Positions 1-64,000 of a stretch of DNA of 64,000 nucleotides are shown here, piece after piece. A program made the translations under genes and the position numbers. Source of the stretch: an uncultured virus (IMG/VR IMGVR_UViG_3300022934_002389) (lineage: Duplodnaviria > Heunggongvirae > Uroviricota > Caudoviricetes). Where the stretch lies: positions 1-64,000 of the IMG/VR virus record IMGVR_UViG_3300022934_002389; one strand, given 5' to 3'. How positions within the stretch are numbered: position 1 is the stretch's first letter; every line of letters starts with the position of its first letter. The notes beneath the pieces are model-generated. The model did no database searches and was not told the DNA's origin. It was given only the letters and a program-made list of their open reading frames with translations.

Positions 1-3000
1 GATTAGAACCATCGTTAGACATATTGAAAAACCGTTTAGTACCTAGTGTAGAATTTACAGATCAAATGCTGAATGTTGCATTGTCTAACCCAACAGCACC
101 AGCAGAGTTTGAAACTTGGGCACGTAGCATTGCAGACGATGGGTTTGCATTTGGTAACATTGACAAAAGCACTTCACCACCAACAATTAGAAGTGCAGAT
201 GTTTTGCAGTTTATAAAAATTAGAGAGGGTACTGCTGCACAAGACAACGTTGACCGTTGGAAAGATATTATTTTACCTAGTTTATTAGAACAGTCTTGGT
301 ACAATGATACCTTTACTTTAGGTCATAGCGGTAGCGGTATTGAAAAACAAGGTACAGTTTATCTATACAAACAAGATGCTGATACAGGATTGTACGAAGT
401 TGAACATATTATTTGCTCACCGTTTCCAAAGGCAAACGAACAATTTGGTACAAAGGTACAATTAAGGAAAGCAGCAAACGGTTCTCTTAAAATGTTTGTT
501 GGTGCTCCTGGTGCAGACGGAACTGATGTTGGTAGAATTTACATGCTAGATAACGAAGGCGGTGAATGGAAATATAGTGCTGACAGAAGTTATAAAGGTG
601 TGTACAATGATCTATTCAAATACAATGAAAATGATTTAACGTTCTATAACGGTGCATTGTATAAAGCTGTAACTAACATTGCACCTGGTACAAGTTTACC
701 TTCTGATGCTCCTAATTTATGGATTGAACAAACAGATGTAAACACAGAATATACAGGATACGTGCCTAGACAAAACTTTATTGCAAGTGAAAACGAAGGA
801 GATGTTACTAACCAAAGTATTAACATTGGTAAAGTTTTTGATACAAACAAATTAGGCGATGTACTGGCATTTAGTGCAAAATCTGGCAATGACGAACTTG
901 TTAGTATCTATACTAATGTTTTTGCTAGATGGAGGCTAAGTCAAAGTATTGTAAATCAAGAAGGTATTGATTATAGTGTTGCTGTAAATGATACAGGAGA
1001 TACAATAGGTATTGGAGCTCCATTATATAACACTGAAGAAATTACAGATGCAGGTAGTGTAAAATTATACACTCAAAACTCAACAGGCGATACTTGGGAA
1101 TTAACTCAAACTCTTACAAGTCCATACAAAGAAAAAAACGAAGCATGGGGACTTGCAATTGATTTTTCTGCAGATAAACTATTAGTTGTAGGCAAGAATA
1201 CTGACACACGTACTACTACAACATTTGACAGATATGTTGAATATAAAAAGTATGCAATAGGAAAAAATGAATTTAAAAATACAATTTACAGTAGATATGT
1301 AAATGATAACACAGGTACACAAAATACAGAAAAAACTACATTTGACGGCGGCAGGACTACCTTTGTAACAAAAGAAATTGATTCGGGAAGATTAGGTATC
1401 TACGAAAAGTTAGGTGATAAGTTTATATTTGGTGAAGATCTACCTTACTCAAGAAAAACAATAGCCAATGATTTAAGTAATATTAAATTACAAGACAACA
1501 ATGTATATGTTGGATTACCTATGATTAATCCATCTGAATTTACAGATTCATCTCGTTTAGAAAATGAAGATTCTACTGCCGGTATGTTTGTAAACTTTAG
1601 AGCAGATAAGAATAAGAATAGTTGGAAAGTAATTACATCAGAAACTGGTCAAGTTGATCTAAATAAAATTGGTAGAGTATTTTTATACAGTCAAGCAACA
1701 AATGATATTATAACTAATTTAGATGTAATTGATCCTAGACAGGGAAAAATTGCAGGTGTTGCTGATCAAGAAATAAATTATAAAACACCTTATGATCCTG
1801 CAATTTATAGCAATGGTGGTGCAAAAGTTATTGTTGATCAAGCAGCAAATTGGTGTGAAGAACACGTAGGGGAAATTTGGTGGAATATTGATACAGTAAG
1901 TTGGTTTAATCCATACCAAGGTCCAATACAATATAGATCTGCAAATTGGCACAAGCAAACACAAACAAGTCTTGTTACTGTGCTAGAATGGGTAGAAAGC
2001 ACGGTTCCTCCACAAGAATATATTTCACTTGCTGACACTACACAAGGATATGCACAAGGTATAAGCGGCACACCTTACTATGATGCAAACACATATAGTG
2101 TAAAAAGCAAAGTTGATTCTGTAAGCGGTCAAGCAAAACTTTACTATTACTTCTGGGTACAAAATAAACAAACTATACCTAATATTCCTAATAGAGCATT
2201 AAGTGTATTTGAAATAGCAAAATTAATTGAAGATCCATCTAGATATGGATATAGATACATTCAGTTACTTGATGACAATAAATTTAGTTTGCATAATGTA
2301 AAATCATTTATTAATGACAAAGACACTATTTTACACTTTACATTAATTGATGATGCAGAGCAAAAAACACCAATTCATAATGAATATCAATTAATGAGTT
2401 CAGGGTTAGCAACAAGCAAACCAAACGATGAAATAGAATCTAAATGGATTGATAGTTTAGTAGGTTATGATCTAAATAATGCAACAGTTCCTGATCCAAA
2501 TCTATCTCCTAAAATGAAGTACGGCATATTAAACTATCCAAGACAGGGTATGTTTATCAACAGAATTGAAGCATTAAAACAAGTTGTTGAAAGAGTCAAC
2601 ACGGTATTTGCTAAAACACAAATTGTAGATAATTATGATATTAGTTTGCTACAGCAAAATGATCCTGTACCAAATGTTTCTGAAAACCTATACGACACAA
2701 CAGTTGAAACAACTGATTTATTAAGATTTGTGGGTACTGCAAAAGTACAAACAGCTGAGTTTACACCAGTAATTGAAAACAGTAAAATTGTTTCAGTTAC
2801 AATTACTAATCCGGGACGTGGATATGTTTATCCGCCTACTGTTAGAATAGAAGATACCTATGGCAAGGGTGCTGTTATCAATACCACAATAAACAACTTA
2901 GGACAAGTTACAGGAGCAACTGTAAGAAAGCAAGGTAAAAATTACAGTAATGCAACAACAATAACTGCAAGACCATTTAGTGTTCTTGTAAATTCTGATA

Positions 3001-6000
3001 GTGATATTGGAGGTAGATGGGCAATCTATACATATGATGCAACATCAAGTGAATGGGATAGATTAAGGTCTCAGTCATATGTAACTACAGGTTATTGGAA
3101 TTATGCTGATTGGTATGCAACAGGATATAATTCACAAACACCAATTGATCAAACAGTTGATTTGGCATATGAATTATTTAGACTAGAAAACAATATTGGC
3201 GACATTGTAAAAATTAAAGAAGTTGGCACAGGCGGCTGGCTATTGTTGAAAAAAATTGATGACCAGTTAATTGAGGATTACACAATTAATTACGAAACTA
3301 TTGGTCGCCAAAACGGCACTATTAAATTAAGTAACAAACTTTATAATTTCTTAGAAGCTGCTGGCGGTTTTGATACTGAAATATACGATACATCATTCTA
3401 TGATAGAGAACCTATCCAAGAACTTAGAAATATTTTAAGTGCATTAAAAAATGACATCTATATAAATGATTTAGCAGTAGAGTGGAATAACTTATTCTTT
3501 GCAAGTTTAAAATATGCAATGAGCGAACAAACTGACTTAGACTGGGCGTTTAAATCTAGTTTCATTAGAGTAAAACACGTACTTGGCGATTTTGAACAAA
3601 AATTGTCTTACCAAAATGACAACTTAGAAAATTATGAAGACTACGTAAAAGAAGTTAAGCCATATCATAGTAAGATAAGAGAGTACATTAGTTCTTATGA
3701 TCATGTTGAACCTACAAACAGTTTAACAACTGACTTTGATGTACCTCCTAGTTATAGTACTTCAAAAGAAATCGAAACAATTGCTGCAAAATATGATAAT
3801 GGTAATGTTACAGATATTATTGAAAAGTATCAGCAATATCCTTACAAAAGTTGGGTAGACAATAACGGATATGACATCATTCAAATAGAAGTTACTAACG
3901 GAGGATCAAACTATAAAGAAACTCCTCCTGTGACTATTTTAGGAGATAGCGGAGCAACAGCAAAAGCATATTTGTCTAAAGGTAGTGTTAGCAAAATTGA
4001 AATTGTCAATATAGGTAGTAAAGTTTATGAAGCACCATTAGTAGTAATTGACGAACCAAGTCCTGGAGGAATACAGGCTAAAGCAACTGCTATTATTGGA
4101 AACCCATTAGTGCGTTCTACACACATGGTAATGAAGTTTGATAGAACAACAGGCACATACTTGATGACAAATGTAGACGAATCTGAAACGTTTACTGGCA
4201 CAGGTTCTACTACTAAGTTTTCTTTAAAATGGCCAATTAATAGAAATACAAATACGTATGAAGTAACTGTAGATGGATTACCAATTTTAAAAGGTGAATA
4301 TTCTGTAGACAATGAAAACGACACATCAAAAGGTTATGACAGAGAATTAGGGTATATTACATTTGAAGAAGCACCTGCGACAGGAGCAACAATTGTAATT
4401 ACATATAAGCGTAATCTAAACATGCTTACAGCAGCAGATAGAATTTATCATGCTTATAACCCAACCGCAGGCATGCCTGGCAAGGACCTATCACAACTAA
4501 TGGACGGTGTTGATTATGATGGCGCTGTATATGATGGTATTAGTTTTGGTACTGAACAAGGTTTTGATATCGGCGGTTTTGCAGAATACAGATTTGATAC
4601 CATTGCAAATACAACAGATGATGAAATTTTTGTTTTAGATGGTAGCACAACAACATTTACACTAAGCACTCCGTTAGAAGACGGTGTGCAATACAACGTA
4701 TATTGGAAGTCGATAAATGCAAAATTAAATGATGATCCAATAAGACTAGATGATCCTGACTATGATGGAATAACAGTATTAGATAACAAATATGCACTAA
4801 TGTTGCCATTATCAGGTGATGGTGTTACTGATACTGTAAATATCGATTGGACAAAATGGAAAACTGTAGAAGACAGAGATTTTCTTGTTGCAGGTGACAC
4901 AGTAATAATTAGAAAATCAACAAGTGACGGAAGTTTTGAACTTGCAGGAAGCACATATGACGTTGATTTATCAGGTGGTGATATTGACTATGGAGATGCA
5001 CTGGGCGTAAGTCCTAGCGATATTGTTGTAGATGGTGATGGATTTGTAACTCCAACAACTTCAAAAGGACCTGAGGAACTTGTACCAGGACAATTATTAG
5101 ATACACTAGACATTTCAGTATATCATAGAACAACAGACGGTACAGGAATGATTGGTTCAATAAATTATATTATTGATGAATCAACTTCAGTTTATGTGTT
5201 GCCTAGTGTTCCACATAGCAATGATGCTATTATTGTAAAACTAGATAATGAAACTATTGATAATGATAGATATGAAGTTGACTGGGATACACAAACACTT
5301 ACATTTACTGATAGCACAGTGCCTTACGGAACACATTTAAACATTACAACCATTGGTACAAATGGTGCAGAAATGCTTGATACTGATTATGTAAAATTTG
5401 ATGGCAGTACATATTCATACATTACAGCAGCAAAATGGTCAGATGCATTAACAGCATTTGTAACAATTAATGGCGTTGTTCAACAGCAAGGCGTAAACTT
5501 TACTGTAGAACGTAGCACTTCATCAGATGTATTTGAAAATAGAGTAAAACTTACATTTGAAGATGGAACAATGCAACCAGATGATTATATTCAATGGAGC
5601 ATTTATGCAAGTAATCTAAAAACATATAGTCAAGTGTTAATCGATAACACATTTGAACCAGATGGACAAAATGATTATTATCAGTTTACAACAACTGAAT
5701 TTCCTATTCCTTTCAATAGAAAGCCATTAGGACATCAAATATTAGTATTCCAAAACAAAAGATTGTTACAACCAGGATATAGTATCAAACATACTGCAAC
5801 AAATTCAGTAACCTATGAAATAGAAAAATGGCAGTTCAATGATCCTACACTAATTGAAAGTGAAAACATTTTAGTTTTTGTTAATGATAGACAACTTACA
5901 AAAAATGAATTTACTTATGATACAGTAAATGCTAGAGTGTTCTTAAGTAGAAGAGATATCTTTGAAGAAGGTGATACTATTGGTATCTATGTTATTCAGT

Positions 6001-7385
6001 ATGCAGATTACTATTTTGTTGATACAAAACTTACATGTGTACTAGATGATAGTACTGCACCTGCGTTAGACACATACTTAGAAGTAGGTAATGAACTTGT
6101 TATAGAATCAATTGGTGATAGCACAACTTATACAAGTACAATTGTTGCAGTAGAGGAAAACACTGTAACAATTAGAAGCAAACGTGATGATATATTTGCA
6201 AGTTGGGTTGCAGGTAATGATTTTGTAATTAGTGTAAATGATGGCGATAGTACACCATTGCAAATGAGTGATATCGAATACGTTTCAAGCGATTCAATGA
6301 CATTTGCAACAGCACCTAGCAGCGGTGCTAACATCGAAGTTTACCAATTTAGTAATCATGATATTAATAATTTTGAAAGACAGCAATACGATGTATTAGC
6401 AACAACAACTGTAAGTGCAGGTACAGATGCGTACTTCAAACGCAACCTACTATCACAAGGGTTTGTTAATTTAAGAAGTAATATTCAAAACGTACAATAT
6501 GTTTGGGTTGCAAAAAATGGCGAACTACTAAGTCCAAACGCAGATTATACGTTAAATGCAAAATACAATGCAGTAAGTTTGAATTTGCCTGTTTTAGATG
6601 GCGATAGAATTGATGTGTTAGAATTTGGTAATGATCCAGCAACACCTAGATTTGGATATAGAATATTTAGAGATATTCTAGGTAGAACACATTACAAACG
6701 ATTAAATGAAGAAAATGCGTTCTCACTTAAAGATCCTTTGAACTATTACGATACACGTATTGTACTCGAAGGCGGCGCAGATAATTTATATAGACCATCC
6801 AAAGGATCGACACTACCTGGAGTAGTATGGATTGACGGCGAACGTATTGAATATTATGATATTAAGGGAACTACATTGTTGCAATTACGTAGAGGTACGT
6901 TAGGTACTGGTGTAATTGAGTATTGTGCAGCAGGTACAAGAGTGTTAGGTCAAGGCCCTAATGAAACTATTGAGTATTCAGATACAACATATGAACAAGA
7001 AATTATTGCAGACGGTAGTTCTAGTGCAACTGAATATACACTAAACTTTACACCGTCATCAGTTAATGAAATTGATGTATTCTTAGGAGGCAAGCGTTTG
7101 CGTAAAACAGGTATGCAAATGTTTAATTGGCAAACTAATCAAGACAGCACAGAAGCAGACTATACTCTTGATGCAGAGTATAGAGTAAGCGGTTCAAATA
7201 TATACATTGAACCAAGAAATCCTTTAACAAATGACATTATTCCACCGTCGGACTTTGAAGGACAAAAAATTAAAATCGTTAGAAAAACAGGAAAAGTATG
7301 GAATGATACAGGTAAATCGTTGGCAAATAGCGATAATAAAATTGCAAAATTTATTAGAGCAGCCACAATCCGTTTGCCTAAATAA
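1..7385 (+). CDS. Giant virion structural protein (baseplate wedge/tail-associated-like), 5'-truncated by window
   Basis: Frame is open from base 3 (LEPSLDILKN...), so the true start lies upstream. >2450 aa with FG-GAP/beta-propeller-like stretches (VGAPG, IGAPL), repeated 'ITNPGRGY..PP.V.I....G.GA' motifs typical of large myophage structural proteins, and a 'YVKEVKPYHSKIREY' motif. Lies next to fibre genes. Confidence 0.75.
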   Translation, partial: LEPSLDILKNRLVPSVEFTDQMLNVALSNPTAPAEFETWARSIADDGFAFGNIDKSTSPPTIRSADVLQFIKIREGTAAQDNVDRWKDIILPSLLEQSWYNDTFTLGHSGSGIEKQGTVYLYKQDADTGLYEVEHIICSPFPKANEQFGTKVQLRKAANGSLKMFVGAPGADGTDVGRIYMLDNEGGEWKYSADRSYKGVYNDLFKYNENDLTFYNGALYKAVTNIAPGTSLPSDAPNLWIEQTDVNTEYTGYVPRQNFIASENEGDVTNQSINIGKVFDTNKLGDVLAFSAKSGNDELVSIYTNVFARWRLSQSIVNQEGIDYSVAVNDTGDTIGIGAPLYNTEEITDAGSVKLYTQNSTGDTWELTQTLTSPYKEKNEAWGLAIDFSADKLLVVGKNTDTRTTTTFDRYVEYKKYAIGKNEFKNTIYSRYVNDNTGTQNTEKTTFDGGRTTFVTKEIDSGRLGIYEKLGDKFIFGEDLPYSRKTIANDLSNIKLQDNNVYVGLPMINPSEFTDSSRLENEDSTAGMFVNFRADKNKNSWKVITSETGQVDLNKIGRVFLYSQATNDIITNLDVIDPRQGKIAGVADQEINYKTPYDPAIYSNGGAKVIVDQAANWCEEHVGEIWWNIDTVSWFNPYQGPIQYRSANWHKQTQTSLVTVLEWVESTVPPQEYISLADTTQGYAQGISGTPYYDANTYSVKSKVDSVSGQAKLYYYFWVQNKQTIPNIPNRALSVFEIAKLIEDPSRYGYRYIQLLDDNKFSLHNVKSFINDKDTILHFTLIDDAEQKTPIHNEYQLMSSGLATSKPNDEIESKWIDSLVGYDLNNATVPDPNLSPKMKYGILNYPRQGMFINRIEALKQVVERVNTVFAKTQIVDNYDISLLQQNDPVPNVSENLYDTTVETTDLLRFVGTAKVQTAEFTPVIENSKIVSVTITNPGRGYVYPPTVRIEDTYGKGAVINTTINNLGQVTGATVRKQGKNYSNATTITARPFSVLVNSDSDIGGRWAIYTYDATSSEWDRLRSQSYVTTGYWNYADWYATGYNSQTPIDQTVDLAYELFRLENNIGDIVKIKEVGTGGWLLLKKIDDQLIEDYTINYETIGRQNGTIKLSNKLYNFLEAAGGFDTEIYDTSFYDREPIQELRNILSALKNDIYINDLAVEWNNLFFASLKYAMSEQTDLDWAFKSSFIRVKHVLGDFEQKLSYQNDNLENYEDYVKEVKPYHSKIREYISSYDHVEPTNSLTTDFDVPPSYSTSKEIETIAAKYDNGNVTDIIEKYQQYPYKSWVDNNGYDIIQIEVTNGGSNYKETPPVTILGDSGATAKAYLSKGSVSKIEIVNIGSKVYEAPLVVIDEPSPGGIQAKATAIIGNPLVRSTHMVMKFDRTTGTYLMTNVDESETFTGTGSTTKFSLKWPINRNTNTYEVTVDGLPILKGEYSVDNENDTSKGYDRELGYITFEEAPATGATIVITYKRNLNMLTAADRIYHAYNPTAGMPGKDLSQLMDGVDYDGAVYDGISFGTEQGFDIGGFAEYRFDTIANTTDDEIFVLDGSTTTFTLSTPLEDGVQYNVYWKSINAKLNDDPIRLDDPDYDGITVLDNKYALMLPLSGDGVTDTVNIDWTKWKTVEDRDFLVAGDTVIIRKSTSDGSFELAGSTYDVDLSGGDIDYGDALGVSPSDIVVDGDGFVTPTTSKGPEELVPGQLLDTLDISVYHRTTDGTGMIGSINYIIDESTSVYVLPSVPHSNDAIIVKLDNETIDNDRYEVDWDTQTLTFTDSTVPYGTHLNITTIGTNGAEMLDTDYVKFDGSTYSYITAAKWSDALTAFVTINGVVQQQGVNFTVERSTSSDVFENRVKLTFEDGTMQPDDYIQWSIYASNLKTYSQVLIDNTFEPDGQNDYYQFTTTEFPIPFNRKPLGHQILVFQNKRLLQPGYSIKHTATNSVTYEIEKWQFNDPTLIESENILVFVNDRQLTKNEFTYDTVNARVFLSRRDIFEEGDTIGIYVIQYADYYFVDTKLTCVLDDSTAPALDTYLEVGNELVIESIGDSTTYTSTIVAVEENTVTIRSKRDDIFASWVAGNDFVISVNDGDSTPLQMSDIEYVSSDSMTFATAPSSGANIEVYQFSNHDINNFERQQYDVLATTTVSAGTDAYFKRNLLSQGFVNLRSNIQNVQYVWVAKNGELLSPNADYTLNAKYNAVSLNLPVLDGDRIDVLEFGNDPATPRFGYRIFRDILGRTHYKRLNEENAFSLKDPLNYYDTRIVLEGGADNLYRPSKGSTLPGVVWIDGERIEYYDIKGTTLLQLRRGTLGTGVIEYCAAGTRVLGQGPNETIEYSDTTYEQEIIADGSSSATEYTLNFTPSSVNEIDVFLGGKRLRKTGMQMFNWQTNQDSTEADYTLDAEYRVSGSNIYIEPRNPLTNDIIPPSDFEGQKIKIVRKTGKVWNDTGKSLANSDNKIAKFIRAATIRLPK

Positions 7386-7392
7386 ATACAGT
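7381..7392 (+). promoter_or_regulatory. T4-type late promoter-like box (AATAAATA-CAGT)
   Basis: 7/8 match to TATAAATA, overlapping the upstream stop codon. TAAATACAGT recurs at 11976 and as TAAGTACAGT at 14383. Confidence 0.6.
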
Positions 7393-7402
7393 ATAGGTGA
7401 TT

Positions 7403-8017
7403 ATGATGAATGAAATAAATGAATTAAACGGCATACATGTAGAAGGTCATATTAAGATTTTTGACCCTAAAACTGATGAAGTTTTTATAAACCAACGTAA
7501 TGCTATTCATTACGAAAATATGAGTATTGCATTGGCAGAAAGTTTGTCTAATGCAGGACAAGGGTTCATAAATGAAATGGTATTTGGCAATGGCGGAACA
7601 AGTGTTGATCCAACAGGGATTATTACATATTTGACTCCTAACACAACAGGAACAAATGCAAGTCTTTACAACCAAACCTATACTAAAGTTGTAGATGATC
7701 AAAATGTAAACAACACAGATGCCAGCAGAAACAAAACAGAAATTAGACATGTAAGTGGAACTAATTATACTGATATTTTAGTAAGTTGTTTATTAGATTA
7801 CGGCGAACCAGAAGGACAAGATGCTTTCGATACTGCTAATGATACAGAACAACTATATGTGTTTGACGAACTAGGCTTGCGTAGTTATGCAAGTTCTGGC
7901 ACAGGTCGTTTAATCACACACGTAATTTTCCATCCTGTACAAAAATCTTTGAACAGACTAATTCAAATTGATTATACTGTAAGGGTACAAAGTTTAAGCG
8001 GATTCAACGAGGTGTAA
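7403..8017 (+). CDS. Putative virion/baseplate protein
   Basis: About 204 aa ORF (ATG at 7403 or 7406 after AGGTGA) between the giant structural gene and the fibre genes, with beta-rich composition. Confidence 0.6.
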   Translation: MMNEINELNGIHVEGHIKIFDPKTDEVFINQRNAIHYENMSIALAESLSNAGQGFINEMVFGNGGTSVDPTGIITYLTPNTTGTNASLYNQTYTKVVDDQNVNNTDASRNKTEIRHVSGTNYTDILVSCLLDYGEPEGQDAFDTANDTEQLYVFDELGLRSYASSGTGRLITHVIFHPVQKSLNRLIQIDYTVRVQSLSGFNEV

Positions 8018-8018
8018 C

Positions 8019-10088
8019 ATGAGTGATCAATATGATGTAAGATTTACAGATTTTAGCAACAAGGGCAGTGTTACAGTCGATGCCGATGAAATAAACACAG
8101 AAACAAGTGTTAGTTTTATTGGTCGGAACAAATCAGATTATGGTTTGTCCTTAAATGAAAACTTCTTGCATTTACTTGAAAACTTTGCAAACAATGATTC
8201 TCCATCAAATCCAGTTGAAGGACAACTTTGGTATGACACAACCGCAGGAGTTGATCAATTAAAAATTTATGATGGCACTGGTTGGGTCAGTGCAGGCGGC
8301 ATTAAAAAAGCCAGTTCTGCACCTGACAATAGTGCATCTACTGTAGGAGACCTTTGGGTCGATACTGTTAACCAACAGTTGTTCATTTATACAGGAAGTA
8401 ATTATGTTTTAGTAGGACCGACTTACACACAAGGGTCTGCAACAGGACCACAATTTGTAAGTGTTCTGGGAACTGATAACATAGAATATCCAGTTGTAAT
8501 AAATTATGTAAACAGTGTTCCTATTACAATTTATGCTGAAACAGAATTTACACCCAAAGCAACACTAGCAGGTTTTACCACAATTAAAAAAGGTATGACT
8601 GTAACTAGCAACGGCAAGTATTATGGTGTTTCAGAAAAAGCAGAAAATCTTTTAGTAAGCGGGCAAACATATGCAGGTAGTGAATTTGCAAGATTAAGTG
8701 CTGCTAATACATTTACACAGCCTGTTAGAATTTCAAACAGCAATGGATTAGTTGTCGGAGAAACAGAAACACTTGCTTTTAATATTACAGGTAGTAATTC
8801 ACAGATTGTTAATAAAGCATCGGATGGTGCGATTGATTTTAGAGTCCAGTCTACTCAAACTGCAATTAGAATAAAGTCAGATGGCAATGTAGGCATTGGC
8901 ACACTTGCAGCAGAAGAAAAACTTCAAGTTGAAGGCAATATTAAATTAAGCGGAAAACTATCAATTGGATCTACAAATGATAGTTCAAGCATTAGTGATT
9001 CAAATGCAAGTTTATATACACCAGGCGGCGTAGCAATTAGTAAGTCGTTGAATGTAGGTGGTAGTGCAAATATTGGAGGAAACTTAGAAGTAGGAGATAT
9101 TACTCCACAGGCGCTTGGAAAAAATCTAGGCACTGCTGCTTTGCCTTACAATAATGTTTATGGTAATACATTTAGAGGCAACCTAGTAGGTAATGTTACA
9201 GGTTCACTCACAGGTAGTGTTAGCGGATCAGCAGCAAAATTAAACAGTGCAACAACGTTTAGTATAAGTGGTGATGTTTCTACATTAGCTGACTATAGTT
9301 TTGATGGTACACAAGGTGCAATTGAAATGGTAGTAGAAATTGATCCTGACTTAATTGCAGATAAAACAATTTACACTGATGATGATAAATTAAATGGCAC
9401 AGAAACATTATTAATTTACAAAGAACAAAGAAACGCAAGTGATCCTGATAACAATCTTCCGTTAGGATTATACAAGACAACAGTTGATAGTGTTCTTGCA
9501 ACAATACCACAATTTCAACCAGGTATGATTATGCCATATGGTGCAGGAACCGCACCAACCGGTTGGCTATTGTGTTACGGACAAGAAGTTCTAATAACTG
9601 ATTATCAAGCATTATACGACATTATAGGAACAACATTTGGTACACCTAGCAGCGCACTAAAATTTAAAGTACCTGATTTAAGAGGCAGATTTCCATTGGG
9701 TTATCTTGCTGGTGAGGGTAGAACACTTTCGACAGATGAAGACAGAGTGTATGACGATGCAGCCGCAGATATTTTAGGTGCAGATGGTGGTAGCAATAGA
9801 GACTGGATTACAAAAGATCAACTTCCAGAACACGAGCATACATTGATGGGAGATGCAGGTAATCAATATTATGCTGTAAACAATCTACCTAGCGCAGGTG
9901 ATGGAAATAGTGTTGCTGTTAATACATTAGGGACTAATCCAGGAAGAGGTTTACAAGGAACAGAAGGCGTTGATGGTTTAACAACTACAACAGAAACAAT
10001 AGACGGTACACCACAAGACGTTGGTAACAAGTTTGATACTGTGCCTCCTTTCTTAGCAGTCAATTATATCATTTACACAGGGGCATAA
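8019..10088 (+). CDS. Tail fibre protein with C-terminal phage tail collar domain
   Basis: Collar signature PGMIMPYG..APTGWLLCYGQ...LYDIIGTTFG...FKVPDLRGRF at about 9519-9702, and terminal PPFLAVNYII. N-terminal NENFLHLLENFA..P..GQLWYDT module shared with the next two genes. Confidence 0.85.
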   Translation: MSDQYDVRFTDFSNKGSVTVDADEINTETSVSFIGRNKSDYGLSLNENFLHLLENFANNDSPSNPVEGQLWYDTTAGVDQLKIYDGTGWVSAGGIKKASSAPDNSASTVGDLWVDTVNQQLFIYTGSNYVLVGPTYTQGSATGPQFVSVLGTDNIEYPVVINYVNSVPITIYAETEFTPKATLAGFTTIKKGMTVTSNGKYYGVSEKAENLLVSGQTYAGSEFARLSAANTFTQPVRISNSNGLVVGETETLAFNITGSNSQIVNKASDGAIDFRVQSTQTAIRIKSDGNVGIGTLAAEEKLQVEGNIKLSGKLSIGSTNDSSSISDSNASLYTPGGVAISKSLNVGGSANIGGNLEVGDITPQALGKNLGTAALPYNNVYGNTFRGNLVGNVTGSLTGSVSGSAAKLNSATTFSISGDVSTLADYSFDGTQGAIEMVVEIDPDLIADKTIYTDDDKLNGTETLLIYKEQRNASDPDNNLPLGLYKTTVDSVLATIPQFQPGMIMPYGAGTAPTGWLLCYGQEVLITDYQALYDIIGTTFGTPSSALKFKVPDLRGRFPLGYLAGEGRTLSTDEDRVYDDAAADILGADGGSNRDWITKDQLPEHEHTLMGDAGNQYYAVNNLPSAGDGNSVAVNTLGTNPGRGLQGTEGVDGLTTTTETIDGTPQDVGNKFDTVPPFLAVNYIIYTGA

Positions 10089-10089
10089 C

Positions 10090-11970
10090 ATGAGTTATAA
10101 GATTAATAAAACAGATGGTACATTACTAGTAGATTTGATAGATGGGCGTATCGATCAAGATACCACTGACTTAACTCTTGTAGGACGTAACTATAAAGGT
10201 TACGGAGAAATTTTTAACGAAAATTTTGTGCAAATGTTAGAAAACTTTTCTAATACTGCTCCGCCGAGCAATCCATTAAGAGGTCAACTTTGGTACGACA
10301 CAGAAGAAGGCAGATTAAAAGTTTGGACAGGAACAGAATTTAAAGCAACTGATACAACAACAGTTTCAGACACACAGCCTACACTTATTGCAGGCGATGT
10401 TTGGATTGACAGCGGACGTAAGCAAATTTATTTTTCAGATGGTACATCAGATCTTATATTAGCAGGCCCTGGGTATACAGCACAGCAAGGCGAAACAGGC
10501 TGGCGTACTGTAACTGTAATTGATAATTTTGGTATTGAAAGAATAGTCGCCTTACTAATGATTTCAGGTTCTCCTGCTGCACTTGTAAGTAAAGAAGACT
10601 TTACAGCAGCAGCAACAGATGCAAATCTAGCACTTATTCCTAATTTTGCAATTACAATCAAAGCAGGTTTTAATATTTCAACAGCATTTGCTGATTTTGA
10701 GTTTGATGGCAATGCTGCAACTACAAGTGCATTACTTGACTCAACATTACAAAGTTATACACCAGACGATTTCTTAAAACTAGATCCGCCATTAGATAGT
10801 GGCAGCGGTCAGCGTAGAAATACTAGTAATGGTGTTATTTTTGTAAATGATGATAACGGTCTTTATGTAGGAACAGATGGTGATTTAAGAACTTTTGTAT
10901 CAGGAAATGAAGTATACCAAAGATTGCAAAACACTACAACCACTGCATTTAGAATGCAATACAAGTCAAGCGGTATTGACACTGACTTCTTTACCTTAGA
11001 TAGATCATCTGGTAGAATTGGTTTATTTACATCATCACCTACATCCACAGTTGACATTACAGGTGATTTAAAAATATCAGGAGATTTATTAGTTGAAGGC
11101 GATGCAACTTATTTGAATGTTGCGACATTACGTGTTGAAGACAAACAAATAGAATTAGCAACTACAGACGATAGTAGTACACAAACAGATGCACAAGTTA
11201 ATGAATCTGGTATTGTTGTTAAGGTAGACGATGGCGATGATAAAGAATGGATTTGGGAACTAGCAAATAATGCATGGAACACAAATAAACAAAATATAAA
11301 TCTAACAAGTGGCTATGCTTATATGATAGGAAACTCAAATGTTTTAACACAAAATGAATTGGGTGCAAGTGTTGTGAGTGCTCCAGGATTAACAAGCCTT
11401 GGTACACTGTCGAGTCTACAAGTAGATTATTTGAATTTGGATAATGCAACTATTACAGCAACTACTTTCCCGCTTAACATTATAAGTGAAGGCGATATTG
11501 TTGTTGCAGGCACAGGCGGTAGTCCAAATGTAAAAATTACAGGTGTAACATCACCTGAAGTTAGTGATCCGCCAGACTATGTTGCAACCAAGGGTTATGT
11601 AGACGAACTATATAAAGATACAGATATTAAATTTTCATTAGATATTACAGGACTTTCTAATATACAAATTGCATTAGTTTTAGAAGACTTGTTCCCTGCT
11701 GTAGGTTATAACACAGGTGTGTACTGTTTTGTTCACACTGTTGATTATAGTGCAGGCGGTACTACAAGTTTTGATGTAGATGATAGTTTAACAAAAAGTT
11801 TAGTTGCAGTTGATAGTAATGGTGTTCAAAACCAATCGGTCTTACAGGACATAAGTTTTACTACACAAGTAGCAACAGTATCATTTTCACCAACAAGAGG
11901 ACTAAAACGGTTTATTATTGACGGTGCCTATAACTGGATATTTGTTGACGATTTGGTATCTAGTGTGTAA
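10090..11970 (+). CDS. Tail fibre-like virion protein
   Basis: Shared N-terminal module (LVGRNYKGYGE.FNENF..LENF...P.NPLRGQLWYDT). Fibre-like segments GRIGLFTSSP..VDITG and a DYVATKGYVD motif. Confidence 0.75.
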   Translation: MSYKINKTDGTLLVDLIDGRIDQDTTDLTLVGRNYKGYGEIFNENFVQMLENFSNTAPPSNPLRGQLWYDTEEGRLKVWTGTEFKATDTTTVSDTQPTLIAGDVWIDSGRKQIYFSDGTSDLILAGPGYTAQQGETGWRTVTVIDNFGIERIVALLMISGSPAALVSKEDFTAAATDANLALIPNFAITIKAGFNISTAFADFEFDGNAATTSALLDSTLQSYTPDDFLKLDPPLDSGSGQRRNTSNGVIFVNDDNGLYVGTDGDLRTFVSGNEVYQRLQNTTTTAFRMQYKSSGIDTDFFTLDRSSGRIGLFTSSPTSTVDITGDLKISGDLLVEGDATYLNVATLRVEDKQIELATTDDSSTQTDAQVNESGIVVKVDDGDDKEWIWELANNAWNTNKQNINLTSGYAYMIGNSNVLTQNELGASVVSAPGLTSLGTLSSLQVDYLNLDNATITATTFPLNIISEGDIVVAGTGGSPNVKITGVTSPEVSDPPDYVATKGYVDELYKDTDIKFSLDITGLSNIQIALVLEDLFPAVGYNTGVYCFVHTVDYSAGGTTSFDVDDSLTKSLVAVDSNGVQNQSVLQDISFTTQVATVSFSPTRGLKRFIIDGAYNWIFVDDLVSSV

Positions 11971-11973
11971 TTA

Positions 11974-11985
11974 GGTAAATACAGT
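11974..11985 (+). promoter_or_regulatory. T4-type late promoter-like box (GGTAAATA-CAGT)
   Basis: Intergenic TAAATACAGT followed by a GGGAG ribosome-binding site and ATG at 12007. Confidence 0.55.
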
Positions 11986-12006
11986 GCAGAGGGAGTAAGC
12001 TCACAA

Positions 12007-13470
12007 ATGGCATATACAATTAATAGATTTAACGGCACAGTCTTAACAAATGTTGAAGACGGCACAATTAACACTACTACAGATTTGAAGTTAGTAGGGA
12101 AGAATTATAGTGGTTACGGTGAAAGCCAAAACGAAAACTTTTTGTTTTTGTTAGAAAATTTTGCAGGTGTAAATGCACCTACAAAACCAATCAGTGGTAT
12201 GATTTGGTTTGACAGTGGAACTAACAAACTTAAATTTTATAATGGAACATCATGGAAGCCAGCAGGCGGCACTGAAATAAGCACAACAGCACCAGCAGGA
12301 TCATCAGAGGGAGACTTTTGGTGGGATAGCAACAACGAGCAGTTTTATGTAAGATCAGCATCTGGCAACTGGGTGTTAATTGGTCCACAAGGTGTTGGCG
12401 CAGGATTTGGTGTAACACAAACTAAAAGTCTTACACTTACAGATACTACAGGTACCATTCATGCCATTTTGGCTACCTATGTAGAAGACACTGTAATTTC
12501 AACTATCAGTCCAGATACATTTACTCCTAACACAGCAAGTGCAATTACAGGTTTCCCAACAATTTATGCAGGTATTACACTCCTAAATTCAAATTCAGGA
12601 GAAACAACAACTACACATAGATTCTATGGTACTGCAACTAATGCTGACAAACTAGGTGGATTAAGTTCTAGTGATTTTGTTAGATCAACAGGTACAACAA
12701 ACTTTAGTTCTCTAGTTACATTTAGTGATATTGGATTTACATTAGGTACAGGCACAGATTTAACTTTTGAAATAGATACAGACGGTATTACACCTGTATT
12801 TAAAATGAATCAAGATAAGTTGCGTATTAAAGATAGTTCAGGCAATGTTGTAGTTTATTGGGATGCAACAGGTATGCATCCTGGTGCAAATGCAAACGGC
12901 ACAATTTACAATTTAGGAAAAGGTGCTGAAAAATTTGAAAATGTATATGCAACAACTTTTAATGGTACAGCAACACAAGCAGATACTTTAAAAGTTGGAA
13001 GTGCATATAGAAGTGCAGCAACTTCTGCAACATTTGATAGTATTGCAGCAAGAGATAGTGCAGGTAACCTAACAGCCGTTGTGTTTAGTGGTACAGCAAC
13101 TAAAGCAAGATATGCCGACTTAGCAGAAAAATATACTACAGGTGATATAGATTTAGAGCCAGGAACAGCAGTAGCAGTAGGTACAGATGATTGTTGCGAA
13201 GTAGTACCAGCAAAGTCAAGCGATATTTGCATTGGAGTTGTATCAACTGATCCTGCAATTATGATGAATAGTGAAGCAGATGGTCAATACATTGCACTAA
13301 AAGGTCGTGTTCCTGTAAAAGTAGAAGGTCCTGTAAAAAAAGGACAAGCAATTTATGCATGGGAAGATGGTATTTGTAAAACAGTAGCAACCACTGCACT
13401 AATAGGTGTAGCACTTGAAACTAAAGACTCAGATGATGTAGGATTAGTGGAGTGTGTGCTAAAAGTATAA
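12007..13470 (+). CDS. Tail fibre/spike protein with C-terminal peptidase G2-like intramolecular chaperone domain
   Basis: Same N-terminal module as the two preceding fibres. C-terminal ARYADLAEKY...EPGT...GVVSTDPA..MN...IALKGRVPVKV (13105-13470) resembles the autocleaving chaperone domains of phage spikes. Confidence 0.75.
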   Translation: MAYTINRFNGTVLTNVEDGTINTTTDLKLVGKNYSGYGESQNENFLFLLENFAGVNAPTKPISGMIWFDSGTNKLKFYNGTSWKPAGGTEISTTAPAGSSEGDFWWDSNNEQFYVRSASGNWVLIGPQGVGAGFGVTQTKSLTLTDTTGTIHAILATYVEDTVISTISPDTFTPNTASAITGFPTIYAGITLLNSNSGETTTTHRFYGTATNADKLGGLSSSDFVRSTGTTNFSSLVTFSDIGFTLGTGTDLTFEIDTDGITPVFKMNQDKLRIKDSSGNVVVYWDATGMHPGANANGTIYNLGKGAEKFENVYATTFNGTATQADTLKVGSAYRSAATSATFDSIAARDSAGNLTAVVFSGTATKARYADLAEKYTTGDIDLEPGTAVAVGTDDCCEVVPAKSSDICIGVVSTDPAIMMNSEADGQYIALKGRVPVKVEGPVKKGQAIYAWEDGICKTVATTALIGVALETKDSDDVGLVECVLKV

Positions 13471-13473
13471 ATA
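13466..13473 (+). promoter_or_regulatory. T4 late promoter consensus TATAAATA
   Basis: Exact TATAAATA overlapping the stop codon, followed by an AGGAG ribosome-binding site and ATG at 13498. Confidence 0.7.
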
Positions 13474-13497
13474 TACTAGTACTTATTAGGAGTTTCG

Positions 13498-14385
13498 ATG
13501 GCAGTAGGATCAGTAATATCAGCAGCACGTTACAATGCAATTCAGTCTCAAGTTGAACAAGTTTTAGGTGTTGGATCCGGCCGATTTGGTTATAACAATA
13601 CAGTAACTAGTGCTCCGGTTTCAAGCGGATCAGGCACAGTAAACGAAGTGCATATGTCAGCACTAAAAGCAGACTTAACAGATGCTTATGTACACCAAAC
13701 TGGATCATCTCCTACACCTTTAACTAGTGTTGCTGTTGCAGATGATATTACAGATGCTGTATATTTAGAATACGAAACAATTGGAAATTACATATATCTA
13801 AATAAAGATGATTTGTATGCTTCTACTCAAGCAAGTGTAGAATCTAAAGTTTCATCATCAAGAGGTACTTCTAGTCCTTGGGGAGATATTTCATCAAGAG
13901 AAACAATTACACACGAATTTACAGCGACATTTACTGATGCAAATCATAGACGTGCATTTTTCAATGCAGGAGGTCAAGTTAGAGTTAGCACAACAGTAAC
14001 AAATGCATCTGGTGCAAAAGGATCTGACTGGGCATCTATGATGTCAGCAATAGGTACAGTCGCTATGGATAGATCACAAACTACTGCATCATCGCCTGGA
14101 ACATCGATTGGTAATTATGATCTTAACACAACGTATCAAACAATTTTTACTAAATCAGGTTCTGGTGTTTATGCAAGCAATAGTTATACTATTAAAGCTA
14201 AAGCAGACAGTGATACAGTTTTAAGATTTAAAGTTGAATTTTATGACGGTATTCCTGCAATTGGTGCTGGTGGCACTGATGAAGCAGTTATTGCAGATAT
14301 TACATCAAGTGTTTCTCAACTAAGGGCAACGGGTTCATATGTGTCAGTACCGACTCCGACATACGCTAACGTTTCTACCTTATAA
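13498..14385 (+). CDS. Putative virion structural protein (paralog of 14404-15675)
   Basis: Ser/Thr/Gly-rich. Shares FFNAGGQ.R, W..M.SA.GT and YQT..TKSGSG.YA.N.YT with the next gene. Has a late promoter box and an AGGAG site. Confidence 0.65.
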   Translation: MAVGSVISAARYNAIQSQVEQVLGVGSGRFGYNNTVTSAPVSSGSGTVNEVHMSALKADLTDAYVHQTGSSPTPLTSVAVADDITDAVYLEYETIGNYIYLNKDDLYASTQASVESKVSSSRGTSSPWGDISSRETITHEFTATFTDANHRRAFFNAGGQVRVSTTVTNASGAKGSDWASMMSAIGTVAMDRSQTTASSPGTSIGNYDLNTTYQTIFTKSGSGVYASNSYTIKAKADSDTVLRFKVEFYDGIPAIGAGGTDEAVIADITSSVSQLRATGSYVSVPTPTYANVSTL

Positions 14386-14392
14386 GTACAGT
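14381..14392 (+). promoter_or_regulatory. Late promoter-like box (TATAAGTA-CAGT)
   Basis: 7/8 match to TATAAATA with the same CAGT extension, followed by AGGAG and ATG at 14404. Confidence 0.5.
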
Positions 14393-14403
14393 AGGAGTTA
14401 CTA

Positions 14404-15675
14404 ATGCCGTTTACTATTGGCCAAACAATTACTGCATCTAATTATAATACACTTCGTACAAACGTACTAGGTGTGTATCAAACTCTGTACGGACAATCAC
14501 CTTATTCTAGCACAGTAACTGGTAATAGCACTCCTAATGCAGGTGATGGTGATCAAATTACAACCACTGAAATGTTGAATTTATTTTTAGATGTTCAGGC
14601 AGCATACTTGCATCAAACAGGAAGTGTTAACAGTAATATTGCAGTACCAGAAGTTGGTTTAACAGTATCAGCAGACGAATCTGAAGCAGGCGGCCATAGC
14701 GGTATGATACTTGCTGTAGGTTTAACAAATCCTGCAACTATAACAACAGACACAAACCATAATTTAAAAGATGGAGTGTTAATAACATTTAATGACGTAG
14801 AAGGTACTACTGAACTAAACGGATTAAGTTACTATGTCAAAGTTACAGGGTCAGCCGATATAGAATTGTATACAAACAGTGCGTTGACAACAGGTCTAAA
14901 TGCAACAGGCTATACTACATTTAGCGGATACGGGCATTGGAATGCTCAAGCAACAGCAGTAACAGACGGCACAAAAATGGGTTACAATGATTATGAAACA
15001 GCGATTTTAGATGTTGTAAACTTTAATGGAGAAGTATCAGGTTGGCCTTTGCTTACCAACTTTACTTTAGGAACACCTACTGCAAGTGCAACAAGAACAG
15101 CAAGTTGGGGCGGTACAGGTACAGGCGGCAGCGGTCCGCCTAATAGCATTTATCATGTAGTAACAGTGACATTTACAAGTGCTGCCGCATTAGGATATTA
15201 TTTCAACGCTGGCGGCCAAATAAGATTTAATGCTTCTGCGTCAGGCGGCTCTGATCCTAAAGATACAGAATGGATCGGTATGCTTAGTGCTATGGGCACA
15301 ATATCATTTGACAAATATGATACTTCTGCAAGTAGCGGTACAAGTGCAGGCTTAGGCGCAGACGATCTAACAGCCTCATATCAAACTTTGCTAACTAAAT
15401 CAGGAAGCGGTGCTTATGCAAATAACGAATATACACTTGAAGGACTTAAATCTGCTGGTAATGTGTTGAGATTTAGAATCAGCATGAATGACGATTACAC
15501 CGGTACATTTTTTGATTACGACATAACTGCTGATTTTGATAGTTCTTGCACTTCTTTTAGACCAGACAGTAGTTTTACATATAATTCTACAACATATACA
15601 GCAGTTGATTTACCTCATCCTACAATATCAAACGCTACAGAATTGACTGCCGATTTAGCAAGTCCTCCGTCATAA
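14404..15675 (+). CDS. Putative virion structural protein with inserted beta-domain (E1 FCCH-like)
   Basis: Paralog of 13498. Carries an extra segment TNPATITTDTNHNLKDG..ITFNDVEGTTELNG..YYVKV at about 14701-14940. Confidence 0.6.
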   Translation: MPFTIGQTITASNYNTLRTNVLGVYQTLYGQSPYSSTVTGNSTPNAGDGDQITTTEMLNLFLDVQAAYLHQTGSVNSNIAVPEVGLTVSADESEAGGHSGMILAVGLTNPATITTDTNHNLKDGVLITFNDVEGTTELNGLSYYVKVTGSADIELYTNSALTTGLNATGYTTFSGYGHWNAQATAVTDGTKMGYNDYETAILDVVNFNGEVSGWPLLTNFTLGTPTASATRTASWGGTGTGGSGPPNSIYHVVTVTFTSAAALGYYFNAGGQIRFNASASGGSDPKDTEWIGMLSAMGTISFDKYDTSASSGTSAGLGADDLTASYQTLLTKSGSGAYANNEYTLEGLKSAGNVLRFRISMNDDYTGTFFDYDITADFDSSCTSFRPDSSFTYNSTTYTAVDLPHPTISNATELTADLASPPS

Positions 15676-15679
15676 TTAA

Positions 15680-15687
15680 GTTAAATA
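15680..15687 (+). promoter_or_regulatory. Late promoter-like box (GTTAAATA) heading the enzyme island
   Basis: Intergenic TAAATA, then AGGAG and ATG at 15715. Confidence 0.5.
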
Positions 15688-15714
15688 CGTACATTATTAT
15701 GTAGGAGTATCCGT

Positions 15715-16062
15715 ATGGACGATCGTCTTGAACAAGCAATAGATTCTGCCAATTTTTTAATTACATTAGAAAATACAAAACGCATATTGAAAGAGCAATA
15801 TAAAGAATCTTTGGTTTGCTATCATAACAAAGGACAATTTAGTATTAGCATGGAACTTATAAGTTATTTGCAAACACTAATAGGCATGAATCAAACAGAA
15901 ACTGTTCTAATTGACGATCACGATATTCCTATTCAAATCGAAAATTTAAAACTTTTTGTTTTAGAAGTAATGAATCAATTTTATAATGCAAACAACAAAT
16001 ATCTTATAGAGTATAACAAACTTGTTAAAAAGAGGTCAACAAAGGATATTGTAGAAGTATGA
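15715..16062 (+). CDS. Hypothetical protein
   Basis: 115 aa, good AGGAG site, ATGA overlap with the next gene. Confidence 0.7.
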   Translation: MDDRLEQAIDSANFLITLENTKRILKEQYKESLVCYHNKGQFSISMELISYLQTLIGMNQTETVLIDDHDIPIQIENLKLFVLEVMNQFYNANNKYLIEYNKLVKKRSTKDIVEV

Positions 16063-16910
16063 GCAAAGGTGTCCTCTTTATTGCAAGAAACAATAAAGAA
16101 ATTAACTATCTTTACCAAGCAGTGTTCAATGCACACAGAGTACACAAATATTTAGGTGTACCTGTTTCGATAATTACAGATAACAAAGAATATTTAGAAA
16201 CACGATTCGATAGTCATCCTTTTGAACATGTTATAGAAATTCCAAACGATCAAGATTATGGATATAGAAAATACAATGACGGAACGTATTCTAAAAGAAA
16301 TTTAGAATGGAAAAACACTTCACGGGCAAAAGCATACGACCTTTCTCCTTACGAAGAAACACTATTATTAGATACAGATTATATAATTGCAAATAGTTTG
16401 TTAAAAGATTGTTTTAACCAATTACATGATTTTTTAATTTATAAGGATAGTGTTGAACTTAGTGGATGGAGAGACGTATCAGAATTTGAATTATGTAGTG
16501 ACAAGACAATAGATTTTTATTGGGCAACTTGTGTATATTTTAGAAAAAGTCCTGACAACAAACGGTTCTTTGATCTGCTTCATCATATATCAGAGAATTG
16601 GGAACATTATAGAAACTTGTACCAAATTAAAAGTGCAATTTTTCGTAATGATTATGTTTTTAGTGTTGCAATACACATAATGAATGGACATTATAAAAAC
16701 GGGTTTGCAAAAACTTTACCTGGTAAATTGTTTTATACAATTGATAGAGATTTGCTTATTGACATTGATGGCGATGATTTTTTATTTTGTTTAGAGAAAA
16801 AAGATAGTTTTGGTAATTACATGCCATTGAGAATGAGAGGTTCTAATGTACATGTAATGAATAAATTTAGTTTAACGAGAGCAATGTATGTCCCAGAATT
16901 CAAAGATTAA
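16059..16910 (+). CDS. GT-A fold glycosyltransferase-like protein (GT8-like)
   Basis: N-terminal beta strand GVLFIA, VSIITD, SPYEETLLLDTDY (DxD), RNDYVFS, and C-terminal HVMNK. Confidence 0.65.
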   Translation: MSKGVLFIARNNKEINYLYQAVFNAHRVHKYLGVPVSIITDNKEYLETRFDSHPFEHVIEIPNDQDYGYRKYNDGTYSKRNLEWKNTSRAKAYDLSPYEETLLLDTDYIIANSLLKDCFNQLHDFLIYKDSVELSGWRDVSEFELCSDKTIDFYWATCVYFRKSPDNKRFFDLLHHISENWEHYRNLYQIKSAIFRNDYVFSVAIHIMNGHYKNGFAKTLPGKLFYTIDRDLLIDIDGDDFLFCLEKKDSFGNYMPLRMRGSNVHVMNKFSLTRAMYVPEFKD

Positions 16911-17742
16911 TTTTACATTGTTTGCACAAAATACAGATGTTGATTATGTTCAGCAAGCATGTCTTTGCGCAATGAGTATTAAAAATTCAAATCCGAACAG
17001 TTCTATTTGTTTGGTAACAAATGATGTTGTGCCTGATAAGTATCAAAATTTATTTGATTATATAAAAGAAATACCTTGGGGAGATGCTGCACAAGGACAA
17101 GAATGGAAGATTCATAATCGCTGGAAATTATACCATGTTACTCCGTATGATAATACAATTGTATTAGATGTTGATATGCTTGTGCTAGACGACATTAGCC
17201 GTTGGTGGGAATTTTTACAAACAAAGGAATTATTTTTTACATCAAATGTAAGAACATATAGAAATGATATTGTCACAAGTAGATTTTATAGGCCAGCATT
17301 TGATAAATTTTATTTGCCAGATACTTATGTGGGATTTTATTATTTTAAAAAATCTGATCTAGCACACACTTATTTTAAATGGCTCGAACTAGCAGTTAAT
17401 AATTGGGAAAAGTTTCAAGGAGATTTTGCAGGAGGCAAATACTATCAGCGTGTAGCAAGTATTGACATGCTGACTGCAATAATTATAAAAATTCTTGGAA
17501 TCGAAAACGAAGTCACCTGCAAAGTTAGAGATTATCCCCATTTTACACATATGAAGTTACATTGCCAAAATTGGACTAATGTTAAAGTAGACAGTTGGCA
17601 AAAGTATGTAGGCACATATCTTACAAATGACGGTAAATTAAAAATAGGCAACTATTTCCAACAAGGTGTCTTTCATTATACAGAAGATGACTTTGTAAAC
17701 GATAGAATTATAAACATATATGAAAAGCTTGTAGGAGTTTAA
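16888..17742 (+). CDS. GT-A fold glycosyltransferase-like protein (GT8-like), paralog of upstream gene
   Basis: YVQQACLCAMSIK, ICLVTND, TPYDNTIVLDVDML (DxD), FTHMK, FHY. Confidence 0.65.
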   Translation: MSQNSKINFTLFAQNTDVDYVQQACLCAMSIKNSNPNSSICLVTNDVVPDKYQNLFDYIKEIPWGDAAQGQEWKIHNRWKLYHVTPYDNTIVLDVDMLVLDDISRWWEFLQTKELFFTSNVRTYRNDIVTSRFYRPAFDKFYLPDTYVGFYYFKKSDLAHTYFKWLELAVNNWEKFQGDFAGGKYYQRVASIDMLTAIIIKILGIENEVTCKVRDYPHFTHMKLHCQNWTNVKVDSWQKYVGTYLTNDGKLKIGNYFQQGVFHYTEDDFVNDRIINIYEKLVGV

Positions 17743-18321
17743 ATGTTACAAATATCTACTAACAAATTTATTTACTTTGATGAAAATGGAGAACTTTTAT
17801 CTGTTAGCAATACTAACGCAGAAGAAGGGAACTGGATTGAAGTAGACATTGATGCAGTTAAAGATATTTTAGATGCAAAGGATTCTATGACAAATTATAG
17901 TGTTGCATTTGATAGCACTACAAAAAAATATGAACTAAAGCATAAACTTATAGCAGTAGACTTCAATACTGATATATGGTATGACATTTTTGAAATACCA
18001 ATTACAGAAAAAGCAGATGTAATTGTTACACAAGATTGTAAAAATAAAGAATGGTTATTTGAACTAGATCCTATGATAGTAAAAGAAACAAAATCTAAAG
18101 ACTCTTTTTATAACTTTCCTATGCAATTCTCGATCACAGAGTTTAATGATCCTCATAATTTATTGCAGTTTATTAAGTTTGGCTTTAGAGATTTGATAGA
18201 AGAAAATGTAGTAAAAGTTGCGTTTGATGATAATTTTAAGGTAGACAAAACTGACATAAGTGTGTATACTATTAAAAAATTCGATACCTATTGTCGGAGA
18301 ATGGTGAATGAGCAAATTTAA
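17743..18321 (+). CDS. Hypothetical protein
   Basis: 192 aa acidic ORF abutting both neighbours, no recognisable motif. Confidence 0.65.
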   Translation: MLQISTNKFIYFDENGELLSVSNTNAEEGNWIEVDIDAVKDILDAKDSMTNYSVAFDSTTKKYELKHKLIAVDFNTDIWYDIFEIPITEKADVIVTQDCKNKEWLFELDPMIVKETKSKDSFYNFPMQFSITEFNDPHNLLQFIKFGFRDLIEENVVKVAFDDNFKVDKTDISVYTIKKFDTYCRRMVNEQI

Positions 18322-19249
18322 AATACTAGACTATGACATTATCTATCTTAGTTATGACGAACCTAATGCTGAAAAAAACTATGCAGATTTGTGTAGGAAA
18401 ATTCCTTGGGCTAAACGTGTACACGGTGTAGACGGAAGTGATGCAGCACACAAGGCATGTGCAGAACTTTCAGAGACGGATAGATTTATTACTATCGATG
18501 GCGATAATATTATTGATTCTGAGTTTCTTACAAAAGAATATGATTTAGAAACACACGAAGACATGCACTGGAATCGTGATATAAAGTTTGAAGACTGTGT
18601 AGTAAGTTGGAGTGCTAGAAATACAATTAACGGACTAATGTACGGTAACGGCGGTATTAAATGCTGGCCTAAAGATAAAGTGTTAAACATGCGTACACAC
18701 GAAAATGCAGATCCTAATAATGCACATGCTCAAGTTGATTTTTGTTGGGACTTAGAATATATTCAAATGAATGCGTGTTATAGCGAAATTATGAATAATG
18801 CTACTCCGCAGCAAGCATGGCGTGCTGGATTTAGAGAAGGTGTCAAAATGGCACTTGACAGAGGTATGAAACCTACTTTGAATGATTTTAAACGTAATCA
18901 TTGGAAGAACTTGCATCGTTTGTATATTTGGCTAATGATAGGCGCTGATGTAGAAAATGGTAAATGGGCTATTTACGGCGCAAGAGAAGGTCTTTATAAA
19001 ACAATGTGTACGGATTGGGACTTTGTAAATGTTCGTGATTTTAAATGGTTAAATGAATATTGGGCAAATGAAGTTGAATCTAAAGTATCTTTAGAAGGAC
19101 TTGAAGATTCAATTGAGGAATATGGTATTAAACTAATTAACGAACTCGATTTACCTATTGCTGAAGAATGCTTAACTGCACAACAAAGTAATTTTTTCAA
19201 AACAGTATATCAAAATCCGGGTAGAACTGCTGGACAACAATTTATATGA
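18308..19249 (+). CDS. GT-A-like glycosyltransferase (phage type)
   Basis: YDIIYLSYDEPNAEKNY...RVHGV.G...AH...FITIDGDN (DxD)...YGNGGIK...AWRAGFREG. Homologous to the C-terminal domain of 34993-37557. Confidence 0.6.
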   Translation: MSKFKILDYDIIYLSYDEPNAEKNYADLCRKIPWAKRVHGVDGSDAAHKACAELSETDRFITIDGDNIIDSEFLTKEYDLETHEDMHWNRDIKFEDCVVSWSARNTINGLMYGNGGIKCWPKDKVLNMRTHENADPNNAHAQVDFCWDLEYIQMNACYSEIMNNATPQQAWRAGFREGVKMALDRGMKPTLNDFKRNHWKNLHRLYIWLMIGADVENGKWAIYGAREGLYKTMCTDWDFVNVRDFKWLNEYWANEVESKVSLEGLEDSIEEYGIKLINELDLPIAEECLTAQQSNFFKTVYQNPGRTAGQQFI

Positions 19250-20628
19250 AATCAGAAACAGATAGAATTAAAGAAGCCGCTAGTATAATGGAGGATGTAA
19301 GTCCGACATTCTGTTTGGCTAAGTGGCATCATACTACAATTTATTTACACACAGGTGATACACACAGTTGCTATCATCCGTCGCCGCATAAGATTGATTT
19401 AGAAGAAATTAAAAACAATCCTAGTGCATTGCACAATACACTTACAAAGAAAAAAGAACGTGCAAAAATGCTTGTAGGTGAAAAACCTAAAGGCTGTACC
19501 TATTGCTGGAATGTCGAAGCACTAGGAGATGATCATATTTCTGATAGAAACATTCGTAATGAAAGTATTTACAAGCCTGAGCGATTACAAGAAATTGTAG
19601 ATTCGCCTTGGGATTTTGACGTAAATCCAGAATATATCGAAATTGCATTTAGTAATGAATGCAATTTTAAATGTGGATATTGTTCACCTATGGCAAGTAG
19701 TAGCTTTTATAACGAAGTCAAAAAACATGGTCCGTATGATATGGTTAAAAATCATCGATGCGATGTTGATTGGTTTCAGCCTATGGAAGAAGGGTCAAAT
19801 CCTTACGTAGATGCATGGTGGAAATGGTGGCCTGAAGTAAGTAAGACACTAAACATTTTACGCATTACAGGCGGTGAGCCTCTTATGCATAAAAGCACAT
19901 GGCGTATATTTGACGAACTTAAAGAAAATCCACGTCCTCATATTGAACTTAACCTCAATAGTAACATGGGTTTAAGTCCACGCATTGTGTCTAAGTTTGC
20001 CGATAATGTAAAAGAACTTTTAGAAGGTAACAAAATTAAAAAGTTTAAAGTATATTCTAGTATAGATACATTTGATAATCGTGCAGAATATCTTCGCACA
20101 GGTTTAGATGTAAATCTTTGGGAAAGTAATATGAAAAACTTTTTAAATATTACTGGCTCCGATTTAACAATCATGTGTACGTTTAATATTCTTAGTGTTA
20201 CAAGTTTTAATTTATTCCTACAAAAAGTTTTAGATTGGCGTAAAGAATTTTATGATCCTAAGCGTAGACGTATTAGATTTGATACACCTTATCTAAAAGA
20301 ACCGTTACAATATGATATGCATATTTTACCTAAGGATGAATTTTTGCCTTACATGGATAAAATTTTACAATTTATTAATGACAATAGAGACGACAAAGAC
20401 ACTACGAAATTTAGTGATTTAGAATATGAACGTTTTCGTAGAGTAAGAAATTATTTTGCAAATGTTAACTATGACGAACCGAGAGTAAAAGAAGGCAGAG
20501 CAGATTTTTACAATTGGTTTAATGAATATGATGTTAGAAGAAACGTTAATTTTTTAGAAACATTTCCTGAGATGGAAGGGTTTTATAATTTATGTAAGCA
20601 AACTAAGGATGAACTAGAAGTTGTCTAA
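19246..20628 (+). CDS. Radical SAM protein with N-terminal Twitch/SPASM-like domain
   Basis: CNFKCGYC and RITGGEP. N-terminal FCLAKW..SCYH..GCTYCW, C-terminal D.RR..FLETFPEM. Confidence 0.9.
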   Translation: MKSETDRIKEAASIMEDVSPTFCLAKWHHTTIYLHTGDTHSCYHPSPHKIDLEEIKNNPSALHNTLTKKKERAKMLVGEKPKGCTYCWNVEALGDDHISDRNIRNESIYKPERLQEIVDSPWDFDVNPEYIEIAFSNECNFKCGYCSPMASSSFYNEVKKHGPYDMVKNHRCDVDWFQPMEEGSNPYVDAWWKWWPEVSKTLNILRITGGEPLMHKSTWRIFDELKENPRPHIELNLNSNMGLSPRIVSKFADNVKELLEGNKIKKFKVYSSIDTFDNRAEYLRTGLDVNLWESNMKNFLNITGSDLTIMCTFNILSVTSFNLFLQKVLDWRKEFYDPKRRRIRFDTPYLKEPLQYDMHILPKDEFLPYMDKILQFINDNRDDKDTTKFSDLEYERFRRVRNYFANVNYDEPRVKEGRADFYNWFNEYDVRRNVNFLETFPEMEGFYNLCKQTKDELEVV

Positions 20629-21463
20629 TTTGTTTTGTTACGGGTGCAGTTTTACAAATTACAGTTGGCCTATGTATCCTGAATACTTGGCACAGGAGTT
20701 TGATAAAACATTTAATTGTGGATTATCTGGTTTAGGTAATTTTGCAATATATCATAGATTACTAGGCACTGTTTTAGAAAACAAAATTAAAGAAAATGAT
20801 ACTGTAATTGTTCAGTGGTCAGAGCCATCAAGGCATGATTACCTTGACAAAGAAGAAGAATGGTCTAATATTGGCGGCGGCTTAGCCTTAGAACTAACTG
20901 CAAAAAGATTAGATCATATTATATCTCATAGTTCGTCTTACGTTAAAACTTTGACATATATGTTTCATACAGTTAACTTACTTGAATCTTTAAAAGTTAA
21001 CTGGACTTTTCTTTTTCTTACACCAGATGCAATGGCACACCTAAGTATTCAAAGAGGTAAACATATAGATTTAGCAGGACATCAAAAACGCATAGCACAA
21101 AATATGACGAACAAAGTTAACAAGTATCGTCATAAGTTTATCGAGTTACCATTAATGCATCACTTTAATCATAAAGATCCTGTGTTTATGACAAATCATG
21201 GTGGCAATTGGTGGGATGACCATCCTAGACCTAAATCAACATATAAATTTGTAAAGGAAGTTTTAGCACCAAAATTACAAATTAATACTAATAATATAAC
21301 TAGTTACAACAAATATGTTTGTAACAGAATATTTGTACCTGTAAAAGAAAGAACATACAATCAAGAATTTATGATTGAAGCAATGCGTGAGTTACCTGAC
21401 AATCTCAAGTATAGTTATGATATAAGTGAATTAATAAATGAAACAATTGATATGGGCATATAA
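20621..21463 (+). CDS. SGNH/GDSL-like hydrolase or acyltransferase
   Basis: TTG start. YGCSFT nucleophile block, GLSGLGN, VQWS and DDHP. Confidence 0.6.
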   Translation: MSNLFCYGCSFTNYSWPMYPEYLAQEFDKTFNCGLSGLGNFAIYHRLLGTVLENKIKENDTVIVQWSEPSRHDYLDKEEEWSNIGGGLALELTAKRLDHIISHSSSYVKTLTYMFHTVNLLESLKVNWTFLFLTPDAMAHLSIQRGKHIDLAGHQKRIAQNMTNKVNKYRHKFIELPLMHHFNHKDPVFMTNHGGNWWDDHPRPKSTYKFVKEVLAPKLQINTNNITSYNKYVCNRIFVPVKERTYNQEFMIEAMRELPDNLKYSYDISELINETIDMGI

Positions 21464-22745
21464 TTGGATTGGGCCACTAGGTCCTTTAAATAACCATAAG
21501 ATACCAGATGTATATGATCTGGCTAAGCGCATTGACGACATTGATGTTAAGTTTAGCGATGCAACAATGGAGCATGATCCTGCTGTTATGGAGATAGGAA
21601 ATTTTGTACCTTGCAAAATTATTCCATCTTCCGAGATAAAAGATATAGGGGATAGCAAATTTTTCTATGAAGTTATTTTAAGTCCTAACTTAAATTACAT
21701 GTCTATCACAATGGATATGTTTTGCGGATTTTTACAAAGAACGCCTATTCCTGGCGAGGTTTGGGATAAAATTTACAATGGTAACGGATATCTATTTGTA
21801 AACTGTAGATATGAAAGTTTTGTTACGCATAGAGATTTTCAAACATTACATGATTATTTTAATAGTCAAGGTGTGCCCTTGAACAAAGTTATCTATGCAA
21901 CAAACTGTGCAAATATACAAACTATTTACGACAAGTACTGTTTACAAGCAGGTGTAGGCGAAGATAAATTAAATGTCGAATATATGGGTTTGTATATACA
22001 AATTACAAAAGACATTTTACGTGATGAAGTTTATGAAAGTCGTGTTGACTTGGGCAAACAAGATAGATTGTTTTTAAATTTTAACAGACGTAGTCATGAA
22101 CATCGTATGTTGCTGTTATTGCAAATGATTAAAAATGATATGCTAGATGACTGTCATATGAGTTTTGACAGACATGGAGGTGTTAATAGACCATTTGAAC
22201 ATTTTATATACGATTTTGAGAGAACTTCTTCAAAATATAATTTAGAATTTGAAAGAGAAGATTTTGAAAATTTATGGGACGATTTGCCTTTTGTGCTAGA
22301 CAGTAAACATTTTGACAGATTTCCTGTAGAAGAACACTTAATGGATACTGCTGAATGGTATGATCGAACATATATTCATCTTGCAAGCGAAACAAATTTT
22401 GAAAATAATGTAATTCATTTGACAGAAAAAACAATGAAGCCAATTATATTCAAACAACCATTTATTATTGTTGGCCCTGCGTTTACACTTCAGTATCTTA
22501 AAAAATTAGGATTTAAAACTTTTGATGCTTGGTGGGACGAAAGTTATGATGAAACACTAAATGGGAAAGATAGAATGCAAGCAATTATAAAAGTATGTAA
22601 AGATATCAAGTCTTGGCCTAAACAAAAATTAAAACAGTTATATACACAAACACATGAGATACGAGAATACAATATTCAACATTTTAAAAATTTAAAACCT
22701 GTAGAACTATTAGATCTTGTTGAAAAATATGGAGCAGACATATGA
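21438..22745 (+). CDS. Putative GT-B glycosyltransferase (GT10/fucosyltransferase-like TEK motif)
   Basis: FLNFNRR..HR...ASETNF....LTEKTMKPIIFKQPFIIVG..L..LGFKTF..WDESYD. Confidence 0.5.
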   Translation: MKQLIWAYNWIGPLGPLNNHKIPDVYDLAKRIDDIDVKFSDATMEHDPAVMEIGNFVPCKIIPSSEIKDIGDSKFFYEVILSPNLNYMSITMDMFCGFLQRTPIPGEVWDKIYNGNGYLFVNCRYESFVTHRDFQTLHDYFNSQGVPLNKVIYATNCANIQTIYDKYCLQAGVGEDKLNVEYMGLYIQITKDILRDEVYESRVDLGKQDRLFLNFNRRSHEHRMLLLLQMIKNDMLDDCHMSFDRHGGVNRPFEHFIYDFERTSSKYNLEFEREDFENLWDDLPFVLDSKHFDRFPVEEHLMDTAEWYDRTYIHLASETNFENNVIHLTEKTMKPIIFKQPFIIVGPAFTLQYLKKLGFKTFDAWWDESYDETLNGKDRMQAIIKVCKDIKSWPKQKLKQLYTQTHEIREYNIQHFKNLKPVELLDLVEKYGADI

Positions 22746-23710
22746 GTAAGGTATTAGTATGCGGAGCCGGAGGATTCATTGGAGTTCATTTGGTAAGAAG
22801 TTTAAAAGCACAAGGACATTATGTAATTGGTGCAGATTTAGAGTATCCTGAATTTAGCGAAACCGAATGTGATGAATTTCATATTGTAGATTTGCGAGAA
22901 CAAGCAGATGTACGTAAATTAATTACAGAAGACATTTATGAAATATATCAACTTGCTGCGGATATGGGAGGAGCAGGATATATTTTTACAGGCGATAATG
23001 ATGCTGATATTATGCACAACTCTGCTATGATTAATCTTAACATTTTGAAAGAAATGGTTGTTAAAGGTGTAAAACGTATTTTTTATAGTTCAAGTGCTTG
23101 CATGTATCCTGAACACAATCAGATGGATCCTGATAATCCTTTGTGTAGCGAAGAAAGTGCGTATCCAGCAAATCCTGATTCTGAATATGGTTGGGAAAAA
23201 TTATTCAGCGAACGCTTGTGTATGTCTTTTGAAAAGAATTATGGTATACGTGCAAGAATGTGTCGTTTTCATAATGTGTTTGGACCAGAAAGCACATGGA
23301 CTGGAGGTAAAGAAAAATCTCCCGCAGCCTTATGTAGAAAAGTTGCAATGAGCGAAGACGAAACTGTAGAAATTTGGGGACCTGGCACACAAACAAGAAG
23401 TTTTCTTTATATCGATGAAGCTATTGAAGGCATTCATAGGATTATGGAAAGCGATTATAATCAGCCGTTAAATCTTGGCAGTGAACGTATGATTGCTATA
23501 AATGATTTAGCACACCTAATTGCGAGTGTTAACACTAACAAAAAACTGAGAATTAATAATGTGCCAGGACCTGTTGGTGTTAATGGCAGAAACAGTCATA
23601 ATAAACTTATTAAGGAAACCATTGGTTGGGCACCGCAAGACAATTTAGAATATGGCTTGCAACAAACTTATCAATGGATACTACAACAAATTGAGAAACA
23701 AGAAAATTGA
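22742..23710 (+). CDS. NAD-dependent epimerase, GDP-mannose 3,5-epimerase-like
   Basis: GAGGFIG, LAADMGGAGYI, SSSACMYP, YGWEK (YxxxK), RFHNVFGP..TW.GGKEKSPAALCRK and GRNS, the characteristic motifs of the GME subfamily. Confidence 0.85.
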   Translation: MSKVLVCGAGGFIGVHLVRSLKAQGHYVIGADLEYPEFSETECDEFHIVDLREQADVRKLITEDIYEIYQLAADMGGAGYIFTGDNDADIMHNSAMINLNILKEMVVKGVKRIFYSSSACMYPEHNQMDPDNPLCSEESAYPANPDSEYGWEKLFSERLCMSFEKNYGIRARMCRFHNVFGPESTWTGGKEKSPAALCRKVAMSEDETVEIWGPGTQTRSFLYIDEAIEGIHRIMESDYNQPLNLGSERMIAINDLAHLIASVNTNKKLRINNVPGPVGVNGRNSHNKLIKETIGWAPQDNLEYGLQQTYQWILQQIEKQEN

Positions 23711-24936
23711 AACTTGCTGCATACTATCATGATAAAATAGGAAATATGCACGGTGTACAGCCGTACATTTTTGATACGTGGTTATATTCTCGAACACTGA
23801 AAAAAGCAGGTTTTGGTATAAAACAAATTAAAGATGGGTGGAACTGGCCTGGAATATATTTTGTAAGTGTTGCAGGTCATTCTAATGATTGGGGAACACA
23901 TGACAATCATGTGTTAAACAATTTGCCCAGCGAAGTTGCTAATGCAGTTCGTAGAGGAAAAATTAAAATTGTAATTGATAATTCGTCTGAAGGTATGAAT
24001 ATGATATTTCCTGGATGTGATGGGTTTTATAATATGCACGAAATAATGGAAGAAAATGATTTTCATAAAAATAGTGTTATACTTATGGACGGCAATGCAG
24101 ATTTCTCTACAAATTATTTAACATGGTGTAACAGAAATTGGGATATACCGTTGTTTGCACATGTTCATAGTTTTACGCATACCTTTTATTTCGATAATAG
24201 AATACCACAAAGCGCACTAGTTATAAATGCTATTAAAAATAAAGATTCCAAAGATTTCCTTAGCATGAATAGAAATACAAGACCATCAAGGCTGGAGCAT
24301 TTATTTTGGTTGTTAGATACAGGTTATGTAAGCAAGGGACTTGTAAGTGGAAGTTTACCGCAAAAAGAACAAGTAGGTGCGCCTAGTAGAATTACACTAC
24401 AGGATGACAATTTATGGAATAAAACCTTGCTCAAAGGTTTGCCTTTAGACATAGATGGCGTAGATTGTAAAAGTGACCCTGACAAAGATGCCACTATTTT
24501 TAATCATGCCCTTTATGAAAATAGTTTGCTCAGTGTGGTTACAGAAACTGCATTTGCAGAAGAAGGGATGTTTATTACAGAAAAAGTAATGAAACCCATT
24601 GCAGCAGGACATCCTTTTATGATATTAGGACAATTTAGAGTCTTAAAATATCTAAGAAGTTTAGGTTATAAAACTGACTTTGAAGGCATAGATCAAAGTT
24701 ACGATGAGATTTTAAATCCTAACGAAAGATTCCAAGCATTTCATAAAAGTTTAGAAAATTGGATTAAATTGACAAGAGCACAAAAAGAAGATATAATTAT
24801 GGAAAATCTAAATAAGATTACATATAATCAAAATTTATTTAGATCTACAAATTATAATAGAGATACTGGATTGCGACTCATGACAACTGTTCAAAATCTT
24901 TTTAACAATAAATATACTATCAATGAAAAAAATTAG
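23707..24936 (+). CDS. Putative GT-B glycosyltransferase (GT10-like TEK motif)
   Basis: FLSMNR..R..R...VVTETAF....FITEKVMKPIAAGHPFMILG..LRSLGYKT..DQSYD. Paralog of 21438. Confidence 0.5.
   Translation: MKLAAYYHDKIGNMHGVQPYIFDTWLYSRTLKKAGFGIKQIKDGWNWPGIYFVSVAGHSNDWGTHDNHVLNNLPSEVANAVRRGKIKIVIDNSSEGMNMIFPGCDGFYNMHEIMEENDFHKNSVILMDGNADFSTNYLTWCNRNWDIPLFAHVHSFTHTFYFDNRIPQSALVINAIKNKDSKDFLSMNRNTRPSRLEHLFWLLDTGYVSKGLVSGSLPQKEQVGAPSRITLQDDNLWNKTLLKGLPLDIDGVDCKSDPDKDATIFNHALYENSLLSVVTETAFAEEGMFITEKVMKPIAAGHPFMILGQFRVLKYLRSLGYKTDFEGIDQSYDEILNPNERFQAFHKSLENWIKLTRAQKEDIIMENLNKITYNQNLFRSTNYNRDTGLRLMTTVQNLFNNKYTINEKN
24907..24919 (+). promoter_or_regulatory. Late promoter-like box (AATAAATATACTA)
   Basis: Matches TATAAATATACTA at 13466 at 12 of 13 positions and lies just upstream of ATG 24923. 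Confidence 0.5.
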
Positions 24937-26887
24937 TTTTGTAAATCCGAATTTCCAGCAAGGACCTAAAGAGTTTAACGCTTATTACTTACCGTATAGT
25001 GTTGGCATACTTTGGTCTTATGTAAACCAGTTTGAATCTATTAATACCCAATATGAACTTGATGAGTTTGTATGGCGAAGAGATCCTATTGCTGAAACAG
25101 TTGAACTTTTAAAAGATAACACAGTAGTAGGCTTTTCTACATACATATGGAACAAGCAATACAATAATGTTTTAGCCAGAGAATTAAAAAAAGCAAATCC
25201 AAATATTGTAATTTTATTTGGCGGACCTGAGCCGCCTATCGAAGACCCAAACTTTTTTGAACGTTTTCCTTATATTGATGTTTGTGTAAAACAGGAAGGA
25301 GAAAGAAGTTTTAGAAAAATTCTTGAAGCATTAGACGATAGAGATTCTTGGTTAGATGTAAAAGGTTTAATTGTAAATGTAGATGGTGAAACTGTAGACA
25401 CAGGTGCTCAACCAAGAATTAACGAATTAGATGAGATACCTAGTCCTTATCTAACTGGTGTGTTTGATAAACTTATGGTAAAGCATCCTGAAGTGACATG
25501 GAATGCTACACTGGAAACAAATCGAGGTTGTCCGTATGCTTGTACTTTTTGTGACTGGGGCAGTTTAACATATAATAAAGTTAAAAAGTTTAATTTAGAA
25601 CGTGTGTTTGATGAATTAGAATGGATCGGTAAAACAGGTTGCGACTTTGTAAGTTTAACGGATGCAAACTTTGGTATTTTTGCAGAACGTGATAGTATGA
25701 TTGCAGATAAACTTATTCAAGTGCAAAAAACATACGATAACCCAAAAGCATATACTATTGCTTGGGCTAAAAATCAAAAGAAAGAAGTTGTAGATATTGT
25801 TAGAAAACTTATCTATGATGGCGGTGCAAAAATTGGATTGAATTTATCTGTACAGTCAATGGATGAAAATGTTTTAGAAATTATCAAACGTAAAAATCTT
25901 GAAATGAATAAAATTGAACAAGTGTTTGATATGTGCGAAGAAAATAATATTCCGTTATATACAGAGTTAATTTTAGGGTTACCCGGAGAAACATTAGAAA
26001 CATGGAAAGATAATTTTTATAGTCTATACAAAGCTGGTAACCATACAGGCGTTACAGTATATCAAGCACAGTTGCTTGAAAATGCAGAAATGAATCTTGT
26101 GCAAAAACAAGAATTCAAAATTGAAGGTAGAAAAGTTACTGACTATCTTGTTGGCGCTTATAACGAAGATGAACTTAAAGAAGGTATAGATATTGTTGTA
26201 TCTACAAAAGACTTATCTTATGAAAAGATGCTAGATGCACAAGTGTTTAGTTGGTTTCAAAATACTTTCCATATCAACGGTATCACAAATTATATCAGTC
26301 GATTTTTATACAACTTTAGCAACATAGAATATAGTGAATTTTACGAAAAATTATTTGACCATATAAGCCGAGATCCTTGGTTAAAAAGCGAAATTGATCG
26401 CATAAGAAAATACTATATTAACTGGGGTACTAACGGTAGAATTGATCACCCTAAAATTCAAGGTATTGAAATACACGGATGGAATCTTATCCACAGCACT
26501 ATTATTAATTTACACAGTGAAGATAAAGCATCACATGTGTTTAGTGTTGTAAAAGATTTTATGCAAAAAGAATACGCACATTTTCCACAAGATGTAATGG
26601 ACCAACTTATGGACTTCCAATCTAGTTACCTTATCGATTACAACAAAATTAAATCTTACCCGCTCACAAAAGATTACGATTACGATTTTCTCGGATACAT
26701 ACATAGTGGGGAAGAATTGAATAATAAGAGTACTTTATTTTTTGATTTTCCTGAAAACCAAGATATGAGTTTACAACAATTTTGTGAACAGATATTTTTT
26801 GCAAGAAGAAGGAATTTTGGTAAAGCATGGGTGACCAAGAAAAAGTTGCACACATTTACGCATGGCAATATGGAAATGCAGAACTAG
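24923..26887 (+). CDS. Cobalamin-binding (class B-like) radical SAM protein
   Basis: N-terminal B12-binding-like domain (LPYSVG...GFSTYIWN...LFGGP...EGE), then IPSPYL, ETNRGCPYACTFCDWG, DANFG and ELILGLPGET. Confidence 0.9.
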   Translation: MKKISFVNPNFQQGPKEFNAYYLPYSVGILWSYVNQFESINTQYELDEFVWRRDPIAETVELLKDNTVVGFSTYIWNKQYNNVLARELKKANPNIVILFGGPEPPIEDPNFFERFPYIDVCVKQEGERSFRKILEALDDRDSWLDVKGLIVNVDGETVDTGAQPRINELDEIPSPYLTGVFDKLMVKHPEVTWNATLETNRGCPYACTFCDWGSLTYNKVKKFNLERVFDELEWIGKTGCDFVSLTDANFGIFAERDSMIADKLIQVQKTYDNPKAYTIAWAKNQKKEVVDIVRKLIYDGGAKIGLNLSVQSMDENVLEIIKRKNLEMNKIEQVFDMCEENNIPLYTELILGLPGETLETWKDNFYSLYKAGNHTGVTVYQAQLLENAEMNLVQKQEFKIEGRKVTDYLVGAYNEDELKEGIDIVVSTKDLSYEKMLDAQVFSWFQNTFHINGITNYISRFLYNFSNIEYSEFYEKLFDHISRDPWLKSEIDRIRKYYINWGTNGRIDHPKIQGIEIHGWNLIHSTIINLHSEDKASHVFSVVKDFMQKEYAHFPQDVMDQLMDFQSSYLIDYNKIKSYPLTKDYDYDFLGYIHSGEELNNKSTLFFDFPENQDMSLQQFCEQIFFARRRNFGKAWVTKKKLHTFTHGNMEMQN

Positions 26888-28992
26888 AAAATAAAATCTG
26901 TTCACGTGTATGGGATCATATTTATTTTTGGTGGTATCATGAATTTGAAATTGATCTTTCCCAAAAATCTGTAAAACACATAAACAAAAACAATATAAAA
27001 TATACTGTTGTAACTTGCATTAACGATTTACCTTTACTTCAAAAAAGACTACGAGTAATAGGCTTACGGCCACATGGCAGAGCAGATATTTGGCCTGAGT
27101 TCTTCATTGTAAGAGCACATCAAGAACTGTTGAATAACAACTTCTTGTATGATGATTTAATATTACAAGACAAACATACTTGGGATATATGGAAGCATCC
27201 TTTCTTATCGATGAATGGTAGAGAGCGTCATCATAGAGATGTTTTCATTGATGTTCTTGCTAGAGAAAATTTAATAGATAAAGGATTAATAACATACCAT
27301 CAGACTCATCGGAATGATGATCCTACTCAGTATTTTAAGTATCATGATGGTAGTAGATTGACTACAAATGATAGGTTTACTGAAAAATTATGTAGTTTTG
27401 ATTTTAATGATGACTTTATCTATAGTTTCCTACATATTCCTACCGAAAGTTATACAGAAGGTATGACAATAACAGAAAAGACAGCCACACCTATGTTATG
27501 TAAACTTCCGTTCTTAACTGTCGGTAGTAGATATTTCCATTCTAAATTAATGGAAATGGGTTTCGAAATATATGATGAAGTTTTTGACTATAGTTTTGAC
27601 AATTTAAAAACTGACGAAGAACGTATCGAAGGTATAGTTAAAAATATAAAATATGTTGTAGATAACAAACATAATTTGCAAGGTATGTATGACACACTAA
27701 AGCCTAAATTACAAAAAAATGTAGAACACATATTTGACAAATACATATCAAAGTTTGAACACGTGCCTTCCACTGTGCAAAATAGGATTTTGGAAATTAC
27801 TGCACCAGGAGGTGTAATGGAAGGCGATGAAGGAGAACTTTTAACTTTAGCAAAAAGGTTTACTGATAGAAAAATCAAAGCCAAAGGTCTAAAAGAAAGA
27901 AGAGATTATCTTTGGTATAATTATTGGTGTTCACATGAAAATGGAGATGGTTTTAATTTTAGACAAATTTTAAAAGATCTTAAAACTGTAAAAACTGATA
28001 AAGTTGTAATAGATGGTAGCGCAGAATGGGAACCATGGTTTGATCCAGAATATGTAGAATATGTGAATGCTAATCCTAATATAGAAACTATTGTGATTAG
28101 TGGTTGTGCAAAAAATTCTTATTATGAAAATAAATTAAAAACAAGCGGCATAAACAGAATTAGAAGTTTACACTGGTCGACTTTCTTTTTCCATTATTCT
28201 ACAAAAACAATTCTTGATGCATACGAGGATTATAACACACCAAAAGATGTTAGAGAATATTGGAATATAGATGACACAACAACAAAATGGCCTTGGATTT
28301 GTTTGCAAAACAGAGCACATTTACATCGTTGTCATTTAATTGATAATATTAAAAAATATAATTTACAAGATGCAGGTTATGTAACATGGATCGATGGCGG
28401 CAAAGAAAGACCAGACTTTCCATACAAATACCATGATGGTAAACAAATGACGCTAGAAAATGATACTTTTAGTCTTGATATGGATTCATACAAATTACCT
28501 GAAGAATATTGGCATACACTATGTGATTTTGTATCTGAAGCATGTTGGGAAACTATATTTGTTACTGAAAAAACAATATATCCTTTGTTAAGTAAAAAAT
28601 TATTTTTGGTATGCGGAGCACAAGGATTTCACGAACATTTAGATAAACTTGGGTTTGTTAGATATGATGAAATATTCGACTACAGTTTTGATAAAGAAAC
28701 AGACTTAGCAAAACGTGTAGCAATGTATACTGAAGAAATGAGAAAGTACAGTGAAAATACTTTTTCTACTATTAAGACACACATACAAGAATACAATGAG
28801 TTGTATCATAAAATTGAATATAACCACAAGCGTGTGTTTGAAATCTTAAAAAGAGATCCTTACATGCCTAAAGCAGTAAAATATCAATGGTCAAGAATTG
28901 ATACTGAAATACAAGATCAAGCATTGCCGCCGTGGCAAAAGTTATATTTAGAACTTAAAAAACAAGTGATACGTGCGAGAAAAGAATTATGA
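26827..28992 (+). CDS. Tandem two-domain GT10-like (TEK motif) protein
   Basis: Two copies: PTESY...ITEKTATP..KLPFL..G..MGFEIYDEVFDYSFD and VSEAC...VTEKTIYP..KKLFL..G..LGFVRYDEIFDYSFD. Start uncertain (61 nt overlap with the upstream gene). Confidence 0.55.
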   Translation: MGDQEKVAHIYAWQYGNAELENKICSRVWDHIYFWWYHEFEIDLSQKSVKHINKNNIKYTVVTCINDLPLLQKRLRVIGLRPHGRADIWPEFFIVRAHQELLNNNFLYDDLILQDKHTWDIWKHPFLSMNGRERHHRDVFIDVLARENLIDKGLITYHQTHRNDDPTQYFKYHDGSRLTTNDRFTEKLCSFDFNDDFIYSFLHIPTESYTEGMTITEKTATPMLCKLPFLTVGSRYFHSKLMEMGFEIYDEVFDYSFDNLKTDEERIEGIVKNIKYVVDNKHNLQGMYDTLKPKLQKNVEHIFDKYISKFEHVPSTVQNRILEITAPGGVMEGDEGELLTLAKRFTDRKIKAKGLKERRDYLWYNYWCSHENGDGFNFRQILKDLKTVKTDKVVIDGSAEWEPWFDPEYVEYVNANPNIETIVISGCAKNSYYENKLKTSGINRIRSLHWSTFFFHYSTKTILDAYEDYNTPKDVREYWNIDDTTTKWPWICLQNRAHLHRCHLIDNIKKYNLQDAGYVTWIDGGKERPDFPYKYHDGKQMTLENDTFSLDMDSYKLPEEYWHTLCDFVSEACWETIFVTEKTIYPLLSKKLFLVCGAQGFHEHLDKLGFVRYDEIFDYSFDKETDLAKRVAMYTEEMRKYSENTFSTIKTHIQEYNELYHKIEYNHKRVFEILKRDPYMPKAVKYQWSRIDTEIQDQALPPWQKLYLELKKQVIRARKEL

Positions 28993-30164
28993 AAAAAGTA
29001 GCAATGATAGGATGCGGCAAATTAGGACAAGATTGTGCCGAAGTAATGGCAACACATTATGATGTTGTAGGTTATGATGTTGCAAAGCGGACACCGCGAA
29101 ACTTTTCTATGTGTCAAACTATAAAAGACGCAGTTACAGATACAAATATAATTTTTGTTGCAGTGCCCACACCACACGAAGCACAATATGGAGGCGAGAC
29201 TCCTACTAGTCATTTGCCTAATAAAGATTTTGACTATAGTATTGTTGAATCTGTGTTACGTAAAATTAACAAGCATGTAAACAAATCACAGTTAGTTGTG
29301 CTTATTAGTACAGTTCTTCCTGGTACAACTAGAAATAGATTTATCAAACTAATAAAAAATGCACGTTTTGTTTACAATCCTTACTTAATAGCAATGGGTA
29401 CAATTAAATGGGACATGGTAAATCCTGAAATGGTTATTATTGGCACTGAAGACGGTAGCACTACAGATGATGCAAAAGAGTTGATCGACTTTTATAAGCC
29501 TATAATGCAAAACAATCCTAGATATGAAATAGGCACATGGGATGAAGCAGAAGCTATAAAAATATTTTACAATACGTTTATCAGTACTAAACTAAGTTTA
29601 GTTAATATGATACAAGATGTTGCTGAAACAAGTGGTAATATTAATGTTGATGTTGTTACAGAAGCCCTTGCAAAAAGCACATACCGAATTATGGGGCCAG
29701 GCTATATGCAAGCAGGTATGGGAGACGGAGGCGCATGTCATCCTAGAGATAATATTGCTTTACGATATCTAGCACAACGGTTAGACTTAGGTTATGATTT
29801 GTTTGATAGTATTATGACTGCAAGAGAAGTACAAGCCAAAAGAATGGCACAGAGATTGATTAGAGAAGGTAATGATATTTGTATTGTAGGAAAAGCCTAT
29901 AAGCCAGGAGTTTATTACACTATAGGCAGTAGTAGTATGCTAGTAGGACATTATGTAGAAGAATTAGGAGGGTCTCTAACTTATTATGACATCAACACAG
30001 GAGATACGGTATTTCCTAAAGCAGATGTATATCTAATAGGTTATTGGGAACAGTATGTAGAAGAAATTGAATGGCCGCTTGGGTCTACAGTAGTAGATCC
30101 TTGGAGGAAACTTAGAGATTCAAACGAATTCAAAGTTGTACATTACGGTAACACACGGAGTTAA
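28989..30164 (+). CDS. UDP-glucose/GDP-mannose 6-dehydrogenase family protein
   Basis: IGCGKLG, VGYD, FVAVPTP, STVLPGT, AEAIKIFYNTF, GDGGACHPRD (catalytic Cys) and GKAYKP. Confidence 0.88.
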   Translation: MKKVAMIGCGKLGQDCAEVMATHYDVVGYDVAKRTPRNFSMCQTIKDAVTDTNIIFVAVPTPHEAQYGGETPTSHLPNKDFDYSIVESVLRKINKHVNKSQLVVLISTVLPGTTRNRFIKLIKNARFVYNPYLIAMGTIKWDMVNPEMVIIGTEDGSTTDDAKELIDFYKPIMQNNPRYEIGTWDEAEAIKIFYNTFISTKLSLVNMIQDVAETSGNINVDVVTEALAKSTYRIMGPGYMQAGMGDGGACHPRDNIALRYLAQRLDLGYDLFDSIMTAREVQAKRMAQRLIREGNDICIVGKAYKPGVYYTIGSSSMLVGHYVEELGGSLTYYDINTGDTVFPKADVYLIGYWEQYVEEIEWPLGSTVVDPWRKLRDSNEFKVVHYGNTRS

Positions 30165-30167
30165 ATA
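30160..30167 (+). promoter_or_regulatory. Late promoter-like box (GTTAAATA)
   Basis: Same 8-mer as 15680, overlapping the stop codon and 4 nt before ATG 30172. Confidence 0.35.
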
Positions 30168-30171
30168 TTGC

Positions 30172-30912
30172 ATGGAACTAGTAACACATCTTAAAACAAC
30201 ATATCCAAACATTAAAAAATTAAATTATGAATTTGTAGGAACACCGCCATATCCTATGATTACATTAGACAATTTTTTGCCAGAATCAATGGCAAAAGCA
30301 ATGGAACTTGAGTGCGAAAGCATACCAGAATTCCATTGGAAAGAATTTACCCGTCGCGATAGTTATATGCGTGAACTTACAAATTTAGAGGTAGCACCTG
30401 TAGCACAAAATTTTACAAATCAAATGCACAGTCAAGCAGGTATGCAATGGTTGATTAAACTTACTGGTATTAAGGATCTTATTCCTGATCCTTATATTGT
30501 AGGTGCAGGTTATAGTAGAAGTTATCCAGGATGTAAATTATCAATCCATACAGATTTTAACTGGAATGATACAATTAAAGTACATCGTATGCTGAGTATG
30601 ATAATTTATCTAGGATCGGATTGGGAAGAAGAATGGGGCGGCCATTTACATTTCAATGACTTCAACAATAAAGGTCCTGTACAAAAAGTTGCACCAATGT
30701 TTAATAGAGCAATTATTTGGAGACACCATGAAAGAGGGTTCCATGGGTTTCCTGATGCACTAGCATGTCCTGAAGGGCGTACAAGAAATGCATTTAGATT
30801 GTTCTTTTACGTAAGCAATGCAAAACACGATGATGAGAATTTACCTCATCGTAGTTTGTATTGGTTTGATGAAGAAACAGGCGAACCCTATGATATTACA
30901 ACTGAAAGATAG
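30172..30912 (+). CDS. 2OG-Fe(II) oxygenase (prolyl 4-hydroxylase-like)
   Basis: LDNFLP, LSIHTDFN (HxD), IIYL..DW.EEWGG.L, P.FNR, GFHG and R. Start reassigned to ATG 30172. Confidence 0.85.
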   Translation: MELVTHLKTTYPNIKKLNYEFVGTPPYPMITLDNFLPESMAKAMELECESIPEFHWKEFTRRDSYMRELTNLEVAPVAQNFTNQMHSQAGMQWLIKLTGIKDLIPDPYIVGAGYSRSYPGCKLSIHTDFNWNDTIKVHRMLSMIIYLGSDWEEEWGGHLHFNDFNNKGPVQKVAPMFNRAIIWRHHERGFHGFPDALACPEGRTRNAFRLFFYVSNAKHDDENLPHRSLYWFDEETGEPYDITTER

Positions 30913-31540
30913 AACTGTAGAGTTAAACGATCCTTGGGATGCAGTCACAGTATTTGAAGATAGACTAGCAGAATATGCTGGATCTAAATATGCAGTATGT
31001 GTTGATAGTTGTAGTAATTCAATGTTTCTTTGTATGAAATACTTAGGCGTAACAGGTCAAACAATTACATTGCCTGCACATACATATTCAAGCACACCAA
31101 TGCAGTGTATTCACGCAGGTAATAAAATTAAATTTATTGATAAAGAATGGAGTGGTGATTATTTTTTAGATCCTACTCCTATTGTTGACGGAGCAACTAG
31201 ATTCCGTAAAGGAATGTATATACCTGAGTCATATTATTGTGTAAGTTTTCATCATAGAAAAACACTTAAATTAGGTAAAGGTGGAGTAATACTAACAGAT
31301 GACATAGACTTTGTAGAATGGTGCCGTCCTATGATTTATGATGGGCGCCACAAATATGTTAGACATGAAGATGACGATTATAGTTGTATAGGCTATCATA
31401 TGTATATGACTCCAGAAGAAGCCATAAGAGGTATTACACTCTTTGAAGAATTAGGACCAGATAATCCTGATACAGGTTCTAGTACAACATACAAAGATTT
31501 ACGAAAACAGAAAGTATTTGACGAGTATAGAGATGAGTAA
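30890..31540 (+). CDS. Short DegT/DnrJ/EryC1/StrS-family PLP aminotransferase
   Basis: FEDRLAEY.GSKYAVCVDSCS, LPAHTY, IVDGA, and SFHHRKTL..G.GG (PLP Lys). Only about 216 aa. Start reassigned to ATG 30890. Confidence 0.75.
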   Translation: MILQLKDRTVELNDPWDAVTVFEDRLAEYAGSKYAVCVDSCSNSMFLCMKYLGVTGQTITLPAHTYSSTPMQCIHAGNKIKFIDKEWSGDYFLDPTPIVDGATRFRKGMYIPESYYCVSFHHRKTLKLGKGGVILTDDIDFVEWCRPMIYDGRHKYVRHEDDDYSCIGYHMYMTPEEAIRGITLFEELGPDNPDTGSSTTYKDLRKQKVFDEYRDE

Positions 31541-32576
31541 AATAAACGCAAACACAGAATGGGGCACACTTAAAGAAGTAATTTTAGGTAATGCAGAGTG
31601 GGCTCAAGTTCCTAGGATCAAAAACAAAGATATACATTGTGTTGACTATGCTAACATAGATGATTTATCCGACATGCCGGGCGGGCAATATCCAGAAGAT
31701 GTTATTAACGAAACTATAGAAGACTTAAACGTGTTTCAAAAACAACTTGAAGACATTGGTGTAAAAGTCATGCGTCCTACAAAGTTTAATCATGGAGTTA
31801 CACACATGTCTCCTGATTGGTCTACTGATGCATACTATAGTTATTGTCCACGTGATAGTGTGCTTACTATTGGTGATATGCTTATCGAAACTCCTATGCC
31901 TCTTAGAAGTAGATATTTTGAAACATTTGGTATGAGAAGTATTTTCAAAGAGTATTTTGTAAACGGCAGTAGATGGATTGCAGCACCTAAGCCTAGATTA
32001 CCAGATAAACTTTATGATAGATCAGATCTAAATGCTCCTACACTTACTGAATATGAACCAGCATTTGATGCTGCTAACTGTGTAAAGATAGGTAAAGATA
32101 TATTATATCTTGTTTCAAACAGCGGAAACAAAATGGGCGCACGGTGGCTACAAAGTACACTTGGTGAAAAGTATACAGTGCATATGTTAGAAAACGTGTA
32201 TGCATATGTACATTTAGATACTAGTATTATGCCATTGGCACCTGGTAAAGTATTATTAAATTCTGAAAGAGTAAAAGAAGAACAACTACCTGACATATTC
32301 AACAAGTGGGAAAAAATATGGGCACCTGAACCACATGAAACACAGGTTATGCATGATTGGGCACCTGCAAGTCCTTGGCTAGGAATGAATATTTTAAGTT
32401 TAAGTGAATCTTTAGTTGCCGTTGAAGAAAATCAACATAGTTTAACAAAAACTTTAGAAAATTCAGGCTTTGATGTTATGCACGTAAAGATGAGACATTG
32501 TCGAACACTAAGCGGCGGCCCCCATTGTGTTACACTTGATACAGTTAGAGAGGATGAATATGCAGACTATCGATAA
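31533..32576 (+). CDS. Amidinotransferase (glycine/scyllo-inosamine-phosphate amidinotransferase family)
   Basis: TEWGTLKEVILG, CPRD, R.RYFE, FDAAN (Asp), HLDT (His), MNILS and LSGGPHCVTLD (Cys). Confidence 0.9.
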   Translation: MSKINANTEWGTLKEVILGNAEWAQVPRIKNKDIHCVDYANIDDLSDMPGGQYPEDVINETIEDLNVFQKQLEDIGVKVMRPTKFNHGVTHMSPDWSTDAYYSYCPRDSVLTIGDMLIETPMPLRSRYFETFGMRSIFKEYFVNGSRWIAAPKPRLPDKLYDRSDLNAPTLTEYEPAFDAANCVKIGKDILYLVSNSGNKMGARWLQSTLGEKYTVHMLENVYAYVHLDTSIMPLAPGKVLLNSERVKEEQLPDIFNKWEKIWAPEPHETQVMHDWAPASPWLGMNILSLSESLVAVEENQHSLTKTLENSGFDVMHVKMRHCRTLSGGPHCVTLDTVREDEYADYR

Positions 32577-33450
32577 AGCAATTATTGGCTTAGGTTGTAG
32601 TTGGACACAGGGCGAAGGCGGCTATACAGAAGAAACATGGAAGAAACACAACGGAAAGATGAATTTTCCTATGGATCAAAGCACAGACCTTATTCCTATG
32701 GAATGGGAAAACAGTTGGGTTAATGTATTAGCAAGGGATCATTTTACGGATTATACAGCAGTTAATTTAGGTCAGCGAGGTATAGGTAACAGAGCAGCAG
32801 CAAGGTGTTTGTACTTGACAGATATAGATTGGGATGCAATGGAAGATTGCATTATTGTGTTTATGCTAAGTGGATACGAACGTTTTGATTTTTTTAGACA
32901 AGACATGCATTTTGACGAAGAGCCGCATTTTACAAGACACAGAGAACACCCTTATAAACGTGCTCATCATTATAACTTTAATACTGTATGGCCTAATGAT
33001 AGTGACAAGTTTTGGAAAGCATATACAAGAACTTGTTGGAGCGAAACATGTGCAAGTATGGAAACTCTATGTAGTATTTTAGAAGTGCAAAATTTTTGTA
33101 AGGCCTATGGATTTAAATTTGTTCTTGCAAATGCATTTGATTATAGAGGAAAACATGATTTAGAAACAAGAACAGGCGGTTTGCACGATCAAATAGATTG
33201 GACAAAGTATATACACGATTATAGACATTATGATCAATTTGTAGATTTGCTAGTAGAAGCAGATGATTGGTTACAAGGTGAACATGAAAGATCACAATGG
33301 TGGGATAGATATCATAATTTAGATTATCCTAAACAGTTTCTAACAAATGATATTCATCCAAATATCAATGGCTACAAGTTAATGGCAAAAGAACTTGCAG
33401 AATTTATTACAGAAACATATGGCTTGACAACTGCAAAAAATCCTGTATAA
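32560..33450 (+). CDS. SGNH/GDSL-like hydrolase or acyltransferase
   Basis: LGCSWTQG, NLGQRGIGN and NDIHPNINGY..MA. Start at ATG 32560 or 32554. Confidence 0.65.
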   Translation: MQTIDKAIIGLGCSWTQGEGGYTEETWKKHNGKMNFPMDQSTDLIPMEWENSWVNVLARDHFTDYTAVNLGQRGIGNRAAARCLYLTDIDWDAMEDCIIVFMLSGYERFDFFRQDMHFDEEPHFTRHREHPYKRAHHYNFNTVWPNDSDKFWKAYTRTCWSETCASMETLCSILEVQNFCKAYGFKFVLANAFDYRGKHDLETRTGGLHDQIDWTKYIHDYRHYDQFVDLLVEADDWLQGEHERSQWWDRYHNLDYPKQFLTNDIHPNINGYKLMAKELAEFITETYGLTTAKNPV

Positions 33451-33451
33451 T
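33424..33451 (+). promoter_or_regulatory. Sigma70-type promoter (TTGACA-N16-TATAAT)
   Basis: Perfect -35 and -10 hexamers upstream of AAGGA and ATG 33470. Confidence 0.75.
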
Positions 33452-33469
33452 TTATAAAAAGGATTTCGT

Positions 33470-34993
33470 ATGAGCGATTATAATCAGTCTGCAGATATTG
33501 CAGAAAAGCAGTTAAAGAATATCAGCAAGACAATGTGTTATGCAAAATGGACACAGGTTTCTATGCATCTTACAAATGGTAAAACGCATAGTTGCTATCA
33601 TCCGCCATTGCATGATATGGATGTTGATGCTGTAAAAGCAAATCCTAAAGCCTTACATAATACTGCACAAAAGAAAGAAGAACGTGCAATGATGCTCAAA
33701 GGCGAGCGTCCTGCAGGTTGTGCATATTGCTGGAAGATTGAAGACGTAGGAGGTCGCAGTGATAGAATATACCGTTCCGGAGAGTATTGGGCACAGAATA
33801 GTAGAAGTGATATTATTGATGCACTAGATACAGGTGACGTAGATCCACGTTATATGGAAGTTAATTTTAACCAAGCATGTAATTTTTCTTGTATGTATTG
33901 TTCTCCACATTTAAGCACAACATGGGAAGAAAAAATCAAAGAACATGGCGAATTTAAAATACTAGATGCAGAGGGCAAGGAAACAGGACATAACAATCTA
34001 GAGTATTTGCAAGAAAAAGGACTTATGCCTTTGAAAGTACGGCAAAGCGAAAATCCTTATCTTGAAGCTTTTTGGAAATGGTGGCCTAGTTTATATAACA
34101 AACTAGAAGTATTTCGTATTACAGGCGGCGAGCCGTTAATGGACATCAACACATTTCGTGTACTTGAATATATCTATGAAAATCCAAACACATGGCTTGA
34201 ATTAAGTATTACAACAAACATGTGTCCTCCTAAAGAAGAACTTATGGATAGATTCTTATCTAAAGTAAAAAAACTTGAAGAGATACAAATTTGGGAAGAT
34301 AAAAATCGTTGGAATCCAGGTAGCGGAAACAACTGGTATGTTAACATGGCATTGAAAAACTTTGCGTTGTTTATTTCAGTTGACAGCGTAGGCTCACAAG
34401 CAGAATACATACGTGGCGGATTAAAGTGGGATACAATGACACGTAATACTATGCGTTTTCTAACAGAAACAAAAAATACAACTGTTACATTTATTAATAC
34501 TTTTAATGCTTTGTCTGTGCCAAAAGTAAAAGACTATTTAGAATACGTGTTAAAATTAAGACAGCGTTTTAGTGCAAGTAATCAAGGTGTGCAATATATT
34601 CCTATACACGACCCTTACACTAAACACGATGATTATGAAATACATCCTCGTCAGCGTATTTGGTTTGATATACCTCTAATTAGATATCCTGACTGGCAAA
34701 CTATTCAAATTTTAACACCAGACTTTGACAAGTATCTTGAAGAAGCAATTGACTTTATGAAACAAAATAGCAATGTAAGCGATTTTGCAGGATTCTATGA
34801 TTTTGAAATTGCAAAACTAGAACGCAATCTTGCTATAATGCGTGAACGTGTTGACATTAATCAAAACAAAATAGAATTAGATAGAAAAAACTTTGCAAGG
34901 TTTTTTGATCAGTATGACGAAAGGAACTTCTTAAAATTTGTAGAAGTGTTTCCTGAAATGGAAGATTTCTACAAGTTATGTAAAACTCTATAA
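33470..34993 (+). CDS. Radical SAM protein with N-terminal Twitch-like domain (close paralog of 19246)
   Basis: MCYAKW..THSCYHP..ALHNT..GCAYCW, CNFSCMYC, FWKWWP, RITGGEP and FPEM. Confidence 0.9.
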   Translation: MSDYNQSADIAEKQLKNISKTMCYAKWTQVSMHLTNGKTHSCYHPPLHDMDVDAVKANPKALHNTAQKKEERAMMLKGERPAGCAYCWKIEDVGGRSDRIYRSGEYWAQNSRSDIIDALDTGDVDPRYMEVNFNQACNFSCMYCSPHLSTTWEEKIKEHGEFKILDAEGKETGHNNLEYLQEKGLMPLKVRQSENPYLEAFWKWWPSLYNKLEVFRITGGEPLMDINTFRVLEYIYENPNTWLELSITTNMCPPKEELMDRFLSKVKKLEEIQIWEDKNRWNPGSGNNWYVNMALKNFALFISVDSVGSQAEYIRGGLKWDTMTRNTMRFLTETKNTTVTFINTFNALSVPKVKDYLEYVLKLRQRFSASNQGVQYIPIHDPYTKHDDYEIHPRQRIWFDIPLIRYPDWQTIQILTPDFDKYLEEAIDFMKQNSNVSDFAGFYDFEIAKLERNLAIMRERVDINQNKIELDRKNFARFFDQYDERNFLKFVEVFPEMEDFYKLCKTL

Positions 34994-37557
34994 TGTATGA
35001 CATCTTTTTTATTGGTGTAAAAAATGACACTTATGAATATCTAAAAGCAAATTTTGTTACAGCAAAATATGCACCTAATTTTTTAACTGCCCAAAGTCAA
35101 TCCTTAACAGACTTTTTTTGGGTAGTTCCTGATGATGTAAGTATAGTAGAAAATTTTACATTTGACTATGAGCCTGATGATTGGAGCAAGAATTACAACC
35201 ATGTGTTTCTTAATGACACCAAATATGACGGTGTGTGTTTGATTCCTAAAGATAATGAAATTACTCTAGACGAAATTGAAAAAAGATGTTATAATAAACA
35301 AAAACAAGTAGAATTACAAGTTAGCGTACCAAAACCGTATGATAAGTTTTATATTGAAACATACGATGATTATAAAGACGCACTGGAGTCGTCAAACACT
35401 GCAATGTTTTGGGCATTGTCATACAACTTAGAATTAAAGGAAGACTTTGACTTTGATTTACATTTTGCACATGATAACATATATGACAAAGAAACAAATC
35501 ATGTGTTCGTTCACGAAGTAAATGGACAAAAGTTATACAATGGAGTAGCACTGTTGACAAAAGCAAGAATTTTAACAAAAAAAGAAATTGAACATCGTTT
35601 TATTGTAAACAGAAAAGAATGGAACATTGTAGCAAGTGGACCTGTAAAATATAATAAATTTGTAATTGATAGTTGGGAAGACTATCAATATGCACTTGAA
35701 AATTCAAATACAGAAATGTTTTGGGGAACAAGTGTTAATATCGATACAAGCGGGTTTGCATTTGATACTTATTTTACACATGACAATGAATATGATAGAA
35801 AAACAAATCATGCATTTATACATCGTGTAGATGATAATGATTTATACAATGGTGTATTTTTATTTTCAAAACATGCACCAGTATCGCAAAGAGAAATTGA
35901 GCATAGATTTATTGTAAATCACAAACCATGGGATGTAGTGGCAAGTAAACCTATACAATATGATAAGTTTCCTATAGACAGTTATCAAGACTATGTAACA
36001 GCATTAAATTCAAGCACAACAGAAATGTTTTGGGGTATTCCTAAAGATGTAGACGTTGCTGATGATTTTAAATTTGATCTATACTTTGAACATTCTAATA
36101 CATATGACCGCAGTGTTAATCATGCATTTTTAAATAATGATACATATGACGGCATTATGCTTTTTAGTAAGCAGTCGCCGGTATCACAACGTGAAGTTGA
36201 TTATAGATTCTATGCAAACAAAAAAGAATGGGACATTGTAGCAAGTACACCTAAACCGTTTGATGTGTTTAATATTGATACGTATGAACAATATCTACAA
36301 GCCTTAGACAATACAACAACAGAATTATTCTGGTTTAGTACAAATAATATTGCACTTGATGAAAAGTTTGTTAATAGTTTTTATATCAGTCATCATGAGC
36401 AAATTGATAGAAAACAAAATCATAGTTTTGTACATAAAGTAGAAGATAAAGACTTGCGTACTGGTGCATATCTATGTAGTATCCATAAACCTGTAAGTAA
36501 AAAAGAAATAGAACACAGGCATCTAGTAGAGCGTAAAGAATGGAATAATGTTGCTAGTGGACCTGCACAATACGATAGATTTAATGTTGAGTCTTGGGAA
36601 GATTATTTACGTGCAGTTAAGATGAGTAAAACTGAATTATTTTATGCAGATGATCCTAATATTGATACAAGCAAGTTTAGATTTAATATGTATTTTGATC
36701 ATGCAAACACATATGACAGAAAACAAAACCATGCATTTGTACACAAAGATGGCTCTGAAACAGGTTACAATGGATTGTTTTTGTTGTCTAAACAATCTCC
36801 TATTACCAAAAAAGAAATTGAACACAGATTTGTTGTTAATCACAAGCCTTGGAATATTATGGCAAGTGAATACAAAATTTATGATGTTGTGTTTATTTCA
36901 TATCAAGAACCTAATGCAGACGAAAATTATGAACTACTGCTAGAACGTGTACCAAATGCAAAACGTGTACATGGAGTAAAAGGTATTCACCAAGCACATA
37001 TCGAAGCAGCAAAACTTTGCGAAACTGAAATGTTTTGGATTGTTGACGGTGACGCACAAATTGTAGATGATTTTAGTTTTGAATATCGTGTTCCACGTTG
37101 GGACAGAGACATGGTGCATGTATGGCGTACACAAAACCCAATTAATGATCTAGTATATGGTTATGGCGGACTAAAACTGTTTCCAAGAATGTTAACTATT
37201 AATATGGATACAAGTAAGCCTGACATGACAACAAGTATTACAAACAAATTCAAGGCTGTCCAACAAATATCAAACTTAACTTGTTTTAATACAGGACCTT
37301 TTGAAACATGGAAGTCAGCATTTAGAGAATGCTGTAAACTTTCATCAGGTGTTATTGACAGACAAAAAGACTTAGAAACACAAGAGCGTTTGGATATTTG
37401 GTGTACAAAAGGTGTAGATAAACCATATGGTGAATATGCTATAGCAGGTGCAAAAGCAGGTGCAGCATATGGTAAAGAAAATGCAACTAATATTGCTGCA
37501 CTAAAACTTATTAATGACTTTGATTGGCTAAAGGATAAGTTCAATGCAGACACATGA
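34993..37557 (+). CDS. Repeat-containing glycosyltransferase-like protein
   Basis: Six units of about 100-114 aa, followed by a domain homologous to 18308 (YDVVFISYQEPNADENY..IVDGD..WKSAFREC). Confidence 0.7.
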   Translation: MYDIFFIGVKNDTYEYLKANFVTAKYAPNFLTAQSQSLTDFFWVVPDDVSIVENFTFDYEPDDWSKNYNHVFLNDTKYDGVCLIPKDNEITLDEIEKRCYNKQKQVELQVSVPKPYDKFYIETYDDYKDALESSNTAMFWALSYNLELKEDFDFDLHFAHDNIYDKETNHVFVHEVNGQKLYNGVALLTKARILTKKEIEHRFIVNRKEWNIVASGPVKYNKFVIDSWEDYQYALENSNTEMFWGTSVNIDTSGFAFDTYFTHDNEYDRKTNHAFIHRVDDNDLYNGVFLFSKHAPVSQREIEHRFIVNHKPWDVVASKPIQYDKFPIDSYQDYVTALNSSTTEMFWGIPKDVDVADDFKFDLYFEHSNTYDRSVNHAFLNNDTYDGIMLFSKQSPVSQREVDYRFYANKKEWDIVASTPKPFDVFNIDTYEQYLQALDNTTTELFWFSTNNIALDEKFVNSFYISHHEQIDRKQNHSFVHKVEDKDLRTGAYLCSIHKPVSKKEIEHRHLVERKEWNNVASGPAQYDRFNVESWEDYLRAVKMSKTELFYADDPNIDTSKFRFNMYFDHANTYDRKQNHAFVHKDGSETGYNGLFLLSKQSPITKKEIEHRFVVNHKPWNIMASEYKIYDVVFISYQEPNADENYELLLERVPNAKRVHGVKGIHQAHIEAAKLCETEMFWIVDGDAQIVDDFSFEYRVPRWDRDMVHVWRTQNPINDLVYGYGGLKLFPRMLTINMDTSKPDMTTSITNKFKAVQQISNLTCFNTGPFETWKSAFRECCKLSSGVIDRQKDLETQERLDIWCTKGVDKPYGEYAIAGAKAGAAYGKENATNIAALKLINDFDWLKDKFNADT
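34996..36879 (+). repeat. Intragenic tandem repeat, 6 units of about 300-340 bp
   Basis: Unit starts at 34996, 35338, 35650, 35959, 36259 and 36571. Consensus YD.F.I..Y.DY..AL..S.TEMFW...F.FD.YF.H.N.YDRK.NH.F...Y.G..L.SK..P...KEIEHRF.VN.K.W..VAS (the first unit is more degenerate). Confidence 0.9.
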
Positions 37558-38452
37558 GTTACTTGATAGATTTGAATTGATGTATCCTAGAGATACTAGA
37601 TTAAGTGATTTACGTAGAGCATATATTGACAAAGATATGAGTAGTATCTTTAGACTACTTCCTACTGTTATACGTGGAAGTACAGATGATTTGCGTAAAG
37701 TAATGATGGAAAATAATTTACACAGTTTGTTTAGACTTGCAGAAGATGAAGAATTGCGTAAGTTATTATTAGAAAACAATACATATAAACTTTGGCCAGT
37801 ATTGAAAAGATTTAAAGATACAAGATTTATTGATGCGTTTAAAAATCTACAAATAAACAATATTGAATACGATACAGATTGTTTTAGTAGAGGACAACTT
37901 GAAAGTAAACTTTGGTTAGTACAAGAATTACAAAGACAAAAAATTGATTTAGGCACAGTATTTCTTTGTGCAGGATGGTACGCTACACTTGCTACAATGT
38001 TATTTGAAAGTAACATTAAGTTGGATAAAGTTAGATCTTTTGACGTTGATCCTACTTGCGCAAACATTGCTGAAGTTTTCAATAAGCCTTGGGTAAAAGA
38101 AGAATGGCAGTTTAAAGCCTGTACACAAGATATTATGGAAATACAATGGGATGGGCATAGTTATCCTGTAAATAGAAGTGATGGTAGTGTTTGTATGCTT
38201 TATGATACACCAGATACAATTATTAATACTAGTTGCGAACATATAGAAAACTTTGCAAAATGGTATGATTCAATACCAGAAGGTAAATTAGTTGTACTAC
38301 AAAGCAACAACTATTATGAAATTGAAGAACATGTAAATTGTGTAGGAAGTATTGAAGAGTTTGCAGTAAAGGCATCTATGAATAATATTTTATATGCAGG
38401 TGAATTTGATTTGCCCAAGTATACGAGGTTTATGTTAATTGGATTTAAGTAA
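37544..38452 (+). CDS. Class I SAM-dependent methyltransferase-like protein
   Basis: GQLESKLWL, VFLCAGWY (motif I-like), SFDVDP, QDI and IINTSCEH. Confidence 0.6.
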   Translation: MQTHELLDRFELMYPRDTRLSDLRRAYIDKDMSSIFRLLPTVIRGSTDDLRKVMMENNLHSLFRLAEDEELRKLLLENNTYKLWPVLKRFKDTRFIDAFKNLQINNIEYDTDCFSRGQLESKLWLVQELQRQKIDLGTVFLCAGWYATLATMLFESNIKLDKVRSFDVDPTCANIAEVFNKPWVKEEWQFKACTQDIMEIQWDGHSYPVNRSDGSVCMLYDTPDTIINTSCEHIENFAKWYDSIPEGKLVVLQSNNYYEIEEHVNCVGSIEEFAVKASMNNILYAGEFDLPKYTRFMLIGFK

Positions 38453-38666
38453 GTTTACAACTAGACAGTTGCAATTAGAATGTGCAAGAGCACTGAGCAC
38501 AATGCAAGCAACTAATAACAACATATGGCAGTTTAACAAAGAAGCACACCATAACAGTTGGAATTGGTATTGTGCTGTCATACACTGGTATATTGAACAG
38601 TATGGTGATTTACCTAGTAAAGTCGGCCCTGGCAAGGATGTGGAGTTAGTTTACGATAATGTATAA
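38439..38666 (+). CDS. Small Trp-rich hypothetical protein
   Basis: 75 aa, TTG start after GAGG. Fills the gap between the methyltransferase and the radical SAM gene, overlapping both. Confidence 0.6.
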   Translation: MDLSKFTTRQLQLECARALSTMQATNNNIWQFNKEAHHNSWNWYCAVIHWYIEQYGDLPSKVGPGKDVELVYDNV

Positions 38667-39726
38667 TTATGAAGATATTAAAACTATTCATTTAGAAGTT
38701 ACACAAAACTGTCAAGCCAGTTGTCCAATGTGTGATCGAAACATGAATGGTGAAGGAATAAATCCTCATATTAACCTTGATGAATTGTACTATGAAGATT
38801 GCGTAAAGATATTTGATGCTTCCTTTATAAAACAATTGGATACTATGTACATGTGTGGTAATTTGGGCGATCCTATTGTTGCACAAGATACACTTGAAAT
38901 ATTCAAATATTTTAGAAAGCATAACCCTAATATGTGGTTAAGCATGAATACAAACGGAGGAGCAAAAAATGAAGAATGGTGGAGACAACTGGCTGAAGTT
39001 TTTGGAAGGATGGGTGCCGTTATATTTAGTGTTGACGGTTTGCGTGACACTAATCATCTATATCGCCAAGGTGTTGTATGGGATAATGTAGAACGCAATA
39101 TGAGAGCCTTTATAGACGCAGGTGGCAGGGCACGTTGGGACTATTTGATATTTGAACATAACCAGCATCAAGTAGAAGAAGCAGAAGCACTTGCTAATGA
39201 ATGGGGTTGCGAAAAGTTTATGAAGAAAAAGACTGGACGCTTTATTACACAAGATTCAAAAAAGAAAGAATCGCATCAAGCAGTTGATCGTAAAGGTAAA
39301 GAAACTACTGAACTAAAAAAACCTGATGAAAAGTACCAAAACAAAGCTTTAACTAAACAAGATAAAATTATAGAAAAATACGGAAGTATGGATGCATATT
39401 ACAATGCTGTTCCTGTAATATGTAAAGTAAAAAAAGAAAACAGTCTGTTTATAACAGCAGAAGGACTTGCGTTGCCCTGCTGCTGGACTGCTGGACGTAT
39501 GTACAAATGGTGGCATAAAGATCCTAAAATAGAACAAATATGGGATTTCATTGAAGATAAAACAAAATTAGATGCACGTAATGGATTAGAAAAAGTTTTT
39601 AAAACAGGTATTTTTGATGCTATACAAAACAGTTGGAATAAGCCGAGTTGTTTTGCAGGTAAATTAAAAGTTTGTGCTATGAAGTGCGGTGCGGAGTTTG
39701 ATCCATTTGCGGAGCAATTTAAATGA
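38659..39726 (+). CDS. Radical SAM protein with C-terminal Twitch/SPASM-like domain
   Basis: CQASCPMC, MCGNLGDP, TNG and FSVDG. C-terminal IC...LFITAEG..LPCC...VCAMKC. Confidence 0.88.
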   Translation: MYNYEDIKTIHLEVTQNCQASCPMCDRNMNGEGINPHINLDELYYEDCVKIFDASFIKQLDTMYMCGNLGDPIVAQDTLEIFKYFRKHNPNMWLSMNTNGGAKNEEWWRQLAEVFGRMGAVIFSVDGLRDTNHLYRQGVVWDNVERNMRAFIDAGGRARWDYLIFEHNQHQVEEAEALANEWGCEKFMKKKTGRFITQDSKKKESHQAVDRKGKETTELKKPDEKYQNKALTKQDKIIEKYGSMDAYYNAVPVICKVKKENSLFITAEGLALPCCWTAGRMYKWWHKDPKIEQIWDFIEDKTKLDARNGLEKVFKTGIFDAIQNSWNKPSCFAGKLKVCAMKCGAEFDPFAEQFK

Positions 39727-40448
39727 TATTATTTAATGGATGCAGTTTTACATACGGCGATGAATTAATAGATGCTGAAAATACATGTTTTGCTGCACTT
39801 GCAGGAAAAAAATTAAATCAAGATTTTAAAAATTTAGGAACACTCGGCGGCAGTAATCATAGGATTGTTAGAACTACATTTGCAAATTTAGATGAAAATA
39901 TTAAAGCAGCAGTTATACAATGGACATCTCCTACAAGATTTGAACATTTTGTACAAGATAGTTTAGAGACAAACGATGGATATAGAAAAGTTACTTTACA
40001 AAAATTAGGACCTATAGGTCACCATCATGATAGGACTATATGGAGAATGTTTAATGCAAACCAGTATAGTAAAACAAATCTTGCACTTAAAAAATATGCA
40101 GTGCAAGTTAGAACTTATAGAGCAAACTGTATAGAATTTTTATATCAAGTACATCAAATTCAAACAGCCTTAAGATTAGCAGATATACCTTATTTTATGG
40201 TAAACGGAATAAAAGAAATACATCAAGATATATTTCCAGATAATTTATCTCATTTAAGAAATAGTTGTCCTGTATATAATAAAATTGACTGGAGTGACAA
40301 AGTTTGGTTGTTAGATCCAAAAACTGATAGTATAGAAGACTGGACTAAACGTAATAACTATGCTATAGGTAGCGGCGAGCATCCACTTGAGGAAGCACAT
40401 GATGCTTTTTCTGATATAATACTACATAGATTGAAAGATAAAATATGA
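39723..40448 (+). CDS. SGNH/GDSL-like hydrolase or acyltransferase
   Basis: FNGCSFTYGDEL, NLG..GGSN.RI.R, IQWT...R and GEHP...AH. Confidence 0.65.
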   Translation: MILFNGCSFTYGDELIDAENTCFAALAGKKLNQDFKNLGTLGGSNHRIVRTTFANLDENIKAAVIQWTSPTRFEHFVQDSLETNDGYRKVTLQKLGPIGHHHDRTIWRMFNANQYSKTNLALKKYAVQVRTYRANCIEFLYQVHQIQTALRLADIPYFMVNGIKEIHQDIFPDNLSHLRNSCPVYNKIDWSDKVWLLDPKTDSIEDWTKRNNYAIGSGEHPLEEAHDAFSDIILHRLKDKI

Positions 40449-41443
40449 TAGAGGTACATTCAGAACCGTTTACATACTATACTAAAGAAGAGTTTTTTAA
40501 TGCTGCGGTATTTTCTTACTTAGATAAAACTTATCCCTACGATAAAATTTATCAATATGCAAAACTCGAAGGTACCCATGAAGCAAAAGGTATTGCTGAA
40601 AATAATTATGTTTTACCATTAGAAATTGCAGATTATGAAGACGGCATTGATGAAGGAAAACAAAAACAGTTTTATCCTGCATTTGACACTATACTTAATG
40701 AATTGCCTAAACTAAAAAAAGTAATTTTTGGTAAAGATTTTAATCATGATAGTTTTTATGTAAATTATCATCACGACCTTGACGGTAGTTTTATAGAAAC
40801 GCACAATGATTTAAAAGACTTTAGGTGGTTGGTAACTTGTCAAATTTATTTCGATTACGGTAATCAAGGTGCTTGGACAGTAGACAAACGCGGAGAAATG
40901 CACAGTCAAGTACCTCAAAAACCTAACTTCTTTTATGCTATACCTGCTACTAATTACAGTTGGCATTGTGTAGATGACATTGTTGATACCAAAAGATCTA
41001 TATTATTTAGATTTGCTAAACGCAGACACAGAAGTGTGTTACGACCAAGTAAAAGTAAATTAGCATTTGTTATCGATAATACAATTAAACATAGTGATAA
41101 GACTTATATTAAAATGAGTATGCGAATGGGCAATCTTACAGAAGCATGGCTTGCCTCAAAAGACTGTGAAAATATTTTCCATACAAAATGGAAAGATGAA
41201 GATCAAAAAGAACGATTATTATACCATCTTATAGAAAAAGGTTATGATCCGATTGTTATTCCGTCAGGTTGTTTTCCTAACAATCCGTTAAGTCCTGAAC
41301 ACGATGAATATAGAGTAATTCAAGAATCAGATGCTCAACAATATGATGATATGGTTTTTAGAAAAGATGATTCTGATCCTCTGTTTTGTAAAGCAGAAGA
41401 AATATTAGAAAAACATAATCCTATGGAATACGAAGACGTATGA
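40445..41443 (+). CDS. 2OG-Fe(II) oxygenase-like protein with C-terminal extension
   Basis: ETHND (HxD), CQIYF and SWHCV..KRS. Confidence 0.6.
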   Translation: MIEVHSEPFTYYTKEEFFNAAVFSYLDKTYPYDKIYQYAKLEGTHEAKGIAENNYVLPLEIADYEDGIDEGKQKQFYPAFDTILNELPKLKKVIFGKDFNHDSFYVNYHHDLDGSFIETHNDLKDFRWLVTCQIYFDYGNQGAWTVDKRGEMHSQVPQKPNFFYAIPATNYSWHCVDDIVDTKRSILFRFAKRRHRSVLRPSKSKLAFVIDNTIKHSDKTYIKMSMRMGNLTEAWLASKDCENIFHTKWKDEDQKERLLYHLIEKGYDPIVIPSGCFPNNPLSPEHDEYRVIQESDAQQYDDMVFRKDDSDPLFCKAEEILEKHNPMEYEDV

Positions 41444-42765
41444 TTAAAACACTTGAAGATATGCGAAACGAATTAGAAAAGTTAGGATTAAATCCCGATA
41501 CATTCTGTTTTGCACCTTACATTAACGCTGACTTGGATCAATCCGGTTCTGTATATACATGCTACAGGGGTAGAGAACGTGTAGGCAATTGGAAGAAACA
41601 ACCATTTACAAAACTGTTTAACAATGATTATTATAAAAATATTAGGAATGACCTGTATTGCGGACAAAGAAATAAAAATTGCGTAAGTTGTTGGAATGCA
41701 GAAGATTCTAATAGTAAGTCGCCTAGAATGGATTTTTTTGGAGATTTTGAAAGACAAGTTGAAGATAAAGATGCACTTATAGATTTTATAAAAAATAATC
41801 CAGACGAATCTAGACTTACTGATCTTGAAAGGATAGAAATACGTCCTAGTAATTTATGTAATTTGCAATGTATGCACTGCGGCCCAGGCAGTAGTACACT
41901 TTGGGTAACAAGTTTAACTGACAAAGAAACTTTTGAAATATATGAAGAAACATCTTACGATGTTGGTAAAGAAGTTGATGATTTAGATGAATCTGTTACA
42001 CATAATAATATATCTAAATTATTCAAAGTTGCTCTCAATAGCGAAAGCAGATATAAAGAAGACATAAAAGAATTACTCGCATCTGCTTCTATGATTCATT
42101 TTACAGGCGGTGAACCGTTACTTACTCCAGAACATATAGACTGGTTAGAATATATGACAAGTAAAAATCCGCAAGATCAAAAATTAGTCTATAATACAAA
42201 TCTTAATGTCAAAGACATATCAAAGTATTTAAAGTATTGGATGAAGTTTAAACAAGTAGAAATTGTTTGTAGTATAGATGCATCGTTTGACACATATGAT
42301 TTTTTTAGAATGCGTGGAGATATTGAACTTGTTAAAAGCAATTTACGCAGAATTAAAGATTTCAATTTAAGTAACATAATTCTAAAAGGCACTGTAACAT
42401 TTAACATGTTTAGTGCTTTGCGTTGGACTGATATTTTAAACAATTGGTTAGAGTATGATTTATTATTTCATACTAGTCTAGTACTAGATAATCCTGTATC
42501 TAGTTTAGAATTACCAGATTCTATTAGACAAAGATGTATAAACGAAATGCAAGACAGTATAGAAAAAGCAAAACTGTCGACAAATAATAAAGATTTTATT
42601 GATAGGTGGGAATACTTTACAAATGATTGTTTGAATTATATGAAAAATAATTTTAACGGCCAAGAAAAATTATCTGAAAGATCTACAAAATATATTAAAC
42701 TGTGTGAACGTATTAACAATAAAAAAATGTTAGATTATTTTCCTGAACTAGAGGAATATGTTTAG
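41440..42765 (+). CDS. Radical SAM protein with N-terminal Twitch-like domain
   Basis: FCFAPY..TCY..NCVSCW, CNLQCMHC, FTGGEP, YNTN and YFPEL. Confidence 0.88.
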   Translation: MIKTLEDMRNELEKLGLNPDTFCFAPYINADLDQSGSVYTCYRGRERVGNWKKQPFTKLFNNDYYKNIRNDLYCGQRNKNCVSCWNAEDSNSKSPRMDFFGDFERQVEDKDALIDFIKNNPDESRLTDLERIEIRPSNLCNLQCMHCGPGSSTLWVTSLTDKETFEIYEETSYDVGKEVDDLDESVTHNNISKLFKVALNSESRYKEDIKELLASASMIHFTGGEPLLTPEHIDWLEYMTSKNPQDQKLVYNTNLNVKDISKYLKYWMKFKQVEIVCSIDASFDTYDFFRMRGDIELVKSNLRRIKDFNLSNIILKGTVTFNMFSALRWTDILNNWLEYDLLFHTSLVLDNPVSSLELPDSIRQRCINEMQDSIEKAKLSTNNKDFIDRWEYFTNDCLNYMKNNFNGQEKLSERSTKYIKLCERINNKKMLDYFPELEEYV

Positions 42766-43430
42766 TGGATTACAGAAAGTTTGAAACATTAGAATTTAGT
42801 CCTACAACTTATTGCCAAGCAAAATGTCCTTTATGTCCAAGAACAGAGTTAGATGCAAAGGACAAATTAGTATATAGACATTTTTCCTTAGAAACTTATA
42901 AGAAGATGGTAGACACTGCTCCGAGTGCAGTCGAAGTAATTTATTTTTGCGGAGATTATGGAGATCCATTAATGCATCCTGATATAGAAGAAATGATAGA
43001 TTATGGATGTGCTTCAGGTAAAGAAGTTCAAGTAGCAACAAACGGTGGCCTAAGACAGAAAGATTGGTATGTAAGTATTGCAAAACGTTGGAAAGATCAA
43101 CTACGTTTGAATTTTGGTATAGATGGTATAACAGCAGAACAGAGTAGTAAATATAGAATTGAGGTAGATTTTAACAGAGCGTGGGAACATATGATTGCTG
43201 CAAATGAATCAGGTGCTGTAGTATGTTGGGATTTTTTAGTGTTTACATTTAATTATAGAAGTGTACCCGAAGCTATTGAATTAGCAAGGAAAAATAAATT
43301 AGAAATGGATATAAAATTAAATACTAGAGATTGGAAGTATAAAATTGTAGACAAAGAAATGAAAGAACAAGTTTTTGCTTGGGCAAATAAAGTCAGCGAA
43401 TGGAAATGGTATGACAAAGATAAAGTGTAG
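42765..43430 (+). CDS. Radical SAM core protein without auxiliary domain
   Basis: GTG start. CQAKCPLC, FCGDYGDP, TNG and FGIDG. Ends before any SPASM cysteines. Confidence 0.85.
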   Translation: MDYRKFETLEFSPTTYCQAKCPLCPRTELDAKDKLVYRHFSLETYKKMVDTAPSAVEVIYFCGDYGDPLMHPDIEEMIDYGCASGKEVQVATNGGLRQKDWYVSIAKRWKDQLRLNFGIDGITAEQSSKYRIEVDFNRAWEHMIAANESGAVVCWDFLVFTFNYRSVPEAIELARKNKLEMDIKLNTRDWKYKIVDKEMKEQVFAWANKVSEWKWYDKDKV

Positions 43431-43689
43431 GACAAAAGGTATTGTTATAGACACTGACGGACATGCATGGCCCTGTTGCTGGACACTTACTGAGCCAAGC
43501 ATGTCTCCTTATCTAAAAAGTTTAGATAAAGACTGGAATTCTATTGCAAAAAATGGATTAGATGCTATAATAGATAGTGAAGCATTCAGTAAACATTTTA
43601 ACACTGAAGGTTGGGAAACAGATCCTGATCCTATATGCAAAAAATTTTGTAAAGCGATAAACAATGAATACAAAACACACAAAGATTAG
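43411..43689 (+). CDS. Stand-alone Twitch/SPASM-like Fe-S domain
   Basis: MTKIKC...IVIDTDGHAWPCCW...ICKKFC aligns with the C-terminal domains of 38659 and 45066. Confidence 0.75.
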   Translation: MTKIKCRTKGIVIDTDGHAWPCCWTLTEPSMSPYLKSLDKDWNSIAKNGLDAIIDSEAFSKHFNTEGWETDPDPICKKFCKAINNEYKTHKD

Positions 43690-45088
43690 CGACACATTTT
43701 GTTTATTACCTTGGGTGCATCTAAGCACAAGACCAGACGGTAGTATGAGAGTATGCTGCACAGCAAATGCAAGTTCAGTTGGTGCAACAAATGATAAAGA
43801 ACACGGGGGCCAAGTAGGCATTCTTAAGGATGATGAAGGACGTCCTAACAATTTAAATGTAAGTGATTTTCAAAGTGCTTGGAACAGCACATACATGAAG
43901 AATGTACGTAAGCAAATGCTTGCTGGTGAAAAGCCACCTAGTTGTTTAAAATGTTTTAAAGAAGAAGCAGCAGGTCATCGTAGTAAACGTATGTGGGAAA
44001 CAGACTACTGGAGTCAGCGTGTTGATGTAGATAAGATACTACAAGAAACAAATGAAGACGGCAGTGTGCCACCTAATCTAGCGTATATTGATTTACGTTT
44101 CGGAACAAAATGTCAACTTGCATGTGTAATGTGTTCACCGCATGATAGTTCAGGTTGGATTAAAGATTGGAAGGCAATTTTTCCTGCTGTTAAAAATGAG
44201 TCTCTCAAAGAAATTATGCAATGGGAAAACAAAGGCAGTACAAACGGAAGTAGTTACAACTGGCACAAACAAAATCCTGTGTTTTGGGAGCAATTCTATG
44301 AACAAATGCCGAGTATGCAGCAGATTTATTTTGCCGGTGGCGAGAGTCTTATTATCGAGGAACACTATGAAATACTTGAACATGCAATTAAAATGGGTTA
44401 TGCAAAAGATCTTGAACTACGTTATAACTCAAATGGAGTTGAATGGAGAGAAGATTTATTTGATTTATGGCGAGAATTCAAACTTGTGCGTTTTCACTAT
44501 TCGATAGATAGTATTAAAGAAATGAATAGTTATATTCGTTATCCAAGCGAATGGAAACGTCAAGAAGAAGTGTTTCGTATTTTAGATACACAAACTAGTA
44601 ATAATGTAGAAGTTACTATTGCATGTGCAGTTCAAGCACTTAATGTATATTATCTTCCTGACTTTATTCAATGGAAACTAGAACAAGGTTTTAAGAAAAT
44701 AAACATGTGGCCATTTGGCGCAGGTGGCATTAGTCAGCATTTTGTATATTGGCCTGCCCATTTAAATGTAAAAGTTTTGCCTAAATGGTTTAAAGAAGAA
44801 TGTAGACGCAAGTACGAATCATGGTATCCTTGGTGGGAAGAAAACTGGGAACTTGGTATTCCTAGATGGCACAAAGGTAAAGTTACGTATGAACAATTCC
44901 GTAGTGCAGAATACGGAATTAAACGTCTTAATGGTATTTTAAGTTTTATGGAAAGTGAAGACTGGAGTAGACGCTTACCAGAAATGAAAGAATTTTTAGA
45001 TTTGTGCGATCGCCAACGTGGCATAACATTTGCAGAAACTTTTCCTGAAATGAAAGATATATTCGATGTTTCATTTGAAACACAGTGA
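43664..45088 (+). CDS. Radical SAM protein with N-terminal Twitch-like domain
   Basis: FCLLPW..RVCC..SCLKCF, CQLACVMC, FAGGES, YIRYPS.W and ETFPEM. Confidence 0.9.
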   Translation: MNTKHTKISDTFCLLPWVHLSTRPDGSMRVCCTANASSVGATNDKEHGGQVGILKDDEGRPNNLNVSDFQSAWNSTYMKNVRKQMLAGEKPPSCLKCFKEEAAGHRSKRMWETDYWSQRVDVDKILQETNEDGSVPPNLAYIDLRFGTKCQLACVMCSPHDSSGWIKDWKAIFPAVKNESLKEIMQWENKGSTNGSSYNWHKQNPVFWEQFYEQMPSMQQIYFAGGESLIIEEHYEILEHAIKMGYAKDLELRYNSNGVEWREDLFDLWREFKLVRFHYSIDSIKEMNSYIRYPSEWKRQEEVFRILDTQTSNNVEVTIACAVQALNVYYLPDFIQWKLEQGFKKINMWPFGAGGISQHFVYWPAHLNVKVLPKWFKEECRRKYESWYPWWEENWELGIPRWHKGKVTYEQFRSAEYGIKRLNGILSFMESEDWSRRLPEMKEFLDLCDRQRGITFAETFPEMKDIFDVSFETQ

Positions 45089-46082
45089 TATATTCACGTT
45101 ACAAATAGAATTTACATCTTATTGTAATGCTAGTTGTGGTAGTTGTGATCGCAACATCGATGGCGGCAAAATAAATCCTAGACTTAAACTAAAACACTTT
45201 CCGGTAAGAGCTTGGCACAGTTTATGTAAGTCTAATTTGTCAACTGTTAAAGAAATAGTGTTTAATGGATCAGTAGGTGATTTTCAAATGCATCCTAGTG
45301 CATTAGAAATGATTAATTATCTTGCCGAAACTAATCCACACTTATATGTTGTTATTCATACAAACGGTAGTGCAAGAAATAAAGAATGGTGGTATTCTTT
45401 AGGTAAAACATTACAAAAGTTTAAAGCACATGACTTAATTTTCAGTATTGATGGATTGGAAGATACTAATCATATTTACAGACGAGGAGTAAACTGGCAC
45501 AAAGTTATAGAAAACGCTACTTCTTTTATCGAGTCTGGTGCTAATGCTGTATGGAGAACGATTGTTTTTGATTACAATTTGCATCAAATAGAAGAAATAA
45601 GTAATACAGCAAAAAAACTTGGTTTTGTAGGCTTTCAAGTTAACAGATCTTGTGTAAAAGAAATTGATATGGTTGAATATAAGAGTTATACTGCAACTAA
45701 AATCAAAGGTATCGATTTTCAAACTGTAAAAGAATTACAAAAATTCAACTACAAAACTGTGTCAGTAGATATAGGAGATCAACCTACTTTTAAAACTGTA
45801 TGTCCTTGGATGAAAAGAGGTGAAATACAAATAAGCGAAACTGGTCATGTATGGCCGTGTTGTTATAGTTTAAAATCTATGACATACGAAAATGAACAAT
45901 ACAATGATTTAAAAGAATTTATACATGCACCAGATTTATACGGACAAAATTTTAATAGTTTAAATAGTTTTACATTACAAGAAATATTAGAGCATACTTT
46001 TTTCAAAGACACTTTGCCAAAAAAAATTACTAATAACGAAATAGGCGAATGTAATAAATGTTCAGAAAGGGAATTTTTTTGA
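45066..46082 (+). CDS. Radical SAM protein with C-terminal Twitch-like domain
   Basis: CNASCGSC, HTNG and FSIDGL.DTNHIYRRGV.W. C-terminal CPW...GHVWPCC...CNKC. Confidence 0.88.
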   Translation: MFHLKHSDIFTLQIEFTSYCNASCGSCDRNIDGGKINPRLKLKHFPVRAWHSLCKSNLSTVKEIVFNGSVGDFQMHPSALEMINYLAETNPHLYVVIHTNGSARNKEWWYSLGKTLQKFKAHDLIFSIDGLEDTNHIYRRGVNWHKVIENATSFIESGANAVWRTIVFDYNLHQIEEISNTAKKLGFVGFQVNRSCVKEIDMVEYKSYTATKIKGIDFQTVKELQKFNYKTVSVDIGDQPTFKTVCPWMKRGEIQISETGHVWPCCYSLKSMTYENEQYNDLKEFIHAPDLYGQNFNSLNSFTLQEILEHTFFKDTLPKKITNNEIGECNKCSEREFF

Positions 46083-47266
46083 GTAAGAACAGTTGTGTAT
46101 TACCATGGAAGCATATGGCATTAGGTGCTGAGAACGGGAAGCCTACTGTTTTGCCGTGTTGCAGATTTAAGGCATTTGGAGAAAGTGAATTTAAAGAATA
46201 TAAGTTTTTACCACCAGAGGAAGCAGTTAATCACCCAGAATACTTTCAAAAAATTAGAGATAAAATGAAAGCAGGTGAAAAATTGCCTGAATGTGTTAAA
46301 TGTTGGGAAGAAGAAAAACTTGGCGGTCGCAATATGCGTATGCACTTTAACCAACTTTACGGCTATATAGAAGATAAATTTGAACTAGATTACTTAGAAG
46401 TGTTTTTAAGTAATCATTGTAATCTTGCATGTAGAATGTGTAATGTAGATGAAAGCACAACGTGGGCAAGATTATATAATGCTGCATGGAAAGATGCTCC
46501 TAGAACAGACAGCATGATGCATCATGTACCAGATCATTATTATAATCAAGGTGCCAAGGTTAAACCAGAAGTAAACACAGTACGTGACTTTGATTTAACA
46601 AAATTTAACAAACCAACAATGATTAAAATACTCGGAGGCGAACCCTTTATGTCTCCTGAACATTCGCCTTTTTTACAAGACCTAGCAAAATACGATGATT
46701 TATCCGATGTATCTATAGTCTATCATACAAATGCAACTAAATTTCCTACAAAGGAAGATATTGAAGTTTGGAAAAAATGTAAAAGTGTTGAATTATGCTT
46801 TTCGATTGATGGCTATGGTTATGGTAATGATTACAATCGTACACTAAGCAATTGGAATGAAATTGAAGAAAATGTAAAAAAGTATTTAGATTTAGATGCT
46901 AATTTAATTTTTAGTGTTCATAGTTGTTTAAGTGTATTTTCTATTTGGAGTTTTAACGAATTATCTAAATGGGTACAAAGTATTATACACAAAGACAAGC
47001 ATTCTATAGATTGTATAAGATGGCCGGAATATACTTCTATTGGTACAATGCCAGAAGAGTATAAGCAACACCTAATAGATAAAATGGAAACTTGGGATAA
47101 CGTCCAGCCCTTTCATAAACGTGCAATAATGCAAGGACTTAAAGGTGGCGAGACAGATTTAGAGTTATGGAACGAACTTCTAGAACGGTCAGCGGAAATG
47201 GATGCCGTAACAGGATTAGACTATAAGAAGGTTTTACCTATTGACAATAAAGGAAATTTATGTTAG
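46079..47266 (+). CDS. Radical SAM protein with N-terminal Twitch-like domain
   Basis: CVLPW..PCC..ECVKCW, CNLACRMC, LGGEP and FSIDG. Probable TTG start at 46079. Confidence 0.88.
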   Translation: MSKNSCVLPWKHMALGAENGKPTVLPCCRFKAFGESEFKEYKFLPPEEAVNHPEYFQKIRDKMKAGEKLPECVKCWEEEKLGGRNMRMHFNQLYGYIEDKFELDYLEVFLSNHCNLACRMCNVDESTTWARLYNAAWKDAPRTDSMMHHVPDHYYNQGAKVKPEVNTVRDFDLTKFNKPTMIKILGGEPFMSPEHSPFLQDLAKYDDLSDVSIVYHTNATKFPTKEDIEVWKKCKSVELCFSIDGYGYGNDYNRTLSNWNEIEENVKKYLDLDANLIFSVHSCLSVFSIWSFNELSKWVQSIIHKDKHSIDCIRWPEYTSIGTMPEEYKQHLIDKMETWDNVQPFHKRAIMQGLKGGETDLELWNELLERSAEMDAVTGLDYKKVLPIDNKGNLC

Positions 47267-47269
47267 TAT
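47241..47269 (+). promoter_or_regulatory. Sigma70-type promoter (TTGACA-N17-TAGTAT, extended -10 TG)
   Basis: Perfect -35, 17 nt spacer and TGn before the -10. GGAG and TTG start at 47293 follow. Confidence 0.65.
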
Positions 47270-47292
47270 AGTACTAATAATGGAGAACTATA

Positions 47293-48339
47293 TTGGCAAC
47301 TTTTACCGAATTTCAAAAACTTACTGATATCATTGTAGGCGGCACTTATAACGCTGAAGATTTTAATGATGTTCCTGACTCAAATGCAAGAGATTTACTA
47401 AAACGTGTAAATGAAGAAACTGCTGAAGACTTAGAATCTTTAGTAAAAATACTTGAAGATTTAGATGTTACAGTACACCGTCCTAATAATCTAATGCAAT
47501 ATAGTTGGGATAAAGCAACTGTACAAACGCCATGGTTTGGTAGTCATTTTCCTAACCATCCACTTATGCCAAGAGATGTGTTAGGTGTGTTTGGCAACAC
47601 TATTGTAGAGCACTATACAGCAAGCGGTGGTAGATTTTTTGAGAATCTTGCATATACTGACATTAGTAGACAATTCTATAATAATGGTTATAGATGGTTA
47701 AGTATGCCTATGGCAAAACTTACAAGCAAAGCACCTCCATATAATGAAAACGATCAAATTATGTTTCATGCTGCAAACATTATTAAGTGTGGTAAAGATT
47801 TGTTTCATTCTCAAAGTGGTAATAAAGATCTTAAAAAAGGCAAAGGTACCGATGTTGGATTAGACTGGCTGAAAAAAGAACTAGGCGATGAGTTTAGATG
47901 GAACGAAGTTGCTGTCGGCGGACACTGTGACGGCAAGATTGCACTATTAAAGCCGGGTGTACTAATGACATGGAATAAAAAATGGATACCAGAAAAATTA
48001 CAAAACTGGGATATTATTGAAGTGTCTAGCGAAACAGAACTTCCAGACGAATTTGATAAAATGCGTAAGCAACGTTTTTACAAAGACTTTATTGATGAAT
48101 ATTTTAGTCATTGGACAGGTTACGTAGATGAAACAGTTTTTGATGTAAATGTGTTAAGTGTGTCTGAAGATTATGTTATTTGCACTGGCACAAACAAAGA
48201 AGCATTTGCAAGAATGGAAAAACAAGGTATTACACCTATCTACTGGAACTTTAGACACCAGTATTTTTGGGATGGCGGTGTGCATTGTGTAACACAAGAC
48301 TTAGCAAGACAAGGTTCTCAGGAGGACTACTTTGCTTAG
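47293..48339 (+). CDS. Second amidinotransferase-family protein
   Basis: TEFQKLTDIIVG, VHRP, MPRD, RFFE, FHAAN, GHCDG, FDVNVLS and DGGVHCVTQD. Confidence 0.85.
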   Translation: MATFTEFQKLTDIIVGGTYNAEDFNDVPDSNARDLLKRVNEETAEDLESLVKILEDLDVTVHRPNNLMQYSWDKATVQTPWFGSHFPNHPLMPRDVLGVFGNTIVEHYTASGGRFFENLAYTDISRQFYNNGYRWLSMPMAKLTSKAPPYNENDQIMFHAANIIKCGKDLFHSQSGNKDLKKGKGTDVGLDWLKKELGDEFRWNEVAVGGHCDGKIALLKPGVLMTWNKKWIPEKLQNWDIIEVSSETELPDEFDKMRKQRFYKDFIDEYFSHWTGYVDETVFDVNVLSVSEDYVICTGTNKEAFARMEKQGITPIYWNFRHQYFWDGGVHCVTQDLARQGSQEDYFA

Positions 48340-49552
48340 TAACTATAACTGCATTGCGCCGTTTAAATGCGTTGCTATTGATTATGATGGCAATGTAAAG
48401 CCTGATGCAATTTATAAAGTTCCACTAGGTAATTTGAACAATAATTCTTTAGTGGAAATATGGAATGACAATCCTTGGACACAACTAAGGAAAGATCATT
48501 CACAGTTTCAACAAAACAAAGGCTGTGAAAAGTGTTATAAAAAAGAAGAACTAAGTGGACACAGTCGTAGATTGTTTTTTGAAACACTATTTGTTGACCG
48601 AGCAACTTGTTACAATAATAAACCTATAGTAACAGATATTAACACACCTAGTTTTTTAATGCTTGATGTTATTCCTAGTAACAAGTGCAATTTAAAATGT
48701 ATACATTGTAGCGGTGCAGTTAGTACAGCATGGGTTGCAGATGAAAAAAAATTATTAAAAAACAAAACAGGTTATTGGAGAAACAGCGATTACGGACATT
48801 TTGTATTAGATGATTCTGTTATAGACAACGTTTTTGCTGATACTAGTGTATTTGAAGATTTGTGTTATGTTGCTATACGTGGCGGTGAACCAATGTATGA
48901 GCCTAAAAATAGAGCAATTTTACAAAAGTTAATTGACTTGGGACTTAACAAACAAGTTACTATTGATATAAGCACAAATGCTACAGTAGATGATGAGCAA
49001 TTGTTTGATCATTTACGACAGTTTAAAAGTCTTATATTTTATATTAGTATAGAAGGTACAGGAGAACTGTATAATTATACAAGAGGCGGCAATAATTATG
49101 ATATATCTGTTGTTGAGAACATGATCGAAAAACTAAAAACATTTGATAACCTTGAAGAAGTGTGTATAACATTTACAACAATGGCTGCAAATGTATTTGC
49201 AATTAGAGATGCATGGAATTTTGTTCAAAAGTATAAAGATTTTTGTAGTTTTAGTTTTTCAAATACAGTTGTTAATCCTGCTTATCTTAGTTTAGATGTG
49301 TTAAGTGCAGAAATGAAAGAACAAGCAGCATCTATGATTGAAGACATAGACGATAAAATAAAATGGCCAGGCCAAGATAATTATTATTCTGTAGGTATAA
49401 GCAAATTGGCACAACAACTTAAAAAACCAGAACATGCAGAACAACAAAAATTGTGGAAATATTTCAAAGAATACATTGTTGATTTAGATAAAATAAGAAA
49501 TACAGACTTTATTAGTGCTGCTCCGCAATTTAAGGAGTATTGGAATGAGTAA
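48332..49552 (+). CDS. Radical SAM protein with N-terminal Twitch-like domain
   Basis: GGAGG plus TTG start. CIAPF..GCEKCY, CNLKCIHC, RGGEP and STN. Confidence 0.88.
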   Translation: MLSNYNCIAPFKCVAIDYDGNVKPDAIYKVPLGNLNNNSLVEIWNDNPWTQLRKDHSQFQQNKGCEKCYKKEELSGHSRRLFFETLFVDRATCYNNKPIVTDINTPSFLMLDVIPSNKCNLKCIHCSGAVSTAWVADEKKLLKNKTGYWRNSDYGHFVLDDSVIDNVFADTSVFEDLCYVAIRGGEPMYEPKNRAILQKLIDLGLNKQVTIDISTNATVDDEQLFDHLRQFKSLIFYISIEGTGELYNYTRGGNNYDISVVENMIEKLKTFDNLEEVCITFTTMAANVFAIRDAWNFVQKYKDFCSFSFSNTVVNPAYLSLDVLSAEMKEQAASMIEDIDDKIKWPGQDNYYSVGISKLAQQLKKPEHAEQQKLWKYFKEYIVDLDKIRNTDFISAAPQFKEYWNE

Positions 49553-50471
49553 ACAATGGGAATCACTATATAAAAAGTATTTAGGCACAACAGGAAATAG
49601 TGCTAAGATACATGAGTGTCCTAAATTCTTATCACGACATGTGAAAGAGCATGGCTGGTTTAATAGAGATTTTAATGTTCAAGACGAATATTTAGATTTT
49701 TATCCTAAATGGATTGAATCATCTGTAAGTACAAAGGTCAAAGGATTAGAAACTTTACCTAATCGTTATGTAAGTCTTGGTGTAACACAAACACTAGATT
49801 GGTTTCATTTAGAATGTGCAAGAAATGGTTGGCGTATGCGCTTGCTTCGTGGCGAATATCCTTATAACAGAGATGTGTTCGACTTTGATTGGGATACTTA
49901 TATTGATGATGCACCATTAGAGCGTGGAGATGCTGTAATTATTAGTGTGCCATTTAGTGGATCTGGCAGTGTGCATCCAATGTACGAAGAGATTATGGAA
50001 ACTTGTACAAAACTTGATATTCCTGTAATGGTTGATTGTGCTTGGTTTGGTACATGTTACGATTTAGAATGGAGTGTAGACTATGATTGTGTTAAGGTAG
50101 TTGCATTTAGTACAACAAAAGGTTTGCAAACAGGTAATTTCCGTAGCGGTATATGTTTTAGTAAATGGACACATGGCTCTCTTGCTGTACAAACTGAATG
50201 GCATCACGGAATACATGCAAATACATATGCAGGACTAATGCTAATGAAGGAATTTTCACCAGATTTGGCTGCAAATATATACAAAGAACACCAAAAACAA
50301 GTTTGCGAAAAATTTGGACTTATAGCTACTAATACAGTGCATGTTGCATTAGGAAATGAAGAATGGAATTACTTTCATAGAGATAAAGCATATAACAGAA
50401 TTAACATTAGATTGCCTTTATTAGATGCAAGACAAGGAAAATTAGAAGATGAAATACATAGAATGCTGTGA
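49545..50471 (+). CDS. PLP-dependent (fold type I) aminotransferase-like protein
   Basis: SLGVTQ, GEYPY, ISVP, VMVDCAWF and AFSTTKGL...RSG. AAGGAG site before ATG 49545. Confidence 0.6.
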   Translation: MSKQWESLYKKYLGTTGNSAKIHECPKFLSRHVKEHGWFNRDFNVQDEYLDFYPKWIESSVSTKVKGLETLPNRYVSLGVTQTLDWFHLECARNGWRMRLLRGEYPYNRDVFDFDWDTYIDDAPLERGDAVIISVPFSGSGSVHPMYEEIMETCTKLDIPVMVDCAWFGTCYDLEWSVDYDCVKVVAFSTTKGLQTGNFRSGICFSKWTHGSLAVQTEWHHGIHANTYAGLMLMKEFSPDLAANIYKEHQKQVCEKFGLIATNTVHVALGNEEWNYFHRDKAYNRINIRLPLLDARQGKLEDEIHRML

Positions 50472-51222
50472 ATATTATAAAAATAATATAATACACAATT
50501 TTAGTCCTGCAAAAAAGATTGATAATTTTTTTACAGCAGAAGAAATAGAAATTCTGAGACTTTATCAATTTCAAAATGCAAGAACAGTAAAGTTTCAAGC
50601 ATCTAGTAGTAATATTCAGCCATTAGCAAGTATTCCTATGCTATTTAGAAATGAAAAATGGTTAAGACACAAGTTTTTAGATATTTTTGGAGACTTTAGT
50701 GGTAATCATTCAGGTAACTATTTTATTTCTAATCAGCCGCACGATGCACACCTTGATTTGATTACTGAGGAAGAAGGCGCCCCTGAAGATCCATATTTTG
50801 ATAATGTTATACCTTTTAAGAGTGTAATTATTCCTTTGTTTTTGACAAAAGGAGCACGAGCACATACTGCTTTTATGAATCAACGCAGAATCGGTTATAG
50901 TGTTATTTTAGACAGAGACGCAGAAAAAAGCCAAGATACAGCAATGTATGAAATATCAAGAAATTATAATAATTTTATTGATATAAATGGCGAGTCTATG
51001 AACCCGGAAAAAGATTATGGTGAATGGGATCCAAATAAATATCCACATATAAGTGAAAATAGTTTTCGTGGATTAAGTCATGAAACTATATTAGAACAGG
51101 ATGTAGGCAGTATTTTAGTTTTTGATGCATGTCAAGTACATGCAAGTATTGTAATAGATAAAGAGCCTTGGTTAAAAAATGCAATTAACGTACAATTTTA
51201 CAAAAGTTATAACGAAGACTGA
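50449..51222 (+). CDS. 2OG-Fe(II)/cupin-like oxygenase
   Basis: KIDNFFT.EEI, DAHLD (HxD), VIIPL and GSILVFDACQVHAS. Confidence 0.55.
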   Translation: MKYIECCEYYKNNIIHNFSPAKKIDNFFTAEEIEILRLYQFQNARTVKFQASSSNIQPLASIPMLFRNEKWLRHKFLDIFGDFSGNHSGNYFISNQPHDAHLDLITEEEGAPEDPYFDNVIPFKSVIIPLFLTKGARAHTAFMNQRRIGYSVILDRDAEKSQDTAMYEISRNYNNFIDINGESMNPEKDYGEWDPNKYPHISENSFRGLSHETILEQDVGSILVFDACQVHASIVIDKEPWLKNAINVQFYKSYNED

Positions 51223-51661
51223 TTTTGACAGTTTTCAAAAAGAGTTTTTAGATTGGGTAGAAGAAAAAATAGAAAAGATTCGACCTGAAAATGGTTTTCC
51301 TATTTGTCCTTTTGCACGACGGGCTCGATTAGACAACAAAATACAATTAATAGACGGTAGAGAAAACTACCAACATGACATATACCAATTTGACAGACGC
51401 AACTATGATATAGGTGTTGTTTGGCTAGGACCTAATGCAAATCTTTTAGAAGCAGAAAAATTTGTAAACAGATTAAAGGGTAGAGAATTACTTTATTTTT
51501 TAAGTACACCTACTTCTGGGTATTTTGCTAAAAATCCATGTAATTGTATTTTTATACAAGACAAAGGAGATATTCAAGTTAAGCGTAAATATCTTGCGTC
51601 AACAGAATATTACAGAGATTGGCCAGAACAATACTTCTTTGAGATAATGAATAATGTCTGA
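51179..51661 (+). CDS. Hypothetical protein (DUF1415-like CPFA motif)
   Basis: DWVEE.I.....FPICPFARRA...IFIQ. Homologous to the N-terminus of 60994. Start uncertain. Confidence 0.55.
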   Translation: MQLTYNFTKVITKTDFDSFQKEFLDWVEEKIEKIRPENGFPICPFARRARLDNKIQLIDGRENYQHDIYQFDRRNYDIGVVWLGPNANLLEAEKFVNRLKGRELLYFLSTPTSGYFAKNPCNCIFIQDKGDIQVKRKYLASTEYYRDWPEQYFFEIMNNV

Positions 51662-52727
51662 TACTTATTGCCCGTTGCCGTGGACTATGTTAACAAGCAC
51701 TACCAATGGGTCTTATAGACCTTGTTGTGAATTTGTTTCTCAAGGTAACAAAAAACAAGTCTTGTGGAATCAAGATATTGAATTATACGAAGAATATATT
51801 GAACCTATAAAACAACAACTGTTAAATAACCAAAAACCTTTAGAATGTAAACGTTGTTGGGATAGAGAAGAGCGTGGATTAGAAAGCCAACGAACACGGC
51901 ACTTGCATGAAAAAGGTCAAACGTACAATTCAATTGATTTAAAATTAGGTAATAAATGTAATTTAGGATGTAGACATTGCGAAGCAAATAGTAGTAGTGT
52001 ACTACAATCAGAAATAAACAGAAATCCTAACGAAGATTGGACAGAAACACAAGTGTCTGATGCACGTATTAACTTTAGTGGAGACAATTGGGTAGATGCT
52101 GCACTAGATAAAATTACAAAAATGGAAGGAATAAAACAACTAAAGTTTACAGGCGGTGAACCTTTATATATTCCTAAAGTAAAAGATTTAATAAAAAATC
52201 ATCCTAATAAAAAAGACATTAGTATTGATATTGTAACAAATGGTTTACTTTTTACTGAAGAAATGGCCAACGATTTAGATGCCTGGAAAAGTGTGTTAGT
52301 TAATGTAAGTGTGGATGCAATTAAAGATCATTACAGTTATGTTCGTTGGCCTGGTAAATGGGAAGATTTGGAACCTAAATTAGATTTACTTGCAACAAAA
52401 AAACATTGGAGAATTAATATTTGCATATCGGTTAGTGCATGGAATATTTGGCACTTACCTGAGACAATATTATATTTTAAAAAGAAAGGGTTTACCTATG
52501 ATTTAAATTTTGTTGATGACCCTATTTGGCAGCATCCTTGGATATATCCTGAAAATTTAAGGAATCACATTATAAACAAATTTGAGAATTATAATAATCG
52601 ATTATTAGACGATTTAGCATCAGTTGTAAGTTTTATAAAACCATATGATGAAAAGTTATACAAAGAATTTTTAAAACAAAAAGAAATAAAAGACAGATTA
52701 AGGAAACAAACTTTTGAATTTGGATAG
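51654..52727 (+). CDS. Radical SAM protein with N-terminal Twitch-like domain
   Basis: YCPLPW..RPCC..ECKRCW, CNLGCRHC, FTGGEP and YVRWP. Confidence 0.9.
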   Translation: MSDTYCPLPWTMLTSTTNGSYRPCCEFVSQGNKKQVLWNQDIELYEEYIEPIKQQLLNNQKPLECKRCWDREERGLESQRTRHLHEKGQTYNSIDLKLGNKCNLGCRHCEANSSSVLQSEINRNPNEDWTETQVSDARINFSGDNWVDAALDKITKMEGIKQLKFTGGEPLYIPKVKDLIKNHPNKKDISIDIVTNGLLFTEEMANDLDAWKSVLVNVSVDAIKDHYSYVRWPGKWEDLEPKLDLLATKKHWRINICISVSAWNIWHLPETILYFKKKGFTYDLNFVDDPIWQHPWIYPENLRNHIINKFENYNNRLLDDLASVVSFIKPYDEKLYKEFLKQKEIKDRLRKQTFEFG

Positions 52728-53877
52728 TACATTTTGTATTTTACCGTGGATGCATCTTGCTACAAACGCAAGTGGTAATCTTCGTGTATGCTGTAACTCA
52801 ACTCCTGGTAAGAATTTTGTAACGAAATCAGACGGCAAGCCTTACAAAGTTTATAAAGACGATTTACAAGAAGCATGGAATAGCGAAGTTTATACAAATA
52901 TTAGAAAACAAATGCTAAACGGTGAACGACCTGATATGTGTCAGCGTTGTTTTAGAGAAGAAGATGCAGGTGTTAGAAGTGCAAGACAAGCATGGAATGA
53001 TAAATGGCAGCAAGACAAAGAATATGAAGAATATGCACCTTTTGATATACAGTATGTAGATATACGATTAGGTAATTTATGTAACCTAAAGTGCCGTATG
53101 TGCAATCCTTATGCAAGTAATCAATGGGTAAAAGAATGGGCGTTGGTTGAGGATGCGTTAGAACCTAGTGAATATGAACGGTTAAGCAAAATGGACTGGC
53201 CTGAGAATGAAAAGACATGGGAAAATCTTTTTAGTATTGCAAACACTGTAGAAGAAATATATCTAACAGGTGGCGAGCCTACAATTATCAAAGAACAGCA
53301 TAAGCTTTTAGATTATTATATTGATAATAGTACTGCACATAAAATTAAATTAAAATATAACACAAACTTAACAAATGTTCCGCAGCATTTAATAGACAAA
53401 TGGAGTGAGTTTAAACAGATACAATTAAACTGTTCTATTGATGCAACAGACAATTTAGATAGATATATCAGATATCCAAGTAATTGGAAAAAAATTGTCG
53501 AAAACTTTGAAACAATACGACAATTGCCTAATGCAAATATAGAAATACATTGCACAGTACAAATGTATAATATTTTAAGATTAGATAAACTTATAGATTG
53601 GGCAGAACCTTACGGACATAAAATTTATTTTAACATTTTAAATCATCCTGAATATTTAAACATAAGATGTTTACCTAAAGAACTTAAAACACAAGCAAAC
53701 ATAATGCTTTGTAGATATAAACATTTAGAAAAGGTACAAGGTATAATTGATTACATGTATGCAGAAGACTGGAGCGATAAGTTGCCGCAGTTTTATGAAT
53801 ACACAGCACAGTTAGATAAAAGTAGAAATGAAAATTTGTTTGACATTATCCCTGAATTGCGTTATAATAAACCATGA
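52714..53877 (+). CDS. Radical SAM protein with N-terminal Twitch-like domain
   Basis: FCILPW..RVCC..MCQRCF, CNLKCRMC, LTGGEP, YIRYPSNW and IPEL. Confidence 0.9.
   Translation: MNLDSTFCILPWMHLATNASGNLRVCCNSTPGKNFVTKSDGKPYKVYKDDLQEAWNSEVYTNIRKQMLNGERPDMCQRCFREEDAGVRSARQAWNDKWQQDKEYEEYAPFDIQYVDIRLGNLCNLKCRMCNPYASNQWVKEWALVEDALEPSEYERLSKMDWPENEKTWENLFSIANTVEEIYLTGGEPTIIKEQHKLLDYYIDNSTAHKIKLKYNTNLTNVPQHLIDKWSEFKQIQLNCSIDATDNLDRYIRYPSNWKKIVENFETIRQLPNANIEIHCTVQMYNILRLDKLIDWAEPYGHKIYFNILNHPEYLNIRCLPKELKTQANIMLCRYKHLEKVQGIIDYMYAEDWSDKLPQFYEYTAQLDKSRNENLFDIIPELRYNKP
53840..53868 (+). promoter_or_regulatory. Sigma70-type promoter (TTGACA-N17-TATAAT)
   Basis: Perfect consensus inside the 3' end of the upstream gene, ending 5 nt before ATG 53874. 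Confidence 0.8.
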
Positions 53878-55052
53878 CTGAAGATTTAAAGTGGAGCGAA
53901 TACGATTTTACGAAAATTCCGTTCGATGATATCGTTAGCGTCGGCCAACGCACTATGCTATATAGAGATTTGTTTACTGTCTCTTGGCTTCTTGGTAGAT
54001 TTTGTAATTATCGTTGCAGTTATTGTTGGCCATACGCTCGTAGCGACAAAAAAGATCATAGACCTACAGAACTATGTTTAAAAACAATTGATGAAATAAA
54101 GAGGCAAGCCCGTGAGAATGGATTTAATTCTTATCATTTTAGTCTTAGTGGTGGGGAGCCTACTTTCCATCCTGGCTACTTGGACATTTTACAGCATTTG
54201 GCAGATGATGTAGATAATACAAATTATACAAGTGTACACATGACGTCAAACTGTTCACGTCCTATGCGTTGGTTTGAACAGTATGTAGAATGTGTAAAGC
54301 CATTTCATAGAGCAAGTATTACAGCAAGTTTACACACAGAACATTTAAATTCTACTGAAAAGTTACAAGACTTTGCAGACAAACTTATACTGTGTCAAGA
54401 GCATGATGTACAAGTTACAATTAATATGGTTATGGTGCCAGACTGGTTTGAAAGAGATTGGGAAAACGCTTTGTTCTTTCATGAGCAAGGTATCAACGTC
54501 ACCCTTAAACCGCAGTCCGACCCTACGGCGTCGAGAGTTGTTGAAGGCTACACAGACGAAATGCTCAAGCGATTATGGAACGGAATGCCACAAAGAGCAT
54601 ATACAGAAGAAAAGCGTAAATGGGCAGAACGTCCAAAGCCAAATTTTAGAGTAGATAAAGACGATAAATATTTACATCAGCAAAAGAGTGTTCCTTGGCA
54701 CATGCAAGTAGAGTTTAAAGACTCTAAAGGAAAAACTTGGTATATGGATCAAGCAGAACGCTTTAATGCTTTTAACTTTAATAAATTCTGCGGATGGGAA
54801 TGTAGTTCAGGTTTTAGAAGCATTATTATCCGCGAACCAGACGGTTCTATAAAACGATCATATTCTTGTCATGATGCTCCGCTTGGCAATATCGAAACAG
54901 GGTTTAAACTGTTTGATAAGCCAATGCCTTGTACAACACAAAGTTGTGTAAGTTCAGCAGATAGTAAAATACCAAAGCGTAGAGCAGGAGAAAAAATCCC
55001 GTTATATCCGGGAGACAAGACATATGAAGAAAGTTTATTTCACTCAAATTAA
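53874..55052 (+). CDS. Radical SAM protein with C-terminal Cys-rich domain
   Basis: CNYRCSYC, LSGGEP, TSN and ASLH. C-terminal WECSSG...YSC...PC...SC. Confidence 0.88.
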   Translation: MTEDLKWSEYDFTKIPFDDIVSVGQRTMLYRDLFTVSWLLGRFCNYRCSYCWPYARSDKKDHRPTELCLKTIDEIKRQARENGFNSYHFSLSGGEPTFHPGYLDILQHLADDVDNTNYTSVHMTSNCSRPMRWFEQYVECVKPFHRASITASLHTEHLNSTEKLQDFADKLILCQEHDVQVTINMVMVPDWFERDWENALFFHEQGINVTLKPQSDPTASRVVEGYTDEMLKRLWNGMPQRAYTEEKRKWAERPKPNFRVDKDDKYLHQQKSVPWHMQVEFKDSKGKTWYMDQAERFNAFNFNKFCGWECSSGFRSIIIREPDGSIKRSYSCHDAPLGNIETGFKLFDKPMPCTTQSCVSSADSKIPKRRAGEKIPLYPGDKTYEESLFHSN

Positions 55053-56877
55053 CAATGTTATTGCTGAAGCAACTTTTCTGCCTCTCAGTGTTGCCTATGT
55101 TTGGGAATACTGTAGAGCCAATGTTGAAGGTTGGGAATTAGGCGACATTATATTTGAACGTGATACTGTAGAAAATTATATGGAGAATATAAAAGATCCT
55201 GATGTATTTGCAATAAGCACATATGTTTGGAATTGGAATATTAGCCAAGAACTTGCACGAGCAGTAAAAAGCAAATATCCTAATTGTTTGGTTGTAATGG
55301 GAGGTCCACAAGTACCATACGATCAAACTTGGCTTTCAAAAAACAAAGATATCTGTGATGTTATTGTTACTTATGCAGGAGAAAGAACTTTTGCAGAAAT
55401 ATTAAATGGTAACTTAGATGCACCTGGTGTTATGACCGTAGAAAGTTATACACCTCCTAAGCCAGATAAAGATGTTACTGATATTCCTAGTCCTTATCTA
55501 AGCGGGCTAATGGACAGCCTTATGAAGCCTGACAGACAATATAGTGCAATTATTGAAACCAACAGAGGTTGTCCATATGCTTGTACATTTTGTGATCAAG
55601 AAGCATTATATTATAATAAGATTGCAAAATTTGAATACGCTAGAGTTATAAGAGAAATAGATTGGGTGGTTGATCATAACATTGACTTTTTGTATTTTGC
55701 AGATAGTAATGTAGGCATATTTGACAGAGATGTTGATTTTATAAAATACATTGCACATTGTCGAAAAGCGACAGGATTTCCTAGACAGATAGATTACAGC
55801 ACTGCAAAACAACAACCTAAACGCATTGTAGAATTAGGACGTATATTAAATCAAGAAGCAAATATAAAACGTGGTGTAACAATTGCATTACAAAGTATGA
55901 ATCCTGATACTCTCAAAGCTATTAAGCGTATCAACATTGCTAATACTAAATTAGAGGAAATGGTAGGAGAATACAATGCAGCAGGTGTTGATAATTATTG
56001 CGAACTCATAGTTGGCTTGCCAGAAGAAACACTAGACAGTTGGATACAAGGTATAGGAAAAATACTCGAACTAGGTAGTGATCATGCTTTAACTGTACAC
56101 CCCCTAAGTATTGTTCCTAACACACCTTTTGCAAAAGAGGAGTATAAAGAAAAATACGGGTTAAAATATGTGCCAACACCTGCACCTGCAGGTGGCAATA
56201 CATATCCCGACGCAAGTGAAGGAGAAATTGATTTTGTTTGCCACCAAAGCAATAGTTTTACAACACAAGATTATATAGATATGTATTTCTTTGCAAAAGG
56301 CATTGTTATTCCGCATCATTATCACGGAGTATCACAAGTAGTTGCAACATATTTGCAAAGAGAACATGACATACCATTAATTGAATTTTACAAATTATTA
56401 TTTGATTGGAGTAAAAATAGTGGTACTGTGTTTAATAAAGAATATGAAAATCATACAAATAGTTTAAAGGATAGTTTGTTTAATATGAAAACATGGGGCA
56501 GACCTATTGAGGGAGGTGACAATTTCCACTTCCAAGATAATGGTGCTACTGCTGCAACATTATATAAAAATATAGATGATTTTTATAAACAAATTAAAAT
56601 GCTTTGTTTAGCAAAATACAATGTTGATGTTGAAGAAGCACTAAAATTTAACAAACACATTTTAGATTTATATGGTAAAAAAAGGAATGTAGAAACATTT
56701 ACAAAAAATTGGCACAGTTGGTTTTTTGATGGCGAGCCATTAAAAGATGTAAACACAAGTGTTTCGGTTAAGCCAAATGTATATCATAGTATAACTGATC
56801 ATGCAAGACATTTATTTTGGTATGGACGTAAAAGTAAAAGATGTTTTTTAAAATCTACGGAGGAAATTAATGATTAG
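55024..56877 (+). CDS. Cobalamin-binding (class B-like) radical SAM protein
   Basis: LPLSV..ISTYVWN..MGGP, IPSPYL, ETNRGCPYACTFCD and ELIVGLPEET. Confidence 0.9.
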   Translation: MKKVYFTQINNVIAEATFLPLSVAYVWEYCRANVEGWELGDIIFERDTVENYMENIKDPDVFAISTYVWNWNISQELARAVKSKYPNCLVVMGGPQVPYDQTWLSKNKDICDVIVTYAGERTFAEILNGNLDAPGVMTVESYTPPKPDKDVTDIPSPYLSGLMDSLMKPDRQYSAIIETNRGCPYACTFCDQEALYYNKIAKFEYARVIREIDWVVDHNIDFLYFADSNVGIFDRDVDFIKYIAHCRKATGFPRQIDYSTAKQQPKRIVELGRILNQEANIKRGVTIALQSMNPDTLKAIKRINIANTKLEEMVGEYNAAGVDNYCELIVGLPEETLDSWIQGIGKILELGSDHALTVHPLSIVPNTPFAKEEYKEKYGLKYVPTPAPAGGNTYPDASEGEIDFVCHQSNSFTTQDYIDMYFFAKGIVIPHHYHGVSQVVATYLQREHDIPLIEFYKLLFDWSKNSGTVFNKEYENHTNSLKDSLFNMKTWGRPIEGGDNFHFQDNGATAATLYKNIDDFYKQIKMLCLAKYNVDVEEALKFNKHILDLYGKKRNVETFTKNWHSWFFDGEPLKDVNTSVSVKPNVYHSITDHARHLFWYGRKSKRCFLKSTEEIND

Positions 56878-57457
56878 AGTAGGAGATAAAATACCTAACA
56901 TAAAGACTATGCACAAAGTTGGTACAACAACACGGTGGATTGATACTTATGAATTATTTGAAAACAAGAAAATATTGCTGTTAGGTTTACCTGGATTGTT
57001 TTTAGTCGAATACGCTGCAAGTCAAGCAAGAACTTATGATTTTTATTATGATAGATTTAAAGAACTAGGTTTAGACGAAATTTGGTTTACAAGTATAGAT
57101 GACACATATGTACAACGTGCATGGATTAAAAACGATGGTTTGCAAAATATACAAGCGTTGCCAGATCCTACAGGCAAATGGGCAGAAACCATAGGAATGG
57201 CAGAAGATATGAGCAGAGAAGGTTTAGGAGAAAAGCGTAGTCATAGATATGCGATGGTAATAGATAATTTGATTATGAAACATATGAAGTACGAAGATTT
57301 TACACACAACCCTATGACCTGTTTTCAAGTAACAGATGCAGATACAATGATAAAGTATTTTGAAATTATACAAACAAATTATGAAAGGTGGAACGATGAC
57401 GCAAGAGACAAAGTCGATGTTCTCGGAAGAGACAAAGTCAACACCGTACTGTCGTGA
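56870..57457 (+). CDS. Peroxiredoxin (Prx5/redoxin)-like protein lacking the peroxidatic Cys
   Basis: IRVGDKIP, LFENKKILLLGLPG, DEIWFTSIDD.YV..AW, LPD..G....IG and G.RS.RYAMVID. The PGAFTPTC motif is replaced by PGLFLVEY. Confidence 0.75.
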   Translation: MIRVGDKIPNIKTMHKVGTTTRWIDTYELFENKKILLLGLPGLFLVEYAASQARTYDFYYDRFKELGLDEIWFTSIDDTYVQRAWIKNDGLQNIQALPDPTGKWAETIGMAEDMSREGLGEKRSHRYAMVIDNLIMKHMKYEDFTHNPMTCFQVTDADTMIKYFEIIQTNYERWNDDARDKVDVLGRDKVNTVLS

Positions 57458-58037
57458 ACTTCCGACACTTTGGTACGATAGGGAATATTTGCTAGATCAT
57501 TTAGAAAATATTGATAATGAAGATTGGTATCAATTTGATTGCGGCCATATTAGATGGACAGTGCATGAAGCGTTTAATCCAAGATTAGAATGTAAAAACT
57601 ATAAATGGAGCGAGTTTCATTATGAACTTGCAATGTTGTTTAAGCCTGCTATTACACCTGACACAATGTTATACACAAGCACACCTATAGGAGGCACACC
57701 ACCGCATCAAGACAGAAACAGACCTGCTGTGCTTAACTTTGCTGTGCGTGGAAAGTTTGAAGATGTAAGTCCGCAAACATTTTATGAAGATTTTGATAGA
57801 AGTACTAAAAAATATGTAATGCCTTATAGTGTTAGCGAAAAAACTAATGAATTTGCTCCATGGATGTTCAAAGGTCCAGAAATACACGGAGTAGATAATG
57901 ATGCTGATGAAGATAGAGTGATTATTACAAGTTGCTGGCGTCATAATAGTTATGCCGAAATAGAACAAGGAATATTAGACGGTAGCATCATTGACTGGGA
58001 TCAAAATGAAAAGAATAAAAGGATAAAATTTTTATGA
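57396..58037 (+). CDS. 2OG-Fe(II)/cupin-like oxygenase
   Basis: PPHQD (HxD), VLNF and IHGVDN..DRV. Start is ATG 57396 or 57417. Confidence 0.6.
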   Translation: MTQETKSMFSEETKSTPYCRELPTLWYDREYLLDHLENIDNEDWYQFDCGHIRWTVHEAFNPRLECKNYKWSEFHYELAMLFKPAITPDTMLYTSTPIGGTPPHQDRNRPAVLNFAVRGKFEDVSPQTFYEDFDRSTKKYVMPYSVSEKTNEFAPWMFKGPEIHGVDNDADEDRVIITSCWRHNSYAEIEQGILDGSIIDWDQNEKNKRIKFL

Positions 58038-58573
58038 ATTGGTATCACAGAAAACTTAAATTACAATACGATCCTAAGATTTTTAATGATATAGTAGAGT
58101 ATGCTAAATCAAAAGATTGGAAACAAGGCTATGATCAAAACGGACTACAGTGGAACGTAGAAGAACTTCCGCTTGACGTTAAAGACTTTCCTATACTTGA
58201 AGAAATTTACGAAGGGTTTAACGCAGAATTTAAACGTCCGAGTTTCTTCCTAAGCAGTGTAAAGCCAGGCGGCCTAGTAAATCATATAGATCATCGCAAG
58301 TGGGGAAATTTTGGCATACCTCTTGTAGGAGACTTTAGCAAGACTCCTCAGTATTACTATGATCAATTTAATCATCCTGTAGAAAAATTTGTAATGGATG
58401 CACCTACAATATTTTATACAAGGATGTTACATGCAGTGCCACGCAAACTTGATGATACGGAACCACGTTGGATTCTAATGATGGATTTGTTTGATTGGAT
58501 TGATAATTTGTTTAACAAAATAGATGACAACACAATATGGAAAAATACAGAACATTTTAAATATAATGGATAA
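58034..58573 (+). CDS. 2OG-Fe(II)/cupin-like oxygenase
   Basis: PGGLVNHID (HxD), IPL and MLHAV...PRW. Confidence 0.6.
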   Translation: MNWYHRKLKLQYDPKIFNDIVEYAKSKDWKQGYDQNGLQWNVEELPLDVKDFPILEEIYEGFNAEFKRPSFFLSSVKPGGLVNHIDHRKWGNFGIPLVGDFSKTPQYYYDQFNHPVEKFVMDAPTIFYTRMLHAVPRKLDDTEPRWILMMDLFDWIDNLFNKIDDNTIWKNTEHFKYNG

Positions 58574-60230
58574 TCTATATTTTATACAAATCCCACTAAC
58601 AAGAAGTATGGCGTGTTTACCTCAAGCAGTAGGCACTATCTGGGGATATTGTGAACAGTTTAAAGAAGTTACTGATAGATATCAATTAGCAGGTGTTTTG
58701 TGGAAAGATAATATCGATATACAAAATCCTAAAGTTGTTGCTGCAAGTTGTTATATGTGGAATTGGAAGGAAACATATGATATTATAAAAAAAATTAAAA
58801 AAGAATATCCTGATTGTATAATAGTAGTGGGCGGCCCAGATCCAAAATACACAAGTGAATGGTGTAAAGATCATCCAGAAATAGATGCAGTAATTGCGTA
58901 CTATGGCGAAGAAACAATGCGTAAAATTCTTGTTAGTGATACTTTAGACTTGCCTGGTGTAGTAACAAAAGAGTTTAACAATGCATTAGAAGCAGAATAT
59001 GCTGATCCAAAAGATATACCAAGTCCTTATCTTAACGGGTTTTTTGATACATTGTTAAAAGGAAATAAACAAAAAATAAGAGTAGTTTTTGAAGGAAATC
59101 GAGGTTGTCCATATAGTTGTAGTTTTTGCGACATAGGGCATAAAAAGTACCAAAAAATACAAATGTTCGATACTGAAAGATGCTTGGCAGAATTAGAATG
59201 GATATGTAATAATAATGTTAGAGTAATTGATGTAGCAGATAGTAATTTTGGTATATTTCCAAGAGATGAACAATTAGTAGATTATATTGTAGAGCAAAAA
59301 GAGAAAGGTAATTTTGACGGTACTTTTATGCCTACGTGGGCGAAAACACATGGAGAAAAAATTATTAAACTTGCTAAAAAATTACAACAAAGTGGTGTTG
59401 ACGAGGTATTTGGATTTAGTTTACAAAGCACAAATCCAAAAACACTAAAAAATGTTAAAAGAAAAAATACATACGATATAAAGGGCTTTGCTCCAATTAT
59501 TAAAGATTTGTCTGATGCAAACTTAAGCTCTTATACAGAACTAATTTTTCCTATGCCAGGAGATACTATAGATAATTTTAAAAGCGGGCTACACGAGATA
59601 TTAGATATGCCTGCCCCTTTTCAGATGCTACAAGTGAATAGTTTAAGTAGGTTAAGTAATACAGAGTTCAATACAGGATTTAAAAAACTTACCTGGGCAA
59701 ACATAAAAGGCACAGCAAAACCATATGATAATGATGTTGTAGATGAAATATGCGTAGCAACAGATACACTTACAAAAGGAGAGGTGTTTGAAGGACTGTT
59801 TTACAGTAGGTCTTTTGTAATTCCTATGTATTGGTATGGACTAGCAACATACATGCTTGATGAGAATTATAAAATGCATAGCACTAGGAGTAAACTTATT
59901 AAAAACATTTATACTAAACTTTTTGAGATAAGTAAATTTCAAAAACTTAAACAAGAAATGAAAGATCATTATTTTAAAAGTATTGAAAAATACGATCATA
60001 TAGGCTACCGTATTATTAATAGAGAACTATCAGACTATTATACTGATACAGCTTATAGCCATTTGTATTACATTAAAAATAATATATTTGATGTGTTAGT
60101 AGATATATATCCTCAATATAGTGATATTATCAATAAAAATAAAAAAGATATGAAAAGCATAGATAATTTAGAAGATTGGCTACAAGACATACATGTTAGA
60201 AGGAGATTTACAACAGCATGGAAAAGTTGA
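58566..60230 (+). CDS. Cobalamin-binding (class B-like) radical SAM protein
   Basis: LPQAVG..SCYMWN..VGGP..YGE, IPSPYL, EGNRGCPYSCSFCD, DSNFG and ELIFPMPG. Start reassigned to ATG 58566. Confidence 0.88.
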   Translation: MDNLYFIQIPLTRSMACLPQAVGTIWGYCEQFKEVTDRYQLAGVLWKDNIDIQNPKVVAASCYMWNWKETYDIIKKIKKEYPDCIIVVGGPDPKYTSEWCKDHPEIDAVIAYYGEETMRKILVSDTLDLPGVVTKEFNNALEAEYADPKDIPSPYLNGFFDTLLKGNKQKIRVVFEGNRGCPYSCSFCDIGHKKYQKIQMFDTERCLAELEWICNNNVRVIDVADSNFGIFPRDEQLVDYIVEQKEKGNFDGTFMPTWAKTHGEKIIKLAKKLQQSGVDEVFGFSLQSTNPKTLKNVKRKNTYDIKGFAPIIKDLSDANLSSYTELIFPMPGDTIDNFKSGLHEILDMPAPFQMLQVNSLSRLSNTEFNTGFKKLTWANIKGTAKPYDNDVVDEICVATDTLTKGEVFEGLFYSRSFVIPMYWYGLATYMLDENYKMHSTRSKLIKNIYTKLFEISKFQKLKQEMKDHYFKSIEKYDHIGYRIINRELSDYYTDTAYSHLYYIKNNIFDVLVDIYPQYSDIINKNKKDMKSIDNLEDWLQDIHVRRRFTTAWKS

Positions 60231-60976
60231 CCCTTAACAAAAAAATGTTTATTGATTTAGACGAAATTATACAAGTTGAAAAGTGTCCAGATATAACAGA
60301 TATGATTGTGGATAGTGTGAATCATATCAGACACAACTGTAATATTAGAACTTTTGATCTCAAAGGAAATCAAATTAAAGATGCTTGGTATGCAAAACAG
60401 ATATTAGACTGTGACCTTAAAGATAATAAAAAAATATTACAAGCAGAACTAAAACATGGTGTTAGAAGTCCTTACTATGTATTAGCATTAAGAGAAGGTG
60501 GTCATGATAGTTATGTCTACGATTCGATAAACACAGATGATAATGTGTGGAAGAAGATAAAGTGGAAAGAAGATTTAAAAGACACTTTTGCCCCTCTAAT
60601 AGAATATATAGAATCTTTACCTTTAGATAGAATAGGTCATTGTAGTTTTTTTATAAACAGACCAGACATTATTCCTTGGTATCATGTCGATAGTGGCACA
60701 GACGACGAACTAGAAACGTGGAAACCGAAACCACACAGAGAAGAGTTTATATGGATAAACTTTAGCTCGGACAAAACATTTTACGTCTTAGACGAAAAGG
60801 TACCTGTTCCAATAACATCTAGAAGTGCTTTTTTTAACACAAACAACTATCATGGATCGCACGAAAGCACACCGAGGTATTCTTTCAGTTTACGTATTGA
60901 ATGCGTTTTTTCGGAAAAATTAAGACAACAAATGGGAATTGCTCATTTAGAAAGGTACTATTACGAAAATGTATAA
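60218..60976 (+). CDS. 2OG-Fe(II)/cupin-like oxygenase
   Basis: PWYHVD (HxD), EFIWI and FFNTNNYHGS...SLRIE. Confidence 0.55.
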   Translation: MEKLTLNKKMFIDLDEIIQVEKCPDITDMIVDSVNHIRHNCNIRTFDLKGNQIKDAWYAKQILDCDLKDNKKILQAELKHGVRSPYYVLALREGGHDSYVYDSINTDDNVWKKIKWKEDLKDTFAPLIEYIESLPLDRIGHCSFFINRPDIIPWYHVDSGTDDELETWKPKPHREEFIWINFSSDKTFYVLDEKVPVPITSRSAFFNTNNYHGSHESTPRYSFSLRIECVFSEKLRQQMGIAHLERYYYENV

Positions 60977-60993
60977 CAATAACGAGATATTTT

Positions 60994-61992
60994 ATGTCGA
61001 CTAAATTATTTGATTCTTTTGTGCATGATTTTTTAGAATGGAGCAAAACAAGTGTTGAACCAAAAAATGCTTGTCCATTTGCAAAAACTTCACGTGTCAA
61101 AAATCAAATACAATTTTTAGATGGCAGTTCTAATTTTGATGTTATTAAAGATTGGGATTCTTCTAAAGAAATGGGTGTGGTGTATCTTGGACAAGATGTA
61201 GACAAAGAAATAATAATGGAAAAAATATATAAAGCAAGGGCTAACGATCCTAGTAAAGTTTTTTTCTACACTGCACCTATTAAAGGAGTAAAAGATAATA
61301 ATCCCTTTCAGTGTATAATAATTCATAATAAAAAAGAATTTATGTTGAAACAGCGTATTTTATACGAAAAAGGAGACTATTATAAAAATTATCCAGGAGA
61401 AAAATTAGACAAATTTATAAGTGTCTATCCAATAACAAAAACAACAAAGCAAAAAATTGGAACTGCAAAGCAAGGTAAAGTATTCCAACATTATTTTAAA
61501 GGACAAGGTAGTGTTTTAGATATTGGAGGCGCAGCAGGTAATTTATTATACTATGTACCTATAGCACAATACACATGTATAGATGTAAATGAAAAAGCAA
61601 TCAAGTTAGGTAAAGAAATTTATCCTGAGCATAATTTTATACATTGGAATAGGTACAACAGATACTATAATAAAACAGGATATGCTCTTTTGGAGTTTCC
61701 AAAAGTCAGTCCACATGATTTTACATTTGTTAACAGTGTTTTTACCAGTTGTGATCACGACACTATAATGCACATAATGTCAAATATTCTTAAAATAACA
61801 AATAAAAAAGTTGTTTTTAGTGTATTTGATTATAACAACAAAGAATTAAAAAACAAGTTAGGAAATGCTGTAAATTATCATGACGTATTTAAATTAAAAA
61901 ATGTTTTAGAATTTGAATTTAAAATAGATTGTAAAGTTTATAATCCTTGTAGTATAGATAATAATTTTGCAGTGTTTAGTATAGAAAGGTAA
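60994..61992 (+). CDS. Fusion of CPFA-motif (DUF1415-like) domain and class I SAM methyltransferase
   Basis: N-terminal ACPFAK. C-terminal VLDIGGAAGN, YTCIDVN and DFTFVNSVFT. Start reassigned to ATG 60994. Confidence 0.7.
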   Translation: MSTKLFDSFVHDFLEWSKTSVEPKNACPFAKTSRVKNQIQFLDGSSNFDVIKDWDSSKEMGVVYLGQDVDKEIIMEKIYKARANDPSKVFFYTAPIKGVKDNNPFQCIIIHNKKEFMLKQRILYEKGDYYKNYPGEKLDKFISVYPITKTTKQKIGTAKQGKVFQHYFKGQGSVLDIGGAAGNLLYYVPIAQYTCIDVNEKAIKLGKEIYPEHNFIHWNRYNRYYNKTGYALLEFPKVSPHDFTFVNSVFTSCDHDTIMHIMSNILKITNKKVVFSVFDYNNKELKNKLGNAVNYHDVFKLKNVLEFEFKIDCKVYNPCSIDNNFAVFSIER

Positions 61993-61994
61993 AC

Positions 61995-62912
61995 ATGTAT
62001 AACAATCCTCTTAATAAATTAATTTGGGATAAAGTGCAAGAAATGTTTTATTGGAACATTGCACCAGAATCTCCAATATGCCAATTGCCGTTTACACAAG
62101 AATTTATTGACGCATGTGAACAAGAATTTTCAATGACTGTTCGTGATATGCATTATCCTATTTCCTTAGGAAAAGTTGATCAATGGTTTGGTAAACGTAT
62201 GCAAGATTTTGTAAAAGAAATTGACGCACAATATCAGCACAATTATTTTGTCGGAGAAAATGGAACTAGCACAACTGGTGTAGTAGGAACTATATATGAT
62301 GTTGACGAAAAACCTATTACAAACAAATGGAATATTAGAGGACAAGCACTTGTAGACAGATTACAGGCTATGCAAAAAGAAAATCCTAATTTAACAATTT
62401 TAGATATGGGTTGCGGAGTTAACGAATACAAAAAACATTTGAATAATGTTACTGGAGTTGATCCGTATAGAGAAGAAGCAGATATTTTGTCCAAGCAAAG
62501 TGATTTTATTACGCAAGGTAAAACTTGGGATATAATCATTTGCTTTGGCCCACAGAATTGGTATACTTACGATGAACAATTTAGAAACTTCAAAAAACTC
62601 AAAGAATGTTTGGCACCGGGCGGGTTACTTTTGTGGTCGCACGTACATCACTATTATAAAGTATTTCAGCCCGATCATCTTTATGCGCACACTTGGATAC
62701 ACGGAGACATGGATCATGCTCAACGTAATAGTGCTTTTTATTTTTATGATCGCGATTGGAAATATACTTGGTATTTCAATTGGACCGAACATGCCGTAGA
62801 AACACTTGCTAAACATGTAGGACTGTCTATTGATAAAGTAGATTATGATCATTGTAATTTATATAGACCGCCTATGTATAGAATATTTGTGGAGATGACA
62901 CATGAAAAATAG
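61995..62912 (+). CDS. Class I SAM-dependent methyltransferase with N-terminal extra domain
   Basis: ILDMGCG, TGVDP, WDIIIC and LAPGGLL. Confidence 0.8.
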   Translation: MYNNPLNKLIWDKVQEMFYWNIAPESPICQLPFTQEFIDACEQEFSMTVRDMHYPISLGKVDQWFGKRMQDFVKEIDAQYQHNYFVGENGTSTTGVVGTIYDVDEKPITNKWNIRGQALVDRLQAMQKENPNLTILDMGCGVNEYKKHLNNVTGVDPYREEADILSKQSDFITQGKTWDIIICFGPQNWYTYDEQFRNFKKLKECLAPGGLLLWSHVHHYYKVFQPDHLYAHTWIHGDMDHAQRNSAFYFYDRDWKYTWYFNWTEHAVETLAKHVGLSIDKVDYDHCNLYRPPMYRIFVEMTHEK

Positions 62913-63471
62913 ATGGGACGTAACAGTAGCAGCGTCTAATTATCATTGGGATCCTAACGCAAACGATAGCAATACTATTAGAATAATAAGTAATGTGTTT
63001 GATGAATGGAATGATGAAATCGAACGTGCTATAGAATTACAAAAACCTGTTATTAGTGACGGAACAATCGAAAAGCACATATCTGCCGGAACGCACATGT
63101 ATAACGGAGTTATAGTTGATACTACAGAATTTCCAATACTCGGTAGTATCGGTAAAAAACTAGGATTTGAAGAATATAATACAAGTATTCAAACACAAAC
63201 TACTGGAATGACAACTCCATTGCATATAGATTCATCTTCTGGAGATAAAGAAAGAGTTATTGTTATGCTTCAAGACTGGTACTGGGGACAAATACTTCAA
63301 TTTGGTAATATAGTATTACATAATTGGAAAGCAGGGGATGTATTATATTTTAGTATCAATGGTACACCGCATAGTACAGCAAATTTAAGTCCACATAGTA
63401 GAACTATAGCAAAAATTACAGGACGCACAACAGATGCATTTGAAAAATTATTAAAGGGAGAGTCTCAGTGA
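62902..63471 (+). CDS. 2OG-Fe(II)/cupin-like oxygenase
   Basis: QTTGMTTPLHID (HxD), RVIVMLQDW.WGQ..QFGN and WKAGD...PHSTAN...R. Confidence 0.65.
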   Translation: MKNRWDVTVAASNYHWDPNANDSNTIRIISNVFDEWNDEIERAIELQKPVISDGTIEKHISAGTHMYNGVIVDTTEFPILGSIGKKLGFEEYNTSIQTQTTGMTTPLHIDSSSGDKERVIVMLQDWYWGQILQFGNIVLHNWKAGDVLYFSINGTPHSTANLSPHSRTIAKITGRTTDAFEKLLKGESQ

Positions 63472-63495
63472 AAAATAGATGGGACGTAACAGTAG
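62903..63495 (+). repeat. 27 bp perfect direct repeat at the starts of two paralogous genes (62903-62929 and 63469-63495)
   Basis: TGAAAAATAGATGGGACGTAACAGTAG occurs in both places. Confidence 0.9.
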
Positions 63496-64000
63496 AACAA
63501 AGTAATTATGATTTTAATCCGTTTAGAGAAAGTGATCATGGCAAAAGCTTTAGAACAGTAGGAAATATAGAACCTACATGGAAAGATGAAATACCTATTG
63601 CAAATGCTAATCAATACGACTTTTATTGGCCTTCGCCTGTGTCTCCAGAAGGCGACAGTTTTAATTATGACTATGAAGAATTGCTTTGCAAGGATTGGGG
63701 TATACCTTTAGACTTTGTTGTATACAGACAGTGGACAACAACGGATGAAACACCAATACTAAACAGTCTAGCCGAACAAATCGGTTTAGAAAATGCACAA
63801 ACAAATATTCAAACTCAACATACAGGAATGATGCTACATTTACATATAGATAGTTTAACTGGTTTACGAAAAGAACGTACAGATCAAACAAGTAGTAGAG
63901 CAACAGACGATGAATGGGGTAGATGCTTTGTAATGCTTGATGATTGGGCACCTGGACATATTATTCAATTTGGTAATACCTACGTACCACCTTGGCATGC
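63468..64000 (+). CDS. Paralog of 62902 oxygenase, 3'-truncated by window
   Basis: Not in the ORF track because no stop codon falls in the window. GGGAG plus GTG start. MKNRWDVTVEQSNY...QTQHTGMMLHLHID...RCFVMLDDWAPGHIIQFGN. Confidence 0.75.
   Translation, partial: MKNRWDVTVEQSNYDFNPFRESDHGKSFRTVGNIEPTWKDEIPIANANQYDFYWPSPVSPEGDSFNYDYEELLCKDWGIPLDFVVYRQWTTTDETPILNSLAEQIGLENAQTNIQTQHTGMMLHLHIDSLTGLRKERTDQTSSRATDDEWGRCFVMLDDWAPGHIIQFGNTYVPPWH

Follow-up and report, generated by a model that had tools for sequence, protein, structure and literature searches.

The roughly 54-kb island directly downstream of the fibre genes in this DNA is, on balance, probably a cytoplasmic system for building and editing glycans, carried in the fibre-adjacent variable region of a jumbo phage. 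The window referred to throughout is the whole stretch analysed, 64,000 nucleotides in length. GT8-like and GT-B folds, NDP-sugar enzymes and the presence of NF033640 radical SAM proteins in a bacterial O-antigen locus lead to this reading, and bear out the glycan-making and tailoring gene content of the original prediction. The constant fibre-adjacent position, a gene fusion in a relative (G005) and core conservation at the level of the capsid protein also count in its favour, as do the alignment of the NF033640 twitch domain to that of BtrN, the near-absence of membrane proteins, five related phage records in which no lipid-carrier or export genes were found, and near-identical contigs in metatranscriptome libraries. 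The proposed mechanism is as follows. (i) Once synthesized and modified, NDP-sugars would serve as donors for stepwise transfer to a soluble acceptor. (ii) Radical SAM enzymes would act on C–H bonds of the sugars without oxygen, the B12 class by C-methylation and the twitch class by oxidation, epimerization, dehydration or C–C bond formation. (iii) Substituents would be attached or taken off by SGNH-like, methyl- and amidino-type enzymes. The phage's own fibre or virion proteins take the largest share among candidate acceptors, at somewhat less than an even chance. Should they be the acceptor, cassette turnover would yield particles of different 'glycotypes'.

The contig is contained at 100% identity in a longer record, G002, which carries a T4-type capsid gene (Gp23, E 8e-103); on this basis it is assigned to a phage, as originally claimed. 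Its polymerase is RaK2/Atu_ph07-like, and the source lineage is a T4-superfamily (RaK2/Atu_ph07-like) jumbo phage of roughly 350–380 kb. All ORFs from 3 to 70,105 lie on the + strand, which flips thereafter. The island spans 15715–70,105, with internal gaps of at most 65 nt once a missed 75-aa ORF is counted, in keeping with the tightly packed one-strand arrangement first described. The virion genes that precede it, syntenic in G001, G004, G005 and the cultured phage RsoM2USA, are these.

3–15675, + strand: upstream virion module (phrog_10938, E 1e-73; PF07484 Collar, E 5e-20; paralogy)
3–7385, + strand, 5' end open: giant structural protein
From 7397, + strand: g7397
8019, 10090 and 12007, + strand: three fibre-like proteins with common N-termini and, in g8019, a tail collar domain
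g13498 and g14404, + strand: two proteins with a common C-terminal domain

A TAAATAC motif lies in the 39-nt gap before g15715 and in the gaps before g7397 and g12007. Contigs from RNA libraries stop at 15.63–15.67 kb, with a word depth of 10–14 before this point and 0–6.7 behind it. Given the motif and these contig ends, the island may be a transcription unit separate from the virion genes; the ends and the drop in depth weaken the case for its co-expression with the fibre genes. The idea of an island fused to the virion operon therefore holds for adjacency and strand, but possibly not for transcription. Four metatranscriptome libraries contain contigs at least 99% identical, covering 26–30 of 30 bins of 10001–30000, although DNA carry-over may contribute.

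The original prediction envisaged one dedicated system of at least 48 kb. Comparison with relatives shows instead a mosaic, in which a lineage-wide core is interspersed with fast-turnover cassettes that are lost or replaced elsewhere.

15715–19249, + strand: core part 1 (orthologues in 3/3 compared relatives, 30–73% identity), with g15715 (115 aa) and g17743, both without assigned function, GT8-like g16059 and g16888, and g18308 (GT2-like lead)
19246–34993, + strand: variable insert (Pfam/NCBIfam; paralogy; GT-B fold), with SGNH-motif g20621 and g32527, GT-B g21438, g23707 and g26827, SDR epimerase g22742, B12-radical SAM g24923, NDP-sugar dehydrogenase g28989, 2OG oxygenase g30136, short DegT g30818 and amidinotransferase-fold candidate g31518
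34993–39726, + strand: core part 2, with g34993 (degenerate repeats and a C-terminal g18308-like domain), g37544 (methyltransferase-like by motif), the 75-aa ORF and g38659 (radical SAM, Cys-rich C-terminus)
38439–38666, + strand: the missed 75-aa ORF, found in 69/80 loci
39723–43689, + strand: cassette, with DUF6071 g39723, HxD..H-motif g40445, N_Twi g41440 and a split radical SAM (g42765) and SPASM (g43375) pair
43664–45088, + strand: g43664, the most conserved N_Twi radical SAM (NF033640, 416 bits)
45066–53877, + strand: cassette, with g51179, radical SAM-SPASM g45066, N_Twi g46058, g48332, g51654 and g52714, amidinotransferase-fold candidate g47293, PLP-motif g49515 and HxD..H-motif g50449
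53874–55052, + strand: g53874, conserved radical SAM (PF04055, E 6.6e-16) whose C-terminal half is unassigned
55024–64000, + strand: cassette, with B12-radical SAMs g55024 and g58524, redoxin g56870, methyltransferases g60901 and g61995 and HxD..H-motif g57360/g58034, g60218 and g62902/g63468
To 70,105, + strand: cassette extension, with N_Twi g64018, PP-loop ATPase g65246, radical SAM g65958, TctA transporter g66884 and three ORFs

Four transferases (two GT8-like, two GT2-like), three radical SAMs, a methyltransferase-like protein, a PP-loop ATPase and the 75-aa protein make up the lineage-wide core. Cassettes, drawn from few paralogous families, add further N-terminal-twitch and B12 radical SAMs, GT-B transferases, an NDP-sugar dehydrogenase and epimerase, and aminotransferase, esterase-like and oxygenase-like proteins. 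The variable insert is flanked by paralogous N_Twi radical SAMs, g19246 and g33470 (34% identical), and is mostly missing from G004 and G005, where the core is contiguous. Most island genes, including the cassette at 39723–43689, have orthologues of at least 50% identity in only four near-identical loci of 45; the split radical SAM/SPASM pair recurs in G003. The position behind the fibre genes is constant in G001, G004, G005 and RsoM2USA, the last of which carries a syntenic mini-version, and the same enzyme classes occur in every version compared. In G005, homologues of g18308, g34993 and g37544 form a single 1058-aa ORF.

Exactly 15 CxxxCxxC proteins lie within 15715–64000, the number first counted, starting at 19246, 24923, 33470, 38659, 41440, 42765, 43664, 45066, 46058, 48332, 51654, 52714, 53874, 55024 and 58524 on the + strand. 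All match PF04055 (Pfam Radical_SAM, E ≤ 3.7e-5), 12 of them above its 29.5-bit cut-off, and two more at 64018 and 65958, beyond the window, bring the island total to 17. NF033640 (N_Twi_rSAM, N-terminal twitch domain; cut-off 170 bits) claims 8 of the 15 and three other contig proteins: 11 deeply diverged paralogues in a single phage. Another three window members (g24923, g55024 and g58524) are B12-binding. A literature search on twitch domain-containing radical SAM enzymes returned nothing, by title or abstract, on NF033640 chemistry. The most conserved member, g43664, has 267 relatives in IMG/VR, of which the 80 kept are 82–100% identical; against G001 its identity is 87.8%, that of the capsid protein 84.3%. 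An orthologue of g38659 lies within 10 kb of g43664 in 43/45 full loci. In relatives g53874 keeps 79–83% identity, with an orthologue in 32/45 full loci, and a PDB sequence search with this protein gave zero matches at E ≤ 0.01. The conservation of these two radical SAMs (88% and 83%) equals that of the capsid protein (84%), which fits poorly with a fast-evolving glycan, and g43664 and g53874 may have another role.

The seven glycosyltransferase-like genes anticipated are supported, GT8-like and GT-B members by fold and GT2-like members by leads only; none of the seven proteins matches a Pfam glycosyltransferase family even at E ≤ 1. The paralogues g16059 and g16888 are GT8-like GT-A proteins with an invariant DxD (D94/D96 conserved), and the AF2 model of g16888 (pLDDT 88.8) matches glycogenin, LgtC and LARGE1 (Foldseek E 2e-9). 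For the family g21438/g23707/g26827, the g23707 model (pLDDT 91.2) is GT-B: the best 50 entries are all GT-B enzymes (VIA Z 10.5–12.7), and a chlorovirus NY2A glycosyltransferase matches at Z 12.6. The closest Atlas clusters of g18308 are auto-named GT2-like at 0.98, and its domain is fused to a GT-B domain in 6/27 scanned representatives; these leads suggest a GT2-like nature for g18308 and the C-terminus of g34993. Both expected NDP-sugar enzymes are confirmed (g22742, Epimerase, E 1.4e-42; g28989, UDPG_MGDP_dh), and a PMM, a cytidylyltransferase and a second epimerase lie elsewhere on the contig.

Other predicted classes fared unevenly, most oxygenase, SGNH and amidinotransferase assignments being putative and at motif level. 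Two amidinotransferases had been proposed; g31518 and g47293 are paralogues (phrog_25854, a family with no assigned function), and the one further support, an ADI match (E 9.6e-5), falls under the cut-off, leaving them tentative amidinotransferase-fold candidates. The PLP pair is reduced to g30818 (DegT, E 2.4e-18, only 240 aa), as no library supports the motif-based g49515. Among three supposed SGNH proteins, g39723 is DUF6071 (E 8e-9), and g20621 and g32527 carry the motif only. Among about eight oxygenases, support extends to g30136 alone (2OG-FeII_Oxy_3, E 9e-13), and roughly seven more have just the HxD...H motif. Of three methyltransferases, g61995 stands (E 4.8e-7), g60901 is weak (E 0.0035) and g37544 is recognized by motif only.

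The cellular context of NF033640 comes from very few loci, and radical SAM substrates are inferred from gene neighbourhood alone. Only 3/401 sampled Pseudomonadota genomes have the family above cut-off, one of the three being a MAG that probably includes a contig of phage origin. On a bacterial contig, G111:C19, dnaE and accA flank an O-antigen ABC-transporter locus in which four members stand in tandem, with RmlC/RmlD/Wzm on one side and TylF/WbsX on the other; one member is fused to Wzt. An Elusimicrobiota MAG has NF033640 beside B12-radical SAMs, GT2s, a GDSL protein and a radical SAM-SPASM protein. The phage differs from Wzm/Wzt loci in having no Wzm, Wzt, WecA or WbaP-type genes for lipid carriers or export, none of which were found in five related phage records. 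Bac_transf, Glycos_transf_4 and ABC2_membrane likewise number 0/5 there, including a 381,886-bp record rated 100% complete. TctA is the island's sole membrane protein; core and cassette enzymes are soluble.

That O-antigen context, the only clear cellular one, also speaks for remodelling of the host surface, in which the enzymes would edit O-antigen or capsule intermediates that the host carries on undecaprenyl at the cytoplasmic face, and would alter the cell surface in a long infection, for example to block superinfection. Missing initiation and export genes would be expected if the host supplies them, and host O-chain modification has been proposed for fibre-adjacent GT8 and UDP-glucose dehydrogenase genes (PMC7029224). 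This is nevertheless unlikely: the island has no membrane-anchored enzymes, its fixed place in the late structural region is atypical of host-takeover genes, and its core matches the capsid protein in conservation among phages with fibres that differ by ~60%, whereas host O-antigens vary. Quite improbable is a hypervariable store of unrelated auxiliary genes, with radical SAMs serving separate purposes (cofactors, low-oxygen host metabolism). The narrow distribution of most genes, an island end made up of TctA and a signal-peptide protein, and the metabolic role suggested by Timms et al. for CP220 radical SAMs (PMC2853527) would suit it; the recurrence of the same classes, the G005 fusion of three core genes, the few paralogous families and the same family mix in a cellular glycan-type locus do not.

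Radical modification of proteins or peptides (RiPP-like, or of virion proteins), with the sugar genes a separate neighbouring function, has a low probability. SPASM/twitch radical SAMs are typical peptide maturases; top NCBIfam matches of the SPASM-type g38659, g45066 and g65958 are protein or peptide maturases, the best PDB sequence matches of the NF033640 profile are RiPP enzymes (8vpo, SkfB, CteB-like), and the B12-radical SAMs show low-scoring similarity to RiPP C-methyltransferases. The 75-aa ORF lies directly 5' of g38659 in 68/80 loci, often overlapping it. This ORF and the maturase matches fit peptide chemistry equally well and count against the glycan reading. However, the 75-aa protein is conserved over its full length, unlike a leader-core peptide, searches of Pfam and NCBIfam detected no RRE, PqqD-type domain or leader-type small peptide family, and the cellular relatives sit in glycan rather than RiPP loci. 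Least probable is DNA hypermodification, in which the transferases would decorate phage bases with a tailored glycan or another moiety as a defence against restriction. The g23707 model is similar to T4 alpha- and beta-glucosyltransferases (Z 11–12), PP-loop/QueC-like ATPases recur in the island, and diverse DNA glycans are reported to arise from viral glycosyltransferases (Pyle et al. 2024, cited in PMC12619734). Against this, each genome has one thymidylate-synthase-type gene (ThyX in G002/G003, ThyA-family in G001/G004) and a search for an extra hydroxymethylase candidate found none. TET/JBP or DpdA-type families were not detected in the island (Pfam/NCBIfam), FolE and QueE-like genes map away from it on the opposite strand, and the island adjoins structural, not replication, genes.

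Earlier publications describe both T4-like phages rich in radical SAMs and glycosyltransferase islands next to fibre genes, and the radical SAM density, for which the original prediction knew of no characterized phage pathway, has precedents. Radical SAM genes number 11 in Campylobacter phage CP220 and 12 in CPt10 (Timms et al. 2010, PMC2853527), and 12 in a marine T4-like genome (PMC5332604). A close parallel to the glycan system proposed here is the host recognition cluster (HRC) carried by marine T4-like phages of the pelagimyophage and cyanomyophage groups (Zaragoza-Solas et al. 2020, PMC7029224), likewise large, hypervariable and set beside tail fibres in the structural region. It averages 44.6 kb in pelagimyophages and contains glycosyltransferases, GT8 being the commonest, along with UDP-glucose 6-dehydrogenase; its radical SAM cassettes vary between close relatives, as here. 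HRC phages are ordinary-sized T4-likes, whereas the present phage is a jumbo phage with 17 radical SAMs and a core conserved at capsid level; that paper gives no analysis of the radical SAM family. T4-related CP220 and CPt10 carry five radical SAMs in an interchangeable module with a glycine amidinotransferase nearby, and the authors, who favour a part in host metabolism, draw no connection to glycosyltransferases or fibres (PMC2853527). No sequence kinship to g43664 was found in them: tblastn against 50,697 phage records returned only Vibrio phages K566/K567 and RsoM2USA (21–23% identity).

Among characterized enzymes, BtrN (PDB 4M7T/4M7S), the sugar-type twitch radical SAM dehydrogenase of butirosin biosynthesis, has a twitch domain to which the N-terminal four-Cys region of the NF033640 profile aligns at E 1.4e-6. 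The domain is N-terminal in NF033640 but C-terminal in BtrN, and similarity is confined to twitch and radical SAM core. The BtrN substrate is a sugar-like aminocyclitol. Glycan gene clusters are carried by chloroviruses and mimivirus, and we know of no report of radical SAM use in their glycosylation or in that of mycobacteriophages. Mycobacteriophage glycans occur on capsids and tail tubes (Freeman et al. 2023, cited in PMC12619734). In such viral virion-glycosylation systems, soluble glycosyltransferases are encoded beside structural genes, as they are here.

The source record comprises 135,461 bp, has a CheckV completeness of 38% and contributes its first 64 kb as the window. A longer IMG/VR record (G002, 256,558 bp) holds the whole contig at 100% identity from G002 base 120,728. 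The major capsid gene sought by the original prediction, of T4 Gp23 type (E 8e-103), is found on that longer record, and the contig is that of a phage. Elsewhere the contig encodes a family-B DNA polymerase, a clamp loader, PhoH and ThyX, together with a sizeable proteostasis set of ClpB, peptide deformylase, a DnaJ homologue and a GroES-like protein (L003:11598–15160 and L004:9139–9543, both minus strand, on stretches beyond the window). A Bax inhibitor-1 family membrane protein is encoded at L004:8095–8775 on the minus strand (PF01027, E 3e-51). The polymerase is nearest to those of jumbo phages: Phosso (50%), Atu_ph07 (46%), Vibrio phage 2.275.O (44%) and the GAP32/RaK2 group (approx. 41%). 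One relative's record, of 381,886 bp, has a completeness rating of 100%. Four salt-marsh metatranscriptome libraries contain contigs with 99% identity or more, and megablast of window positions 1–12000 against 50,697 phage records gave no matches. The Moraphages (PMC12619734) were considered as the same group and rejected as a different lineage.

Plus-strand ORFs, named here by start position (g15715 starts at 15715), run unbroken from 3 to 70,105, and minus-strand genes lie beyond. The island occupies this run behind the fibre genes. From 15715 onwards the window holds 46 ORFs of at least 80 aa and one of 75 aa; eight more ORFs follow past the window end. Two features define the setting:
3–15675, plus strand: virion proteins, among them one exceeding 2460 residues (phrog_10938, E 1e-73), a fibre protein with a tail-collar domain (PF07484, E 5e-20) and fibre-like proteins related to it
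38439–38666, plus strand: the 75-aa ORF, with a TTG start; 69 of 80 loci have it in the interval from g37544 to g38659
The last protein of the fibre region, g14404 (14404–15675, plus strand), matches the ubiquitin-E1 FCCH beta-barrel domain (E 7.6e-8) and has its C-terminal 170 residues in common with g13498.

Radical SAM enzymes dominate the island. A motif scan of 15715–64000 finds exactly 15 CxxxCxxC proteins, all of which match Pfam Radical_SAM (E ≤ 3.7e-5), 12 of them passing the gathering score; the predicted count of 15 was therefore exact. Two further radical SAMs start at 64018 and 65958, and the contig's minus strand carries others. NCBIfam NF033640, labelled ‘twitch domain-containing radical SAM protein’ (N_Twi_rSAM), has a curated cut-off of 170 bits (whole-protein HMM score), which eight of the 15 surpass at 227–416 bits: g19246 (316), g33470 (302), g41440 (234), g43664 (416), g46058 (253), g48332 (227), g51654 (229) and g52714 (404). 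Three more members above the cut-off lie on the contig outside the window, and g38659, g45066 and g53874 give partial matches below it. In an alignment of 11 N_Twi paralogues the radical SAM cysteines C123, C127 and C130 are invariant, as are the N-terminal C8, C76 and C79; C26 occurs in at least 90%. Profile positions 9–79 of the family align to the C-terminal twitch domain of BtrN (E 1.4e-6). The paralogues share only 19–35% identity, which marks them as old duplicates. A literature search covering main texts found no published treatment of this radical SAM family, and nothing was found on NF033640 chemistry, SAM cleavage or substrate.

The remaining radical SAMs are of several kinds. A PF02310 B12-binding domain (E 1.9e-8 to 3e-12) precedes PF04055 in g24923, g55024 and g58524, the class B (cobalamin-binding) architecture. 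Against the KedN5-family C-methyltransferase model NF033712 they score 255, 192 and 177 bits, over approximately 390 of 624 positions, where the cut-off is 700; they are relatives of this family and not members. Four radical SAMs are shorter and have a Cys-rich C-terminal region. One of these is split over two ORFs in overlapping frames (42765–43689, plus strand), a 221-aa radical SAM domain and a 104-aa SPASM-type domain. A similarly short ORF occurs at this enzyme in the related phage record G003, so the split is shared and not private to the present assembly. The C-terminal half of g53874 has no family assignment; its PDB sequence search was empty at E ≤ 0.01, and tblastn against phage records also gave no match. 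For g38659 the sole PDB sequence match was NifB (E 0.001). Outside the island, at contig 84269–88272 (L002:2272–6272, minus strand), an N_Twi radical SAM adjoins a QueE-like radical SAM (E 1e-11, below cut-off) and FolE (GTP cyclohydrolase I, E 2e-41), with a phosphoribosyltransferase beyond. This group is possibly a 7-deazaguanine-type module.

Comparison with three related phage records (G001, G004 and G005) divides the island into a conserved core and variable cassettes. Its limits are constant, from behind the fibre genes to the strand switch, and its size varies from approximately 21 kb in G005 through 27 kb in G004 and 36 kb in G001 to 54 kb here. Kept in the relatives are g15715, g16059, g16888, g17743, part of g34993 and a PP-loop ATPase like g65246, together with g18308 (61–73% identity), g37544 (47–54%), g38659 (66–73%), g43664 (86–88%) and g53874 (79–83%). 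Most of the other island genes are missing or swapped. The notion of one dedicated 48-kb pathway, examined here by synteny, is not supported. The core is contiguous in G004 and G005. Here an insert of approximately 15.7 kb (19246–34993) separates g18308 from g34993, with the paralogues g19246 and g33470 at its two ends. In G005 the homologues of g18308, g34993 and g37544 form a single 1058-residue ORF (L104:684–3857, minus strand), which links these three genes to one another. Of the 45 IMG/VR loci that have complete 10-kb flanks around orthologues of g43664 (267 IMG/VR relatives), g38659 orthologues are found in 43 and g53874 orthologues in 32; for most cassette genes, orthologues occur only in four near-identical loci. 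Identity to G001 is 84.3% for the capsid protein, 87.8% for g43664, 83.0% for g53874 and 38–43% for the fibre proteins. The 75-aa ORF is 64–97% identical over aligned loci and usually overlaps the start of g38659 by 8 nt; a complex prediction of the two proteins scored 0.00 and gave no answer.

A reduced version of the core exists in a cultured phage. Ralstonia phage RsoM2USA (343,806 bp) carries a syntenic mini-module behind a giant structural protein, tail sheath and fibre genes. The module comprises genes like g15715, g16059 (33%), g16888 (36%), g18308 (47%) and g37544 (30%), a second g18308-like gene (43% to the g34993 C-terminus) and one N_Twi radical SAM (35% to g19246 and g33470), all annotated as hypothetical. 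The adjoining ORF361, ORF359 and ORF356 are MS-confirmed virion proteins (PMC8504454).

In cells NF033640 is rare, exceeding the cut-off in three of 401 Pseudomonadota genomes sampled; one of the three is a MAG in which a phage contig is probably binned. A single-protein scan of cellular genome contigs for relatives located 10 loci. All come from MAGs, and at least one of the large contigs, which has many copies, probably represents a binned phage. In the bacterial genome G111, on a contig where dnaE and accA flank the locus, four tandem members separate RmlC, RmlD and Wzm from TylF, a methyltransferase and WbsX. One of the members is part of an 854-residue protein (L115:8582–11143, minus strand) in which a Wzt O-antigen export ATPase, with its Wzt_C domain, is fused to a complete N_Twi radical SAM. 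In an Elusimicrobiota MAG, NF033640 stands beside two B12-radical SAMs, three GT2s, a GDSL protein and a radical SAM-SPASM protein, the same mix as in the phage island. It is mainly these cellular neighbourhoods that place the radical SAMs on sugars.

Pfam glycosyltransferase models matched none of the island proteins, even at E ≤ 1. Two of the families originally taken as glycosyltransferase-like are recovered by fold prediction, and a third is a lead. The model of g16888 (pLDDT 88.8, from a 26-sequence alignment) has glycogenin as its best Foldseek match (E 2e-9), followed by LARGE1, UGGT and LgtC. Within the DxD of this family D96 is invariant and D94 is present in at least 90% of the 26 sequences. 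Together with its paralogue g16059, g16888 is predicted to be a GT8-like GT-A enzyme, a kinship seen only at the fold level: neither matches Pfam Glyco_transf_8 at E ≤ 1, and a profile search of PDB sequences reached glycogenin at E 0.075. The model of g23707 (pLDDT 91.2, 42 sequences) gave 53 Foldseek matches at E ≤ 1e-3, and over residues 1–402 all 50 listed entries were GT-B enzymes (VIA Z 10.5–12.7). Its family, with paralogues g21438 and g26827, is accordingly modelled as a GT-B, two-Rossmann-domain fold; assignment to GT10 (Atlas 0.80–0.81) is a lead. The third family, g18308 and the C-terminus of g34993, comprises 1588 representative clusters and may be GT2-like, again a lead. The Atlas clusters nearest to it (0.98) bear an automatic GT2-like name and have no common Pfam, and the domain is fused to a GT-B domain in six of 27 scanned representatives. 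One of the 27 matched PF00535, at E 5.8e-4 and below cut-off; hhalign against three GT2 proteins gave E 0.17 with alignments too shallow for power, and the g18308 profile found nothing meaningful among PDB sequences. One search returned at least 8000 metagenomic homologues of g18308, from sources including Tara and GOS. In g34993 (34993–37557, plus strand) one intact copy of the g18308-type domain follows five or six degenerate repeats, each of approximately 110 residues and similar to the N-terminal half of that domain; representatives of its family reach 12 matched stretches over 1735 residues.

Among the other enzymes, Pfam firmly supports the SDR epimerase g22742 and the NDP-sugar dehydrogenase g28989, which bear out the two NDP-sugar enzymes proposed. 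Equally firm are the 2OG oxygenase g30136, the methyltransferase g61995, the short DegT-type protein g30818, the DUF6071 protein g39723 and the redoxin g56870. About seven of the eight oxygenases, two of the three SGNH proteins, the second PLP enzyme and both ‘amidinotransferases’ show only motif-level or sub-threshold matches. Aligned with g30136 and each other by hhalign, the oxygenase-motif proteins gave E 0.25–0.69 from alignments too shallow for power. A PDB sequence search with g40445, which has only three homologues among 5.8 billion proteins, gave olivetolic acid cyclase (E 0.001, residues 59–121) and a ‘putative hydroxylase’ (E 0.087); that with g50449 was empty, and the g37544 profile found nothing meaningful among PDB sequences. 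A ferredoxin is encoded at 124700–125041 on the minus strand of the contig, in addition to the redoxin inside the island, and an A-type Fe-S carrier gene occurs in two of five related phage records. Genes of this carrier type were tied to radical-SAM-rich marine phages by Nishimura et al. in a portion of PMC5332604. At the island end, contig 66884–68949 (L001:3884–5946, plus strand) encodes a TctA tricarboxylate-transporter membrane protein (E 2e-57) beside a protein with a signal-peptide-like N-terminus, an unusual phage cargo.

Fusion of the island to the virion operon, as originally proposed, is opposed in its simple form. The gap before g15715 contains TAAATAC, as do those before g7397 and g12007, and RNA-library contigs of two runs stop at 15,627 and 15,668. 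TAAATAC also precedes many minus-strand non-structural genes and is thus uninformative on timing. The T4 late-promoter word TATAAATA was rejected as a sign of a late island: it has a single window site (13466–13473, directly before g13498) against 13.2 ± 3.6 expected, and four sites on the whole contig. Depth differences between fibre genes and island in the RNA-library contigs were rejected as an expression measure, being not valid; in run X3 parts of 16.7–18.0 kb and 26.7–28.0 kb are without cover.

On balance, the island is probably a glycan building and tailoring system. The original interpretation is thus partly supported: glycan synthesis and tailoring stand as a reasoned inference. All island proteins are predicted to be soluble except TctA, the sole multi-pass membrane protein. 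For a lipid-carrier-dependent surface polysaccharide pathway, the initiating transferases PF02397 (Bac_transf) and PF00953 (Glycos_transf_4) and the exporter component PF01061 (ABC-2 membrane) were each found in none of five related phage records. Together these points argue for a soluble acceptor or for grafting onto host intermediates. The phage's own fibre or virion proteins are the favoured candidate acceptor, given the fixed position by the fibre genes, core conservation at the level of the capsid protein and turnover of the cassettes. Modification of phage DNA is less likely, since each genome has one thymidylate-synthase-type gene and no extra hydroxymethylase was detected. A peptide-modifying, RiPP-like role for the SPASM-type enzymes with the 75-aa protein is possible; the conserved ORF lies upstream of g38659, and Pfam and NCBIfam detect no RRE-type family in the island.

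A more elaborate form of the glycan reading is offered tentatively and is rather doubtful. NF033640 would perform several undescribed radical chemistries on sugars, and the lineage would swap enzyme cassettes to give a heavily edited glycan coat on fibres or particle, that is, viral ‘serotypes’ made by anaerobic-type chemistry. The two radical SAMs conserved like the capsid protein would make an obligatory unusual precursor. If the glycan reading in general is right, an abundant group of aquatic giant phages spends approximately one-seventh of its genome on a glycan pathway whose key enzymes are a catalogued yet unstudied radical SAM family. This would mean new enzyme chemistry on sugars and a new layer of phage–host recognition through particle or host-surface glycotypes, and would account for why some T4-like phages are so rich in radical SAMs, long noted but unexplained. 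The family occurs widely, as the numbers of g18308 (at least 8000 metagenomic) and g43664 (267 IMG/VR) relatives indicate, and the cultured phage with the mini-version of the core makes the question testable.

The radical SAM density has precedents; published reports of such richness in T4-related phages go back to 2010. Passages of PMC2853527 report 11 radical SAMs in Campylobacter phage CP220 and 12 in CPt10, termed ‘highly unusual’ by the authors, and part of PMC5332604 notes a marine T4-like genome with 12 in 2017. The closest likeness is the pelagimyophage ‘host recognition cluster’, described in PMC7029224 as a hypervariable island beside the fibre genes that carries GT8 genes, UDP-glucose dehydrogenase and cassettes of radical SAMs, and read there as host O-chain modification. 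The present island matches this cluster, whose published boundary genes are VrlC and gp14, in position, variability and content, with glycosyltransferases and radical SAM cassettes. The island differs in belonging to a jumbo RaK2-like lineage, in having 17 radical SAMs mostly of one uncharacterized family, and in its defined conserved core and cultured mini-version. The island is a variant of the pelagimyophage-type cluster.
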